Virus record (IMG/VR): IMGVR_UViG_3300020191_000954
DNA from: an uncultured virus (IMG/VR IMGVR_UViG_3300020191_000954)
Lineage: Duplodnaviria; Heunggongvirae; Uroviricota; Caudoviricetes
Reading direction: 5' to 3' (one strand)
Length of the DNA: 59,854 bases
In this document: positions 1-59,854 of the stretch, piece after piece
Layout of the letters: the number at the start of each line of letters is the position of its first letter
Position numbering within the stretch: position 1 is the first letter of the stretch
Program-made: the position numbers and the translations under genes
The notes under the pieces: generated by a model
What the model was told of the DNA's origin: nothing
The model's database searches: none
Seen by the model: only the letters and a program-made list of their open reading frames with translations

Positions 1-1
1 G

Positions 2-805
2 TCCACCCATGTCATCTGTGCTAGATGAATCATAAGCAACTGATTGAACTGTATCACCGTCATATACCCAGAAGTTAAATTCTGTAGTACCGTCCATAAT
101 TAATGGAGCACCAACTGCTTTAGTTCCGTTTGTATTAACATGATAAAATGCACCGTTAGTTGGAGCTTCATGTGCAGTAATTGTATTTGTTTCCATGTCT
201 AATGTTAACAACTTGTTAGTTGTTTTACCATATGGAAAAAATACAACTTCATTTAAATCTTCTACGTACACACTATGAATAGAAGCAAACTTTTCTTCTG
301 TTTCGTGTACAGTAAATGTATTAGCAACAGTATCAAACACAATAATCATTCCACTCATAATTGGTGGATAAACAATTTTAGTACCAACTGTAATTGGGCG
401 ACCAAAGTTAAAGTGTCCACAGAATGTTTTAGGAGTTTCTGAGCCGTGTACTGTAACACCTTTTTCTTCAATCATTGTAACTTCATTAGTATCTAAGTTT
501 ACAGCCGCTACTCTAATAATGCTGTCTACTTTGTCTTTTTGTGTACGCATTACATATGCTGTATTACCTACAACTGCAATACCTCGGTATCTGTCACCGT
601 TATCACTTTTATCAAAAAAGTCTACAAATGTAGTACTATCTGCATTTACTCTAAGCAATCCTGCTCTTGCACCTGCATCTTTGTTAAAATCTCTTGTTTC
701 TTCGCCTTCGTGACGTGCTTTTCCGTTAGTGATTACTGACAAAAATTCACCATTTCCTAAGTGGTATGGTTCGTCTAATACCTGTGTAAAATATGTGTTG
801 CTCAT
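2..805 (-). CDS. Beta-propeller-like repeat protein, 3'-truncated by window edge (paralog of 7818..9044 and 9037..10167)
   Basis: Not in the ORF track. Manual translation from ATG at 805 (AGGAG SD upstream) gives MSNTYFTQVLDEPYHLGNGEF...GTKIVYPPIMSGMIIVFDTVAN...NEVVFFPYGKTTNKLLTLDMET..., open to the window edge, with the same 'I(Y/F)xP(Y/F)G...L(V/T)(F/L)DT' repeat as the two + strand paralogs. Confidence 0.7.
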   Translation of the reverse strand, partial: MSNTYFTQVLDEPYHLGNGEFLSVITNGKARHEGEETRDFNKDAGARAGLLRVNADSTTFVDFFDKSDNGDRYRGIAVVGNTAYVMRTQKDKVDSIIRVAAVNLDTNEVTMIEEKGVTVHGSETPKTFCGHFNFGRPITVGTKIVYPPIMSGMIIVFDTVANTFTVHETEEKFASIHSVYVEDLNEVVFFPYGKTTNKLLTLDMETNTITAHEAPTNGAFYHVNTNGTKAVGAPLIMDGTTEFNFWVYDGDTVQSVAYDSSSTDDMGG

Positions 806-823
806 TATTATCTCCTGTTACTG

Positions 824-1552
824 TTATTTATCTGCTATATTGCAGTTTATTAATAAAAGCGATTGCATAAAATCGTCATCAACTCTGGACAATAAGTGTA
901 CTCGCTCTGTACTTCCGTTATTTTCTGTACCATGTGGAACTAGGGTATTAATTATATATCCTTTGCCCAATTCCATGTGATATGTTCGTTCTCTGTTTTC
1001 GCCAAAAGTAAAAACAGCATCTTTATTTGTATAAAATGGAACATGTAGTTTTCTAGTTTTTCCGTCAGTATGTGTATTAACTTTAAGTCCACTAGGGTGT
1101 AATGCTATTAACATCTGTCTTAATGATTGCAAAGATAGTGTTTCTAACATTTTGTTTAAGATACCAAATTTATAAACTTGCATTGGTACACAATCATAAT
1201 AGAATTTTTCTTCATCTAAATTTTGTAATTCAGGATACATATCAATGTTAGCTTGTGATTTACTTGGACATGGAATATCTCGCTCTATTGGCCAACTAAC
1301 ACTCCAACCTTGTACGTTTCCTTGATAATTTCCAACTGCATTTTCTTTTTGAAATCTATCATATATTTCAGGACGTAGATATTCTTTAGAATTAAAACTA
1401 AAGCATAAATTTTGTAATCGTGTTTTTAATTGTGTATAATAGAATTCTAAATCATCTTTATTAATGCTAAAGTCTAATTCAATTATATCCCATTCGAGAC
1501 TATTAAATAATGCATCAACATCTGTTATATCTTTAGCAGTTAATAATCTCAT
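824..1552 (-). CDS. Aspartyl/asparaginyl beta-hydroxylase-like 2OG-Fe(II) dioxygenase
   Basis: HxD...H facial triad: 'VNTHTDGKTRKLHVPFYTN' and 'INTLVPHGTENNGSTERVHL'. Confidence 0.8.
   Translation of the reverse strand: MRLLTAKDITDVDALFNSLEWDIIELDFSINKDDLEFYYTQLKTRLQNLCFSFNSKEYLRPEIYDRFQKENAVGNYQGNVQGWSVSWPIERDIPCPSKSQANIDMYPELQNLDEEKFYYDCVPMQVYKFGILNKMLETLSLQSLRQMLIALHPSGLKVNTHTDGKTRKLHVPFYTNKDAVFTFGENRERTYHMELGKGYIINTLVPHGTENNGSTERVHLLSRVDDDFMQSLLLINCNIADK
825..831 (-). promoter_or_regulatory. Putative T4-type late promoter core (ATAAATA)
   Basis: Minus strand reads GATAAATAACAGTAACAGGAGATAATAATG upstream of the 805 start. T4 late consensus is TATAAATA. Confidence 0.5.
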
Positions 1553-2100
1553 ATGTAATGTTCAGCAGGTACTTTAAAAAATAAATGTACTCTATCTGTT
1601 TCTCCGTTATTAATAGTACCGTGTGGGCGTCTAGTATTTATTAGATATGCTTTTCCAATAACTAACGAATATTTTTTATCACCAAATACAAAACATGCAT
1701 CAGGGTTACTTAGTATAGGAATATGTATTTTAAGATATCTATCAGTGTCGGTGTGCTGTGCTATTTCAGTTCCGGGTGGATGGCCGCTAATACTAAACTG
1801 TCTTGCTTGAGGAAATTTTACTTTAAGTCTATTAATTACACCGTATACTAATTCAGTATCTCTATAATCATCGCTACCTTCCTTGTGTACATTCCAAGGT
1901 GGACAAGGTATTGTTAAGTCGTCTAAATTACTTTGTATACCCCAACCGTATACACCATCAGTTTTATGTTTTTCACTATTAACAGTATCAGCTACATTAG
2001 TAAATTTTAAATGTTCAAAGTTTGTTTGTAATCCTATGTAGTAACTTCTAAAGTCACTATATTCGATCCCTATAGGTAATTCTTTTACATCAAAGCTCAT
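1549..2100 (-). CDS. Aspartyl/asparaginyl beta-hydroxylase-like 2OG-Fe(II) dioxygenase
   Basis: 'PPGTEIAQHTDTDRYLKIHIPILSN' and 'NTRRPHGTINNGETDRVHL'. Confidence 0.82.
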   Translation of the reverse strand: MSFDVKELPIGIEYSDFRSYYIGLQTNFEHLKFTNVADTVNSEKHKTDGVYGWGIQSNLDDLTIPCPPWNVHKEGSDDYRDTELVYGVINRLKVKFPQARQFSISGHPPGTEIAQHTDTDRYLKIHIPILSNPDACFVFGDKKYSLVIGKAYLINTRRPHGTINNGETDRVHLFFKVPAEHYI

Positions 2101-2518
2101 CTAGTGTATTCCTTATAATTGTATATGCATACTTTCCATTATGTTTAATTCTAGTATTATTTACATAATCTGCAACTGCTTTGCTACGTGATTCGCCTTT
2201 CATACAATGAACATGAATTGTTCCACAAGCATCTTTAAGGAAATTTGAAATGTGTTGAATTTGTGTTAGGGTTGGTGCAACTGCTTTGTAATATGATTGT
2301 ATATCTTCTCCCCAATTTGTTTGATCTTCAGCAACATCATCAAAACATAAATTTAATACATTGGGATGAAATTGTTTAAAATAAGGCTCACTGTTTGGAC
2401 CACCTGTTGAATCAATGCAAATATAATAATCATTAGTATCTTCAACTGTTACATCTGTGATATTTTCACTTTGCATTTTAGATACAAAGTCTTTCTTACT
2501 ATAACTTACGGCAATCAT
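2090..2518 (-). CDS. Cysteine-dependent (CX5R) protein-tyrosine/dual-specificity-like phosphatase
   Basis: P-loop 'IHVHCMKGESRS' preceded by the 'LNLCFDD' general-acid loop. Confidence 0.78.
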   Translation of the reverse strand: MIAVSYSKKDFVSKMQSENITDVTVEDTNDYYICIDSTGGPNSEPYFKQFHPNVLNLCFDDVAEDQTNWGEDIQSYYKAVAPTLTQIQHISNFLKDACGTIHVHCMKGESRSKAVADYVNNTRIKHNGKYAYTIIRNTLDEL

Positions 2519-3146
2519 CTGTCCAAACCTTTCCGTATAAATGTATCCTATCCGTTGTACCTTTGTTTTCTACACTATGCGGAATAGTTGTGTTAACAAG
2601 ATAAGCCCAGCCTACTTCCATATGGTATTCTTTTCCGCCTATTATCCAATTACTGTCTGCATTGGTATGTATAGGTATGTGTACACGTATTTTATCTGGA
2701 GCGTCTTGGTGTGTAATTAATTTAGTACCTGGTGTATGAATAGTTACTAACCATTTCTTACTACGCATAGGCAAATTGTTTACTAAATCTAATCCATATC
2801 CTTTAAAACATTCCCTTGGATTAAGCTCGTCATTATCATTATCTCTATACTCTGGCTTTGCACACCCTTGTTCAAATGGTTTAGGTCCCGGTTCATCACT
2901 ATTCCAACAAAGAGTATAGTATGCTGTATCGTCCATTAGACGATGCCCTGTCTTTGCTTCAGGATCACTAATAGGAAACTGCCATACATGTTGTTGTTCA
3001 CCTATAACAAATTTCCAATCGCTGTAATCTTTTTCTAAGTCAGCGTACCAACTTTGTATTTCATCCGGATTAACTCTGCATAACTTTTTAACTGCCCAGC
3101 CTAAGTCTGCTTGGTCATGTTCCTCTATGTAACGCTTCATCTCCAT
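2499..3146 (-). CDS. Aspartyl/asparaginyl beta-hydroxylase-like 2OG-Fe(II) dioxygenase
   Basis: 'TPGTKLITHQDAPDKIRVHIPIHTN' and 'NTTIPHSVENKGTTDRIHL'. Confidence 0.82.
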   Translation of the reverse strand: MEMKRYIEEHDQADLGWAVKKLCRVNPDEIQSWYADLEKDYSDWKFVIGEQQHVWQFPISDPEAKTGHRLMDDTAYYTLCWNSDEPGPKPFEQGCAKPEYRDNDNDELNPRECFKGYGLDLVNNLPMRSKKWLVTIHTPGTKLITHQDAPDKIRVHIPIHTNADSNWIIGGKEYHMEVGWAYLVNTTIPHSVENKGTTDRIHLYGKVWTDDCRKL

Positions 3147-4615
3147 TAGGCGTACCTCTGATGTGTTAGTCTAACACCGTTACGCACTCGTGAATTCATA
3201 TCAACTGCAACATAGTCGTGTCCATACAACACAAGATCGTCTGGTATTTGAGCTTCAAACTTTGCCCATTGTTGTTCTAACTCTTCTGGACCTAGATTCC
3301 AATGAAGCATTTCGCTTGACCATATGTTTGTAGTCCATAATACCTTAGTACCATGCACACTATTAATAACATCAAATAATTTAGTATTATCATATACAAG
3401 ATCTACTACATGAAATTCATGTTTTAAATTTTTATATCTTTCCCAGAGTCTTTGAAATGCTAAACTACCACCAAAGTCTTTTAATTCTTGTTCCCAAAAC
3501 TGTTTATAGTTTCCTCTATAGGTACTACTAAAATTATATTCAAGATCATGTTCAAGTAACCAAGCATCTAAATCATACCCGTCCCATGTTTCTAATAAAT
3601 GCTTTTTATAGTTTAAACTTGCTTCGCACCAATCAAAATAATGTACTGTTGTACCCGCATGAAAGCCGTTAGCATTTAAAATAGCAAGAGGTTTAAAACC
3701 TGCGGCCGCACTAAACAGATGATCAATTAGTTTGCCTCCTGTACGAACACCTTCACTACTTAATGTTTCAGTATTAAAAGCATATACACGATTCTTTTCA
3801 ATTTCTTCTTGATATCCTAACTTACGTATCCACGCTCTTTGACTTTGATTTGTTAATTCGTCTACTACAGGGCTTTGTTTGTCATACCATACTTTGCTTA
3901 ATTTTTCAGAATCAATGTACGGATACAAAAATACTTTGCAGGCTCGCATATCGTTGTCTAAATTATCAATCTGTATGTTTTTACGCATAGCAATATCAAT
4001 CCAATTAGAACCATCGCTAGTTGTAGCATACTTACTTGTGCCTTGCATGGGTTTAATCCATTTAGGTGTGTAAGTACTGTGAATAGTATCGTCACTTAGA
4101 CAATAATTTTGTAACTCCGGTTTTCTGTCCCAAAAAACACCCATCTCATCAAATGCTGGCTTTCCTAATTCAACCCATTTACTTAAATTTACAAACAAGT
4201 ATTGTCTATGTAACCCAGGGTATGCACCTTTAGTAAGATAATGTTGATTCTTCTTGTCCATAATATGTCCAACTACAAAAAACTGCGGATTATTTTTTGC
4301 ATATTCCACACTTTGTTGCACTAAGTTTGGACCTCTAAACAATAACAGTCCTTGACATGCTACCATTGCAAACTCTTTGCCTTTTACTAGTGCTTCTTCA
4401 AGAATTGTTTCAACACGGTTATGAAATCCTACGTAACTACACATGTTCATCTTTAACATACGGTTAACATAAAAATATGTCATATCAAAAGAACGCTTTT
4501 GTACTGTAGCATCTGGTATGTCACGACTAATATTAAGAATTCCTACACCAACACGATTGTCGAGATTGAGATTCTCGTAGTATCTATCAGCTGTGATGCT
4601 ATTCCAGTCTTTCAT
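3146..4615 (-). CDS. Hypothetical protein; possible N-terminal GT-A-like plus C-terminal Rossmann methyltransferase-like fusion
   Basis: 489-aa ORF. C-terminal 'LFSAAAGFKP...VHYFDWCEASL...FHVVDLV...VLWTTNIW' follows class I SAM-MTase strand order. N-terminal 'VVGHIMD...YPGLHRQYLFVNLSKW' is weakly GT-like. Confidence 0.4.
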   Translation of the reverse strand: MKDWNSITADRYYENLNLDNRVGVGILNISRDIPDATVQKRSFDMTYFYVNRMLKMNMCSYVGFHNRVETILEEALVKGKEFAMVACQGLLLFRGPNLVQQSVEYAKNNPQFFVVGHIMDKKNQHYLTKGAYPGLHRQYLFVNLSKWVELGKPAFDEMGVFWDRKPELQNYCLSDDTIHSTYTPKWIKPMQGTSKYATTSDGSNWIDIAMRKNIQIDNLDNDMRACKVFLYPYIDSEKLSKVWYDKQSPVVDELTNQSQRAWIRKLGYQEEIEKNRVYAFNTETLSSEGVRTGGKLIDHLFSAAAGFKPLAILNANGFHAGTTVHYFDWCEASLNYKKHLLETWDGYDLDAWLLEHDLEYNFSSTYRGNYKQFWEQELKDFGGSLAFQRLWERYKNLKHEFHVVDLVYDNTKLFDVINSVHGTKVLWTTNIWSSEMLHWNLGPEELEQQWAKFEAQIPDDLVLYGHDYVAVDMNSRVRNGVRLTHQRYA

Positions 4616-4616
4616 G

Positions 4617-5315
4617 TTACCCTTGATTAGTATAATAGCTTTGTCTTAGCACGTAAAAGAAATCTCTAATACGTCTACCTAATTCATAATGTATAATCAT
4701 ATGTATACGAGGTTTATCACTATCGTTATATACTGCATGTACATTTGATATGTCCATTAAGAATGCACTACCGCTATCTTCAAACGGCACTATGCCGTGA
4801 TCTTTAAAAATAAATTTGCAATTTTCTGGATTATTTAAACTAATATTGCAAACACTTAAACGTTTTTCTTCATCTGACCTATCTTGATGTGGAAGTATGT
4901 AACCGCCTGGTTCAAGCAACATAAATCTTACTCGATTTAAAAACTCTGCAGGCCACACATCTGTTAAAAACTTTTTAGTAATAGGACATTCGTCTGCTAC
5001 CCAAGTCCAATCTAATTGTTTGATAGTTTCATCTCTATCACCATACCCACCTAAACTTTGTGTGTCATCATTTAATCCGTGTAGTGTTAAACTTTTCCAA
5101 CCTTTGCCATATGTAGTTTCTCTATGTGGATAAAACTTGTCTGCAAGTGCTTCTGCTTCTGCATACATTTCTTTCCAAGGTTGATTATCCAAAGCACTTA
5201 GCCTAAAACAAGGCCAGCCGCTTTCCATTACAATCCATTTAGGGTCAAATTGCTCTGGGTACTTTACAGTAACAATGTCTTTCCTACGCTTTATATGTTC
5301 TATATCTGCTGTCAT
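4617..5315 (-). CDS. Aspartyl/asparaginyl beta-hydroxylase-like 2OG-Fe(II) dioxygenase
   Basis: 'GWKSLTLHG', 'RVRFMLLEPGGYILPHQD' and 'HAVYNDSDKPRIHMIIH'. Confidence 0.85.
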   Translation of the reverse strand: MTADIEHIKRRKDIVTVKYPEQFDPKWIVMESGWPCFRLSALDNQPWKEMYAEAEALADKFYPHRETTYGKGWKSLTLHGLNDDTQSLGGYGDRDETIKQLDWTWVADECPITKKFLTDVWPAEFLNRVRFMLLEPGGYILPHQDRSDEEKRLSVCNISLNNPENCKFIFKDHGIVPFEDSGSAFLMDISNVHAVYNDSDKPRIHMIIHYELGRRIRDFFYVLRQSYYTNQG

Positions 5316-5343
5316 AACTCTACTATATCATTAAACTATCTGT

Positions 5344-5349
5344 TAAATA
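5344..5349 (+). promoter_or_regulatory. Putative late promoter core TAAATA, 5 nt before the ATG of the + strand cassette
   Basis: GTTAAATATACTTATG in the 39-bp divergent intergenic gap. Confidence 0.4.
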
Positions 5350-5354
5350 TACTT

Positions 5355-6332
5355 ATGCCATACCTAACAGCTAATACCTTAGATGCGATTGTAGTAGATT
5401 TTACAAGTCATTGTAATTCTATGTGCGGAAATTGTAGTAGGAATCTAGGTGGTGTTAAGGTAAATCCTTTAATGCCATTAAGCCATATGACTATGAAAAC
5501 ATGGAAAAATATCATAGATAATGCTACTACTAATGAAATAATATTTAATGGTAGTTATGGAGATCCGTTAATGAATCCTATACTAGTTGAAGCACTCGAA
5601 TATGCCGCTTCAGAAGATATACAAATTATGATTCATACTAACGGTGGTATAGGTGTGCCAGAACAATACGTTGCACTAGCAAATGTATTAAAGAAGTTTA
5701 AACAACCTAGTGGCATTACTTGGAGTATAGACGGATTAGAAGATACTAATCACTTGTATAGACGAGGTGTTATATGGGAACGTATTATGAACAATGCCAA
5801 AGCATTTATACAAGCTGGTGGTAAAGCACGTTGGCGTATGCTAGTATTTGATCATAATGCACACCAGTTAGAAGAATGTGAACAACTATCTAAAGACATG
5901 GGCTTTTTAAAGTTTGATGTCAATGGTGGATTTGCATTTACTGCTCTTAATAGTATGGTTGATAATGCTATTGAAAAATTTAAAGAAAATAAAAAGGACA
6001 AAGCTCGTGTAATTAAATATGATAGTAAACATCTTGATCATATTGAACGATTAGAAAAAATTAAAGACTTTAGTGACACTACTATTAAATGCAAATGGCA
6101 GAACAAAAGAAAAATACAAATAAACCATGTAGGTGAAGTATTACCGTGTTGTTACTTACTAAGTGACCGTTGGCCTAAAGACATTAATAGTCCATATGCT
6201 AAACAACAAAAAGATGTTGTATGGCCTAACGTAAATGATAAGTCACTAACAGATATAATTGAAGGTGAAGAATTATTAATGCCAAGTAAAAACAGATTTA
6301 AAATATGTGAGGTAACCTGCGGTGAAATGTAA
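5355..6332 (+). CDS. Radical SAM protein with C-terminal SPASM/twitch domain
   Basis: CxxxCxxC 'CNSMCGNC' and C-terminal 'CKWQ...GEVLPCCY...ICEVTC'. Start moved to ATG 5355 because the ORF-track start overlaps the divergent gene. Confidence 0.88.
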   Translation: MPYLTANTLDAIVVDFTSHCNSMCGNCSRNLGGVKVNPLMPLSHMTMKTWKNIIDNATTNEIIFNGSYGDPLMNPILVEALEYAASEDIQIMIHTNGGIGVPEQYVALANVLKKFKQPSGITWSIDGLEDTNHLYRRGVIWERIMNNAKAFIQAGGKARWRMLVFDHNAHQLEECEQLSKDMGFLKFDVNGGFAFTALNSMVDNAIEKFKENKKDKARVIKYDSKHLDHIERLEKIKDFSDTTIKCKWQNKRKIQINHVGEVLPCCYLLSDRWPKDINSPYAKQQKDVVWPNVNDKSLTDIIEGEELLMPSKNRFKICEVTCGEM

Positions 6333-7395
6333 GTACTTAGACAATCAAGTGTGTGTGCGATCAGATGGGCAATATCGTTTGTGTTGTGTTAGCCTTGAAC
6401 AAAATAATAAAGAAAATATTAAAACACACACTCCACAAGAATGGCATGACAGCGATTTTCATAAAAAAACAAGAATGCAAATGTTAAAAGGTGAATGGCC
6501 TGATGCTTGTACACGTTGCGAACTACAAGAACTACAAGGTATTGACAGTATGCGTACTAGGGTAAAACCAGACGGTACTAGATACGTTAGGAATTTCTTT
6601 GGTCCTGGAATAAGTCATCTTGATATTAGATTTGGTAATAGCTGTAATCTTAAATGTGTTAGCTGTTGGGAAATGAGCAGTAGTAGTATTGCTGAAGAAG
6701 CTATTGAAATGAAAAAAGCTGGCATTGTTCCGTTGCACGGAGTACTTGAAGTTCCAAACTTTAATTGGGCTTCGGAAGAAACAATGAAAAAATTCGACGA
6801 CTTACCTATTAGAGAAGTTTATCTAACAGGTGGTGAACCTATGATGGTTAGACACTTAGACAAGTTTTTAGAAAGACTTGATCCTAGCGTGTTAGTTAGA
6901 TTTAATACTAACGGAACTATATGGAACCCTAAGATTGAAAAACTATTAAGAAGATTTAATATGGTAATCATGAGTCTTAGTTTAGATGCCGCAAGTAATA
7001 AAATTGATTATATTAGAAGTGGAAGTAAATGGAGCGAGATAGAAGTTAATGCACAAAAGTATGCAGACTTTTGTAAGGTTGACGTAACTCCAACACTTAG
7101 TATTCTTAATGCATTGTACTATAACGAAATTAAAGAGTATGCAGAAACAAATAATTTTAAATTGTACGATAATTTATTAATATTACCAGAATGGTTACAT
7201 GTTAAAAATGCTCCAACTGTTTTAAAAGAACAGTTCAAAGGAATACACCCAGATGTTGATCAATGGGCAAATCATCCTAGTGATCCAAAAATTATTGAAC
7301 ACTTCATAAGACAAATAACAAAACAAGATAATTGGCGTAAACTATATATTAAAGATTACTTGCCGGAGGTTGCACAAGCATATGGAATTGATTAA
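6322..7395 (+). CDS. Radical SAM protein with N-terminal twitch domain
   Basis: N-terminal 'MKCKY...DGQYRLCC...PDACTRC', core 'CNLKCVSC', 'LTGGEP', 'FNTNG'. Confidence 0.88.
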   Translation: MKCKYLDNQVCVRSDGQYRLCCVSLEQNNKENIKTHTPQEWHDSDFHKKTRMQMLKGEWPDACTRCELQELQGIDSMRTRVKPDGTRYVRNFFGPGISHLDIRFGNSCNLKCVSCWEMSSSSIAEEAIEMKKAGIVPLHGVLEVPNFNWASEETMKKFDDLPIREVYLTGGEPMMVRHLDKFLERLDPSVLVRFNTNGTIWNPKIEKLLRRFNMVIMSLSLDAASNKIDYIRSGSKWSEIEVNAQKYADFCKVDVTPTLSILNALYYNEIKEYAETNNFKLYDNLLILPEWLHVKNAPTVLKEQFKGIHPDVDQWANHPSDPKIIEHFIRQITKQDNWRKLYIKDYLPEVAQAYGID

Positions 7396-7837
7396 AGAAA
7401 ATAAAGAAATAGGCAGAAAAGTTTTTGAACTTGAAGATAGGTTTCGTAAAGAGTGGACTATAATTGATCAAGAAAGACTTGAAGAACATATTATCATACT
7501 AGGTGAAGTTATGGAGGGTTGGGTAATTGACTGGGGTATCAAAGATGACAAAATGTTTATTGAGTATCACAAAGTTCCTGGTACACCTGCAAGTAAATTT
7601 GCACATACTCCGCAGTTTATAAAAAAGATTTATGATTTTTGTATTTTTACTATCAACGAAACTAGTCCATATGCACACTTTGATTGGGTGCTAAGTAATA
7701 TTATGATCGACGGTGATAACATGTACATGGTTGACTGGGATAACGTTGGCTTATACAGTGAAGAACAAATTATGACTAAGTTACATTCAGACTTAAAAAG
7801 TGCATTTGGAGATAAATTTGACCCCGCAAGCCTTTAG
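7382..7837 (+). CDS. Small protein-kinase-like/aminoglycoside-phosphotransferase-like protein
   Basis: Catalytic loop 'HFDWVLSNIMID' followed by Mg-binding 'MVDWD'. ATG at 7382 overlaps the upstream gene. Confidence 0.65.
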   Translation: MELIKENKEIGRKVFELEDRFRKEWTIIDQERLEEHIIILGEVMEGWVIDWGIKDDKMFIEYHKVPGTPASKFAHTPQFIKKIYDFCIFTINETSPYAHFDWVLSNIMIDGDNMYMVDWDNVGLYSEEQIMTKLHSDLKSAFGDKFDPASL

Positions 7838-9044
7838 TTATGCTACATTAGGTAGTAATGGAATGATCTATATTCCACCATTTGGATTAACTAAATCTAT
7901 TGACTATATGCTTAAAATGGATCCGACTACATATGCTATTACAAAAATTAAACTTGATGTTGATAAGTCTACAGAAAAGTGGCAGAATGGTATTGTTTAT
8001 CGTAACTTAATTTATTTCTTACCGTATAACGAAAGTAAAATTTTAGTTGTCGATACCGAAACTGATGAGATAACATATATCGAAGTGTCTCATAAAGGTA
8101 AAGGCAAGTATATACAAGGACACATACACGGTAATGAAATTGTAGCACTACCTTACGGAGAACATGAACCATTTAGTTGGGTATTACATCTAAACTTAAA
8201 TGATCATACACTAACGTATGTACACATAGATGTACCAACTGAAGATTGTAAAAAATGGCATACTACACAAATGATAGACGGAATTATTTATGGAGTTCCT
8301 AGAGGCGAAGCGTGTGAAGATCCAATGTTTCATTACAGGATACATTACGATTGCAATTCTATGACTTATGAACTTATTGATATGCGTAACCATTGGTTGG
8401 ATCTAGCTAATAAACAATTTACTAATAAGAAATTTACTACGTTAGCAAAAGTAGGACGTAAATTATATGCGCCACCATATAGTGAAAATCCAGACTTTGA
8501 TGTATTACTGCGGTTTGACGGAACACGTTGGTTTAGTGAACACACTGGATTAACAGATACAAGTAGAATGTATTATAGTCATACTGTTGCACGTAATGGA
8601 AAGATTTATTTTCCACCTGCAGGGCATGACGAAGATTGGAGCGATATGCTTGTTATTGATACCAACGTTGACGCATGGTATACACTTGACTTGCATATAG
8701 GAAAGGAAAGTAAAAAATACTTCACAGGTGTTGAAAATAGTAAAGGACTAATTTATTATATACCAAGAGGAGGATGTGTTTGTGAGCCAGAAGAAACTTG
8801 GAAAAGTCAAGGAGACCTTGCAGAAATATTAGTAATTGACACAAAGGACGATTCGTATTATACTCTAGATGTAGGAGAATATTTTAAAGACTCAACTACA
8901 ATAGAAAAATATAACAACTGTATAATACACAATGATGTAATTTTTGCATTTCCGTACGGTGAAAGTGAATCATTTCAAACTGTACTAGTATTTGATACAA
9001 CAAAAGAAAAAGTAGTACACACTATGGATTTAAAATATGTATAA
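7818..9044 (+). CDS. Beta-propeller repeat protein (~8 blades)
   Basis: Eight ~50-aa repeats, e.g. 'NGMIYIPPFG', 'NLIYFLPYN...ILVVDT', 'NGKIYFPPAG...MLVIDT', 'KGLIYYIPRG...ILVIDT', 'DVIFAFPYG...VLVFDT'. Probable TTG start at 7818 after GGAG. Confidence 0.68.
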   Translation: MTPQAFSYATLGSNGMIYIPPFGLTKSIDYMLKMDPTTYAITKIKLDVDKSTEKWQNGIVYRNLIYFLPYNESKILVVDTETDEITYIEVSHKGKGKYIQGHIHGNEIVALPYGEHEPFSWVLHLNLNDHTLTYVHIDVPTEDCKKWHTTQMIDGIIYGVPRGEACEDPMFHYRIHYDCNSMTYELIDMRNHWLDLANKQFTNKKFTTLAKVGRKLYAPPYSENPDFDVLLRFDGTRWFSEHTGLTDTSRMYYSHTVARNGKIYFPPAGHDEDWSDMLVIDTNVDAWYTLDLHIGKESKKYFTGVENSKGLIYYIPRGGCVCEPEETWKSQGDLAEILVIDTKDDSYYTLDVGEYFKDSTTIEKYNNCIIHNDVIFAFPYGESESFQTVLVFDTTKEKVVHTMDLKYV

Positions 9045-10167
9045 GGCATTTCAAGACTTTTACAAGGAACAGTCTATTAAACATATGTTGTTATCCGAGC
9101 ATAACAACGAACTGTTAAGTCCTCCGTTTGCTACTGAGCAATGTAGAGATTATAGTAAAATATTTTACAAAAATAATTACATTGAATTAAGTCTGCCGGC
9201 GGCAACTAGTAAAACAAATGCTATTGCACAAGTTGGTAATAGTAGTTGGTTTATTCCTTATGGTATTTACGATGAGTTTAATACTGTTGTAGAGTTACGT
9301 AATACAACTCCGTACTATCATACACTACCATTTAAAGGTAAGGGACAATTTTATAGTGTAGCAACAGACAATAAAACTGCATTTAGTTTTCCATTAGGAT
9401 ACGAAGATACAAACTACGGGTTATACATTAACAACGGAGTTGAAGCACATAAACTACCTACTGAAGGTAAAAAACTACACATGGGTACTGTTTATTGTAA
9501 CGGAAAGTATTGGAGTATGCCTAGAGGTGATGAACCTGGGTATAATACTCTACTAAGTTTTGACGGCAAACAATATCAAAGTTATGAACTAGATGTTGAT
9601 GCTAGTATTACTAGAAAATATACAGATATTATTGTTAAAGACAATACACTTTATAGTTTACCATTTGGTGAAACTAAAGGACTTAATACTATTGTAGAGT
9701 TTGATACAGAAACAAATACTGTAACCTATCACGACATACACGGAGTAGACTTTGCTAAAAAATATAACTGTGGTGTATTAGTAGGTAATAACATTATAGC
9801 ATTGCCCTATGGTGATGAACATACAAATGATAGTAATTGGGGATTAGTGTTTAATACAGTTACAAAAGAAACTACACAGTTTGATATCAAATTAAACTTT
9901 GGTGGCAAGTATAGATTTAGATCGGGTATAGAGTACATGGGTAATGCATACTTTTTTCCTAGTGGTACTCCTAGTTGTCCTATTTTAAAAATTGACCAAA
10001 CAGGCGAAATAGTTAGAGGCGTATATGTAAACAATATAATGTTTGGTAGACCTATTGTATACCAAAATCAAATACATGTTATTGGACATCATATGAAGAC
10101 TAACGAAGAAGCCATTTATATTGTTAAGGAGGATTTAAGTTATGAAATGTTACGCTCCTTGGCATAG
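9037..10167 (+). CDS. Beta-propeller repeat protein (paralog of the preceding gene)
   Basis: Repeats 'SWFIPYG', 'AFSFPLG', 'YWSMPRG', 'LYSLPFG', 'IIALPYG', 'AYFFPSG'. Confidence 0.68.
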   Translation: MYKAFQDFYKEQSIKHMLLSEHNNELLSPPFATEQCRDYSKIFYKNNYIELSLPAATSKTNAIAQVGNSSWFIPYGIYDEFNTVVELRNTTPYYHTLPFKGKGQFYSVATDNKTAFSFPLGYEDTNYGLYINNGVEAHKLPTEGKKLHMGTVYCNGKYWSMPRGDEPGYNTLLSFDGKQYQSYELDVDASITRKYTDIIVKDNTLYSLPFGETKGLNTIVEFDTETNTVTYHDIHGVDFAKKYNCGVLVGNNIIALPYGDEHTNDSNWGLVFNTVTKETTQFDIKLNFGGKYRFRSGIEYMGNAYFFPSGTPSCPILKIDQTGEIVRGVYVNNIMFGRPIVYQNQIHVIGHHMKTNEEAIYIVKEDLSYEMLRSLA

Positions 10168-11263
10168 TATTTTGGTACGCTTTAATGGTGATATTGTACC
10201 CGACGGAGTGTACAAAGAGCGTTATGGTAACGTGCTTAAATCGCCGTTAAACACCGTCTTAAACAGCATTACAGCGTCATACACAAAGGATAGTATCCGT
10301 AATGGAGTGTTACCGCCCGAGTGTGTACAATGTGCTTTAAAAGAAGGTTCTGTAGGTCATAGCAGGCGTTTATTCTTTCGTGACATACTCAATCCAATGT
10401 TAGAAAATACCAATTACGACTACTCAAAAAACTTCACAGATATCTACTTTTTGGAGTTTAATATGAGTAATATTTGTAATTTGAAATGTCGCATGTGTAA
10501 TGGTATTAGTTCTAGTGCTTGGGTTAAAGATGAAATTAAACTAGCTAATTTGGACAGTGATTATCAACGTCCAGTAGACCATCCAGAATTTGGTTATACT
10601 AACAAAAGCGAACAAATTATAGAGCGACTGTTTGAAGACCCTACTCCATTAATGAATTTACGTTACCTAAGTATTAAAGGTGGCGAACCTTACATGGAGC
10701 CTGCAAATAAAAAAATATTACAGAAGTTTATTGACTTAGGTATTGCACAAAATATTACACTTGACTGGACCACTAATGGTACTATTGTAGATGAAGAAGT
10801 ACACGCACTTGCAAAACAATTTGGTCATACTAAATGGACTGTGAGCGTAGAAGGCACTGACGGATTATACGAATACATTAGAGGTGGTAAGAACTTTACA
10901 TTTGCACAACTAAATGAAAATTTAAAACACTATAACTTTGATAGAGTAATTATTGCTGTTACAGTTATGGCGTATAACATTTCACACTTGGATAAATTGT
11001 ATTGGTGGTTTGAAGAAAACAAAAAAGATAACTGGTCAATTTATTTTAATAATGTAGTTGCACAACCAGCATATTTAAATCCACAGATTTTACCTAACAA
11101 CATTTTAGACAAAATTGATTTTAGATTTCCTAATATAAATTATACTAGCAAAGACGATAGCAAACAGTTAGAGTTATTTGTTAAGTATACAAAAGACTTA
11201 GATAAACTTAGAAATGAAAACGTATTAAACTACTGTCCAGAGCTTAAAGAGTTGTTTGAATAG
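10142..11263 (+). CDS. Radical SAM protein with (degenerate) N-terminal twitch domain
   Basis: 'MKCYAPWHSI...PPECVQC', core 'CNLKCRMC', 'IKGGEP', 'WTTNG'. Confidence 0.88.
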   Translation: MKCYAPWHSILVRFNGDIVPDGVYKERYGNVLKSPLNTVLNSITASYTKDSIRNGVLPPECVQCALKEGSVGHSRRLFFRDILNPMLENTNYDYSKNFTDIYFLEFNMSNICNLKCRMCNGISSSAWVKDEIKLANLDSDYQRPVDHPEFGYTNKSEQIIERLFEDPTPLMNLRYLSIKGGEPYMEPANKKILQKFIDLGIAQNITLDWTTNGTIVDEEVHALAKQFGHTKWTVSVEGTDGLYEYIRGGKNFTFAQLNENLKHYNFDRVIIAVTVMAYNISHLDKLYWWFEENKKDNWSIYFNNVVAQPAYLNPQILPNNILDKIDFRFPNINYTSKDDSKQLELFVKYTKDLDKLRNENVLNYCPELKELFE

Positions 11264-11792
11264 GATCAACTGCAAGGTAATGAATATTTGTATTACGTGG
11301 GCTATCAATTAACCACTTAATAAGTTTACCTGCATCAAGCAAACTAATCTTCTTACGATCACTGTTGTCATTTACTTTTTTAGAATCAAGTTGTCCAAAC
11401 GCAATATTGCTTACACGAATTTTGCTATCACCAAACGCACAATATTGTGAATATGTTTTACTTGCTTCATCTAGTGCAGTTTTACTTTCAAGATATCCTT
11501 TTGGACTATAACCGTCACCCCAATAACTTGTTGTACTAGAAATGTTAATTATATGTGACCCTTTGAAAGTTTTGTAAACTTTATGCAACAATTTTTCTTG
11601 ACCGTTATCTGGTATTAACAAACTGTTTACAAATACGTCATAGTCTTTTATATAATCTGCAACAGCATCTAAGTCTTGCATATCCCAACCATTGTGTCTA
11701 CCAATAAATTCTAATTGGTTACCATTGTACGCTTCATATAGGCCTTTGCAAAGACCTTCATAATTAGGATTGCCTGTTATAATTATTTTCAT
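11244..11792 (-). CDS. Short-chain dehydrogenase/reductase (SDR)-like oxidoreductase
   Basis: N-terminal 'IIITG...GL', 'DVFVNS', 'IINISS' and catalytic YxxxK ('YLESK'). Confidence 0.75.
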   Translation of the reverse strand: MKIIITGNPNYEGLCKGLYEAYNGNQLEFIGRHNGWDMQDLDAVADYIKDYDVFVNSLLIPDNGQEKLLHKVYKTFKGSHIINISSTTSYWGDGYSPKGYLESKTALDEASKTYSQYCAFGDSKIRVSNIAFGQLDSKKVNDNSDRKKISLLDAGKLIKWLIDSPRNTNIHYLAVDPIQTTL

Positions 11793-12724
11793 GCTTCAAT
11801 TCTGCTTTGTCTATCTCCGCGGTCCTTACGTATGTATATATCACTCAAACATCCGCACACAGTTTTTCCGCATGTAATAGGCTCAGTTGGTAGTTTATAT
11901 CTTTCCATATTTCCTATTGGTCCACCAAACTGACAATCTGCTCTATACATGTTGCCCCACATGTCAATGTTTATTCCGTCAACGCCTGCCCAACATTTCC
12001 AACCAGCAAAATTATTCATACCAGACATAATTAAATCATTTGCTGTAATAAGATTGTTATCAAGTTTAAGATCTCCACGGTGTAACTTCTCATCATTAAC
12101 TTCTCTTGCAAACGGCCAAGCACCGATGATTTCTTTTTGTTCACTACTATAAGGTGCTACTGCATTAGTAATATGTTCACCGTCTGTTTTATCTAAAATA
12201 ACTTTAGGATATATTGACATCCTATCTGTTCTATCAAACAAGTATTGTGCTATTTTATACTGTTCTTCAAATGATTCTTTTCCAGGAGGTAACATTAAAT
12301 TAACAATAATTTCACACGATGTTGCGTTTGCAATATCTACAAAATGTTGTGAAGAAGAATACTCTGGATGATAACTCATAAGCATACCATCAGTATATGG
12401 ATCTATCTTTTGAAAATATTCAACTGATTGGCTACCGTTTGTAACAAAACTAAATGTGTGTCCTTGTTCCTTAACAAGTTTTGCAAGATCAATAAAGTGT
12501 TTCCAATAAGTAGGTTCTCCGCCACTAAGTCTGTAACAAATTTCTTTAGAAGGTACTTTAAAATTTTCGACAAAGTTTTTAACAGTTTCCCATTTGGGCT
12601 GTCCTGTAGTTCCGTTGTGTAATATATCCGGGCAGTAAGAACATTTGTAATTACATTTATTACTTAATGTCCAACTAACTAAGAACCAATCTTCTTTTGT
12701 TTTATCTTGATAATCTAGCTTCAT
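11789..12724 (-). CDS. Radical SAM protein with short C-terminal Cys cluster
   Basis: 'CNYKCSYC', 'LSGGEPT', 'VTNGS' and C-terminal 'GWKCWAG...ADC...ITCGKTVCGC'. Confidence 0.88.
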   Translation of the reverse strand: MKLDYQDKTKEDWFLVSWTLSNKCNYKCSYCPDILHNGTTGQPKWETVKNFVENFKVPSKEICYRLSGGEPTYWKHFIDLAKLVKEQGHTFSFVTNGSQSVEYFQKIDPYTDGMLMSYHPEYSSSQHFVDIANATSCEIIVNLMLPPGKESFEEQYKIAQYLFDRTDRMSIYPKVILDKTDGEHITNAVAPYSSEQKEIIGAWPFAREVNDEKLHRGDLKLDNNLITANDLIMSGMNNFAGWKCWAGVDGINIDMWGNMYRADCQFGGPIGNMERYKLPTEPITCGKTVCGCLSDIYIRKDRGDRQSRIEA

Positions 12725-13377
12725 TCGCTCATGCTATTCTTAATAATTAAATCGTGTGTGCGTTGATTTAGTTTAACTGTAAGTATTAAAGAATATAATC
12801 CGTTAGTGTAACTAAACACACTATGTTCTTTTTGAAAGTTAATAAAATGTACATACTCTGGATCAGGATAAATTAATTGCTTGTCAAGTATATGTGCATA
12901 GTTTTCTGGTTGTGCTTTGCCAAATGTACATAACAATCTAAAGTACTCTGGTCCTACTCCTGGAAAGTCTCTGTGCGGCGGAAAGAATCCACCTTCATCT
13001 ACTCTAAGTAAATGCACTCGGCCAATGTCAGGTGCAAACGCATCTACAAGACTAGCAAGTTGTGGAATTTTGTTATACACTTCTGTTGGTGTTGTAAAGT
13101 TTTCTTCTTTCATCTCAACATCGTGATATCGTTGCATATGGCCAAAGCTATTCAAATGATAGTTGTCCATTACATCACCTGTATGACTTGTTACAGGTAA
13201 TCCCCATCGATTGTTGTGAGCATCTTTTTTTTGGTTGTAAGGACACCAGTTATCTTCAAACTGCTCTAATTGCTGTACAAGCTCATGCCCGTTAACTTTT
13301 AGCTTTAATTTTACCATGTCGCCTAAATTACATAGACTATTCCATAGCAATGCTCTTTCAATATTATTTTGTTCCAT
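12721..13377 (-). CDS. 2OG-Fe(II) dioxygenase-like protein (Asp/Asn beta-hydroxylase-related, divergent)
   Basis: 'GRVHLLRVDEGGFFPPHRD' and 'INFQKEHSVF'. Confidence 0.7.
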   Translation of the reverse strand: MEQNNIERALLWNSLCNLGDMVKLKLKVNGHELVQQLEQFEDNWCPYNQKKDAHNNRWGLPVTSHTGDVMDNYHLNSFGHMQRYHDVEMKEENFTTPTEVYNKIPQLASLVDAFAPDIGRVHLLRVDEGGFFPPHRDFPGVGPEYFRLLCTFGKAQPENYAHILDKQLIYPDPEYVHFINFQKEHSVFSYTNGLYSLILTVKLNQRTHDLIIKNSMSE

Positions 13378-14008
13378 TATATACCTTGTCGTAACTGTTG
13401 CAGACTAGTTGCATAATTGTTTTATTCCACTTATCAATTGGTTCACTATGTACAATAATATGTATCCTAGATTCACTACTGTTGTTTGTAATTTGGTGCA
13501 TACTTCCTAGATCAATCAGTCTTGATTCGCCTTCTTGCCATTCTACATTGCCATAATTCTCAATATCAAACACTACTTCTTTGGGGTGTGTAATAGCAAT
13601 ATTAATTCCGCCTAGTAATTGTCCATGTAAAAAGTCTTTGTGTGGACTAACATACCCGCCTGGGTCAACTATCATTATTCTAATTCTTCCGTACTTTTCA
13701 AAAGGTATATTTTTAATAATCCATTGTTTGGTTAACGGAAAGTGCTTTGCTACATCAGTCCATTCTTTGGTACCTAATGTAAATCCTTTTTCTTTGTAAG
13801 CATCATCACTATCAGTCATTACAGAACTATGTCCATGAAGTGTTAAACTGCGCCAACCTTTGCCGTCAGTATCCCTGTGAGGAACAGCAATATCAACACT
13901 TTTTAATATTTCATCTCTAATATCATTTGTAGGCTTTGGAATATCTAACAGAAGTGTAGCAAGGCCACTGTTGTGTCTAATCCAATTAAATTTTTCTACT
14001 AGATCCAT
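13364..14008 (-). CDS. Aspartyl/asparaginyl beta-hydroxylase-like 2OG-Fe(II) dioxygenase
   Basis: 'GWRSLTLHG', 'RIRIMIVDPGGYVSPHKD' and 'HQITNNSSESRIHIIVH'. Close paralog of 4617..5315. Confidence 0.85.
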   Translation of the reverse strand: MDLVEKFNWIRHNSGLATLLLDIPKPTNDIRDEILKSVDIAVPHRDTDGKGWRSLTLHGHSSVMTDSDDAYKEKGFTLGTKEWTDVAKHFPLTKQWIIKNIPFEKYGRIRIMIVDPGGYVSPHKDFLHGQLLGGINIAITHPKEVVFDIENYGNVEWQEGESRLIDLGSMHQITNNSSESRIHIIVHSEPIDKWNKTIMQLVCNSYDKVYNGTK

Positions 14009-14688
14009 GGCAATACCTTAAATTTATCGTCTAACGGCATGTCTACTAATTCACTTGCTAGTGTTTGAATATGTGTTCCGTTGACTGTTACCATATCAAC
14101 ATACCATTTGATTTTATCTTGTGCTAATAAACTAATTAATTCATTTTGTTTTTTAAGTCTTGCCTTTGCATCAAACATTACGCAATTAGGAAAGTATAAA
14201 AACACATTACTTAAACAAAATAATCCTACGTTACCTTGGCATTTTGTTAAAAACTTTTTTACAGCTGGTATATCAAATAAATCAACTTGGTCGTATTTGT
14301 AACTCTTATCTACATCTATATTATATTTTTCTTTTGTTTTTTCTAGTGCCATTGGACTAATGTCAATAACATATGTATGTTTGGCTGGTAACTGACTTGG
14401 AGTGTCTCCACTTGCTAACGCAACAACACAATCAAGATCAATTATTGTTTTTAACGGTACTTCGGTATTCTTTTTAAAATATACATTATAATTTAAAATA
14501 CTATTTAACACACTGATATTTTCAACTGTATGTGTGTCATCTAAGAAAATAGTTCCTAGCGGTACTCCTTTAATTGTAGAGTACTTAACTTTTAGTGCAT
14601 GAGCAGTATGATACTCTGCAATATTTCTTGCTATACTATTAAGACTGTCGTTATTATAGTCAATATGTTTCCAAGTTAGTTTGTTCAT
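13999..14688 (-). CDS. Hypothetical protein, methyltransferase-fold-like
   Basis: 'VVALASG...YVIDISPMAL...DQVDLFD...LFCLSNVF' parallels the C-terminal half of 3146..4615. Confidence 0.4.
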   Translation of the reverse strand: MNKLTWKHIDYNNDSLNSIARNIAEYHTAHALKVKYSTIKGVPLGTIFLDDTHTVENISVLNSILNYNVYFKKNTEVPLKTIIDLDCVVALASGDTPSQLPAKHTYVIDISPMALEKTKEKYNIDVDKSYKYDQVDLFDIPAVKKFLTKCQGNVGLFCLSNVFLYFPNCVMFDAKARLKKQNELISLLAQDKIKWYVDMVTVNGTHIQTLASELVDMPLDDKFKVLPWI

Positions 14689-15263
14689 GTTGATATCCTG
14701 TACAATGGCATAGCATATTTGTTGCCGTCTAATTCAATTTGAACATATTTCTCTATTGGTCCTACTTCGTTAACTACTGTGTCTGTTATTTTTAAATTGC
14801 CACTAGTTATATTACCTTGTGTAATTAAGTTACCATCACTATCAAGTTTTAATTTAATAGACGTGTCTGTATTATTAGACAATGCTATAACCATTTCATT
14901 AGCAACCGGACCTTGTTTATTATAATCTTTAGATACAAAAAATTGTATAGCACCATTCAACGGTGTTTCATCATGACAATATCCTAAACTACTGCCTGGC
15001 TTAGTTCTTCCATAAATTTGAACGCCACCTAAGTTATCTCCAGGTTCAACTGGTAACTTATTCTGCTGTGTTCCTCTTGATTTAGTTATTCCAAGAAAAA
15101 TAGGTTCATTGCCGCCTGTGGCTCCGTCAATATATAACAACTGTTCGTTAGCAGTAGAACGCACAATAAGATTTGCATTTGTTTCTTCTGTACCAATAAC
15201 AGTTTGTTCGTGTAGTTCTATAGGATCTACATCATGACAAACAATTTTATATCCTACGTCCAT
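14685..15263 (-). CDS. Hypothetical protein resembling a tail-fibre/virion fibre segment
   Basis: 'KSRGTQQNKLPVEPGDNLGGVQIYG', 'LKLDSDGNL' and C-terminal 'YVQIELDGNKYAMPLY' resemble motifs I recall from phage fibre proteins. Confidence 0.4.
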   Translation of the reverse strand: MDVGYKIVCHDVDPIELHEQTVIGTEETNANLIVRSTANEQLLYIDGATGGNEPIFLGITKSRGTQQNKLPVEPGDNLGGVQIYGRTKPGSSLGYCHDETPLNGAIQFFVSKDYNKQGPVANEMVIALSNNTDTSIKLKLDSDGNLITQGNITSGNLKITDTVVNEVGPIEKYVQIELDGNKYAMPLYRIST

Positions 15264-16564
15264 TATATATGTTTTCCTAATTCTATAAATGTTGTTCTAA
15301 AGTCTGTTCCACGACGTTGGTCTAATACTTTTAAATAATCTTGTAACTGGGGCAATTTGTTAGACCAGTCTTCACTCATCATATAGTCTACTATACCTTT
15401 GAATCTCTGTTTACCCATTGCGTGTTGATTCCACTCAGTATTAAATTTTTGACTGTCAATAAATTTTTCAATATTGTTTTTAGCAAATTCTTTATACTCT
15501 TGTGGTAACACTCGTACATTCAAATAACTTGGAAAATATACAAGGTGTGTTCCAATAAGGCCGCCGCCGAACGGTAATACATTAATGTTATTAAACTTTT
15601 GCTCTATTTTCCATTCAGCAAGTTCATGTATGTATGCTACATTTAATAACTGTACTGCACAAGCCATATTAACTCTAATATTAGGTCCTGCGTTATCTAA
15701 TTTATGTAGGTTTGCACTTACGTCTTGCCATTTACTAGGATAGCGTATATAATCATTCTTATCTCCGTATGCATCAACACTAAAGTTAAATGTTACTTCT
15801 TGAAAGTGTTTCCACAATGCAAATAGTTTATCAGGTAGTTCTAATCCATTACTGTTATAACGTATACAAATATTTTTACTAAAGCCGTTGTCAACCATAA
15901 ACTCTAGTATAGCATAATGCTCTGGTATTAGTAAAGGTTCTCCACCAGCAAAATACAATTCTTTAATATGCTGTGATTGATCTTTCATTGAATCTAAGAA
16001 ACTTCCTTTTTTATACCAAGTATAATCAAAGTCTTCATCCCAACTTTGTTCTGCAATTAAATCTTTGTTTGTATATTTAGGTTTTTGTAGTTTCCATTCT
16101 TTAATCCAACTGCTTGAATCATGTGGACTACACATTACACACTTTAATTGACACAAGTTGCCAAGTCGTAAGTCAAAGTAAGGAATATTAACAGGCAAAT
16201 TACCTTCTGCATCTGTTTTATCTACAATACTATCAAGGTCTAAACGCTTTTCCCACACTTTAGTTTCCCATTGACGCTTACTTACGATGCCTTTTTCTTC
16301 TTCTGCAAAACATTTACGACAACTTGCAGGTATTTGGTCATTTAGCATTTGCAATCTTGTGTTACGCATATGCTCACTATTCCACACTTCTTCAATAGTA
16401 TGGTCACGCATGTTCATAGCAATGCCGTCCTTTTTAACAAGGCCTGCTGTTTTGTCATCTTCAAGTCCAGCACCTGATGCATTAGCAGTACAGCAAACTC
16501 TAACATCACCATTAGGTCGTGTTGCTAAGTGTATCCATGGTAACGGACAAAATGTCTTACGCAT
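15263..16564 (-). CDS. Radical SAM protein with N-terminal twitch domain
   Basis: 'FCPLPWIHLATRPNGDVRVCC...IEEVWNS...PASCRKC', core 'CQLKCVMC', 'FAGGEP'. Start set at MRKTF (16564). Confidence 0.9.
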   Translation of the reverse strand: MRKTFCPLPWIHLATRPNGDVRVCCTANASGAGLEDDKTAGLVKKDGIAMNMRDHTIEEVWNSEHMRNTRLQMLNDQIPASCRKCFAEEEKGIVSKRQWETKVWEKRLDLDSIVDKTDAEGNLPVNIPYFDLRLGNLCQLKCVMCSPHDSSSWIKEWKLQKPKYTNKDLIAEQSWDEDFDYTWYKKGSFLDSMKDQSQHIKELYFAGGEPLLIPEHYAILEFMVDNGFSKNICIRYNSNGLELPDKLFALWKHFQEVTFNFSVDAYGDKNDYIRYPSKWQDVSANLHKLDNAGPNIRVNMACAVQLLNVAYIHELAEWKIEQKFNNINVLPFGGGLIGTHLVYFPSYLNVRVLPQEYKEFAKNNIEKFIDSQKFNTEWNQHAMGKQRFKGIVDYMMSEDWSNKLPQLQDYLKVLDQRRGTDFRTTFIELGKHI

Positions 16565-17555
16565 GTTCATGCCTTTCAAATTGTGCATTCATTTTGTCAA
16601 AACTTCCACATTGTTTTGAACATTCTTTTAGTCCGCAAGTGCTCCATGTCTTTTCTATCTTGTTAAAGAAGTTTGAAGAAAACACTTCTTGCATAGTATT
16701 CCTATGCAAATTAGGGAATTCTTTAATTTTTATCATATAATCTATTTTTGAATGGGCGTGTTGTGGTAACCATTCTAAATCTAACCAACAGCACGGACTA
16801 ACGTTTCCATTAGCACTAATATACAGTTGCTTGTCTTGAACTGCTTTACAATTAATAGTTGGTAATGTTTCGTTCCTAGCTTTTTCTGCTGGTGCAATCA
16901 TTTCTAAACTTTTTTGCGACGGTAATAGTGTATGTGTAACATTGTAGTTGTCATCTATTACATCAAACTTACCATCTTTAAATCTTGTTGTATGCTTAAT
17001 ACTAAAGCCTTTAAATCCCATGTCTTTACTTAATTGTTCACAAGTATCTACTTGATGTTCATTGTGTTTGAATACTAACATATCCCAACGTGCATCGCCG
17101 CCTTCGTCAATAAAATGTGATGCATTTTGCATAATCTTATTAAAGTCTGTATTGATCCTGTATAACTTATGAGTGTCTTCTAAACCGTCAATTCCAAAAA
17201 CAACTTTAACTTTTAGTTGTGCAAGTTGTTTCCACCATGTAATATTTCTTCCACTTCCGTTAGTGTGCATCTGTAGTGTCATTTCAGAGTTTGTATCACG
17301 CAGGTATTGAAAAATTTCTAATGTATCTTTAGCGACAATAGGATCACCCAAATTACCACACATACTAAGAAACTTTAATTGACGCACAAAGTCTCTTGGA
17401 AACCAATTAACAAATGTTCCTAGATCTATTTCATCTAAATCTAATCCTTCAAGTAATGGTCCGCCATGTAAACGTCTTGGACACATAGGGCATCTTGCTT
17501 GACATTTGGAAGTTACTTCTAAATGTATTGCTGTTATGTCTGTGTAATTATACAT
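16557..17555 (-). CDS. Radical SAM protein with C-terminal SPASM/twitch domain (paralog of 5355..6332)
   Basis: 'CQARCPMC', shared 'GLEDT..LYR' and 'MLVF.HN.HQ...CEQLSKDMGF', C-terminal 'GNVSPCCW...CSKQC'. Confidence 0.9.
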   Translation of the reverse strand: MYNYTDITAIHLEVTSKCQARCPMCPRRLHGGPLLEGLDLDEIDLGTFVNWFPRDFVRQLKFLSMCGNLGDPIVAKDTLEIFQYLRDTNSEMTLQMHTNGSGRNITWWKQLAQLKVKVVFGIDGLEDTHKLYRINTDFNKIMQNASHFIDEGGDARWDMLVFKHNEHQVDTCEQLSKDMGFKGFSIKHTTRFKDGKFDVIDDNYNVTHTLLPSQKSLEMIAPAEKARNETLPTINCKAVQDKQLYISANGNVSPCCWLDLEWLPQHAHSKIDYMIKIKEFPNLHRNTMQEVFSSNFFNKIEKTWSTCGLKECSKQCGSFDKMNAQFERHEHA

Positions 17556-18159
17556 GCTGTGTTCCTATAATCATAAATCTTTTATATTTTGCTAATTGTA
17601 ATTCGTTTGCTGTTTCAACATTTAACTTTGATTTCTTTACAAATTCATCTAATGTTTCACTACAATTAATATGTTCATCTAATTCAAAGTAATTGTTAGA
17701 TTGTAAAATTATTTTTGCCGATGATGGAACATTATCTAACCATTGCATATACTGCTCTTGTGTAATATGTTCACAACTGGTATTGATAACAAAATAAGGA
17801 TTAGTTGTATATTCATAACTACACATGTCTCCTGTAACTGCTTCAAACATACCTTCCATCTCTTGACGTTTGTTTATTGTACTTGCAATTTGTTTACAAG
17901 CTGGATCAATATCAATACTTATAATATGTTTAATACCAATGTCACTATTAAACAACATATTTGCTAGTACACCGTTCCAGCCGCCATGTATTACAGCATT
18001 AGCATTACTAATTGCTTTAGATTTTTTACTTAAACATTCTATTAACCAAGTTTTAGATTCTAACTGTCCTCCCCAGAAACTTTCAAGCGTACGGTCACGG
18101 TCATCGCTGTTGCGAATTGCATCCATCCAAAACTTAATATCTTTAATATCTATTTTCAT
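17548..18159 (-). CDS. Class I SAM-dependent methyltransferase-like protein
   Basis: Motif I-like 'VIHGGWNGVLA', motif II 'ISIDIDP', 'VTGDM', 'INTSCEH'. Confidence 0.7.
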   Translation of the reverse strand: MKIDIKDIKFWMDAIRNSDDRDRTLESFWGGQLESKTWLIECLSKKSKAISNANAVIHGGWNGVLANMLFNSDIGIKHIISIDIDPACKQIASTINKRQEMEGMFEAVTGDMCSYEYTTNPYFVINTSCEHITQEQYMQWLDNVPSSAKIILQSNNYFELDEHINCSETLDEFVKKSKLNVETANELQLAKYKRFMIIGTQHV

Positions 18160-18470
18160 AATTCATTTACCAATTGATCAAACGCTTCTTCGCCTAGTAT
18201 GTTATATAATAACACAACTATGAATATAAACCATAATACCCAAAACACATAATAACCTAACTTTGTCCATCCCAATCCTAGTATTTTATATACTGTTGGC
18301 ATAGGCAAATACTTTTCAAATACTGTAGTAATGTCCCATACAAATTTTAACATAAAGATCCACATGAATGCTCTCACGTATTTGTTCTCTATGTCAGACA
18401 CTTTAAAATTTTTTTGTGCTTCTGTTACTTTTTTATCATGCGCCTTATAGCGTTCCCATAACTTCTTCAT
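18156..18470 (-). CDS. Small membrane protein
   Basis: 104 aa with hydrophobic stretches 'AFMWIFMLKFVW' and 'YYVFWVLWFIFIVVLLYNIL'. ATGA-type overlaps at both ends. Confidence 0.6.
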   Translation of the reverse strand: MKKLWERYKAHDKKVTEAQKNFKVSDIENKYVRAFMWIFMLKFVWDITTVFEKYLPMPTVYKILGLGWTKLGYYVFWVLWFIFIVVLLYNILGEEAFDQLVNEL

Positions 18471-19426
18471 TTGTTTTCCTTGGGTATCTTGTTGTCAGCA
18501 CTACTAACACATGTATCAGTTATGCAACTAGTTGGTGTCTTAAACAGCGTAAACCCGTCCTGTAGCGTACCTAGAGGTTCATCGCTACAACTATAAGCTC
18601 TTTTAACTTCATCGCCGCGGATAATACAACTTTGATATCCTGCGTTACAACTCCATCCTTTAAATTTGTTAAACCCAAAAGCATTTAATCGTTCTGCTTG
18701 ATCAAGTTCGTAAGCTATTCCTTGATAGTCTTTGAGGAGTACTTGCGGGATTGTTTGTTCTGAATCTGTTTGGAGGATTTTTGTTTGTTCTTCCGTGTAA
18801 CCACTGACCACAAATGACGCAGTAGGATCTGATTGCGGCTTAAGAGTAACGTGTATTCCTCTTTTAATAAATCGTAAACTTCTTTCATAATATTCATCCC
18901 ATAGTTCTGGTACCATAACTTGATTAATAGTTACAAGTACTCCTGCTTTCATAAGTTGAAGACACTTGTCTCCAAACTCTTGTTCGTTAGCAAACTCTGC
19001 ATGAAAACTTGCTGTAATACTTCTACGTTGCAAATTATTAGTTGCTTCTAACCAATTGTTCCACCACTTGCTTCCTGGGCTTAGGTTTGTAGTCATATGC
19101 AAACTTTGGTATTCGGGTGTTGCATCACTGCAATAATACTCTATAAGTTCCCCGAACTTTTTATATGCTGTTGGTTCGCCACCGCTAAAACTAAAATGAA
19201 ATTGTGTAAAGCCATTGTCTCTTGCTTGACGTTTAATTTCATCAATTGCGTTTGTGTATACTTCAAAGTCTTGATGATCTGGCTTATCTGTGTTTGCATA
19301 AGGCCAACAGTAACTACATTTATAATTACAAAACCTTCCAAGGATCCAGCTAACATTAAACAACGGATTGTTTAACATTGTTTTTTGTCCTAAAGATACG
19401 ATTTTAGTAAACGGAATCTTTTGCAA
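18467..19426 (-). CDS. Radical SAM protein (paralog of 11789..12724)
   Basis: 'CNYKCSYC', 'FSGGEPT' and C-terminal 'GWSCNAG...YSC...SCITDTCVS'. TTG start with AGGAG SD. Confidence 0.88.
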   Translation of the reverse strand: MQKIPFTKIVSLGQKTMLNNPLFNVSWILGRFCNYKCSYCWPYANTDKPDHQDFEVYTNAIDEIKRQARDNGFTQFHFSFSGGEPTAYKKFGELIEYYCSDATPEYQSLHMTTNLSPGSKWWNNWLEATNNLQRRSITASFHAEFANEQEFGDKCLQLMKAGVLVTINQVMVPELWDEYYERSLRFIKRGIHVTLKPQSDPTASFVVSGYTEEQTKILQTDSEQTIPQVLLKDYQGIAYELDQAERLNAFGFNKFKGWSCNAGYQSCIIRGDEVKRAYSCSDEPLGTLQDGFTLFKTPTSCITDTCVSSADNKIPKENK

Positions 19427-20078
19427 ACTGCTCTCCTAACCATTCAAAATTATTTATTAACCCCAAATCAGCGCCGACACGAAGGCCAAACTGCATACCA
19501 GCATTAGCACCTCGTAACGCATATCCACTATGTATTCCATCAGCATGAGTAGTCCAAGTTTTAAGTCTATCATTTGTTTCTTCCTCTAGTTGTCCTTGTA
19601 TTGTTTTACTTGCCAACTTTGCACATTCTCTAAATGCGCCGCGCCATGTACTCAATGGATCTGTGTTAAATGCTGTAATATTACTTACAGTTGGCATTGC
19701 TTTAAATTTATTACTAATACTAGTAGTCATATCATTTGTTGTAGTATCCATCTTTAGTGTAAGCATACGTGGTAATAACTTAACCCCACCGTATCCATAC
19801 TCTAATCCGTTAACAGGATTTCTTGCTCTCCACACATGAACACAATCTAAATCGTAACTACTAACTTCGTGATCAAATTTAAAATCGTCTACTATCTGAG
19901 CATCACCATCTACAACCCAAAACATTTTTGTAAAACATTTTTTAGCACCTGCTACGTGTGCTTGGTGAATTCCTTTAACATCTTTAACACGCTTTGCCAT
20001 TGGGTATTGTTGTTTAAGTTTATCCCAATTACTATCAGCGTTTGCTTCACCATAACTTATAAAAACAATATCATACAT
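19404..20078 (-). CDS. GT-A-fold glycosyltransferase-like protein
   Basis: 'YDIVFISYGE', 'GIHQAH', DxD motif 'WVVDGD', 'YGYGGVKL'. Confidence 0.65.
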   Translation of the reverse strand: MYDIVFISYGEANADSNWDKLKQQYPMAKRVKDVKGIHQAHVAGAKKCFTKMFWVVDGDAQIVDDFKFDHEVSSYDLDCVHVWRARNPVNGLEYGYGGVKLLPRMLTLKMDTTTNDMTTSISNKFKAMPTVSNITAFNTDPLSTWRGAFRECAKLASKTIQGQLEEETNDRLKTWTTHADGIHSGYALRGANAGMQFGLRVGADLGLINNFEWLGEQFAKDSVY

Positions 20079-20996
20079 TTATTTTTGTAATCCGTTAATT
20101 ATTGGTTCAAGGTACTCAGCTAATTCTGCATGTACAGTTCTGTCCGGATGGCAATTATCAGGAAACTTATCATGCTGTTGCATAGTCTTAATTGTTTTTT
20201 CGTAGTCATCTACAATAGATGTAAATTCTGTTTTTTCTCCCTCGGGTATTTTAGGAATACCTAATTCTGGTTTTTCTCTAGCAAACAACCGTAGACTGTC
20301 GCCTGCATCTTCTGTTAAATCTGGTCGACGTCGGCGTAAATGATTTACAGTTGGCCAACTACTTAACAAAGGTATATCATGTCCTAGTAGTGTTGACATC
20401 CAATCTTTTACTACATGTTTTGCGAAGGTATAGTTTGTAGTATCTACTTTACTCCAACCTTCAATTATTATCCACGGGATATTAGTTTCATCATATATAC
20501 GTTGAGCGCCATCCATTGCAAGTTTTAGCAAGATGTCGTTTAATTCTTTAATACTTTTTGCATCTTTAATTGCACTATCACGTTGCTTGTAATATTTTTC
20601 AAGGTCGTACAATCCTGCTTCTGGAGGCCATTTAGAATCTCCAAGATCTCTACATGGTTCTGTTACTACCCATACAATAACATCTGGATTGTAAAATGCT
20701 GGACTAGTAAAACAAGGTGCAAGTCCAAGTGCTTCTTCAACTTTAAACAATGATTCAAAATTAGAACCACCGCCGACTCCATAATCAGCACAAGCATGAC
20801 CTTTTTGACCTAAGTTATAACCAAAGCCTGGCCATACAACTTGAAATCCTTTAGGATGAGCTCCGTGAAGATATTGTTCTTTATTGTAGGGTCTAAATAA
20901 TTCTGGATGATCGTTGTTTGCACAAGCAGGTCCTGGAATAATTGTACCCCACTCGCCTAGTGCATTACTATCCCCTACAATTAATATTTTTTTCAT
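20079..20996 (-). CDS. SGNH/GDSL-fold protein (esterase/acyltransferase-like)
   Basis: Block I 'ILIVGDSN', block II 'YGVGGGSN', 'PDVIVW', block V 'DNCHP'. Confidence 0.68.
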   Translation of the reverse strand: MKKILIVGDSNALGEWGTIIPGPACANNDHPELFRPYNKEQYLHGAHPKGFQVVWPGFGYNLGQKGHACADYGVGGGSNFESLFKVEEALGLAPCFTSPAFYNPDVIVWVVTEPCRDLGDSKWPPEAGLYDLEKYYKQRDSAIKDAKSIKELNDILLKLAMDGAQRIYDETNIPWIIIEGWSKVDTTNYTFAKHVVKDWMSTLLGHDIPLLSSWPTVNHLRRRRPDLTEDAGDSLRLFAREKPELGIPKIPEGEKTEFTSIVDDYEKTIKTMQQHDKFPDNCHPDRTVHAELAEYLEPIINGLQK

Positions 20997-22177
20997 CGTG
21001 TGTTTCCATAATGGAATACTTCTACCTCTTCTGACTTATATTCTCTCCACGGATCAACTACAACACTTTCTTTATTTAAAAAGCAATAAAGTTCAGGATG
21101 TGCTAATAGTACTACTGCACTAAAAGGACCACGTTGCGGACTTGCTAACGGATCAACTTCTATGCAATGATATCCTAACTCTTTACAGTAGTGTCCAACT
21201 AGTAACGAATAACTGCCATCAGTATATGGTACTCCTGGTTTATATGCAATGCCATTTAGCAAAATTGGTAGATTACGCTCTTGTGCAATTTTTACCAAAT
21301 AGTTTGCCATATTTTTAGCCTGCACTTCTCTTGCATTCATTATAGCATCGAATATGTCATATTGCAACCCCAAGTTTTGAGCCATGTAGCGTAGAGCTAT
21401 ATTATCTCTTGGATGACACGCTCCTCCGTCGCCCATTCCTGCTTTCATATAACTTGGACCCATTATACGCTGATCGCTTTTGGCAAGTGCATTAGTTACT
21501 ACATCAACATTAATATGTCCTTGTTTCTCTGCAACATCTTGTATCATATTAACCAATCCAATTTTTGCACTGATAAATGTATTATAAAATACTTTGATAC
21601 ATTCACATTCGTCCCAAGTGCCAATTTCATAGCGTGGATCATTTTCCATTATAGTTTTATAAAAATCTACAAGTTGTTTTGCATCTCCAGTTTCACTTCC
21701 GTCATCTGTACCAATCATAACCATTTCAGGATTTACCATATCCCATGCTACTGTTCCCATTGCAATAAGATACGGGTTATAAACAAATCTAGTATTAGTT
21801 ACTAACGGATAAAATTCTCGGCGTACTGTGCCTGGTAATACTGTACTAATTAACACAAGCAATTGATTGTTGTTCATATGTGCATTTGCTTCACGCAATA
21901 CATCAAGTACAATATCATAACCAAAGTCTTTGGGTTCTAAGTGAGCTGTGGGTTTTTTGCCGTCATAGTCTGGATGATGGGGAGTAGGTACTGCAACAAA
22001 TACAATGTCTCTATTTTGAACAGTATCTTTAATTGTAGGACAAACAGTTACGCTATCACTTTTAACAGTAGTAACATCATAACCTGTTACATCATGCCCT
22101 TTGGTTGAAATGACTTCTGCACAAGGTAATCCTAATTTTCCTAACCCAATAAATCCAATCTTCACTATGTTCTCCAA
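20993..22177 (-). CDS. ugd: UDP-glucose/GDP-mannose 6-dehydrogenase family protein
   Basis: Rossmann 'IGFIGLGKLG', 'FVAVPTP', 'ISTVLPG', 'IKVFYN', catalytic Cys 'GGACHPRD', 'GIAYKP'. Confidence 0.9.
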   Translation of the reverse strand: MENIVKIGFIGLGKLGLPCAEVISTKGHDVTGYDVTTVKSDSVTVCPTIKDTVQNRDIVFVAVPTPHHPDYDGKKPTAHLEPKDFGYDIVLDVLREANAHMNNNQLLVLISTVLPGTVRREFYPLVTNTRFVYNPYLIAMGTVAWDMVNPEMVMIGTDDGSETGDAKQLVDFYKTIMENDPRYEIGTWDECECIKVFYNTFISAKIGLVNMIQDVAEKQGHINVDVVTNALAKSDQRIMGPSYMKAGMGDGGACHPRDNIALRYMAQNLGLQYDIFDAIMNAREVQAKNMANYLVKIAQERNLPILLNGIAYKPGVPYTDGSYSLLVGHYCKELGYHCIEVDPLASPQRGPFSAVVLLAHPELYCFLNKESVVVDPWREYKSEEVEVFHYGNTR

Positions 22178-22191
22178 TCATTATATACGCA

Positions 22192-22213
22192 TATAAATAC
22201 AGTAGTATTTATG
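22192..22213. promoter_or_regulatory. Pair of oppositely oriented late promoter cores in an inverted repeat (TATAAATA on +, CATAAATA on -)
   Basis: ATAAATAC-AGTA-GTATTTAT perfect 8-bp inverted repeat in the 49-bp gap between divergent genes. The + copy matches the T4 late consensus TATAAATA exactly. Confidence 0.65.
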
Positions 22214-22226
22214 GAAAGTTACCCTT

Positions 22227-23510
22227 ATGAAGTTAATTAAAGACTCGATCATTCGTAATGAATTTATTCAGCAACCAAGAACTACGCTATCTATTCAAAA
22301 ATTAATCGAACAACTAGGACGAAGCGAGACAGACTTTAGTGACGTGTCTATTGTACACTCGTTAATTAAGTATCCTAAGTGGCACAAAGAAACTAATATA
22401 TTTCAATTTATCAAACACACTTGGCAAAAACAGTTACGTAAAGATCCAAAATGTTTCTTTTTCTTTGATGCTAGTACTGAAGGATTTAGTACCATACATG
22501 ATGTACCGTTTTTTGATGTGTTATACCATAGTTGTAATCAAGCAAGGATTGATCCTGAAAAGATTATTTTCTTTAGTTCAAACATGTACGACCAAGATAA
22601 TATTATTCGTTATAACATGGAAAATAATATTACAAATTCAATTAAAGTTGTTACGTTTAATAATTTTGAAAGTATGATATTTGGTATTGCAGGAGCTCAG
22701 GGAATTGGCAATAATGTAACTCAACATATTGAAAATAGAAATGTTGACGACTTTGTAGCAACTCGTCTAAAAGAAGAAAAATATGAAGCTGAACAACGAT
22801 ACAAAGGAAAAATATTTTTAAGTCTAAGTCGTGTTAATAGACCTCATCGTACTGTGAGTGCATTTGAAATTTTTAATAGTGATTTAATTTATCATGGTAT
22901 GGTAAGTCATAATAAATTTGAAAAACAAACATTAAAACATTGGCAAAGCTATCAAATGCCCGTTGGATGTAACATATCTAAAACTGAAATCAAAGCATGG
23001 AATAAACATGCACTTCCTTTAGTTGTAGACACTCCTGATTTTGTAACTAATCATGCTATGAGTCTGAGTAGTTACTTGCATCAACAAACTTTGTTTCAAG
23101 TAGTAAATGAAACGTTTGCTGAAAATTGGAATGGCACTAGTTTATTTTGGAGTGAAAAAACATTTAGAAGTATATATCACTTACAACCATTTATTATATT
23201 TGGACAACACCAAGCTAATCAGAAATTACAAGACTATGGCTATAAACTATATGACGGTGTATTTGATTATAGTTTTGATAACGAACGTGATACATATAAA
23301 CGCTGGACTAAACTTAAAAAAGAATTATCTAGACAGGTAAACGTATTATCAGCACTACCAATAAAGAAACAACTCCATTGGAAATGGAGAGTTGCAGATA
23401 TTTCGGCACATAATCTTAAAACTATGATTGAAGAAGAACATACTAAAAGTGTTATGACAAATTTGATTAAATACATGAAAGAGAAAAAAGATGAAAAAAC
23501 TAATTCATAA
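22227..23510 (+). CDS. Hypothetical protein, possibly glycosyltransferase-like
   Basis: 427 aa. 'FLSLSRVNRPHR...VVNET...FWSEKTFRSIYHLQPFIIFG...GYKLY..FDYSFD' resembles the nucleotide-sugar-binding C-terminal half of GT-B/GT10-like proteins. Confidence 0.45.
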   Translation: MKLIKDSIIRNEFIQQPRTTLSIQKLIEQLGRSETDFSDVSIVHSLIKYPKWHKETNIFQFIKHTWQKQLRKDPKCFFFFDASTEGFSTIHDVPFFDVLYHSCNQARIDPEKIIFFSSNMYDQDNIIRYNMENNITNSIKVVTFNNFESMIFGIAGAQGIGNNVTQHIENRNVDDFVATRLKEEKYEAEQRYKGKIFLSLSRVNRPHRTVSAFEIFNSDLIYHGMVSHNKFEKQTLKHWQSYQMPVGCNISKTEIKAWNKHALPLVVDTPDFVTNHAMSLSSYLHQQTLFQVVNETFAENWNGTSLFWSEKTFRSIYHLQPFIIFGQHQANQKLQDYGYKLYDGVFDYSFDNERDTYKRWTKLKKELSRQVNVLSALPIKKQLHWKWRVADISAHNLKTMIEEEHTKSVMTNLIKYMKEKKDEKTNS

Positions 23511-24357
23511 CACACCTCAAAGAATATTCACATTTGGTTGTAGCTTTACAGGATATCAATGGGGTACATGGGCTAACATTTTAGGTGTAGAATTTCCTGA
23601 TGCAGAGTTTAGAAATTTTGGTCGCAGTGGTGCAGGTAATCAGTATATACATAATATGATTATGCAGGCTGATAATGTGTACACATTTGATCATAATGAT
23701 TTAGTTATTGTGCAATGGACTAATGTATGTCGTGAAGATAGATTTTTACCTGAAAAAGATGGTTGGTTAGTTCCAGGTAATATATTTTCTCAAGGAGAGT
23801 ATGATCAGCATTTTTTAGAAAATTATTTTAGTGAGTATGGGTCATATGTTAGAGATTTTGCACTAATTAAAAGTGCTCATCAGTTATTAAAGCATCGCAC
23901 ACAACATCACATGATTAAGATGTTAGATTTTGAATTTCCAAATCAATGGGAGTTGACATCAAAGAAAAATATAAATCTTGAAACACTTGCTGGATTATAT
24001 CACGAATGTTTAGATGCAATTCTTCCTAGTTTTTATCACACACTATGGAACAACGATTTACAGGCAAAGACTGTGAAAGATAAAGGACTAGTCCACAAAG
24101 GATTTCAAGACGGGCATCCTAGTCCACTTGAACATTACGATTATCTAAAACATACATTTAAACACGACTGGAAGGAATCTACTGACAAAGCAGTCGGTGC
24201 CGCACAAACTAAATGGATTAAGTTGATGCAAAGTGCTGTTCTAAGTCAAGAGGGTGCATTTAGTTTATATAGTATGAAACCGCGTTGGTTAGATATGTTA
24301 AAGTACGAAACTATTATGCGTCCTAATACACAAATTAATCCGTTAATACATCAATAA
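23491..24357 (+). CDS. SGNH/GDSL-fold protein
   Basis: 'FTFGCSFT', 'NFGRSGAGN', 'DLVIVQWT', 'DGHPSP'. Confidence 0.65.
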   Translation: MKKLIHNTPQRIFTFGCSFTGYQWGTWANILGVEFPDAEFRNFGRSGAGNQYIHNMIMQADNVYTFDHNDLVIVQWTNVCREDRFLPEKDGWLVPGNIFSQGEYDQHFLENYFSEYGSYVRDFALIKSAHQLLKHRTQHHMIKMLDFEFPNQWELTSKKNINLETLAGLYHECLDAILPSFYHTLWNNDLQAKTVKDKGLVHKGFQDGHPSPLEHYDYLKHTFKHDWKESTDKAVGAAQTKWIKLMQSAVLSQEGAFSLYSMKPRWLDMLKYETIMRPNTQINPLIHQ

Positions 24358-25528
24358 GTTCAGGAAACGTTTCGTTAAAAGAACGATTACGAATTTTATC
24401 AAAGTACATATTGTTAGATTTAAACAAATCATTTGCACTTTGATCAAATGTTGACTTGTGCAAGTAATCAATAACACCATTTACATATCTTAAATGTTCT
24501 GTATGTGTTACTGTATTTGCGTATGCTTGTAACTTATCTATTGCAGTTTGTCTTTGTTCATCTGTTAGTGCATTAAAACTGTAGTAATTAGGTTCAACAA
24601 TATTATAAAGCGTACTGTTGTTTACATCAAATCCTTTGCTAGACATATATTCTAAAAAGTCTACAAGTGTTAATACATTAAATGCACTTACTACACAATT
24701 AAAACTAATAATTACATGCGGACTTTCTTTTTTAATAATTTTTAAGTTTTGTTCTATAGTTGGCCAATCAGTACCTTCTCTAATATACTCGCCTCTGTTT
24801 CCATAGCCGTCAATACTTGCACGTACTTCAACGTGTTTAAAATTATTCCAATACTCTGTAATACTTTTCTTCTTAAAAAATAAATTACTTAAATTACTGT
24901 TGTATTGCAGTACAGCATCAGTCTTTTTATTTTCAATTAAATAATCTAAAATATCATAATGCTTATCTGTAATAAGAGGCTCGCCACCTGCAAAATAATA
25001 ATCTTGAATACCTTTAAGGTACGGCTTAAACTGTTCAAACAAATTATCGTTGTTATCTCCGCCTGCAAAAATGTATACAGGTTTATTTTCACCTTGCTTG
25101 TTATCTTCTACAGCCCATGTAGAACTGTAAGTACTACTACAGGTTCTGCATTTAAAATTACAAATGTTGCTCCAACGTACATCAAAGTATAGTAACTTCA
25201 TTATATCTAACGAACCGTCAAAATTGGTTTCGTCTTTTATACTAATATGCTGTGCAAATCTATTATTTTGTGCAATTCTATTGCTTTCTATTCCTGCTTC
25301 TTCGTGTTTCCAACATTGTGTACAAGCACTAGGCTTTTCATTGTTTAATAATGCAAGTCTTAATTTTTTATATTCTTCACTATTCCATATTTCTTTAATA
25401 GTGTTTTTACGTGTGTTGCCAAGAGGTTGACGCCAATCACCTATACAACAAGGAAGTACATTGCCGTCTGGATTAGCATAGAAATGAATCCACGGAAGTA
25501 TGCAAAATGTATTACTTTCCGCAGTCAT
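24335..25528 (-). CDS. Radical SAM protein with N-terminal twitch domain
   Basis: 'FCILPWIHFYANPDGNVLPCC...IKEIWNS...PSACTQC', core 'CNFKCRTC', 'FAGGEP'. Confidence 0.9.
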   Translation of the reverse strand: MTAESNTFCILPWIHFYANPDGNVLPCCIGDWRQPLGNTRKNTIKEIWNSEEYKKLRLALLNNEKPSACTQCWKHEEAGIESNRIAQNNRFAQHISIKDETNFDGSLDIMKLLYFDVRWSNICNFKCRTCSSTYSSTWAVEDNKQGENKPVYIFAGGDNNDNLFEQFKPYLKGIQDYYFAGGEPLITDKHYDILDYLIENKKTDAVLQYNSNLSNLFFKKKSITEYWNNFKHVEVRASIDGYGNRGEYIREGTDWPTIEQNLKIIKKESPHVIISFNCVVSAFNVLTLVDFLEYMSSKGFDVNNSTLYNIVEPNYYSFNALTDEQRQTAIDKLQAYANTVTHTEHLRYVNGVIDYLHKSTFDQSANDLFKSNNMYFDKIRNRSFNETFPELIDVLTD

Positions 25529-26885
25529 TATAAAAGCCTTCTAGTTCTGGAAAAGTTTCTACCAAATTACAGTTACGTCTACGATCAAATTCTTTGAACC
25601 AGTTATGAAAATCTCTACGTGCTTGTTCTAGCTTACGTGGTTCATAATGTGTTGTACGCATATACTCTACTACACGTTTAAACTTTTCGTATTCTAACCC
25701 TGTAAACTTAGTACGATTAGTATCGTCTTGGTTATCTTTAATAAATTGTAAGTGTTTTTCCATATACGGCATAAATTCTTCTTTAGGTAAAATGTTCATG
25801 TCATATATGCTTGGTTCTTTTAAATGAGGTGTATCAAATCTAATACGTTGCCACTGAGTAGCATTGTCATCACTATTGTATTTTGTACGCCACTCTAGTA
25901 TTTTTTCTAATAGTTGCGTAAAACTAGTTACACCAAATATATTAAACGTAATCATAAATGTTACAGGCCAGTTTGTATTGCTTAGATAATAATCTAAGTT
26001 TTGTTCCCATAACTTAATGTCTAACCCGGTACGTGCATATTCTGCTCTTGGTCCCCAAGTATCAATACTAGTGTACAATTTAAAACTTTTAATCTTGCCT
26101 TCTGCTTTTAAACGCTTAACTGTTTCAGTTAGTCTTTCAACTAGCTTAGGCTTAACACCCATGTTACTGTTTACTTCAATTTGTATGTGTGGCTTAGGAT
26201 CGTTATCTAACTTTTCTAACAGTTTCCAAAAACTTTTATGCATCAATGGTTCGCCGCCTGTAATACGCAAAATGTTTAGTGTCTTACTAAGTTCAGGCCA
26301 CCATTCCCAAAACGCTTTTACGTATGGATTCGTGTCTTCGTCTTTTTGTACTTCAAACCAATCAATGTCTTGTCTATGTGTGCTTGACATATCGTATGGT
26401 CCATGTTGTTTTATTTCGTTCCAATACCTACTAGAGGCTTTAGGGTGACAGTATCCACACTTAAAATTGCATTCATTACTAAAACTAATTTCAATATACT
26501 CAGGATTTACGTTAAAATCCGCCCCTTTTTGTTTTATTTCCGCTACTCTTTCAGGTGTGTATATACTTGCAGTTTTAATATGTCTATCACTTACAAAGTC
26601 TTTACCCATTGCTTCAATTTTCCAACAGTAACTACAACCGTCTGGTTTATCTCCGCATAGCATTTGTTTACGCTGTTCTTTTTTCTCAATAGTATTATGT
26701 AACGCACTAGGATTGCCTTCTAATTCTTCTAAAGGAATTTTATGCGGAGCAGGATGATAACAACTATGTGTTTCTCCTGTTGCAAGATAGATAGTTGTGT
26801 GATGCCATTTTGCTAAACAGAATGTTGGAGAGGTTTCATCCTCAATTTTAGGCATTAGTGTTTTAATTTTTTCTAATTCACTCAT
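25512..26885 (-). CDS. Radical SAM protein with N-terminal twitch domain
   Basis: 'FCLAKWHHTTIYLATGETHSCYH...DGCSYCW', core 'CNFKCGYC', 'ITGGEP'. Confidence 0.9.
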   Translation of the reverse strand: MSELEKIKTLMPKIEDETSPTFCLAKWHHTTIYLATGETHSCYHPAPHKIPLEELEGNPSALHNTIEKKEQRKQMLCGDKPDGCSYCWKIEAMGKDFVSDRHIKTASIYTPERVAEIKQKGADFNVNPEYIEISFSNECNFKCGYCHPKASSRYWNEIKQHGPYDMSSTHRQDIDWFEVQKDEDTNPYVKAFWEWWPELSKTLNILRITGGEPLMHKSFWKLLEKLDNDPKPHIQIEVNSNMGVKPKLVERLTETVKRLKAEGKIKSFKLYTSIDTWGPRAEYARTGLDIKLWEQNLDYYLSNTNWPVTFMITFNIFGVTSFTQLLEKILEWRTKYNSDDNATQWQRIRFDTPHLKEPSIYDMNILPKEEFMPYMEKHLQFIKDNQDDTNRTKFTGLEYEKFKRVVEYMRTTHYEPRKLEQARRDFHNWFKEFDRRRNCNLVETFPELEGFYNDCGK

Positions 26886-27766
26886 TTACGAATAACTCTG
26901 TCCGTGTTAATGTATACTTGTTTGAAAAAATGACTTTGTTCATCGTCAAAGGGTGTAGATGAGATAGGTAATCCGCACTCGCTACTAAGACTTTGACCTA
27001 ATTCTTTGCTGTATACTAATGGATCTTTATTTTTTGTTTCTTCCCACAGTTTATTAAGATATATAAAATCTCTTGTTTGCACAAAGTCCCAATCTGTACA
27101 CATTGTCATGTAACAACCTTGTCTTGCTCCCATTACACTCCATATTCCATTGTCTACATCAGCACCAACCTGCATCCATATCAACAAACGTTGATAATTT
27201 TGCCACCAAGTATCGTTTGCAAGGTCTTTAACTTTAGCACCCCTATTCAAACTCATCTTAACTCCTTCACGGAACCCTGCTCTCCAGGCTTGATGTGGAG
27301 TTGCATTTATAAGACTTGTACTATAGTTGTCATTTAATTGATAGTAATTATCAAAGTAACAAAATTCAATACTAGTATCATCTTCACCGTCTGTGTTTTC
27401 ATGCGTTTGCATATTTTTTACAAAGTCTTTAGTCCACATTTTTAAACTGCCATTACCATATTTTAGTCCGTTAACATTAATATGTCCGCACCAACTAAAT
27501 TGATAATCATCGTCAACTTTTAATTCGTCTAAGTCTAGTACTACGTTTAAAAACTCTGGGTCAATAATTGTATCGCCGTCTACTGTAACAAAGTGTTTAG
27601 TTTCGCTCAATTCAGCACAGGCTTTGTGTGCGGCATCTGATCCTTCTACACCGTGTACACGTTTTGCCCACGGAACCTTGTTAACTAAATCAACAAAATT
27701 CTTTTCACAGTTAGGTTCGTCATAACTTAAAAAGATAATATCTTGCTCTGCAATGTTTATTTTCAT
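26882..27766 (-). CDS. GT-A-fold glycosyltransferase-like protein (paralog of 19404..20078)
   Basis: 'DIIFLSYDEPN', 'GSDAAH', 'VTVDGD', 'NGLKYGNG', 'AWRAGFRE'. Confidence 0.65.
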   Translation of the reverse strand: MKINIAEQDIIFLSYDEPNCEKNFVDLVNKVPWAKRVHGVEGSDAAHKACAELSETKHFVTVDGDTIIDPEFLNVVLDLDELKVDDDYQFSWCGHINVNGLKYGNGSLKMWTKDFVKNMQTHENTDGEDDTSIEFCYFDNYYQLNDNYSTSLINATPHQAWRAGFREGVKMSLNRGAKVKDLANDTWWQNYQRLLIWMQVGADVDNGIWSVMGARQGCYMTMCTDWDFVQTRDFIYLNKLWEETKNKDPLVYSKELGQSLSSECGLPISSTPFDDEQSHFFKQVYINTDRVIRK

Positions 27767-28350
27767 TTGATTACCTCGTATAAGTATCTATCAAAGTTTT
27801 TAATTGTATACACACTAACTGGTTTTGCTTTAAATTCAAAATCGCTATCAAATGGAAGTATTACATATTTTACGTCTGATAAATCAGCAAAACTAAAACT
27901 TAATGTTTTTAGTAATATATTTGGATCGTCTTTTTCAGTAACACTAAACGATATAGTATTTTTAAAATTAACTTTTTGTGCTAAAATATTTGCTTTTAGA
28001 TCTCCGCCAATAGTAATCTTCCAACATGTGTCTTTGATATTTTGTAATACATGAATGTCTGGCTCATTAACTGATGTCATTGGTAATTCGTATATTAAAT
28101 CATTTACTAGATAACTATCAATGCTAGTATTTGAACGCTGTCTAAGTTCATATTGTTTAGTATGTTTGATGTAATGTACATAATAATAACTTAGCGGTTC
28201 TTGTCCCGAAATTAATCCTTTAACTTCGTGTTCCTCTACAGGAATATAATTACCATCTGGTTTATAATTAGGTACTGCTAACACATCACCGTTATTAGGA
28301 TCAAATACTACATATCTTTCTTGTTTAGGCAACTCCGCAGTTAATATCAT
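27763..28350 (-). CDS. Hypothetical protein
   Basis: 195-aa ORF coupled by overlaps to both neighbours, with no recognisable motif. Confidence 0.6.
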   Translation of the reverse strand: MILTAELPKQERYVVFDPNNGDVLAVPNYKPDGNYIPVEEHEVKGLISGQEPLSYYYVHYIKHTKQYELRQRSNTSIDSYLVNDLIYELPMTSVNEPDIHVLQNIKDTCWKITIGGDLKANILAQKVNFKNTISFSVTEKDDPNILLKTLSFSFADLSDVKYVILPFDSDFEFKAKPVSVYTIKNFDRYLYEVIK

Positions 28351-29180
28351 ACGTTAAGATACCTTTCGTATTTTTGTATTTTAGACTGATCTAAAAATTC
28401 TTTTTCAGTATAATGAAAAATACCTTGCTGTTGATGATTGCCTATTTTTAATTGTAGGTCATCAGTTAGATATGCACCCACTCTACTACGCCATGTTTCA
28501 CTAGGATTATACCATCCTTGTATTCTAGGCTTCATATGTGTAAAACTAGGAAATGACACTTTCTTATTTGTAATTCTGTCTTCACAATCAAGTATCTTTG
28601 TAACGATTGCTGTGCTTGTGTCAACGCTTAACCAATTTTGATATTCTTTACTTGCATATTTTCCATAAAATAATTGCCAGTTGTTCATTACTAATTCTAA
28701 CATTGTATAAAATTCTTTTGCAAAGTCACATTTTTTAAAATAATGAAAGCCTGCATAAACGTTTGGTAAGTTATTTGCAATATATGTTTTACGATAGTAA
28801 GTGTCGTTAACTTCGTCACCTCTATATGTGTATACTTTGCTAGTATAAAACACTTCATAGTTGCTTAAAAAGTTCCACCATGAATCTAAATTTTGTAATA
28901 CAAGCATATCAGTATCCATTACAATAGTTTCATCATACGGACTAGCATGATATAACTTCCAACGATTAGCTACTTTCCATTCCATATTAGCGGAATCGTC
29001 TTCCCACGGTATTTCTTTAATAACATCAAACAGATCTACATACCTAGATGGTACTGTATCGTTGGTTAACAAACAAACTTTAGTGTCATTAGTAGCTCTA
29101 ATACTCATAGCTAACGCACACGCTTGTTCTACGTAGTTATATTCGCTGTTTTGTGCTATTAAGACTATACCTTTAGTCAT
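28347..29180 (-). CDS. GT-A glycosyltransferase (GT8-like)
   Basis: 'ACALAMSIR', 'LYHASPYDETIVMDTDML' (DxD), 'NVYAGFHYFKK'. Confidence 0.72.
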   Translation of the reverse strand: MTKGIVLIAQNSEYNYVEQACALAMSIRATNDTKVCLLTNDTVPSRYVDLFDVIKEIPWEDDSANMEWKVANRWKLYHASPYDETIVMDTDMLVLQNLDSWWNFLSNYEVFYTSKVYTYRGDEVNDTYYRKTYIANNLPNVYAGFHYFKKCDFAKEFYTMLELVMNNWQLFYGKYASKEYQNWLSVDTSTAIVTKILDCEDRITNKKVSFPSFTHMKPRIQGWYNPSETWRSRVGAYLTDDLQLKIGNHQQQGIFHYTEKEFLDQSKIQKYERYLNV

Positions 29181-30021
29181 TGTCTATGATCCTATTCAAA
29201 CTAAACTTGTTCATAACGTGAACACTACTACCTTTAATACGCAAAGGTGTGTATTCTCCAAGGTGTCCTTCTTTTTCTACTAAAAATAAAAAGTTGTCAT
29301 CTTTTAATTCCCACAAAATATCTCTATCTGCTGTATAATATTTTTTACCCGGTAATGAACTTGCAAAATCTCCTGCTTGATAACCATTCATAATATGTAT
29401 TGCAATACTAAACACCCAATCATTACGAAACGTTGGTTTGTTAATTTGAAATATACTGTTATAGTGTTGCCAGTTATCTTGTATATGTTGTGTTAAATTA
29501 AAAAATGTTTCTACTTCTTTGCTTTTTTTAAAATATACAACTGTCGCCCAATAAAAATCAATACTAGTTTCACTAATTTTTTGAAACTCGGTAGTATCTC
29601 TAAATCCTGTTAGGTCTTTTGCATCTTTATATATTAAGAAATTGTGTTCTTGTGTAAAACAATGTTTGAGTACATCATTTGCAATTATATAATCACTGTC
29701 TAACATTATTGTTTCGTCATACGGTGTTAGTTTATAGGCTTGTGTACGCAAGTCATTTTTAAATGATAGTTGTTTGTATACCCCCGAGCCGTCATAGTAA
29801 CGTTTTTCGCTGGCGCCGCGAGCATATGGAACTTCGATTACATTATCAAATACTGTATCATAATCGACATAGGTATCTTTTAAGTATTCAACACTATCTG
29901 TTACAACAGTTGTTGGTAAATTAAGATATTTGCTTATACGCTTTGCTAGATAATATGCTTGTTTAAGATAATCAACTTGTTCGTTATTTCTAGCAAATAT
30001 TAATGCACCTTTATTCTTCAT
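29173..30021 (-). CDS. GT-A glycosyltransferase (GT8-like, paralog of 28347..29180)
   Basis: 'AYKLTPYDETIMLDSDY' (DxD), 'YWATVVYFKK', 'FRNDWVFSIA'. Confidence 0.72.
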   Translation of the reverse strand: MKNKGALIFARNNEQVDYLKQAYYLAKRISKYLNLPTTVVTDSVEYLKDTYVDYDTVFDNVIEVPYARGASEKRYYDGSGVYKQLSFKNDLRTQAYKLTPYDETIMLDSDYIIANDVLKHCFTQEHNFLIYKDAKDLTGFRDTTEFQKISETSIDFYWATVVYFKKSKEVETFFNLTQHIQDNWQHYNSIFQINKPTFRNDWVFSIAIHIMNGYQAGDFASSLPGKKYYTADRDILWELKDDNFLFLVEKEGHLGEYTPLRIKGSSVHVMNKFSLNRIIDND

Positions 30022-30364
30022 ATTCTACAAGCCCAGAGACCTTTCGAAGGCTCCGTATCTTTTCGTATTCTGTTAGGTACTCGTTTGATGCTGTAAAGTA
30101 GATATTTAAAATGTCACCTAAGAATGTTTCAACATCTGCAACTTTAATAGGAATATCATTGTCGTCAATTAGTACTACAGACTCTTGTCCTGTGTTTACT
30201 AACATACTACAAAAATTCATTAGGTCTTTGTTTACGGAGAATTGTCCACCATTGTGGTAGTGTATTGCACTTTCATAAAACTTCTCTTTTAACACCCGTT
30301 TTTGGTTGTTAAGAGTAGTCATATAATTGGCAAAATCTAATGCTTTTTCAAGACGTTCATCCAC
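30011..30364 (-). CDS. Hypothetical protein (first gene of the enzyme island; possibly tail-fibre assembly related)
   Basis: 117 aa, GTG start with strong AAGGAG SD, directly after the fibre genes. Confidence 0.6.
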   Translation of the reverse strand: MDERLEKALDFANYMTTLNNQKRVLKEKFYESAIHYHNGGQFSVNKDLMNFCSMLVNTGQESVVLIDDNDIPIKVADVETFLGDILNIYFTASNEYLTEYEKIRSLRKVSGLVEYEE

Positions 30365-30369
30365 AGTAA

Positions 30370-30405
30370 TTCTCCTTTAGTGTATTATACACTATTTAAA
30401 GAGAA
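30370..30405 (-). promoter_or_regulatory. Late promoter core (TAAATA, 30393-30398) embedded in an RNA hairpin that sequesters the SD
   Basis: Minus-strand RNA UCUCUUU-AAA-UAGUGUA-UAA-UACACUA-AAGGAGA forms two 7-bp stems with an AAA bulge, pairing the SD AAGGAG. Confidence 0.62.
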
Positions 30406-30415
30406 AGAGCAATGA

Positions 30416-31309
30416 TTAATTTAGATTTGAACTGCCGTTTGTGCTATATGTAGGGGATACCAATGAAACTGCTGAACCAGTTGGTCTTAATTGTGTAATA
30501 GTACTGTTTACAACACCCAAAACGTTTTCGTCTGTGTTTGGGTTACCTGTGTTATCATCGTTAAATGTAACTCTAAAACGTAAAACTGTATCACTTACTT
30601 TGGTTGCTTCAATTTTATAATCGTTTGCGGCATATAATCCAGAACCATCTTTTTGGAAAATTTGTTGGTAACTAGCATCTAAATCATGATAACCAATTGC
30701 ACTACCATTTCCTGATCCAGTTGCTGTTGTTGATGTATAATTCATGCTAACTGTACCCATGTTAACTAACATCGTCATCCAGTCAATTGTTTTACTACTT
30801 GCTCCAACATATGTAATGTTTGCCGCAAAACGTATTGTTCCGCCTGCATTAAAAAAATGTCTTTGATGATTTCCATCAATAAATGTTACGTCAATAATGT
30901 GTGAAATTGTTCCGTTCCACTGAGTAGTTCTAGTACCTGCAATAGCCGCTTCCGCAGTAGTTTGACTAGGGTGTGCTACAAATTTATCATTTTCAAGTGT
31001 TGTAGCAAGATTTTCAAATTGTACTACACCTTTTTTATTAATTGTATCACTGTCTAATACTAAATCAACATTCTGTGTTACAAGATTAATTTCTGTTGGA
31101 GTAGTACCTGTTTGATGAATACGCCCAGCCGCCATATCTTGGTAAAGTTGATTAATATCAATTGCTTGAACATTGGCTCCTACTGCTACTTGAGAACTGT
31201 TTAAGTTTTGTCCGTATCCGTCATCTCCTGACCCTACGCCCATTACTGTTGCAACTCTTGATTGTAAGTTATTGTACCTTGCCGCTGTAATAATATCGCC
31301 GACTGCCAT
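30416..31309 (-). CDS. Virion structural protein (tail/baseplate-associated)
   Basis: Gly/Thr/Asn-rich, 'GDIITAARYNNL', 'RHFFNAGGTIRF', located in the fibre gene block. Confidence 0.5.
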   Translation of the reverse strand: MAVGDIITAARYNNLQSRVATVMGVGSGDDGYGQNLNSSQVAVGANVQAIDINQLYQDMAAGRIHQTGTTPTEINLVTQNVDLVLDSDTINKKGVVQFENLATTLENDKFVAHPSQTTAEAAIAGTRTTQWNGTISHIIDVTFIDGNHQRHFFNAGGTIRFAANITYVGASSKTIDWMTMLVNMGTVSMNYTSTTATGSGNGSAIGYHDLDASYQQIFQKDGSGLYAANDYKIEATKVSDTVLRFRVTFNDDNTGNPNTDENVLGVVNSTITQLRPTGSAVSLVSPTYSTNGSSNLN

Positions 31310-31313
31310 AATC

Positions 31314-32804
31314 TTATACCTTTAAAATAGCTTCTACTAAGCCTTCTTCATCTGCTTCTGGTTCCCATGTCTCTAACGCAATACCTACTAATTGATGCCC
31401 TTCGGCTCTAATAGTATGTCCAACGCCGTCCATGTCTGCATAAATTGCTTCACCTTTATTAATGATGCCTTTTACTCTTACTGGAACACGCCCTTTAAGT
31501 GCAACTGCTTGGCCTTCTGCTTCGCTGTTCATTAAGAATGCTGGTTTAGCACTAATTACACCTACTGGAATTTCAGTTGGCTCAATAGCTCTTACTTCTG
31601 CATCTGTTTCTTCGTCAAATTTTGGAACAGTAACAATAGTCCCTGTTGGTAGTTCTTCTGCTGTTTTGTAAATCTCAGCCAAGTCAGCATATTCTGCTGA
31701 TGTTGCTGTACCTGTAAATTTATTTGCTACTAAATTACCACTTGCATCTCTAACTGCTACTGTATTGTTAGTTGCCGCTGTATCTGCACTACGGTAGTTT
31801 GCACCAACCTGCATTTTTTGTGCATTTTCTGCTAACCCATAAAAATTAGTGGCATGCATTTCGCTAAACACAGCACCTGTTGCTCCAATTGAGTATGTGT
31901 TAGTAGACCCTGGCATAATACCTGTATCTTGTACAGTCGCTACATGCTGTTCAACTCCACCTGTGTTATCAACTTTAAGTTTAATTTTTGTTCCAACGTC
32001 ATTTTTAATAACGCCTTCGTTGTCATTTTCAATAAAGATTTTTAAATCACTTGAGTTACCAATTGAAATACCTGCATCTGCAAAACTAACAAGTGATGTA
32101 AATGATCCTGAACCTGCTAATGCAAAGTCAGTAGCACTATAGCCACCTAGTTTTAATGAGTTACTTGCTGTACCCCAGTAATAATCCTGTGTACTTGTAA
32201 CACCGCCTGTTGCGTTTGTTGTATTTCTTAGTGTTAAACCCTTTTTAACAACATCAAATCCTGTAATAGCATTAAGTGGATCTGTACTGTCAATAGTAAA
32301 TGTTGCACCTGAAATAATATAAATTGTTTCATCGTTAACAACAGCCTTAATAACTAATCTGTTTACGTTAGTTGTATCTCTAACGTTTGCTGAAACCATC
32401 TGTGTAACAGTTGTACCTGCACCTTGTGGTCCTACTAGTACATACCCTGTACCGCTATATGCATATAATTGTTCGTTTGTTGAATCCCACCATAAGTCGC
32501 CAGTAGCTAAACCAGCTGGTGCAGTTGCGGCTACTTCAGCACCGCCTGTAGTTCTAAACTTAGATCCATCATAAAATTTTAGTTTATTAGCACCTGAGTC
32601 ATACCAAACCTGTCCTGAAATGGCCTTTGGAGGTTGGTTAGCACCACTAAAGTTTTCTAATAAGTGTAAAAAGTTTTCGTTTTGAATCTCACCGTAACCG
32701 GCGTAATTTTTTCCAACTAGTTTAATATCACTAGTTTGATCTACGGTTCCATCTTCAACAACTGTTAAAGTAGTTCCATTATATCTATCAATAGTATATG
32801 CCAT
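31314..32804 (-). CDS. Tail fibre protein with probable C-terminal intramolecular chaperone (peptidase G2-like) domain
   Basis: Shared N-terminal 'GKNYAGYGEIQNENFLHLLENF...GQVWYD' module. C-terminal 'YADLAEIY...GVISAKPAFLMN...VALKGRVPVRVKG...GIALE'. Confidence 0.62.
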   Translation of the reverse strand: MAYTIDRYNGTTLTVVEDGTVDQTSDIKLVGKNYAGYGEIQNENFLHLLENFSGANQPPKAISGQVWYDSGANKLKFYDGSKFRTTGGAEVAATAPAGLATGDLWWDSTNEQLYAYSGTGYVLVGPQGAGTTVTQMVSANVRDTTNVNRLVIKAVVNDETIYIISGATFTIDSTDPLNAITGFDVVKKGLTLRNTTNATGGVTSTQDYYWGTASNSLKLGGYSATDFALAGSGSFTSLVSFADAGISIGNSSDLKIFIENDNEGVIKNDVGTKIKLKVDNTGGVEQHVATVQDTGIMPGSTNTYSIGATGAVFSEMHATNFYGLAENAQKMQVGANYRSADTAATNNTVAVRDASGNLVANKFTGTATSAEYADLAEIYKTAEELPTGTIVTVPKFDEETDAEVRAIEPTEIPVGVISAKPAFLMNSEAEGQAVALKGRVPVRVKGIINKGEAIYADMDGVGHTIRAEGHQLVGIALETWEPEADEEGLVEAILKV

Positions 32805-32823
32805 TTCTTTTCCTCTATGTTAC

Positions 32824-32830
32824 TATTTAT
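32824..32830 (-). promoter_or_regulatory. Putative late promoter core (ATAAATA)
   Basis: Minus strand GATAAATAGTAACATAGAGGAAAAGAAATG upstream of 32804. Confidence 0.55.
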
Positions 32831-32833
32831 CTC

Positions 32834-34645
32834 TTACCACAAGCCGCCGCTCGAACCAAGATCGTTATCAAATACCCATGCGCCTGAAGCAACTCTAAAG
32901 CGTTTTAAACCACGTGTAATAGTAACATTAACACCGCCTGAAGCTGATGCAAACGCAACGTCTTGTACTACACTTTGATTTAACACACCGTTAGCATCTA
33001 CTGCAACGTATGAGATGTTTTTAGCCGCATCTACATCAATACCTGTAACTGTTGCTCCTGCAATAGTTGATGTAGATATGTATGCATATGTTCCGGTTTT
33101 CTTATTACTTGCTGGATAAATGTCTTCGATGATTGTTCCAATATCTGCATTAGATAACCCAGTAATATCCAAACTCATTACAACCGGTTCTAAGTTAATT
33201 TGATCATCAACATAAAACTTAGTAGCGGCGTCTGTATTAGTTGTTGGTTCCGCTAGTCCTGTAATTCTTTGGTTATTAGTAATTTCTATAGCCCCATTAC
33301 TTTCTAATTGTAATGGAGTACTAGTTGTAATTTTTGCACCTTCAATATTAGTTTGATCAACATTAAGCTGATTCAATGTACCAATGTCTGTAAGTCCAAG
33401 TGCTTGTGTTACTGTTGACCCTAATTCTGTTTTGTTTAATACGTTAACACCTTCAGCTTTGTACCACTTAGTTGCAACAACATCAATGTTTTCACTTGAT
33501 GTCCAAGCACCTGTAGCATTTCTCCAAAGCCATTCTTTATCAAGGTCGCTGGATTTAAGAATAATTCCACCTTGGTCTACGTTTGCATTGTCTAATGCTG
33601 TACTATCACTGGTAATACCTAATTCAATATTTTTATCTTGAACTCTTAAATTTTGTGTTTCAATATTAACAGCTGGTGATGTTAAAAATAAGTTACCATC
33701 AACTCTCATATCTCCGCCAACATGTAATGTATGTGCCGGATTGGATTTAAAGATACCTACAAAAGATTCTGATGTGTCAATTGTTACTGCATCTACAAAG
33801 CCTGTTGATTTTCTAACTCTAATTTTGTAATCATGGTTTGATAATTGATTTTCGTTAACAACACTAGTTCCAACTACCTTTTGAATATTATTTTGTGCAG
33901 TACCAATTGTGATTCCGCCACTGTTAGCAACTGTTAATGTTCCAGATGTAACAGAGTTTGCATCTGATGATAAAAACTGTGATGCACTTTTTGCTACGCC
34001 AAGATTGTCAATAATTGCCGCCGCACTATCTGATGATCCTCTAAATACAAAATCAGTAACTGTTGAAACAATATTAAAGCCTTTCTTAATAGTAGTTAAT
34101 CCTGCAATAGCATATGATGCCGCTGGTGTAAATTCGTTGTTTGAAAATATTCCAATTAACGTTCCTGCTATTGAAAATCTTACAACAGTTTTACTATTAT
34201 TTTGATTATCTAATATTGTTACAGTTTCAAATCCAGACTTACCTTGGTCGCTAGTATATATTGGACCTGCTAAATTAAAATCTGTACCGTCATAAAAGTG
34301 TAATTGTTTTGTTGCATTGTTAATCCAAAGATCGCCTGCAACTACGCCAACACCTGGTTGTGAATTTTGTACAATCGGGCCACCACTAGTTCTAAAGTTT
34401 GTTCCGTCATATACTTTAAGTCTTGCTTCTGCACTATCAAACCATAGTTGGCCTTTTAATGGTAAACTTGGTGCTGTTGTATTTGCAAAATTTTCTAAAA
34501 TCTTAATAAAGTTTTCGTTGATACTTTCACCAAATCCTGAATAGTTTTTACCTATTAAAGAAATATCAGTGGTTGTAGTATCTAAACTGCCATCAACTAA
34601 ATCAACTAGCAACGAGCCATCTGTTCTATTTAATTTATAACTCAT
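32834..34645 (-). CDS. Tail fibre-like protein
   Basis: Same N-terminal module ('GKNYSGFGESINENFIKILENF...GQLWFD'), plus fibre motifs 'LHVGGDMRVDG' and 'ITGLAEPTTNTDAATKFYVD'. Confidence 0.65.
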   Translation of the reverse strand: MSYKLNRTDGSLLVDLVDGSLDTTTTDISLIGKNYSGFGESINENFIKILENFANTTAPSLPLKGQLWFDSAEARLKVYDGTNFRTSGGPIVQNSQPGVGVVAGDLWINNATKQLHFYDGTDFNLAGPIYTSDQGKSGFETVTILDNQNNSKTVVRFSIAGTLIGIFSNNEFTPAASYAIAGLTTIKKGFNIVSTVTDFVFRGSSDSAAAIIDNLGVAKSASQFLSSDANSVTSGTLTVANSGGITIGTAQNNIQKVVGTSVVNENQLSNHDYKIRVRKSTGFVDAVTIDTSESFVGIFKSNPAHTLHVGGDMRVDGNLFLTSPAVNIETQNLRVQDKNIELGITSDSTALDNANVDQGGIILKSSDLDKEWLWRNATGAWTSSENIDVVATKWYKAEGVNVLNKTELGSTVTQALGLTDIGTLNQLNVDQTNIEGAKITTSTPLQLESNGAIEITNNQRITGLAEPTTNTDAATKFYVDDQINLEPVVMSLDITGLSNADIGTIIEDIYPASNKKTGTYAYISTSTIAGATVTGIDVDAAKNISYVAVDANGVLNQSVVQDVAFASASGGVNVTITRGLKRFRVASGAWVFDNDLGSSGGLW

Positions 34646-36675
34646 TATACTGCTCCTGTATTAGCGCCGGCATATATGATCATGTTAATTGCCATGTATG
34701 GGTTCATAATATCAATTGGTTGTCCAATTGTGCTATTTGTTAGTACACCTCCTGATGACGGATATGCTTGTCCTGCTTGGGCACCAGTTGGAGCATCATA
34801 TTGGATGCCTTGTGCATCGTTTGGTACTCCGCTAATATCTCTAGTAGTGTAATACTGGTCTCCACTTGGGCCACGTAAATCATGTTCGTGTTCTGGTAAA
34901 TTAGTAAGTCCAATACTCTGTGTTTGAGAACCTTCAACGTTACCAATTGTATCTGCCGCAGAACTTGTTACACGGTTAGCACTTTCACCGCCCATGTTAT
35001 CTAAGCCTAGCATAAATCTACCACGCAAGTCTGGTAGGGCAAATTTACCTGCTGTTACAAGTGCTTGTGCTTTAAAGTTATATTCAATAACATTAAACAA
35101 ATTTTGATATTCAGCAATAGTAACTTCTCTACCGTCACATATTAACCAATCTGCTGGTATTACACCAGCCGCAAATGCAGTAATCATTCCAATTGGTAAT
35201 TGTGGAACTGATTTAAACAAATTAGTTCTTGAAATTTTAAATACGCCAGTGTCTCCTGTGACTCTGTTAAACATATATTCATCAGTTGGTTCACTTAAAG
35301 ACTGTTCTGTTTTATTTGCAATAAATGTATTATCAATAGTTGTTGTAAAAGTTTTAACGCTTTCGTCTTGACCATCGAATGTGTATTCAGGAGCACTAAC
35401 ATCTCCAACCATTCTAAATGTAGTTGCACTTGCTAGTTTATCAGTTGATCCTGATCTTCCACTAACTGATCCTGTAACGTTACCTGTTAAGTTACCTATA
35501 AAGTTTTGCGAAAATACATTTAAGAACTGTTCGTTAGCAGTACCAATATTTCTTGTTGTTGTAATGTTTGGAACAATATTACCTGTAGTTAAAAGTCCTG
35601 CAATGTTTGTATCACTGCCAACTTGTAATCTTTTAGCAATACCTACTCCACCTCTAACAATTAAACTACCTGTACCAATAGTTGCTGAATCAGTTGTTCC
35701 GTTAACTAATACACTACTGTCTGTTTGTATATTTCCAACTACGTCTAATGACTCAACTGGTGCTAAATTATTAATACCAATTTTGCTTGTTGAATCAACA
35801 CGTAAAACTGTAGTAGTTGTACCTTCGTTGTTAACTCTAATATCAATGTTTGATCCACTTGTTTGGTGACCAATAATACCTGCTTGTCCTTCAATACCAA
35901 TATTCAATGCACTATCTGCACCTACTGTGATACCTGAATTGTTTTTAATTTTTAATGGAACTATACTGTTAGTTTCTTTGTCAGCTCTTAAAAAGTTTGA
36001 AGCTGGAACATTTTCTTGTCCAATAACTAATGCTTCTGCTTTTTCTGCTGTACCTAAATATTTTGCAGTACCTGAACCAGTGATATCAAATGTACTTAAA
36101 TTGTATCCTGGTCTAATTGAAGTAAACCCTTGTAATGTTGTTTTAGGTGTAAATGCACTTGTCGAAATAATTGCTAATGTTTTTGCTTTTACTTCTACTA
36201 CTAATACTGTATATGTAACATTGTCAGTACCGATAATAGTTGTAGGTTTAACCCCTGTTGCTAATCCATCACTAAAACTTGGTCCAACTAAGATCCAACC
36301 TGAACCTGTAAACAAATATAATTGTTGGTTATCAGTATCAACCCATAAGTCTCCAACTACTGATTGATTTGCTTCTGGTTGTGTTGTTGCTTTTTTAAGA
36401 CCACTTGCACTAACCCAGTTAGTACCGTCATAAATTTTTAATTGATCAACACCTGGTGTTGTATCATACCATAATTGACCTTCAACTGGATTTGTTGGTG
36501 CTGTGTTGAATGCAAAATTTTCTAATAAATGTAAAAAGTTTTCAGCAATAGCTGTACCATACGCAGTTGTGTTTCTTCCTGGTAAGTCTAAAGAAGTTTG
36601 TTGGTTGATAGTATTATCTTCAACAATAATAGTACCCTTTTGGGATAAGTCAGTGTATTGTACAGTATATGCCAT
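34645..36675 (-). CDS. Tail fibre protein with phage tail-collar domain
   Basis: Same N-terminal module, collar signature 'PIGMITAFAAGVIPADWLICDG...YQNLFNVI...FALPDLRGRF' and tip 'NLPEHEH...MNPYMAINMII'. Confidence 0.8.
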   Translation of the reverse strand: MAYTVQYTDLSQKGTIIVEDNTINQQTSLDLPGRNTTAYGTAIAENFLHLLENFAFNTAPTNPVEGQLWYDTTPGVDQLKIYDGTNWVSASGLKKATTQPEANQSVVGDLWVDTDNQQLYLFTGSGWILVGPSFSDGLATGVKPTTIIGTDNVTYTVLVVEVKAKTLAIISTSAFTPKTTLQGFTSIRPGYNLSTFDITGSGTAKYLGTAEKAEALVIGQENVPASNFLRADKETNSIVPLKIKNNSGITVGADSALNIGIEGQAGIIGHQTSGSNIDIRVNNEGTTTTVLRVDSTSKIGINNLAPVESLDVVGNIQTDSSVLVNGTTDSATIGTGSLIVRGGVGIAKRLQVGSDTNIAGLLTTGNIVPNITTTRNIGTANEQFLNVFSQNFIGNLTGNVTGSVSGRSGSTDKLASATTFRMVGDVSAPEYTFDGQDESVKTFTTTIDNTFIANKTEQSLSEPTDEYMFNRVTGDTGVFKISRTNLFKSVPQLPIGMITAFAAGVIPADWLICDGREVTIAEYQNLFNVIEYNFKAQALVTAGKFALPDLRGRFMLGLDNMGGESANRVTSSAADTIGNVEGSQTQSIGLTNLPEHEHDLRGPSGDQYYTTRDISGVPNDAQGIQYDAPTGAQAGQAYPSSGGVLTNSTIGQPIDIMNPYMAINMIIYAGANTGAV

Positions 36676-36678
36676 TTA

Positions 36679-37293
36679 TTAAACCTCGTTAAAACCTGTT
36701 AAACTCTGTACTCTAACAGTATAATCAATTTGAATTAATCTGTTTAGTGATTTTTGTACAGGGTGGAAAATTACGTGTGTTAGCAATCGGCCTGTTCCGC
36801 TAGTTGCATAACTTACAAGTCCTAGTTCATCAAATACATATAAGCTGTCGTTAGCTGTTGCATTATCAAGAGCATCTTGCCCATTTGGCTCACCATAGTC
36901 AAGTAAACAAGTTGCTACAATATCTGTGTAGTTTGTTCCGCTTACGTGTCTAGTTTCTAATTTGTTTCTAGTAGGATCAACGTTATTAACATTATTATTA
37001 TCAATAACTTTAGCATATGTTTGATTGTACAAACTAGCATTAGTTCCTGTTGAGTTTGGTGACAAGTATGTAATAATACCTGTTGGATCAACGTTAGTAC
37101 CGCCGTTACCAAATGCCATCTGGTACACCATTCCCTGTCCTTGATTAGATAAACTTTCCGCTAATGAAATACTCATGTTCTCGTAGTGAATAGCATTACG
37201 CTTGTCCACCAAGATTTCACCAGTCTCTGGATTGTGTATCTTGATGTGCCCTTGCAAAAGAACACCTTGTTTATCATTAAATTTGTCTGTCAT
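36679..37293 (-). CDS. Baseplate/tail-fibre attachment-type structural protein
   Basis: 204 aa, 'LVDKRNAI...MAFGNGG...FDELGL...LLTHVIFHPVQKS...IDYTVR', located between the giant baseplate protein and the fibres. Confidence 0.5.
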   Translation of the reverse strand: MTDKFNDKQGVLLQGHIKIHNPETGEILVDKRNAIHYENMSISLAESLSNQGQGMVYQMAFGNGGTNVDPTGIITYLSPNSTGTNASLYNQTYAKVIDNNNVNNVDPTRNKLETRHVSGTNYTDIVATCLLDYGEPNGQDALDNATANDSLYVFDELGLVSYATSGTGRLLTHVIFHPVQKSLNRLIQIDYTVRVQSLTGFNEV

Positions 37294-37311
37294 TATTATT
37301 TCCTACAAGTG

Positions 37312-37318
37312 TATTTAT
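37312..37318 (-). promoter_or_regulatory. Putative late promoter core (ATAAATA)
   Basis: Minus strand AATAAATACACTTGTAGGAAATAATAATG, overlapping the stop codon of the giant ORF. Confidence 0.5.
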
Positions 37319-40300
37319 TTAGGTAACGCCGCCTCTGTTGTTCTTAAGAACCTTGCAATGTCATTTTCCTGCCTATGTAAAGGAATTCCACTGTCAGTCC
37401 AAGGTCTACCAATGCGTCTAACCACCACTATCTTGGTATTAATAGGTGGTGTTTCAGCTAATACAACAGTTGAAGTTACTCCATCGACACTAAACTCCGC
37501 AGGCATAACAATATCTGCCTCTGGACTGTCTAAATCAACAGTTGGATCATATGTATTTATTGCATTTTTACGAAGGCGCTTACCAGCAACAAATATTTCA
37601 AATTCATGTACTGATTTTGGAATAAAGTCTACTACAATGCTACTAGTTGAGCCATCTGCTGTAAATGTTTGCTGAAGTGTTCTATCTTGGTATGGAACAG
37701 TTTGCTTGTTACTCTGATCTATTAGTTCAGTTCCTTTAGCATGTACTGTTGCAATACCAGTTCCTAGTGTACCTCTACGTAATTGTCTAAGTACTCCGCC
37801 TTCTTTTAAGTAATATTCAATACGTTCTCCGTTAATAAACACAATACCTGGAATACTACGTTCTTTATTTGGGAACGGTAGTAAATCAGCATTGCTAACT
37901 TTGATACTTGTATCATAATAGTTTAAATCTTCAGCTAAGAAGTAACGTACTTCGTCACCTAAACGCTTGAAGTGAGTTCTATTAAGCATATCTTTAAACT
38001 GACTAAATCCAAATTTAGGAATTATAGTGCTATTACTAAAGTGTATTACTTCTAATTCGTCGTTTGCATCAATATCAATTGACACTTTAACAGTTACGTT
38101 ATCTTCTAATAGTGCATATTCAACATTTGGACTTAATAGTGTACCGTTTTTAGTTAACCATACATACTGAGTATCAATTGCCGGCGTTCTTAATTTAATA
38201 AATCCGTTTGCTAACTGATTATACTCTGAATATTCTGGAGTACCTATTGTTACTGTTGATCTTGCAACAACATCTAAATTTATTCTTTCAATTTTTGCAA
38301 CATCGTGATTACTAAACTGATAAACTGTTATTTTTTCTCCACTCATTGGTGCAGTTGTTAGATAAAGTGTATTTGGTGTTTCAACCCAGAATCCGTTATT
38401 ATCAAATTGCCCAAAGTCATATTCACCGTCACCGAGTAAGTAAACATCTAAAATGTCTCCATTTTCTCCAATACCAGGAAATAATTCAACGCTTGAATTA
38501 AATCTATTCCAAATGTATCCTGTTGACTGATCAAGTTCTACAGAGTTTAAAAATACTTTAATTTTTTCTGCTGGAATTTGTGCAAGTCCAACTTGCCAAT
38601 CACGTAATTTATATTCTCTAACTGCTGAAACTACATACTGTTGATTGTATCCTGGTGTAAGTATCTTATTACCCACTTTAACAACTACACTAGTTGCTAA
38701 TGGACGTTGTGTAAACGGAGCAGTAGTAAGATTAAATATTTGGTTTGAACCTGTGCCTGTAAATTCTTCTACAGATATTTGTGAGAACGACTTAGCTGAA
38801 CTATCGTAAATAACATACTGAATAAGTTTTCCTGGTAATGGTGCAACTGGTAATCTAAGTAGTACTTGTCCTGATGTTTCATATGTTGAATCTGTTTCTG
38901 CAAGTACAGCGTCAATTGGTTCGCCATCTTGTGTAATAAACAAACTTAGTCCTTGTTTAAATTTAACTGAAGTAACAAATACTGATGTTGATCCATCACC
39001 TGTAAACGTATCAGCATCTAAAATATTTTCACCATTTGCTGACATTGTAATAATATTAACAGGATTGCCTGCTACTATTGCAACACTTGGATCTAGTTGT
39101 AATGTTTTTTCTTGATAATTTACTGTAAACTTAGAACTATCTAAAATTGTTCCATTAGCTTTAACAAATATATCTTTATTACTTGCTGGTACTCTATCAA
39201 GTTTAAATGTATTACTTGCTTCGTAAATATAATTGTAGTTATTAATAATACTTGATCCATCATTAATTCTATCATACACTTTAATGTTTACACTATCAAG
39301 TAATTGTCCTGGTACTAATTCTTCTGGTCCTTTTGATGTTAAAGGAGTTACAAATCCGTCACCGTCTACAACAATTTCTTCTGCATTAATACCTTTTGCT
39401 GTTTCATACGCCATATTGCCGCCTTGAATCATTGTGTCGTATGCATCAGCGTCTGGTAAGAAACTACCATCACTTGTTGATTTTCTAATAACAATTACAT
39501 CATTAGTATTAGTTGTAATTTTATCGTTGTCAATAGCAAATGTATCTGTGACACCGTCACCTACAAGTGAAAGCATTACAGCATTTGGATTGCCTGGAAC
39601 TGTTGATCCGTCATATTCTGGATCATCAATTCTAATACCATTTTTATATACATTATATGTTACACCGTTAGCTAATGGAGCTGATAGTGTTAATACTTGT
39701 GTACTTCCATCTAATTGGAAGATCTCATCTTCGTATGTTGCATCGTATGAATCCCAAGTAGTTGTATAGTATGGTTCGTTACCATAACCTGTACCAGTAT
39801 TAAATGCAAAACTCTTAACTTGCACTCCACCGTAATCGATACCGTCCATTAACTGTGAAATATCGTTACCTAGCTGTCCTGTTGTTGGATTGTAGAACAA
39901 GTTAATTCTGTCTTGTGCTTGTAGCATTGATACATCTTTTTTGTATGTAACAACAATAACTGCATTATTAGCTGGAGGATTATCAAAGATAATACGACCT
40001 TTGTATCTTGTATAAGATTTATCAGTGTATTCAGTATTAGTAACAGAATAGTTTCCTTGTAATTCTTCAATGCCGTCAACTGTAATAGTAACTTGGTTAC
40101 GTCTTACGTCCATTGGCCATTTAACATCAAATCTTGTTAAACTATTATTACCAGTAAATGTTTGTGTTTCTGCTAGTGTTGTAATTAAGAATGTTCCTGA
40201 TACACGGTCAAACTTGCTACGCAAGTGCATAGCTCTAATTTTACTATTACCTAGTTGTGCTGATGCTTTAGCAATTCTGCTTTCGTTAACAGTTGATAAA

Positions 40301-43300
40301 CTACCTTCAATTTCTATATCAGGTGCTGACAAATACCCGCTTCCAGGATTTGTAACTTCAATGTTTACAATACTTCCGCCTGATCCTAGTTTAGCAAGTG
40401 CTTTAGCACCAGTGCCGCCACCGCCAACAAATTTAATAATAGGAATTTCTGTGTAACCTAATCCTTTATCACTAATACTACAACTAGTAACTTCAAAGCC
40501 AACATTGTCTACCCAATGTTTGTTTGGATAAGAATCTAATAATACATCTTGTCCGTAAATTAAATTATCTTTAACTTTAACAGAAGCTGGTTCAATTTTC
40601 TGTGTATCTTCATTATACTGTGGAGCAAAGTCAAAGTCACTAATACTACTTGAGGTTGAATCTGTTTTAGTGTAGTTACTTAAATATTCTCTAATTTTTG
40701 TTTTAAAAGGTTTAGTTTCTTTAACAAAATCTTCATAACTTGGTAAGCTATCATTTTGGAATGTAACTTTTTGTTGTAATTCACCAGCATTGTGTTTTGC
40801 TTTAATGAAGCTAGTTTTAAATGCCCAGTCAACAAATGGCTGTTCTGCAAATGCATATCTAATACTTGCAAGGAATAACTGATTGTATTCTACTTCTAAA
40901 GCATCAACAAAAATATCGTCTCTAAGTGCTTTTAAGATAATACGTAATTCTCTAGTTGGTTGGTTATCATAAAAACTAGTATCGTAACTTAATCCATCAA
41001 ATCCAACATAACTAATTGCAAAGTTATATAACGACTCTTTAAACTTAATAGTTCCGTTTTCTCTACCAATTGTTCTATAGTTACTTGTATAGTCACTTGC
41101 TTCTTCATTACTAATTTTTTCTAGTAGTAACCATCCGCCTGCACCAATGTTTTTAATTTTTACAATATCACCAAGTGTGTCATCTAATGAAGTTAGTAAG
41201 TAACTTTGTTCAATTATGTAATCAACTTCTGTAAACTTACTGTATCCTGATGCATACCAGTCAATGTAATCCCACCAAGCACTTACATCGTATGATTGAG
41301 TAGAAGTTCTTTGATATTGTTCGCTGGCAGTATTATACTCAAAGATTGACCATTTATTGCCTACATTCTCGTCACTCTTAACAAGTACACTAAACAATCT
41401 TACTGCTAAGTTTGTATTAGTAGAATAGTTTTTGCCAGGATTTCTAACTGTTACACTAGCAATTCCCCCACTATTATTAAGTGTTAAAATAACTTGTGCA
41501 TCTACGCCATCGCCAACTTGTTCAAACTCGTAAGTAGGAACAGTAATATATCCTGATCCTGGATTTGTAATATCAACTCTAATTAATTTTCCTTCTTCAA
41601 AGATTGGAGTTAATGTTGCTGGTTTAACTTTTGAAATATTAACAAAACTAATTTCTGAATAAGTGTCAATTTCTACATCGTACTTAGAACTAATAAGATC
41701 CGGAGCTGGGTCTTTTGAAAGTAGTTGGTCAAAGTTATATTCGTCAACAATTAATTGTTCAGCTAATACTCTGTTAGTGCGTTCAATTACTTGTTTTAGA
41801 GCTTCAATATTATTTTTAAACATAGACTGTCTAGGTCTATTTAAAATTCCATATTTTTGTTTAAACGCTAATGCTGGATCCGGAACTGGTCTATTATAAA
41901 CATCAACACCAACTAAACTATCAACCCATTTCTGTTCTAAGTCTTTTTTAGGTTTACTAGTTGGTAATCCGTCACTTATAATTTGATATTGATTGTGTGA
42001 ATTAATATCTTGGTTTTTAATTGTCCAGTATCTAAAGTTAATTGCTTTTTTATCTTCTTCGACTAACCCAGTACAGTTATACAATCCAAATCTGTTATTA
42101 CCATAAATTGCAACAAACTTATAACCCTGTGCCGCTGGATCTTCAATCAACTGTGCTACATCGTATGCACTTGATTTTCTGTTTTCTAAGTTTGGAATAA
42201 TTTTAGTATTCTTAACCCAATAGTAGTATCTATTATAAAACTTAGAACTTGCATTATTAAACAATCTTTTAGTTACAAAAGTGTTTGTTCCGTATTTAGG
42301 AGTTCCACTTATACCTCTTGATAGGCCTTCTTCAGTATCTGCAAGTGCCAACCATTGTGTTGGAGTTAAAGTAGATTCAACCCATTCGTAAACATCTACA
42401 CTAGCACCTACCATTAATTTATTAAAGTTAGCTGTGTTATAAATGATATTACTTTGATATGGCTCTATCCATTGTACTGTACTAATATCCCACCATAGTT
42501 TTCCTACGTGTTCATCGGCCCAATAGTTTTCTGTATCTACGTTTACAGTTGTTTGATCACTTGTAGTATAAGTTGCAGGATCAAACGGTGTTGTAAATGC
42601 TAGTTCTTCTTCAGCTGGTCCAGCAATTTTTCCTTGGATTGCATCAATATAATCTAGTTGAGTTGAAGTGCCACTACCGTCTTTGTTGTAAATAAACACA
42701 CCTTTAAATTTACTTAAATTAACTTGTTTAGTTGGATTTCTATATCCCGACCATGGAAGTTCATTACGTTGACGTTTGTAATCAACCACTGTACCAATAA
42801 AGTTATTACCTGTGTTTGATGAACTTAGTTCTGGCATTGACACATAAATGTGGTTAGATGACGCATGGATAAATTCTCCAAAGCGTTCAACATTACTGTT
42901 GTTAAATGTTAATTTTTCTGCATATAATAAGTATCCGCCAATATATTGATAAACAAATACTTCTCCTGAATCTAAGTTTTCTTTACTAAACTGTGTTAAG
43001 TTGTTATCAAATGTAGTTTCAGATGCTAGATCCGATTCTTTATTATTAACATATTGTGCTGTAACTAGTGTACTATCATCTAAGTATGTTTGTGGTTGCG
43101 GTTCCATTGGAACTTCATATCTATCAAACGAAGTATTGTCAACTAAATTACCACCTTGTGATGATACCATTAGTTCATTACCTGAAAAGTCAACTGTTTG
43201 GCCAAAGCGTTCTGCTACTGAACTATCAGGGCTGAATAACGACTGGAATTCTTCAAAGATTCCTTCATTATTTTTATATAGATAAACCTTTCCGTTATCA

Positions 43301-46300
43301 TTTGATACACTATCATCAAGTGGTGCACCAACTGCTAGTAACTCGCCGTCGTCGGATAGCGAAATTGCTGAAGCATATTTTGTAGATGTTACCGGAGTGT
43401 TAATAACTTGAGTGTATTCGAAATGTCCGTTTTCAAATCTATAAATTGCAATTTTAGGACTTGCATTTTCAAAGTCTGCAACAGTTGCTAATACTCTACC
43501 ATTTTTACTTACTGTAAACGGATGTGCAAAGTTATACAATGTGCCACCGTCATTATCAAACGTACTGTCACCATCTGGTTGATAGCCGCTAGTGTTTGGA
43601 ACATGTCCTAAGAAATCTGTGTGCAATGGAAGTAATTTCCAACTTGCTGAAAATGCTGATGCAACTTGATTAGTTATGCTTTGATAAAACTGATTATTAT
43701 AAAGTACAATGTCATTAGTGTAATATGGAGAAGCATCACTAAATACTCCTTTATATAAAGGATCACGTGTAACTTGCCATTCATATTCACCAAGTTCGTC
43801 AGATCCGTTTTTAATAAAATGTATTCTTCCTGGATTTGAACCTGTTCCGTCACCTGGAGCACTTACAAATAATGTATATAAATTATTGTGTTTAGTTACT
43901 TCAAGTTGTGTACCTAAGTTTTTATTATCGCCTCTTAGTAAATTTGTATATCCACGTTGTAAGCTATACTCTCCGCTACCTGTTTTATTATAAACAAAGT
44001 ATGCTCCTTCATTGCTGTATGAACTTGCAATTCCGTCTGCTGGATCAATTGGTATATTAAGTATTTGTGTATATTCTTTGTTAAGCGGAGATGGAATATT
44101 TGCAGGACGAGATGCGCCAAGTATTGTTTGTTGTTTATAAAACTGGAACTCAATTTCATTTTTAAATGACGGACTTTGTACTTGTAGTAATGTACTGTCG
44201 TTATTTCTAACAATAATATACTTTCCTGAATAACTGGTTGTTAAATCAGTTGATTCCATTCTTCCTGTTAATCTGTTGAACCCTTGTCCTTGCCAGTTAC
44301 TAATATATAAATCACCCGTAGCACCATGTAGATTGCCGTAACTAAATGTGCCTGTTAAATTTTTAACAAATACTCTTGCACCAAGTAATGATTCTTGTAC
44401 ATACACTACTTCTGCATAAGCACCAGTAAACGGTTCTGTTACTATATCTCCTTCAACAGGCACGTATGGTACTTGCACCGGAGGAGGTGTAAAATTAGTA
44501 AACGTAATATCAATGTATCCGTCCCATAAATCATAAACAACGTGTGGTTGATTTAAATAATTAACCGATAGTCCTAATACTGACGGATCATAAATTGTGT
44601 TCAAACTATCTTTAATTTGATTTATGGACATTTGGAATGTGTCAGCTACATTAAGTCCATCTGTAATAGTTTTAGGAGATCTAATAAACCAATACGGCTC
44701 TGTAACAGGAAGTCCAAGTTTATCGTAATGGCTTAGTATTCCTATTTTTCCGCCTCTAGTTGGATTTCCTAAATCTTGGTTAAATGCATAAACATCATCC
44801 ATTGTATTTGCTGTAATCTCTGCTGAACGACTTTCTGATGCTAGTACAATATCACCAATAACGATATTTGGAATTGTAATTTCTTTTTCTGTAGTTGTAA
44901 AACTAGAAATGCCGTCAATTCTCCACCAGCCGCCAAATGCCGAACTAGGATTAGTAAATTCAACAGCTTCATATGTTCCCATACTAACACTATTTGTTAT
45001 TAAGGTTCCTGATGACTCAAACTCACCATTAACATCAGTCATATAAAGCATTGCTGAACTAACATTGCTTATAATAATATCTTGTACTGTACCAATAGCA
45101 GTATCAGTTGACACAATGTCTCCTACTGCTGGTATTCTTAATATATTTTCAACAAACAGAATTGCGTCAATTTTAGATGCAATAGGTTTGAGTCCTTCAA
45201 AACTTGCAACACCTGGTCCGTTAACGCCAAATGGTAAAATGCCAGTTGGATAATTTTGAGAATATTGATTCCATTGTAAACTAATTTTATCGCCTGCCAA
45301 TGATCCTGTATATTGATTAAGTGGTGCTCTAACTAAAATATGATCTGTTGCACCGTCAAAGCTATAGCGGCCGCGGATTGCATATACAGTCTCTGGATAT
45401 GCTCCGTCTTTAAAAGTTGGTACTGCAACATCATGTGATGCATAATAACTGTTAAAACTAAATGCGCCTGATGCCGCAGAAATATCGTAGTTTGCCTTCC
45501 ATATTCCTTGTTGGTAGGACACAATGTCGCCTGCTGTATAATTTTCACTATTTGAAAACGGACCTTTGTATAATGTTTTAACATTACTTGCTTGAGGTGC
45601 TCCAATTATTAAAAATTCACCATCTTCGGATATAGCGACTGACTTACCAAAGTTACCGTTGCCGGCATAATAAAGCGATCCAGGAGCTTCAATAGTTTGT
45701 AAATGATTGAAGTCAACTGTATCTGTAGTTCTGCCAAATAAGTATACTTCATTATTTCCTGGTGTTGCTATTGCAAGTGTTGTATTTCTACTGTCAGCGG
45801 CAATTACTTTTCCAAACTCTACACTTGAATCACTAGTTTTAACATTTGATATTGTTTGTTGTTGTACATGCACTGGATCATTTTTTAATACTAGCCAGTT
45901 ATTGTCAATATCTTTATCAATCCAAATAGTTTCGCCAACTTTTAAATCATTGTTATAGTCTGATAGTAATAAATTTGCAGTATCAAACCCAGCTGTTCTA
46001 TTAGAATTAAACTTAGTAACAAAACCATTAACAAGTTCAGCATCTTCAGTTTCGCCGTTTGGATAACAAATTAAAGTATCAAGTTCGTTACGTTTGACTC
46101 TATAGAATTTTTCTGCTCCAGCAACATCAACTACACCGACAATTTCGTCAACTGTGTATTTTGACTGCCTACTAAGTGTTAAGACTAATTCTTCTACTCC
46201 AGTTACTGATGATGTTTGGACAGCTAAAACTCTGTCATTAGTTCTAATATATTTTAAAACGTCCCATTCAATTCCTCTTTTTCCAATCCAAACATAATCT

Positions 46301-49300
46301 CCAACATTAAGTGCAGTTATTGACTGTGTTAATAAATCGTCATAGGTTGCTATAGACAATGTTACATCTTCAGGGTTAACATAACCTGCTGTTGGTAATA
46401 AGTTTTGTTGAATGTCGTTAGTTGGAAACGGTTTATGATTATAGCCTAATGGTTTTAAATAAGTTTCAAATGGTCGAATTCTATAAATTAGATCAGTTTC
46501 GTTACCTGAAATTGTATCTACTAATTCAACTGGTTGAGGACTTAATCTAAATTGTGATTCATCTAAAGTAAATTCAACTTCGTCAAACGCTGTTGACGAC
46601 CCATACTGGCCTAATCTAAATGCCCATTCTTCATAAAAGTCTAAGCTATCTGCATCTGTATTAGACAATGCATCAAACAATTTAGTTAAGCTATTTTTTG
46701 TACCTTTATCTTGAATAAAGCCTTGATAAAACTTATATTGACTAACATCGTCATTAATAATATTTTCTAAATACTTACGCTTTTGATATCCAATTAAGTG
46801 TTGTGCTAATTTCTGTTGTTCACTATCAAAATTATCTGTATCAAGATCATAAAAATCACCAAACTGTTTTGCTTTATAATCCAAGTTTGCTTTTAATCCT
46901 GCTTCAGGACGTACTTCTAATTTTTCCCATTCAGTATTATTAAACACATTAGTTCCTGGGATTTTTACCTTTGCAACATAATAGAATTCTTTATACTTGA
47001 CAGTATCAGCAACAGCATAATCTGTCCATGGTTCCCAAACTGTAGTCTTAGCACTATCATAAATAAATCCTGGAATATTAAATCCGCCTGTCCAGGCATC
47101 AGTTCGATATCCCATAACTTTTAATCTTGCTTGTCGATAGCCAGGTGCTTGATCATAAATTACATCTTTAAATACTGTTGTATTATCAAGTATCACTACA
47201 TGCTCTTTTTGTACTAGCGGAATACTAACATTATAGATTCCATCAGCAGTATTTCTAGTTTGTAAAGTAAACTCGTTATCTTTATCTCTAGCAACTCTTG
47301 CATATTCAGGAATTAATTTTTTACCATCAGCTTTTAATAAGCTATAATCATAAAATGTATCAAAAATATTGTCTACTACATTATATTCTCTAGAAAACTT
47401 TAATTCATTTGCGCCAGGACTTAAAGTAATAACACTATCATTGGCCCAACCTTGCGTTGTCCAGAATAAAAATTCTTTAGCACTTACTCTCCAGTTTTCT
47501 ACATCTCCAATTGATTCGTTAAACTTATTAAAACTAAACCCGCGGCTTTCTAAATACTTGCCATATCCTAATAAAAAGTCAACTACTTCTTGGATTGTTC
47601 TATACATAGTACCGTATGCAAGTTCAGCTGGTTCTCTAATTAATTCAGTATTAAAGTTACGTCTAAAGAATGCACTACGGCCGCCCTTAACTGGAAGAGT
47701 TACTAGCTTTTGATAATTTGATTGCTCAAATGTTGTATCTGTTATATGATCACCTTTGGCAACATAAAATTCATTATTAAACTGAATTATTGCTCCGTCA
47801 GTATATCGTTGGTTTTCAGACCATATTACAAAGTCTTCACTTATTCCACCTACTGTAACAACAGGATCGTCTGCTTTTGGAGTTGGCGTAAACCATTTAA
47901 AGTATGGATTAACTTTATCGTATCCTCTAAGAACAAACCCTTCAGGTTTCTTTTCAATAATTACACCACTATACGATACAAGCTCAGTAACAGAACTTGT
48001 GTTTAAGAAAATTTGATAATTTTCTTCTGGTACAAAAACATTACCTTCATTGTACGGTGTTCTTGAATCAAGTATTAATTTAAATTTACTTTTCTCAGTG
48101 AAGCCGCCAATTTTAATTCCTAATTTATTGTCAATAGCTTTTACATTTGCTTGATAATTGGAATACACATTGATGTCTTTACTATTCAAATAGTTTGCAA
48201 TTAAGTTTACTAGTCCACATGTGTTTACTCGGGTTTCGTCATTAGTAGTATTAGGAAATACTAAATCTTCTAATCTTAAACGTTTTCCTGTTGTACTATA
48301 AACAATAGTACCAGAACTATCTCTAATGATTCTACTTCTATCCCATCCAAGCCCTAATACTTTACTAGGCTGATTTAAGATTAAGGAAATTAATAATGCA
48401 AAAGGATATTCGCTACTTTTCCTCCAAGCTGACTCTGTTGGACCTTCGTCACCAAATTTAAATGGGTTCTTAGTATTACCTAATACAAATTCTTGGGCAT
48501 AGTTAGAATCAACCGGGCTTAGTAGTTGTCCTGCATCATCAACTGGTATCCATTTTGTAAGATTAGGTCTTTTATATTTTTTCAAATACTTTGCTGGAGC
48601 TCCTGGCTCTCTTGCAATTCCATCTTCAAGGTCTTGCCATAACAATATGTTTTCGCTAGTATAAGGAGCCGCACCGTATTGTGTTTCCCACCAAGTTGGT
48701 TTTACACTATATCCTAACATTTCCCAAGGATGTGTATGCGGGCGGTCTGTGTCAAACGCTTGTTTGTAAACTGCTCTCCAGTATCCTAAGTTCTTTGTTC
48801 CGGCACCATTATTTGTTGCACTATAGTTGTATGTAAAAGTATTAGTTGGTTCATAAAAAGAATAATCTGTGTAATCTACATTACCTATAACTGACAACCA
48901 ATCAATAAATTCTGCAATCATTCCTTTATCAAGAGCCCATTTAGGAATAGAAGTATCTCTAAATGATCCTCCAACAAAGTCATGTATATCAAATAATGTT
49001 GGATCGTATTTTACTTTTAAGTTATTATAAATTCTTGTTTCTAATTCAAGTAATAAATCATCTCTAAAGTCGTCATAAGCTACAAATATACTTCCGTCGT
49101 GTCCTCTAATTACGTTTTGATCAACACCATATGTGTTGTCTACAAACTTAACAGGAATGTACGCAGGATATAATCCTAACTTAGTTGGAGTTTCAGGAAT
49201 ATATGATCCATCTGTATTTTCGTATTCGTATATTGTAATAATATCATTTATAGTATTATCTGCTAAAAATTTTACAAAGCCTTCAAATCCTGTTTCAAAG

Positions 49301-52128
49301 ATATAATCTTGTCCTTGTACTAACAATACATCATTACGATATACACTTACTGCTTGATTTGATAATTTAGATAAACTAAACTCTGCTGATAAACTATAAT
49401 AATCCTGTGAAGCATTAGTAACTGTATGTGTAATTACATTACTAACTCCATGTCCGATCATATCGCTAAAATAAAACGGCATATCATTTGTTTTATTACG
49501 ATTAAGTTCTTGTATTACTTTATCAAAATGTATTCTAGTTTGACCGTCAAACCCTAAGTTTTCAGCAACTTGTAAAAAAGTTCTTCTAAATTTTCCGTAT
49601 TCACTTCTAGCATACTTGAGTGCTTTAATAATATTTGCAGTTTTATCTGTTAGATGGTATACTGCAAGATTAGCTAATCCACTATGTTGTGTAAATCTAG
49701 TACCATATGCTGATAAGTTTCCTAAGTCTCTTAGATTACTTGTTCCTGGAAAAGATCCAGCCCAGTCATCTCTAAAATCAGTGATACTTTCAACATGGTC
49801 GTTTACTTCACCTAATGTAAACGAATCAATATTTTCATTTTTAGGATTATGTTCATAGTTAATTGGAAATTCGTAACTACCATTAGCATTTTTATTTGTA
49901 GCACTATCAGTTTTAATTAATAGTGTATCATCTTCAACAAGGTCGTTAACAAATGTAACATATGCTACACCGTTAATTCTATTAATAGTATAATCTGTAT
50001 TTTCTGTTTTACGCTTATCATTAACATAAACTCTAGTCCAAAGATCGTTTAAGTCTCCACTACGATCATAAACATCAATAGCAAAATCATTAAGTTGAGT
50101 ACTTACAATATATTGTCTATTAACTAACTGTTTACTTTCTGCATTGCCTTTGGTCCAGCCACTTACATATGTAAATGTTTCTCTATCAGTATATTGACGC
50201 AATGTGCCGCTGTCTGATTTTACATTTACTACTGCATTATTTTTTTGGTATGTATGAAAAGTGTTTAATAAGTTGAAATTAAATTCAATGTCGCCAGTAT
50301 TTTCTAAAGCTCTATAGCTTAACGGAAATCCTAATTCAACATCATTTGTACCTGTACCTTGTTTATAGCTAAAAAGTTTATTACCTACAAACGTTGAACT
50401 TGGATAATACAAAGTATCAGAAAAACTATATCCAACACTATCATACAAATCAAACATTGGAGTTTGGTTAGTGGCTGTTTTTTCTTGGCCAATACACCAT
50501 TTAGTTCCGTTGTAGTACCACATTTTACCTTTGTTAACATTACCAGCTTCAACTAACACTACTTCGTTTAGTAATGGGTCAGTATCATCTACTCTAATTA
50601 AACTAATTTGTCTAACATTATTATGAGTAATAAATTTTACTTTAAAAATTTTATTTTTAACAAACGAATCTGTATCAGCTGTAAATAGCAAACGCATTCC
50701 GTCTGCAATTTCAACACCGTCAATGTTATAACCTAACGAACCTTCAATAGTACTAAAGACGTCAGTTGTAAATGTATCAATTAAATCTACATTTTCTTTT
50801 GCTTCTGTACCAAATTCATGTAATTTAATATTTTCATTAAATTCAATAATAGGACGTTTGGCTCTATTTGTTTGATCAATTTCTGGAACAATGCCATTGA
50901 TAGTTGCTGTAGTTTCTATTACAGTTTTATGTGTCCATCTATTGTATCTTGCCCACGGATTTAAATCACGACTTGATCTATTCATACAAACGTAATCTTT
51001 TGTTCCTGCATAACTGTTTGCATTACTAAAAGGAACTCTATCAAAATTTTCTGAATCAAATGGTACTGGTTTATCTGTAGCATATGTTCCAGGAATTTGT
51101 ACATTCGCTTCTGAAACTAATTTAATTTTGTCTCCAACACCTTCAACATACCACTCGCCTTGTGCATATTTTGCAGGTGTTACTTCGCCTTGGAAGTATA
51201 CTTTCATTCCATTGGATAACGAATACCCATTAGACATTACATATTCTTTTTTACCAAGTATTTCGGATTCAACGTCTATTGAACTGTTATCTTCAATATC
51301 ATAAATCTTAATTAATCCACTAGTATTAATATCGTTACCATTAATATAATACAGCGTGTCTGGAGCATTTATGTCTACTTCAAAAGTAACAGTACCAACG
51401 TCAGTTGTTTGTGTACTATCATCAATACCTGTAGTATACAATACTTCAGCATCTAAACTTCTTGCAGTTCTAAATGTTAAAGGCATTCCAGGAGTATTAA
51501 TTTCGAACGTGTAAGTTTGTCCTCTATATAATTTTAATGAAGGATTTTGTGTCTTACCGTCTGGCGAAAATACATATGCTGTGTTATCAATATTATCTTG
51601 GCTAGTAACAGTAAACGTACTAGTAATATCTTTAACTTGGCCAACGATGCCAATGCCGATTGGTCCGTTTGGTAACCAATAGTATTCTCTGTAGTTAGTA
51701 AACTTGTCCCAATTAATGTGTGGGTTCCAAGCATAATATTCTTGTTTATTTAAAACACTATCATTATCAACTGTGCCGTTAAATGCTTTAATTTGATTTT
51801 TAAAATCGTTATAATCTTTGTAAAAATTAACATTACCTAATTCGTCTTGAATAAGTGTTGCAGGTTCAAATTGATAATTTTCTCTATCAGTTGATGTATC
51901 TGATACATAATTATCAGAAGCAATTCTAGCTTTTGCAATACGTCTTCCATAGTATGCTGAAATCTTTTCAGCAACTCCTGGATTTAAAAGTTGATCAAGT
52001 GTAGCACTAAGAAACTTTTTATTTGATTCGGTTCTAAAATACTTAGGTAAGTGGTCAACACTAGCTCTCTTATTCTGATTGGCTCCTACTGGAAGAGCAT
52101 TATCAGATTGATTGTCGTTAAAAGCCAT
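37315..52128 (-). CDS. Giant (4937 aa) multidomain virion structural protein, probably baseplate wedge/receptor-binding scaffold
   Basis: 14.8-kb uninterrupted ORF directly after the gp6-like gene, in the T4 gp7 position. Contains NPGSGY-type repeats, FG-GAP-like repeats, CBM5/12-like repeats and 'FTGDGS..F' repeats. Confidence 0.75.
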   Translation of the reverse strand: MAFNDNQSDNALPVGANQNKRASVDHLPKYFRTESNKKFLSATLDQLLNPGVAEKISAYYGRRIAKARIASDNYVSDTSTDRENYQFEPATLIQDELGNVNFYKDYNDFKNQIKAFNGTVDNDSVLNKQEYYAWNPHINWDKFTNYREYYWLPNGPIGIGIVGQVKDITSTFTVTSQDNIDNTAYVFSPDGKTQNPSLKLYRGQTYTFEINTPGMPLTFRTARSLDAEVLYTTGIDDSTQTTDVGTVTFEVDINAPDTLYYINGNDINTSGLIKIYDIEDNSSIDVESEILGKKEYVMSNGYSLSNGMKVYFQGEVTPAKYAQGEWYVEGVGDKIKLVSEANVQIPGTYATDKPVPFDSENFDRVPFSNANSYAGTKDYVCMNRSSRDLNPWARYNRWTHKTVIETTATINGIVPEIDQTNRAKRPIIEFNENIKLHEFGTEAKENVDLIDTFTTDVFSTIEGSLGYNIDGVEIADGMRLLFTADTDSFVKNKIFKVKFITHNNVRQISLIRVDDTDPLLNEVVLVEAGNVNKGKMWYYNGTKWCIGQEKTATNQTPMFDLYDSVGYSFSDTLYYPSSTFVGNKLFSYKQGTGTNDVELGFPLSYRALENTGDIEFNFNLLNTFHTYQKNNAVVNVKSDSGTLRQYTDRETFTYVSGWTKGNAESKQLVNRQYIVSTQLNDFAIDVYDRSGDLNDLWTRVYVNDKRKTENTDYTINRINGVAYVTFVNDLVEDDTLLIKTDSATNKNANGSYEFPINYEHNPKNENIDSFTLGEVNDHVESITDFRDDWAGSFPGTSNLRDLGNLSAYGTRFTQHSGLANLAVYHLTDKTANIIKALKYARSEYGKFRRTFLQVAENLGFDGQTRIHFDKVIQELNRNKTNDMPFYFSDMIGHGVSNVITHTVTNASQDYYSLSAEFSLSKLSNQAVSVYRNDVLLVQGQDYIFETGFEGFVKFLADNTINDIITIYEYENTDGSYIPETPTKLGLYPAYIPVKFVDNTYGVDQNVIRGHDGSIFVAYDDFRDDLLLELETRIYNNLKVKYDPTLFDIHDFVGGSFRDTSIPKWALDKGMIAEFIDWLSVIGNVDYTDYSFYEPTNTFTYNYSATNNGAGTKNLGYWRAVYKQAFDTDRPHTHPWEMLGYSVKPTWWETQYGAAPYTSENILLWQDLEDGIAREPGAPAKYLKKYKRPNLTKWIPVDDAGQLLSPVDSNYAQEFVLGNTKNPFKFGDEGPTESAWRKSSEYPFALLISLILNQPSKVLGLGWDRSRIIRDSSGTIVYSTTGKRLRLEDLVFPNTTNDETRVNTCGLVNLIANYLNSKDINVYSNYQANVKAIDNKLGIKIGGFTEKSKFKLILDSRTPYNEGNVFVPEENYQIFLNTSSVTELVSYSGVIIEKKPEGFVLRGYDKVNPYFKWFTPTPKADDPVVTVGGISEDFVIWSENQRYTDGAIIQFNNEFYVAKGDHITDTTFEQSNYQKLVTLPVKGGRSAFFRRNFNTELIREPAELAYGTMYRTIQEVVDFLLGYGKYLESRGFSFNKFNESIGDVENWRVSAKEFLFWTTQGWANDSVITLSPGANELKFSREYNVVDNIFDTFYDYSLLKADGKKLIPEYARVARDKDNEFTLQTRNTADGIYNVSIPLVQKEHVVILDNTTVFKDVIYDQAPGYRQARLKVMGYRTDAWTGGFNIPGFIYDSAKTTVWEPWTDYAVADTVKYKEFYYVAKVKIPGTNVFNNTEWEKLEVRPEAGLKANLDYKAKQFGDFYDLDTDNFDSEQQKLAQHLIGYQKRKYLENIINDDVSQYKFYQGFIQDKGTKNSLTKLFDALSNTDADSLDFYEEWAFRLGQYGSSTAFDEVEFTLDESQFRLSPQPVELVDTISGNETDLIYRIRPFETYLKPLGYNHKPFPTNDIQQNLLPTAGYVNPEDVTLSIATYDDLLTQSITALNVGDYVWIGKRGIEWDVLKYIRTNDRVLAVQTSSVTGVEELVLTLSRQSKYTVDEIVGVVDVAGAEKFYRVKRNELDTLICYPNGETEDAELVNGFVTKFNSNRTAGFDTANLLLSDYNNDLKVGETIWIDKDIDNNWLVLKNDPVHVQQQTISNVKTSDSSVEFGKVIAADSRNTTLAIATPGNNEVYLFGRTTDTVDFNHLQTIEAPGSLYYAGNGNFGKSVAISEDGEFLIIGAPQASNVKTLYKGPFSNSENYTAGDIVSYQQGIWKANYDISAASGAFSFNSYYASHDVAVPTFKDGAYPETVYAIRGRYSFDGATDHILVRAPLNQYTGSLAGDKISLQWNQYSQNYPTGILPFGVNGPGVASFEGLKPIASKIDAILFVENILRIPAVGDIVSTDTAIGTVQDIIISNVSSAMLYMTDVNGEFESSGTLITNSVSMGTYEAVEFTNPSSAFGGWWRIDGISSFTTTEKEITIPNIVIGDIVLASESRSAEITANTMDDVYAFNQDLGNPTRGGKIGILSHYDKLGLPVTEPYWFIRSPKTITDGLNVADTFQMSINQIKDSLNTIYDPSVLGLSVNYLNQPHVVYDLWDGYIDITFTNFTPPPVQVPYVPVEGDIVTEPFTGAYAEVVYVQESLLGARVFVKNLTGTFSYGNLHGATGDLYISNWQGQGFNRLTGRMESTDLTTSYSGKYIIVRNNDSTLLQVQSPSFKNEIEFQFYKQQTILGASRPANIPSPLNKEYTQILNIPIDPADGIASSYSNEGAYFVYNKTGSGEYSLQRGYTNLLRGDNKNLGTQLEVTKHNNLYTLFVSAPGDGTGSNPGRIHFIKNGSDELGEYEWQVTRDPLYKGVFSDASPYYTNDIVLYNNQFYQSITNQVASAFSASWKLLPLHTDFLGHVPNTSGYQPDGDSTFDNDGGTLYNFAHPFTVSKNGRVLATVADFENASPKIAIYRFENGHFEYTQVINTPVTSTKYASAISLSDDGELLAVGAPLDDSVSNDNGKVYLYKNNEGIFEEFQSLFSPDSSVAERFGQTVDFSGNELMVSSQGGNLVDNTSFDRYEVPMEPQPQTYLDDSTLVTAQYVNNKESDLASETTFDNNLTQFSKENLDSGEVFVYQYIGGYLLYAEKLTFNNSNVERFGEFIHASSNHIYVSMPELSSSNTGNNFIGTVVDYKRQRNELPWSGYRNPTKQVNLSKFKGVFIYNKDGSGTSTQLDYIDAIQGKIAGPAEEELAFTTPFDPATYTTSDQTTVNVDTENYWADEHVGKLWWDISTVQWIEPYQSNIIYNTANFNKLMVGASVDVYEWVESTLTPTQWLALADTEEGLSRGISGTPKYGTNTFVTKRLFNNASSKFYNRYYYWVKNTKIIPNLENRKSSAYDVAQLIEDPAAQGYKFVAIYGNNRFGLYNCTGLVEEDKKAINFRYWTIKNQDINSHNQYQIISDGLPTSKPKKDLEQKWVDSLVGVDVYNRPVPDPALAFKQKYGILNRPRQSMFKNNIEALKQVIERTNRVLAEQLIVDEYNFDQLLSKDPAPDLISSKYDVEIDTYSEISFVNISKVKPATLTPIFEEGKLIRVDITNPGSGYITVPTYEFEQVGDGVDAQVILTLNNSGGIASVTVRNPGKNYSTNTNLAVRLFSVLVKSDENVGNKWSIFEYNTASEQYQRTSTQSYDVSAWWDYIDWYASGYSKFTEVDYIIEQSYLLTSLDDTLGDIVKIKNIGAGGWLLLEKISNEEASDYTSNYRTIGRENGTIKFKESLYNFAISYVGFDGLSYDTSFYDNQPTRELRIILKALRDDIFVDALEVEYNQLFLASIRYAFAEQPFVDWAFKTSFIKAKHNAGELQQKVTFQNDSLPSYEDFVKETKPFKTKIREYLSNYTKTDSTSSSISDFDFAPQYNEDTQKIEPASVKVKDNLIYGQDVLLDSYPNKHWVDNVGFEVTSCSISDKGLGYTEIPIIKFVGGGGTGAKALAKLGSGGSIVNIEVTNPGSGYLSAPDIEIEGSLSTVNESRIAKASAQLGNSKIRAMHLRSKFDRVSGTFLITTLAETQTFTGNNSLTRFDVKWPMDVRRNQVTITVDGIEELQGNYSVTNTEYTDKSYTRYKGRIIFDNPPANNAVIVVTYKKDVSMLQAQDRINLFYNPTTGQLGNDISQLMDGIDYGGVQVKSFAFNTGTGYGNEPYYTTTWDSYDATYEDEIFQLDGSTQVLTLSAPLANGVTYNVYKNGIRIDDPEYDGSTVPGNPNAVMLSLVGDGVTDTFAIDNDKITTNTNDVIVIRKSTSDGSFLPDADAYDTMIQGGNMAYETAKGINAEEIVVDGDGFVTPLTSKGPEELVPGQLLDSVNIKVYDRINDGSSIINNYNYIYEASNTFKLDRVPASNKDIFVKANGTILDSSKFTVNYQEKTLQLDPSVAIVAGNPVNIITMSANGENILDADTFTGDGSTSVFVTSVKFKQGLSLFITQDGEPIDAVLAETDSTYETSGQVLLRLPVAPLPGKLIQYVIYDSSAKSFSQISVEEFTGTGSNQIFNLTTAPFTQRPLATSVVVKVGNKILTPGYNQQYVVSAVREYKLRDWQVGLAQIPAEKIKVFLNSVELDQSTGYIWNRFNSSVELFPGIGENGDILDVYLLGDGEYDFGQFDNNGFWVETPNTLYLTTAPMSGEKITVYQFSNHDVAKIERINLDVVARSTVTIGTPEYSEYNQLANGFIKLRTPAIDTQYVWLTKNGTLLSPNVEYALLEDNVTVKVSIDIDANDELEVIHFSNSTIIPKFGFSQFKDMLNRTHFKRLGDEVRYFLAEDLNYYDTSIKVSNADLLPFPNKERSIPGIVFINGERIEYYLKEGGVLRQLRRGTLGTGIATVHAKGTELIDQSNKQTVPYQDRTLQQTFTADGSTSSIVVDFIPKSVHEFEIFVAGKRLRKNAINTYDPTVDLDSPEADIVMPAEFSVDGVTSTVVLAETPPINTKIVVVRRIGRPWTDSGIPLHRQENDIARFLRTTEAALPK

Positions 52129-52141
52129 TTAGCTTATCCCC

Positions 52142-55100
52142 TTAATAAGATGTACTACTATACGTAGTGCCACTTGTAATTCCGTTAGTAGTGTTAGAAT
52201 TTGTTGCTGTTACAACATTTCCTGTCGCTTGTATTCTACTGGCAGTGATTGCGTCAATAACTTGTACATCGTCAACTGTTGCTCCACTAATAAAAATTTC
52301 ATTTGCTTCACCGCGTATTTCAAACAAACTACCAAATGTCTGTGACGATTGTTTAGGAACAATAATTAAACTTACTAAGTCTGGAGACACTTGATTCATC
52401 ACGTATGTGCTTAATTCTGTAAAGTAAAATGTATCACCAAAGTCCCAATTTTCTAATGCAAAAAATTGATTGATTGCAGTAATAACTTTTGATTTAATAT
52501 CGTTGTCATTAACAACTTGTTCTGGGTTTTTTACAATCTTAAATGTAGCCTGCATATTTGATTCTGCTTTTGTTCCAAACAGTACTTTGTACTTAACCGG
52601 ATGATAAATCACTTCGTCACTAATTGACTTGATTTTATTAATTTCTCCACCATAGCTGTTAAACAAGTTATCACTACTTGGAGGCAGTGGTAAAGTTGCT
52701 GTTACGCCATTTAAATACTGCCTAAATGCTGTGTCATATGTTTTTGTTAACAAATAGCAATCGTTGATATTAGTACTACTTGGATCAATACGAGCGTCAT
52801 CATCTGCTGTATGAACGTAATGGAATTTTAATTTATCACGACCTGTAAATGCTTTATAATCAGTAGTTTGTGTTAATAGTCCTGTAACATTGTTGTACAC
52901 TTTAAATACGTCTGTGTTTGCAACATAAAATACTTTACCGTTTGGCATTCCTGAAGTTTGAATAAAACTATCATTAGTTACTACGCTAATATTTTCAATG
53001 TCATTGTCAACATATTTAAAATCTTCAATGTTGTCTGATGTAACGTATTTCTTTAAGAAAACAAACTTTGAATTAACATTAACAGTTGGTGCAATTAATT
53101 CATTAAATGTATCAGGATCATCAACTACTGAATCATCATCTGTGTCGTAAAATCCTACTTCAACTTTTTTACTGTCAATATATCCTTCAGGGTCTCTGTA
53201 TTCTTTTGTAATTTGCCAAGGATAATCAATAGTAAATGGTGTTACGCCATCTGGTGTGGTATTAATTGATAACACTGAAATTTTATCTTTAACAATTTGT
53301 CCTGTCTTGTTATCGTAAATTTTTTGTTCGCTGTCATAGAAGAATTTAATTTCTTCGTTGCTTTCAAAAATATATCTTAGCCCTCTATAACTAATAGTAT
53401 ACTGCGATCCGTCTGTTTCAAATAATAGTAACCAACTTGCATCTAACTGTTGGTTAGTAATATCACCAGTTTTACCTGTACTAAAGTTACTTGTAATGTC
53501 TAAGTTATTTTCTGTAATTAAACGCCATTGTCTTAGATTAGTATCGTATCTTAAACCAAATGTTTTGTATGCAAATACTTGGTCAATTAATTGAGTTTTT
53601 ACATCAGCAACAAGTGCTTTACTAAACTTTGGTCTAATTTCGTTAAGTATTGCTCCTGTTGGAATAACATCATTAAACACAATAGGGCCGCTACCGTCAG
53701 TTTGATTAGATCTTCCATCACCAAACACACTCACTACCTTAGTCCATATGTAACGCTTTGTCCCTGCCGGTAAAACATTGCCGGTTCCTAATGTTCCATC
53801 TTTAGCAAAATACTGTCCTGTTGGTGCAACAAATTTAACTAAACTTCCTGATTCAATAAAACGTAATCCACTACCTGTAAATGATCCAACTTGATATGTA
53901 GAGCCAACTGAATCTAAAAACTGGCCTGTACTGTAATTTGTTGCATTTGAAACTTGCGACCAACTTGCTTGTAAATCAGCAACTAAAACCTTTGGAAAAT
54001 TATCTAGATAATAATTAATAACTGAATTTTTTGATAGTATTGGAGTAACTACATTTTCAATAGTTCCTTCAACGTCAGTTCTAGTACTAAACGTAAACAC
54101 TTCTTTACTGTTAATTAATTCTTTATATAATAATCCATCTGTTCCAAACAAACTAGTATTTGAATATTTTCCTGTAGAATCTAAAAGATCGTAATATCTA
54201 CTAATACCACTTGCAGATCTATTAACAGTTTTCACTTTAATAATTTCTTGGCTAATTCCTAATGGTGCTACTTGATAGTCTTCTCCTGTTACCATACGAT
54301 TCTGTGTATAATATGTAGAAGGAGCATTTGCTCTAATACTTGCATTTGACTCACTTATGCTTGAGTTGTCAACTGTGTATTTTAAAGAAAATACTAAATT
54401 CAATGTTGCATCATTTCCTGATTTTGCAATATAAGGAACTGTTACAGAAATATTTGTTAAGTCTTTTGGAACAATATTAAAACTGTCATTTGCACTAGTT
54501 CTGTAAAAGGCTTTAAACGAGCCTTTAGGAAGGTTACCAAATGTTCCGTCACTAAAGATCATGTCAATTGAGTCTTGTGTTTTTGTTAACACAGCATAAA
54601 TGTTTCTTTGATCTTTTCTTGTACTATTATAAACAATATTGTTACCTTCAACAGCATCAACTTTTGTCCACAATACGTCCTCTGCTCCAATTGAGTTTAA
54701 CTTGTACAACCAAACATCGTCATTGTTAACATTTGTTGCTTCAATACTTACTGTTTGGTTAGTACTTGGAGTATCAATATTAAACGTTCCGCTATCAAGT
54801 GTACCTTGACGGAAGTGTGCAAAAAATCCTGAGTTAGTTGATCCTGGACCTCTGCCGTCATCTCTATAAAGAAATCCTAAACTGTTTCCTGGAAACGGTG
54901 CTTCTTCAGAAATAACTCCGTTATTAACATCTGTACTAACAAGTTGAAACTGTAGACTTCTACCATCAACATTTTTACTAAAAGTATAAACCGGTACATC
55001 AGTGTTTGATGCATTAAATCTGTATTGATCTGTTGGAACGCCTTCAACACTATCTTTTTTAATTGGTTTGCCAATCTGCGAATTTATTGGTAGAGCGGCG

Positions 55101-55582
55101 TTTAACACTCTTTCAAACTGTTCTCTCCAATTAGAGTTACTAGGGTCGTTCCAAATAATTGATTGGTTAGCTAAATTTGATCCGTTACTATCAACAATGT
55201 CTTCTGATGTTGATACAGTTTCTAATTTAAGCAATCCGTTGGCCGCTTTGTTACGTTTAGGATTGTAAGAAAGTAAACGTGCTAAACGTAGAATACTTTC
55301 TCTACGTGATGCAAGTTCTAAAAAGTTTTCTCTTGAATTTAAGTCTACTCTAAAAGCAAGGTTTTGTCCTAAGAAAGCAATTAGGTCAATTAGTGCTAGG
55401 TATTCGCTTGATTCAATGTAATCATTAAAGTCCTCAGGATAATTTTCTCTAAGGTAGTTAATCATTGTTCTGCGTAAGTTGTCAAAATCATATGATTTGA
55501 ACTCAGCATTACGGAAAGACTGATACACCTTGGCCCAATCTTCTGCTATTAATAACCTATTTTGTCTATCTGTTGCCGCCAT
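52142..55582 (-). CDS. Baseplate wedge subunit, T4 gp6-like
   Basis: 'YDFDNLRRTMINYLR...FNDYIESSEYLALIDLIAF...ENFLELASRRESILRLARLLSYNPKR' and 'ESNASIRANAP...QNRMVTGEDY'. Confidence 0.82.
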   Translation of the reverse strand: MAATDRQNRLLIAEDWAKVYQSFRNAEFKSYDFDNLRRTMINYLRENYPEDFNDYIESSEYLALIDLIAFLGQNLAFRVDLNSRENFLELASRRESILRLARLLSYNPKRNKAANGLLKLETVSTSEDIVDSNGSNLANQSIIWNDPSNSNWREQFERVLNAALPINSQIGKPIKKDSVEGVPTDQYRFNASNTDVPVYTFSKNVDGRSLQFQLVSTDVNNGVISEEAPFPGNSLGFLYRDDGRGPGSTNSGFFAHFRQGTLDSGTFNIDTPSTNQTVSIEATNVNNDDVWLYKLNSIGAEDVLWTKVDAVEGNNIVYNSTRKDQRNIYAVLTKTQDSIDMIFSDGTFGNLPKGSFKAFYRTSANDSFNIVPKDLTNISVTVPYIAKSGNDATLNLVFSLKYTVDNSSISESNASIRANAPSTYYTQNRMVTGEDYQVAPLGISQEIIKVKTVNRSASGISRYYDLLDSTGKYSNTSLFGTDGLLYKELINSKEVFTFSTRTDVEGTIENVVTPILSKNSVINYYLDNFPKVLVADLQASWSQVSNATNYSTGQFLDSVGSTYQVGSFTGSGLRFIESGSLVKFVAPTGQYFAKDGTLGTGNVLPAGTKRYIWTKVVSVFGDGRSNQTDGSGPIVFNDVIPTGAILNEIRPKFSKALVADVKTQLIDQVFAYKTFGLRYDTNLRQWRLITENNLDITSNFSTGKTGDITNQQLDASWLLLFETDGSQYTISYRGLRYIFESNEEIKFFYDSEQKIYDNKTGQIVKDKISVLSINTTPDGVTPFTIDYPWQITKEYRDPEGYIDSKKVEVGFYDTDDDSVVDDPDTFNELIAPTVNVNSKFVFLKKYVTSDNIEDFKYVDNDIENISVVTNDSFIQTSGMPNGKVFYVANTDVFKVYNNVTGLLTQTTDYKAFTGRDKLKFHYVHTADDDARIDPSSTNINDCYLLTKTYDTAFRQYLNGVTATLPLPPSSDNLFNSYGGEINKIKSISDEVIYHPVKYKVLFGTKAESNMQATFKIVKNPEQVVNDNDIKSKVITAINQFFALENWDFGDTFYFTELSTYVMNQVSPDLVSLIIVPKQSSQTFGSLFEIRGEANEIFISGATVDDVQVIDAITASRIQATGNVVTATNSNTTNGITSGTTYSSTSY

Positions 55583-55607
55583 TTATTTGCTTTCCTTAGT
55601 ATAGTAG

Positions 55608-55614
55608 TATTTAT
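55608..55614 (-). promoter_or_regulatory. Putative late promoter core (ATAAATA)
   Basis: Minus strand CAATAAATACTACTATACTAAGGAAAGCAAATAAATG upstream of the gp6-like gene. Confidence 0.55.
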
Positions 55615-55635
55615 TGTATTGTGTTAAGTATGTAC

Positions 55636-56073
55636 TTAATTCACTCCCGCGTTTTCGTCAAATGTCAAACGCATTTTTTCACTGATATTATAAGGCAAAT
55701 ATGTCAATTCGCAGTCTATAATAATACCACTTTCGTATGTGTCAATGACAATTTGATTTACAATGACTCTTGGGTCCGAATTTACTATCCTTTTAACGTT
55801 TTCAGCTATTGCTTCTTCCATTGATGGTGTTAGCGGTTCAAACAATGCGTCCCAAATGATTGTTCCAAACTCGGGATTTTCTAATTTTTCGCCTTGGCGT
55901 ATATGGAAGTGATTAAGTAAATCTTGTTTAATCAGTCCAATGTCATACAACGTTTTACTGTTGTTCTCTGGATTAACAGTACTAAGGCCTCTATAAGCAC
56001 GATTAGTGGTTGTAGGATTTGCAGGACTTTTTACTGTATTAACTGTTACATTTTTATATAATTCACTTGCCAT
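55636..56073 (-). CDS. Baseplate wedge protein, T4 gp25/GPW-like
   Basis: 'LIKQDLLNHFHIRQGEKLENPEFGTIIWDALFEP...IVNSDPRV'. Confidence 0.88.
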   Translation of the reverse strand: MASELYKNVTVNTVKSPANPTTTNRAYRGLSTVNPENNSKTLYDIGLIKQDLLNHFHIRQGEKLENPEFGTIIWDALFEPLTPSMEEAIAENVKRIVNSDPRVIVNQIVIDTYESGIIIDCELTYLPYNISEKMRLTFDENAGVN

Positions 56074-56078
56074 AACAC

Positions 56079-56084
56079 TATTTA
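56079..56084 (-). promoter_or_regulatory. Putative late promoter core TAAATA, 5 nt before the gp25-like ATG
   Basis: Minus strand GGTAAATAGTGTTATG. Confidence 0.42.
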
Positions 56085-56093
56085 CCTTAAGTT

Positions 56094-57656
56094 TTAATCG
56101 CCAGCTTTACTTGCTTTTGTAAAGGCATCTGGTAATCTTGGGGTTGGTTCATCATTTTTAGTTGTAAAATTATTGTCTCTATCTGTAGCAAACGGTCGGT
56201 GTGCTACCGGATTTAAGTTTTCGTGCCACGGCCATGGTTCGTGTTGCGGAACTCTTTGAGTTAATACTCCAAACGTTTCGCCCGGAACTATGTGGGTATT
56301 CAACGCACTAACTTTAGCGGCTTCTCCGGCGGCTGGACCATTCATATGGATTATTGCCGCTGTTTCTGTATGATTTCCTCCACTGAGTATATCAGTAGTT
56401 GTACCTGCTGTAAATTTGTTTGCACTACCTGTGTTTAGATCAAAGTTAGTTGATGTTGTAATTTTACCATTGGCTCCGATTAAAATATTAGTATCTGCAG
56501 AAGATTCTATTTGTATTTTGCCAACTGCTGATTTAGAAGTTTGATCATGATCGCCACTTGCTTTTAAGTATAGATTTGCACCTGCTTCAATAGTAATGTT
56601 ACGATTTGCTGTAAAGTTGAAATCATTTTTACTATGCATACTAATACTATCTTCAGCATAAATGTCAATTTTGCCATCACTAGTTAATTCTACCCAAGCA
56701 GTTCCTCTAGCATTAGCTATGTAAATTAAATCTTCTGAATTATGTAAAAGTATTTGATGTCCTGTTCTTGTACGCACACGAAATAATTCGTTATGTGGAA
56801 TTGTTGGTTTGCCATCTAACTCGTGTTGCATTACGTCTGCATAATCTGGTGGACCATCTTTTGCTTCTGTTCTTCTTAAAAATTTATCGTCACCGTCGTC
56901 TGCTACTAATGACGTTCCGCCTAGTCGTGATTTATGAACTTCAACAAACGATTCGTTTGTGCCAACTCTTGATTTTGGTGCACCTGGTCTTTTATCTATT
57001 GGTCCGGGTGTGTTAAATCCAAATACTGCACTTGGTATTTCTCTCCTTGCACTTGAAGATGTGATCCCGCGGAATTCGTCAAAGATTAATCCTTGGTTAA
57101 TTAACCCGTTGGTCATTTCTTCTTGGAACGGTTTTAAAAATCTAGTTGGGTCTTGGCCTACTCCTGGTTCATTTTCTTTGTTATATTCAGATACAGGTAA
57201 CTTTGCTCCCTGCATTTTTTCAGGTTCAGTTTTAGTAGTAAATGATGTTGCGGCATTTCCTGGAACAGCAAAGTTCATATAGCTGTCATGCACACACCCT
57301 AGCCAAAAGCATTGGTTAGGATTTCCTTCTGCAAATATTACAAGAACTTGTGTTCCAATATCAGGCGGAATCATCCAAAAACCATATGACTGTTGTGTAT
57401 CTTTATAACTGTCATTTTTGGTTACTCCGTTTCTTGGAGTTTGTCCTGAAAAGGGTGACAAGTATCTTGCTTGGTACATTGATCCTTCTGAAAAGTTAGG
57501 GTTACCTGTTGTAGTTGTTTTAAGTAATTGTACTTGCAACCCGCCCATATAGTGAGCATCAACAAAGCTAACAACCTTAGCTAGATAAGGCCCTGGAAAC
57601 ATTACCGGAGCGTTGTCTTTTGAAACTTGATCTAAATTTGGATTTTTGTTTATCAT
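56094..57656 (-). CDS. Baseplate central spike protein, gp5/VgrG-like (OB-fold plus beta-helix)
   Basis: OB-fold 'GPYLAKVV...GGLQVQ...YGFWMIPPDIGTQVLVIFAEGNPNQCFWLG', followed by 'RTRTGHQILLHNSEDLIYI...WVELTSDGKIDIY' and beta-strand repeats. Confidence 0.72.
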   Translation of the reverse strand: MINKNPNLDQVSKDNAPVMFPGPYLAKVVSFVDAHYMGGLQVQLLKTTTTGNPNFSEGSMYQARYLSPFSGQTPRNGVTKNDSYKDTQQSYGFWMIPPDIGTQVLVIFAEGNPNQCFWLGCVHDSYMNFAVPGNAATSFTTKTEPEKMQGAKLPVSEYNKENEPGVGQDPTRFLKPFQEEMTNGLINQGLIFDEFRGITSSSARREIPSAVFGFNTPGPIDKRPGAPKSRVGTNESFVEVHKSRLGGTSLVADDGDDKFLRRTEAKDGPPDYADVMQHELDGKPTIPHNELFRVRTRTGHQILLHNSEDLIYIANARGTAWVELTSDGKIDIYAEDSISMHSKNDFNFTANRNITIEAGANLYLKASGDHDQTSKSAVGKIQIESSADTNILIGANGKITTSTNFDLNTGSANKFTAGTTTDILSGGNHTETAAIIHMNGPAAGEAAKVSALNTHIVPGETFGVLTQRVPQHEPWPWHENLNPVAHRPFATDRDNNFTTKNDEPTPRLPDAFTKASKAGD

Positions 57657-59854
57657 GCTGTCCTACTATTTCCAGGTTGATCATTCTTTGAATTGGTGTT
57701 GCTGGCTTCTACCGCTCTTGCTTCGTTTTCCGCGGATTTGTTTTTAAAATCTAATTCAGCTTGAGCATTTAATCTTAACAATGTCAGTGTTTGTTTAAAC
57801 TGTCCACTTTGAAAACTGTGGTCGCATTGAGTAACTTTATACACCCCACTAAACTGTCTAATTACAATTCCATTTTTTTCATCTGAAACTGTTGGAAATT
57901 CAATAGTTGAGCTGTTAGCAGAATAATCATATGGAGTTTTAAAAAATAGTTGTATAAACTGTTGAGATCGTACATGGTCAATATGACCGTTTTCGTCTGC
58001 ATACCAAGTTGACCCTGCCGCCGACATATAATTACCTGTTCCACTATCACTTAAAAAATATGGGTCTCCCATAATAGTTAATTCTACTTTAGCTAAATCT
58101 ACCGAACTGTAAACTAGTGCTTTATGGAATGTTCGTGCAATTACTTCTTTAGTGTCTGTAGGAACTGCTCTCATTCCTGAAGTAATAATTTCAATATCAG
58201 AATCAACAATTGACTTTAAAGGAACAAGTGGTTTTTCTTTTTTACCTTCTCCTTCTGTTATAGGCTTAGTGTTATCTTTTTGATTAGCTGTTGCCGCGTC
58301 TCCATCGTTTTGTGCGGTGCTAGTATCTGCTCCGCCATCTCGTGGAATAGGTGTTAAGAAACGTGTATTGAATGTAAGATCAAACTCTAATACATCTTTG
58401 TTTTTACCTGTATACAAATAATGGTATTCTTTTCGAATATCATTTATGGCAACCTCAGGTGCAATGTCTCCTGGAGACATCCAAGTACTAGCATGTACCT
58501 CATACGGTATTACTTTAAAAACGTATATAAATGGCGGGCGGCCTTTCTTTTGTTCTATATCTTTTATAGGAACTTGAAATACCATTGGTAGTATACTGAA
58601 CCAAGGACGATATCCGTCTTTTAATTTTGTATCTAATAACCCTTTGCCGTACTCACTTGATAATACTACTTCTTCAATAATATTATTAATTTTAGTACCT
58701 TTTTCAAATTTAAAAGCACGTTTGTCTTCGGGTATAAAGTTTGCACTCTGCTCCCATACCTTTTTTTCTGGAAAATAAACTTGATTTAATCCGGCACTTG
58801 CTGTTGATCCGGATTGTAATTTATCTTTAACTAGTATTGATTTACCAATAGGGTTAATATTTCCTTCTGCTAAACTTTGAGATACGATAGCTTCTCCAAG
58901 ATCAGATCTTTTTACTGTTACACCTGTAATTCTTTTTAGGAAGTCATCATAATCAATTTGTTGTGAACTTTGACTTTTTCCTGTTGCAGATTCAACTCTT
59001 TGTTGAGCTGTCATATCGTCTGTTGCTGAATTTGTTTCTTTAGATCTTGCTAACTTTGCACTTTCTAATGCATTAGCTGGTGGAAATAATATAATATACT
59101 GATCAGCAAAAGTGCTTTCATTGCCTTCTTCTCGTTTTAGCAAATGACCATTCATAATCGATGTTAAACTTTGTGCGCCGCTTTGTAACATTTCTTGTAC
59201 ATTGCCGCCAATAAGTTGCATGTCTGTTGGAATTTTTTGTACTGAATCAGTGTTAGCACTTCCATTAGAAGAAAGCCAAGTAACTTCGTATACTGTACCA
59301 GACGCTGTAACGTTCATAGTAGATTGTGTTATCTTTATTGGTATTTGACGTTTTGCAACACGCTTCATTTGATTGTCAGCAGTATATCCTACAAAATCAA
59401 TTGTCATTAAAAATGTTGCAAAGGTATAGGACATATGTCCGGCCATTTGTGCCGCAACTTGAAGTGTTTCAAAGAATTGTCCCATGCTATAAGGTTCAGT
59501 AACTTCAAATTGTCCTTTGTGCATTTGTGTTGCACGAGTCTGAGCATTAAATCCTATTAGAGATTTCATAGTAAAGTTGTCAATAAAGTATTCAACTCTA
59601 CCTCCAGCTTTTTCTAAAGACGTCATTGCTTTTCGATTGCCAACGTTTCGTGTTCCACCGCCACTTTTAATAACAACAACTTCAGGCTCTTTGCCAGTTT
59701 TCATATATGTGTTATCTGGATCTAATATTTCATCTGTGGTTAAACAATATAGTCCAAACATATAATTCATTGAGTTAAACTCATGAAGTTCGTTTGGTAC
59801 TAGATCTTTTTGTGTAAGGACTTTTTTTGGTTTTTTACTATTGTTTTGTGCTTT
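57653..59854 (-). CDS. Baseplate hub/tail-associated protein (gp27/phage late-control D-like), 5'-truncated by window edge
   Basis: The frame is open from 59854 (KAQNNSKKPKK...PNELHEFNSMNY). C-terminal 'VELTIMGDPY...FSGVYKVTQCDHSFQSGQFKQTLTLLR' is typical of hub/tail proteins, and the gene lies directly upstream of the spike gene. Confidence 0.6.
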   Translation of the reverse strand, partial: KAQNNSKKPKKVLTQKDLVPNELHEFNSMNYMFGLYCLTTDEILDPDNTYMKTGKEPEVVVIKSGGGTRNVGNRKAMTSLEKAGGRVEYFIDNFTMKSLIGFNAQTRATQMHKGQFEVTEPYSMGQFFETLQVAAQMAGHMSYTFATFLMTIDFVGYTADNQMKRVAKRQIPIKITQSTMNVTASGTVYEVTWLSSNGSANTDSVQKIPTDMQLIGGNVQEMLQSGAQSLTSIMNGHLLKREEGNESTFADQYIILFPPANALESAKLARSKETNSATDDMTAQQRVESATGKSQSSQQIDYDDFLKRITGVTVKRSDLGEAIVSQSLAEGNINPIGKSILVKDKLQSGSTASAGLNQVYFPEKKVWEQSANFIPEDKRAFKFEKGTKINNIIEEVVLSSEYGKGLLDTKLKDGYRPWFSILPMVFQVPIKDIEQKKGRPPFIYVFKVIPYEVHASTWMSPGDIAPEVAINDIRKEYHYLYTGKNKDVLEFDLTFNTRFLTPIPRDGGADTSTAQNDGDAATANQKDNTKPITEGEGKKEKPLVPLKSIVDSDIEIITSGMRAVPTDTKEVIARTFHKALVYSSVDLAKVELTIMGDPYFLSDSGTGNYMSAAGSTWYADENGHIDHVRSQQFIQLFFKTPYDYSANSSTIEFPTVSDEKNGIVIRQFSGVYKVTQCDHSFQSGQFKQTLTLLRLNAQAELDFKNKSAENEARAVEASNTNSKNDQPGNSRTA

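Follow-up and report, generated by a model that had tools for sequence, protein, structure and literature searches.

The window, as we call the whole 59,854-nucleotide stretch analysed here, comes from a Rak2/Atu_ph07-like jumbo myovirus of a salt marsh and carries an island of predicted sugar enzymes with two layers, a core of six genes tied to a single virion gene, g37, and a set of tailoring enzymes that varies among relatives. We give even chances to the reading that together these form a cytoplasmic pathway that builds and then edits a glycan, with the predicted product placed on the virion. The nearest baseplate wedge proteins are of the Phosso, Atu_ph07, fHe-Yen9 and BF types (35–38%). 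Positions 1–30364 are filled by 36 ORFs (g1–g36) in five transcription units on both strands, and at 32 of the 35 junctions the genes overlap or stand no more than 1 nt apart, in line with the earlier note's description of about 35 genes joined by short overlaps. The island runs about 4 kb past position 1 of the window and ends at another fibre gene; Trp-halogenase and AMP-binding genes lie at its far end, outside the window. At the right the island had been placed directly behind three fibre genes; the tail linkage holds, but the immediate neighbour is g37, which is not a fibre gene proper. The features are as follows.

2..805, minus: g1, propeller-like by eye, without family match; 5′ part of a 415-aa protein, the rest outside the window
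824..1552, minus: g2, Asp/Asn beta-hydroxylase-like oxygenase (PF05118)
825..830, minus: TAAATA, within the end of g2 and ahead of g1
1549..2100, minus: g3, Asp/Asn beta-hydroxylase-like oxygenase (PF05118)
2090..2518, minus: g4, CX5R phosphatase-like (motif; DSPc, E 0.003)
2499..3146, minus: g5, Asp/Asn beta-hydroxylase-like oxygenase (PF05118)
3146..4615, minus: g6, conserved protein, 175 homologues, without PDB match
4617..5315, minus: g7, Asp/Asn beta-hydroxylase-like oxygenase (PF05118), heading a unit without TAAATA
5344..5349, plus: TAAATA, 5 nt ahead of the g8 ATG
5355..6332, plus: g8, radical SAM, C-terminal SPASM/twitch (Pfam, motif)
6322..7395, plus: g9, N-terminal twitch radical SAM (NF033640)
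7370..7837, plus: g10, kinase-like, motif only, without family match
7800..9044, plus: g11, propeller-like by eye, without family match
9037..10167, plus: g12, propeller-like (Kelch, E 0.0045)
10142..11263, plus: g13, N-terminal twitch radical SAM (NF033640)
11244..11792, minus: g14, SDR-like (NCBIfam, E 9e-5)
11789..12724, minus: g15, radical SAM (Pfam, motif)
12721..13377, minus: g16, probable oxygenase (HxD...H motif)
13364..14008, minus: g17, Asp/Asn beta-hydroxylase-like oxygenase (PF05118)
13999..14688, minus: g18, no match in family searches
14685..15263, minus: g19, no match in family searches
15263..16588, minus: g20, N-terminal twitch radical SAM (NF033640)
16557..17555, minus: g21, radical SAM with SPASM/twitch (Pfam, motif)
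17548..18159, minus: g22, methyltransferase-like (3/11 members match), also in RsoM2USA
18156..18470, minus: g23, small membrane protein (membrane helix), missing from one variant contig
18467..19426, minus: g24, radical SAM (Pfam)
19404..20078, minus: g25, core, GT-A-like by paralogy to g32, often fused to it
20079..20996, minus: g26, SGNH-like (motifs)
20993..22177, minus: g27, nucleotide-sugar 6-dehydrogenase (Pfam, NCBIfam)
22192..22213, no strand: inverted repeat, face-to-face TAAATA for g28 (plus) and g27 (minus)
22227..23510, plus: g28, possible GT10-like (GT-B) transferase (Atlas lead)
23491..24357, plus: g29, SGNH/GDSL-like (GDSL match in 6/28 members)
24335..25528, minus: g30, N-terminal twitch radical SAM (NF033640)
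25512..26885, minus: g31, N-terminal twitch radical SAM (NF033640), first accessory gene in most relatives
26882..27766, minus: g32, core, GT-A-fold protein, DxD invariant (fold, alignment)
27763..28350, minus: g33, core, two-domain adaptor-like protein
28347..29180, minus: g34, core, GT8/glycogenin-like (profile match)
29173..30021, minus: g35, core, g34 paralogue
30011..30364, minus: g36, core, small conserved protein
30384..30412, minus: overlapping promoter-like elements at the core head; weak −35 (30412–30407), 17 nt, TATAAT (30389–30384)
30398–30393, minus: TAAATA inside the −35/TATAAT spacer
30416..31309, minus: g37, virion protein and candidate acceptor, helical N-domain plus beta-sandwich (PA5oct orthologue found by MS)
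31314..36675, minus: g38–g40, tail-fibre-like genes (profile matches)

The linkage of the core (g36-g35-g34-g33-g32-g25) to g37 is constant among the relatives. In 77 of 80 loci the pair g37-g36 immediately precedes g35, with the remaining three cut by contig ends, and g37, g36, g35 and g34 are all upstream of g32 in each of the 50 loci with enough sequence. The core is kept at 35–45% identity between the salt-marsh phage and a soil Ralstonia phage, and TAAATA precedes it in the cultured Ralstonia phage RsoM2USA, which has an 8-gene version of the island. There the core follows a g37 paralogue although the annotated fibre gene is about 60 kb away. The accessory layer (radical SAM, oxygenase, dehydrogenase, SGNH, methyltransferase and halogenase genes) ranges from none to about 35 genes, in sets that differ among relatives. 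Because 43 of 146 loci hold the core with no radical SAM gene, we regard the tailoring enzymes as accessory. The coherent, tail-linked system proposed in the earlier note is supported, also by the nearest record (G001), where all nine Radical_SAM matches are in the island, but its 30 kb do not make up a single obligate pathway.

Four of the core proteins have a predicted glycosyltransferase fold (two GT8-like, two GT-A-like), and g36 and g33 complete the core. None of the island's GT-like genes has a Pfam match, and the four to six glycosyltransferase-like proteins first counted become four or five by fold, profile and paralogy. The g34 profile meets glycogenin at E 2e-4, in a match confined to the N-terminal 100 positions, that of g35 has no PDB match, and neither protein matches PF01501. 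The predicted g32 model (pLDDT 79.8) resembles GT-A folds (Foldseek E 3e-4 to 9e-4, Z about 9) and residues D63 and D65 of its DxD are invariant; modelling thus points to a GT-A fold with DxD for g32 and g25. The g32 fold also matches the PBCV-1 capsid GT (PDB 2p6w; Z 8.7, rmsd 4.0, 144 aligned), not above nucleotidyltransferases, with which glycosyltransferases tie in these searches. For g28 the GT10 lead (Atlas 0.78) falls under the 0.9 mark, PF00852 is matched by 0 of 33 family members, and there is no PDB support.

All nine proteins described as radical SAM enzymes contain CxxxCxxC and match Pfam Radical_SAM, seven of them above the cut-off. Five pass the curated 170-bit cut-off of NF033640, the N-terminal twitch radical SAM family (g9 228, g13 224, g20 419, g30 387 and g31 329 bits), and have N-terminal auxiliary cysteines in addition; g8, g15, g21 and g24 score below it. 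These five are deep paralogues (23–31% identity) in one phage, and in a quick tree each is its own orthologue group and five cellular sequences form a separate clade. Our searches brought up no characterised activity for NF033640. Cellular twitch radical SAM proteins lie among sugar genes, in a wzm/wzt/rml/wbsX O-antigen locus of the ABC-transporter-dependent type (G113:C19) where tandem NF033640 genes accompany methyltransferases and a glycosyltransferase, and one is fused to Wzt; the phage island differs in lacking Wzm/Wzt and rml genes. This context agrees with the sugar-directed chemistry proposed earlier and indicates sugar editing, and it also keeps remodelling of the host surface alive as an explanation. 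Among the other tailoring enzymes, PF05118 matches g2, g3, g5, g7 and g17, and the sixth proposed dioxygenase, g16, has only the HxD...H motif. The UDP-sugar dehydrogenase is confirmed as g27, and several further assignments survive in weaker form: the family matches of g14 (SDR), g4 (CX5R phosphatase), g22 (methyltransferase) and g29 (SGNH) are weak, the second SGNH protein, g26, has motifs only, one of three propellers (g12) has a family match, and the kinase-like g10 has a motif. Profile searches gave no family match for g10, g6, g18, g1 or g11.

The five TAAATA sites reported at 825, 5344, 22192, 22205 and 30393 are all present and head four of the five units, although not that of g7, and the site at 825 is inside a unit. 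The window has a single copy, at 22192, of the full T4 gp55 late-promoter octamer TATAAATA; it is the shorter TAAATA core that is conserved and, judged by sequence, may still work in the same way, with no gp55 match among the 140 proteins scanned. TAAATA is enriched before structural genes (49 of 115, against 11.6 in shuffles; 37 of 38; 78 of 84); it also lies ahead of g27 in 21 of 25 relatives and ahead of the phage's Fe-S carrier gene. Of 99 upstream sequences of the core head, in contrast, 75 have a sigma70-like promoter and 24 have TAAATA (31/47 and 17/47 by cluster). Late expression is therefore only partly upheld, since TAAATA does mark structural genes but the core head is mostly sigma70-like across relatives.

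In the pathway that we propose, the core would be transcribed from a host sigma70-type promoter and a second time late in infection, through TAAATA and through transcripts that run on from the fibre operon. Its four transferases would assemble a short oligosaccharide on a protein of the phage, either g37 or the fibres, and g36 and g33 would be putative adaptors. The dehydrogenase g27 would provide uronic-acid donors; the twitch radical SAM enzymes would oxidise, epimerise or deoxygenate sugars, SGNH proteins and methyltransferases would acylate and methylate, oxygenases would hydroxylate sugar substituents or protein side chains, and the variable layer would diversify the particle surface. A virion target is suggested by the fixed tie to g37, including in RsoM2USA with its remote fibre gene, and by the g37 orthologue of PA5oct, a virion protein by MS. 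The GT-A-fold g32, the glycogenin-like g34, TAAATA before g27, the RsoM2USA core and the Fe-S carrier gene, the cellular twitch radical SAM proteins among sugar genes, and a clear membrane helix only in g23, with no hydrophobic N-terminus among island proteins, point the same way, and a single core shared by salt-marsh and soil phages would be easier to explain with an acceptor encoded by the phage than with host O-antigens, which vary. Against it, PA5oct lacks the core yet assembles the same virion module, and its g37 is equally rich in Ser/Thr (0.222 versus 0.226 in island-linked g37), the 2p6w match is non-specific, and the core head, the cellular homologues and the Kdo- and heptose-like genes speak for the host. 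The argument from Asn/Asp-rich fibres fails because they are not richer than the enzymes (0.12–0.16 versus 0.08–0.17); Ser/Thr is somewhat richer. We hold only tentatively that a widespread clade of jumbo phages glycosylates a dedicated virion protein with machinery of its own, made up of four transferases and two adaptors. In this view some lineages have added nine radical SAM enzymes, seven oxygenases and a halogenase, which turn one glycan, possibly with a hydroxy-Asp/Asn anchor, into a lineage-specific coat.

The main competitor, possible though not probable, is that early soluble enzymes extend and edit the host's O-antigen or LPS core at the cytoplasmic face, prior to its export, and thereby block superinfection or grazing. 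The sigma70-like core head, the O-antigen locus, whose soluble enzymes act on host polysaccharide, and the KdsA/KdsB- and HldE/HldD-like genes elsewhere in the genome are all in its favour, and the GT8 family includes LPS transferases. The invariant tie to g37, the same core across habitats with presumably different hosts, and the absence from the island of any flippase, polymerase or membrane transferase (family searches, membrane-helix prediction) argue against it. Host-surface remodelling is the published reading of cyanophage and pelagiphage clusters (PMC7029224, PMC7824862). It is unlikely that the core glycosylates one target while accessory cassettes with unrelated targets (protein hydroxylation, lipids, metabolites) arrived separately in a recombination-prone slot; the loci without radical SAM genes, the five units on two strands, the varying accessory sets and nine further 2OG-Fe(II) oxygenases spread across the genome would fit this, but gene order is nearly identical across the whole island in two relatives (G003 and G006), each twitch paralogue is its own orthologue group, and G001 keeps its Radical_SAM matches in the island.

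We consider it very improbable that the island makes a halogenated, hydroxylated, glycosylated metabolite. The Trp-halogenase and AMP-binding genes recall what was proposed for cyanophage dioxygenase-halogenase arrays (PMC2938197, PMC7824862), but family searches of the island and flanks found no scaffold synthetase or exporter. The fixed core, moreover, consists of transferases bound to a virion gene. DNA can be a substrate of phage glycosyltransferases and oxygenases, and an early promoter at the core would suit such a role; we give DNA hypermodification hardly any credence, as the linkage is to tail and not replication genes, the FolE/QueD/QueE-like set sits elsewhere in the genome, and TET/JBP or hydroxymethylase matches are absent from the island.

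Among known systems, virion glycosylation in chlorovirus PBCV-1 and mycobacteriophages (capsid and tail-tube glycans, reportedly described by Freeman et al. 2023) similarly involves soluble virus-encoded transferases near structural genes; we know of no radical SAM layer in either. Gtr-type serotype conversion uses a membrane GtrA/GtrB/GtrX set, and was rejected with only g23 having a clear membrane helix and no Gtr family match in the island. The host recognition cluster of pelagimyophages and cyanomyophages, read as host O-chain modification in PMC7029224, is likewise a hypervariable, glycosyltransferase-rich island by tail-fibre genes with UDP-glucose dehydrogenase and radical SAM cassettes; compared with that account, the carrier here is neither a pelagi- nor a cyanomyophage, the six-gene core is bound to one virion gene, and one relative has up to 18 radical SAM matches. 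Cyanophage Syn9 and the S-SSM6a cluster share tandem oxygenases and a tryptophan-halogenase-like gene (PMC2938197, PMC7824862), and against those descriptions the present phage has PF05118-type oxygenases, nine radical SAM enzymes and a GT core. For bacterial beta-hydroxylases, the 2010 paper further suggests tail-collar or collagen-like proteins as substrates (PMC2938197).

The target of sugar-enzyme islands in aquatic phages (virion, host surface or DNA) is an old question that has been debated solely on the strength of gene lists. It becomes testable here through a minimal core, a candidate acceptor gene and the cultured phage that carries an 8-gene version. The O-antigen context of the cellular relatives points to a substrate class for the NF033640 family, and its five deep paralogues from one phage are material for enzymology. 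If true, an edited, lineage-specific coat would be the phage counterpart of O-antigen diversity, made by a radical sugar chemistry not yet described.

A myovirus module of baseplate and fibre genes occupies the right half of the window, and its baseplate wedge protein shares 35–38% identity with those of Phosso, Atu_ph07, fHe-Yen9 and BF-type jumbo phages. The nearest virus record, G001 (267,783 bp), contains the window in reverse and encodes a gp23-type capsid; it is about 75% complete, so that the absence of a gene from it proves little, and the protein scan covered 140 of its 203 listed proteins. Two subtilase-family proteases lie amid structural-type genes at G001 236,879–240,978 (locus L112). 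The stretch is present in 14 salt-marsh or marsh RNA runs, of which the four examined are contigs that carry no strand, level or timing information and cannot test the expression pattern.

Positions 1–30364 are filled by 36 ORFs (g1 to g36, numbered left to right), with 32 of the 35 junctions overlapping or nearly touching. Beyond the left edge of the window are the remainder of g1, a PF05118 oxygenase, a thioredoxin, a Trp-halogenase, an unassigned protein, an AMP-binding enzyme and an Mtd_N fibre gene, and the island therefore totals about 34 kb and 41 genes. The nine radical SAM proteins counted in the earlier note are all present, and five belong to the N-terminal twitch family NF033640; all nine Radical_SAM matches of G001 lie inside the island, with a weak QueE-like match outside it. 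Other assignments in that note stand in part. Five of the six proposed Asp/Asn-hydroxylase-like dioxygenases match PF05118, the sixth being recognised by its metal motif only; the glycosyltransferase-like proteins include g34, g35, g32 and g25 by means other than Pfam, in which none matches, and g28 is a putative GT10 transferase, as a lead only; support is weak for each of the labels SDR, phosphatase, SGNH and methyltransferase, and the kinase label and two of the three propeller labels are tentative, with no family match.

Comparison with relatives separates the island into two layers, a fixed unit consisting of g36-g35-g34-g33-g32-g25 and the remaining genes, which are accessory. In 77 of 80 loci g35 comes immediately after the virion gene g37 and g36, in that order (contig ends interrupt the remaining three), and g32 is preceded by g37, g36, g35 and g34 in all 50 loci of a second set with at least 4.5 kb upstream, although these counts are not independent, as the two sets overlap, contain near-copies and favour close relatives. 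The next gene after g32 encodes a twitch radical SAM protein in 99 of 146 loci and is g25 itself in 43, with a CxxxCxxC ORF downstream in none of the 43; it is these loci, with no radical SAM gene after g32, that mark the core as fixed and the rest as accessory. In the six minimal-core loci inspected further downstream, the core is followed by thyX and by the flanking genes found at the end of the island in the window, and no Radical_SAM match above the cut-off occurs in four minimal-core contigs, which are 13–23% complete. The accessory layer, with as many as 18 radical SAM matches (in the relative G004), is not random, because nearly the entire island order is preserved in the relatives G003 and G006 and the five twitch paralogues, 23–31% identical, each cluster with their own orthologues in a quick tree.

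Several observations concern individual relatives. The membrane-protein gene g23 is exactly skipped in an RNA-run contig (X8; window 18162–18465), and by ORF calls g23 and g14 are also absent from G006. One relative's island (L131:11411–12016) encodes a protein that by eye is alternative-oxidase-like. Three matches in genome contigs are in MAG contigs, and two of these were rejected as cellular homologues on account of their phage gene order with g38-g37. The bacterial MAG contigs L115, L116 and L117 (G011 and G012) have phage gene order and 21 and 7 twitch matches over the cut-off, and may represent phage DNA binned by mistake, which would make the apparent bacterial range of NF033640 too wide.

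Among the core proteins, g34 has a profile match to glycogenin (E 2e-4, over the N-terminal 100 positions) and g35 is its paralogue (99.65%); g32 has a predicted GT-A fold with an invariant DxD, and g25 is a paralogue of g32 (29%), the two being fused in 54 of the best 120 g32 matches. The g32 family comprises at least 8000 clusters. PDB profile searches with g35, g32, g28, g29, g22 and g6 returned nothing under E 0.03. The identity of g36 as a tail-fibre chaperone domain, guessed by eye, found no support in Pfam, and no fusions of g33 to enzymes were found, the 24 longer matches being insertions or duplications within g33; g33 relatives (P0288, P0317, P0323 and others) have repeat-like inserts of 100–400 residues between the two g33 domains. 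The g37 fold is matched by three viral models (weak rows disregarded) and has no clear PDB match, the best being a common beta-sandwich at Z 7.0; prediction of a g37–g36 complex scored 0.00 and gave no answer.

Matches to g35, g34 and g32 among 50,697 phage records occur only in Ralstonia phage RsoM2USA, in which the core, together with g31 and g22, lies behind ORF355, a g37 paralogue; ORF415, annotated as a fibre, and a further g37 paralogue are about 60 kb from the core. In the available text of the RsoM2USA paper ten virion bands are identified and the word 'radical' is absent (PMC8504454). In phage PA5oct the g42-g37 block is present, its products annotated as virion proteins detected by MS, and the core does not follow it. 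From these two arrangements, g37 is a virion protein, the core travels with g37, and such a tail can be built without the core. Three radical SAM genes are annotated near the fibre gene of Atu_ph07, in which profiles detected no core.

The cellular twitch radical SAM genes bear on the class of substrate. Of 401 genomes sampled from a single phylum, three have NF033640 over its cut-off, and one of these is the MAG used as the sampling centre. The cellular genome G113 (54% GC; adjoining dnaE and accA) has four copies in an rmlC-rmlD-wzm-wzt-methyltransferase-wbsX locus, and in G179, also cellular, one copy adjoins a GT2 and an NDP-sugar epimerase. Both contexts, few as two cases are, point to sugars and support glycan editing. 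One of the copies in this O-antigen-type locus of G113 (L208:8579–11143, C19) is a fusion, in which the twitch radical SAM domain is joined to a Wzt ABC ATPase that has a Wzt_C domain. Outside the island G001 encodes Kdo- and heptose-pathway-like enzymes, PMM, PMI, two GT8, TylF and two carbamoyltransferases, as well as an Fe-S carrier, a ferredoxin and FolE-, QueD- and QueE-like genes. A carbamoyltransferase and, by eye, SGNH-like and GT9-like genes at G001 66,747–70,376 (L106:6747–10376) form a second small block that adjoins a further cluster of structural and fibre-like genes, and a third sugar block at 20,530–32,645 (L104) has a cupin, a 2OG oxygenase, a methyltransferase, GT8, TylF and a cytidylyltransferase/PMI.

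TAAATA is a real motif: it lies upstream of 49 of the 115 G001 genes that are preceded by intergenic sequence, compared to 11.6 in shuffles, is uncommon elsewhere (23 sites across 30.4 kb versus 79 expected), and is conserved ahead of g41 (37/38) and g38 (78/84). Its presumed lateness is drawn from its association with structural genes and from the precedent of the T4 late promoter; the full T4-type octamer occurs once in the window. Many of the G001 motifs begin 11 nt ahead of the gene start and so leave 5 nt between motif and ATG (e.g. window 5344 and 56079), which suggests leaderless late transcripts, and TAAATA upstream of an A-type Fe-S carrier gene (G001 250,974–251,297; L112:15974–16297) suggests a late demand for Fe-S clusters. 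Between g27 and g28, a perfect 8-bp inverted repeat (window 22192–22213) places TAAATA face to face on both strands, and similar pairs are at G001 251,297–251,366 and 257,376–257,422.

The proposal that the island is expressed late is supported in part: four of the five unit heads have this structural-gene motif (ahead of g27 in 21 of 25 relatives), but the core head across relatives is mostly sigma70-like. Of 99 distinct sequences upstream of g36, 75 contain a sigma70-like promoter (2.1 expected) and 24 contain TAAATA (7.8 expected); of 47 clusters, 31 and 17 do so, respectively. TAAATA precedes g36 in 52 of 88 expanded-island loci versus 2 of 30 minimal ones. The RsoM2USA core head has TAAATA and no sigma70 site, and the available text of the PA5oct paper reports sigma70-like motifs only (PMC7318152). 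In the window the two sites overlap before g36, and because the −35 box is weak this site is missing from the 60 rows shown of a generic promoter scan, which gave no excess over shuffles. A search for a terminator from g38 to g36 in the window found none. Expression both early and late, varying by lineage, is the likeliest pattern.

We favour, at about an even chance, the reading that the core builds a glycan in the cytoplasm on a virion protein and that the accessory layer would then edit it; the strongest argument is that a single core stays with a single virion gene in phages from different habitats. The composition argument, which took Asn/Asp/Thr/Ser-rich fibres and baseplate as the most plausible acceptor, fails because the fibres are not rich in Asn/Asp and because PA5oct g37 equals the island-linked g37 proteins in Ser/Thr richness. 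Remodelling of the host surface is less likely; this reading draws on the sigma70 promoter at the core head, the O-antigen context of the cellular twitch radical SAMs and the LPS-type genes elsewhere in G001. Membrane helices and signal peptides are generally absent from the island proteins, and this excludes periplasmic conversion only, since the cellular O-antigen context shows that a polysaccharide of the host surface can be the target of soluble enzymes. It is rather improbable that the enzymes serve a patchwork of targets, and very improbable that they make a small molecule; modification of DNA is the least probable of all.

Islands of GT and radical SAM genes adjoining fibre genes are described for pelagimyophages (PMC7029224), LPS and halogenase clusters for cyanophages (PMC7824862, PMC2938197, PMC12801897), and four core GTs for Moraphages, described as another lineage, in a paper that also cites mycobacteriophage virion glycans (PMC12619734), each in the available portions of these sources; that of PMC13282480 contains neither 'glycosyl' nor 'radical SAM'. 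No description of the core or of its tie to g37 was found in the main texts of the open-licence literature. The island is a real and conserved system, and would represent a variant of a virus-encoded glycosylation island.
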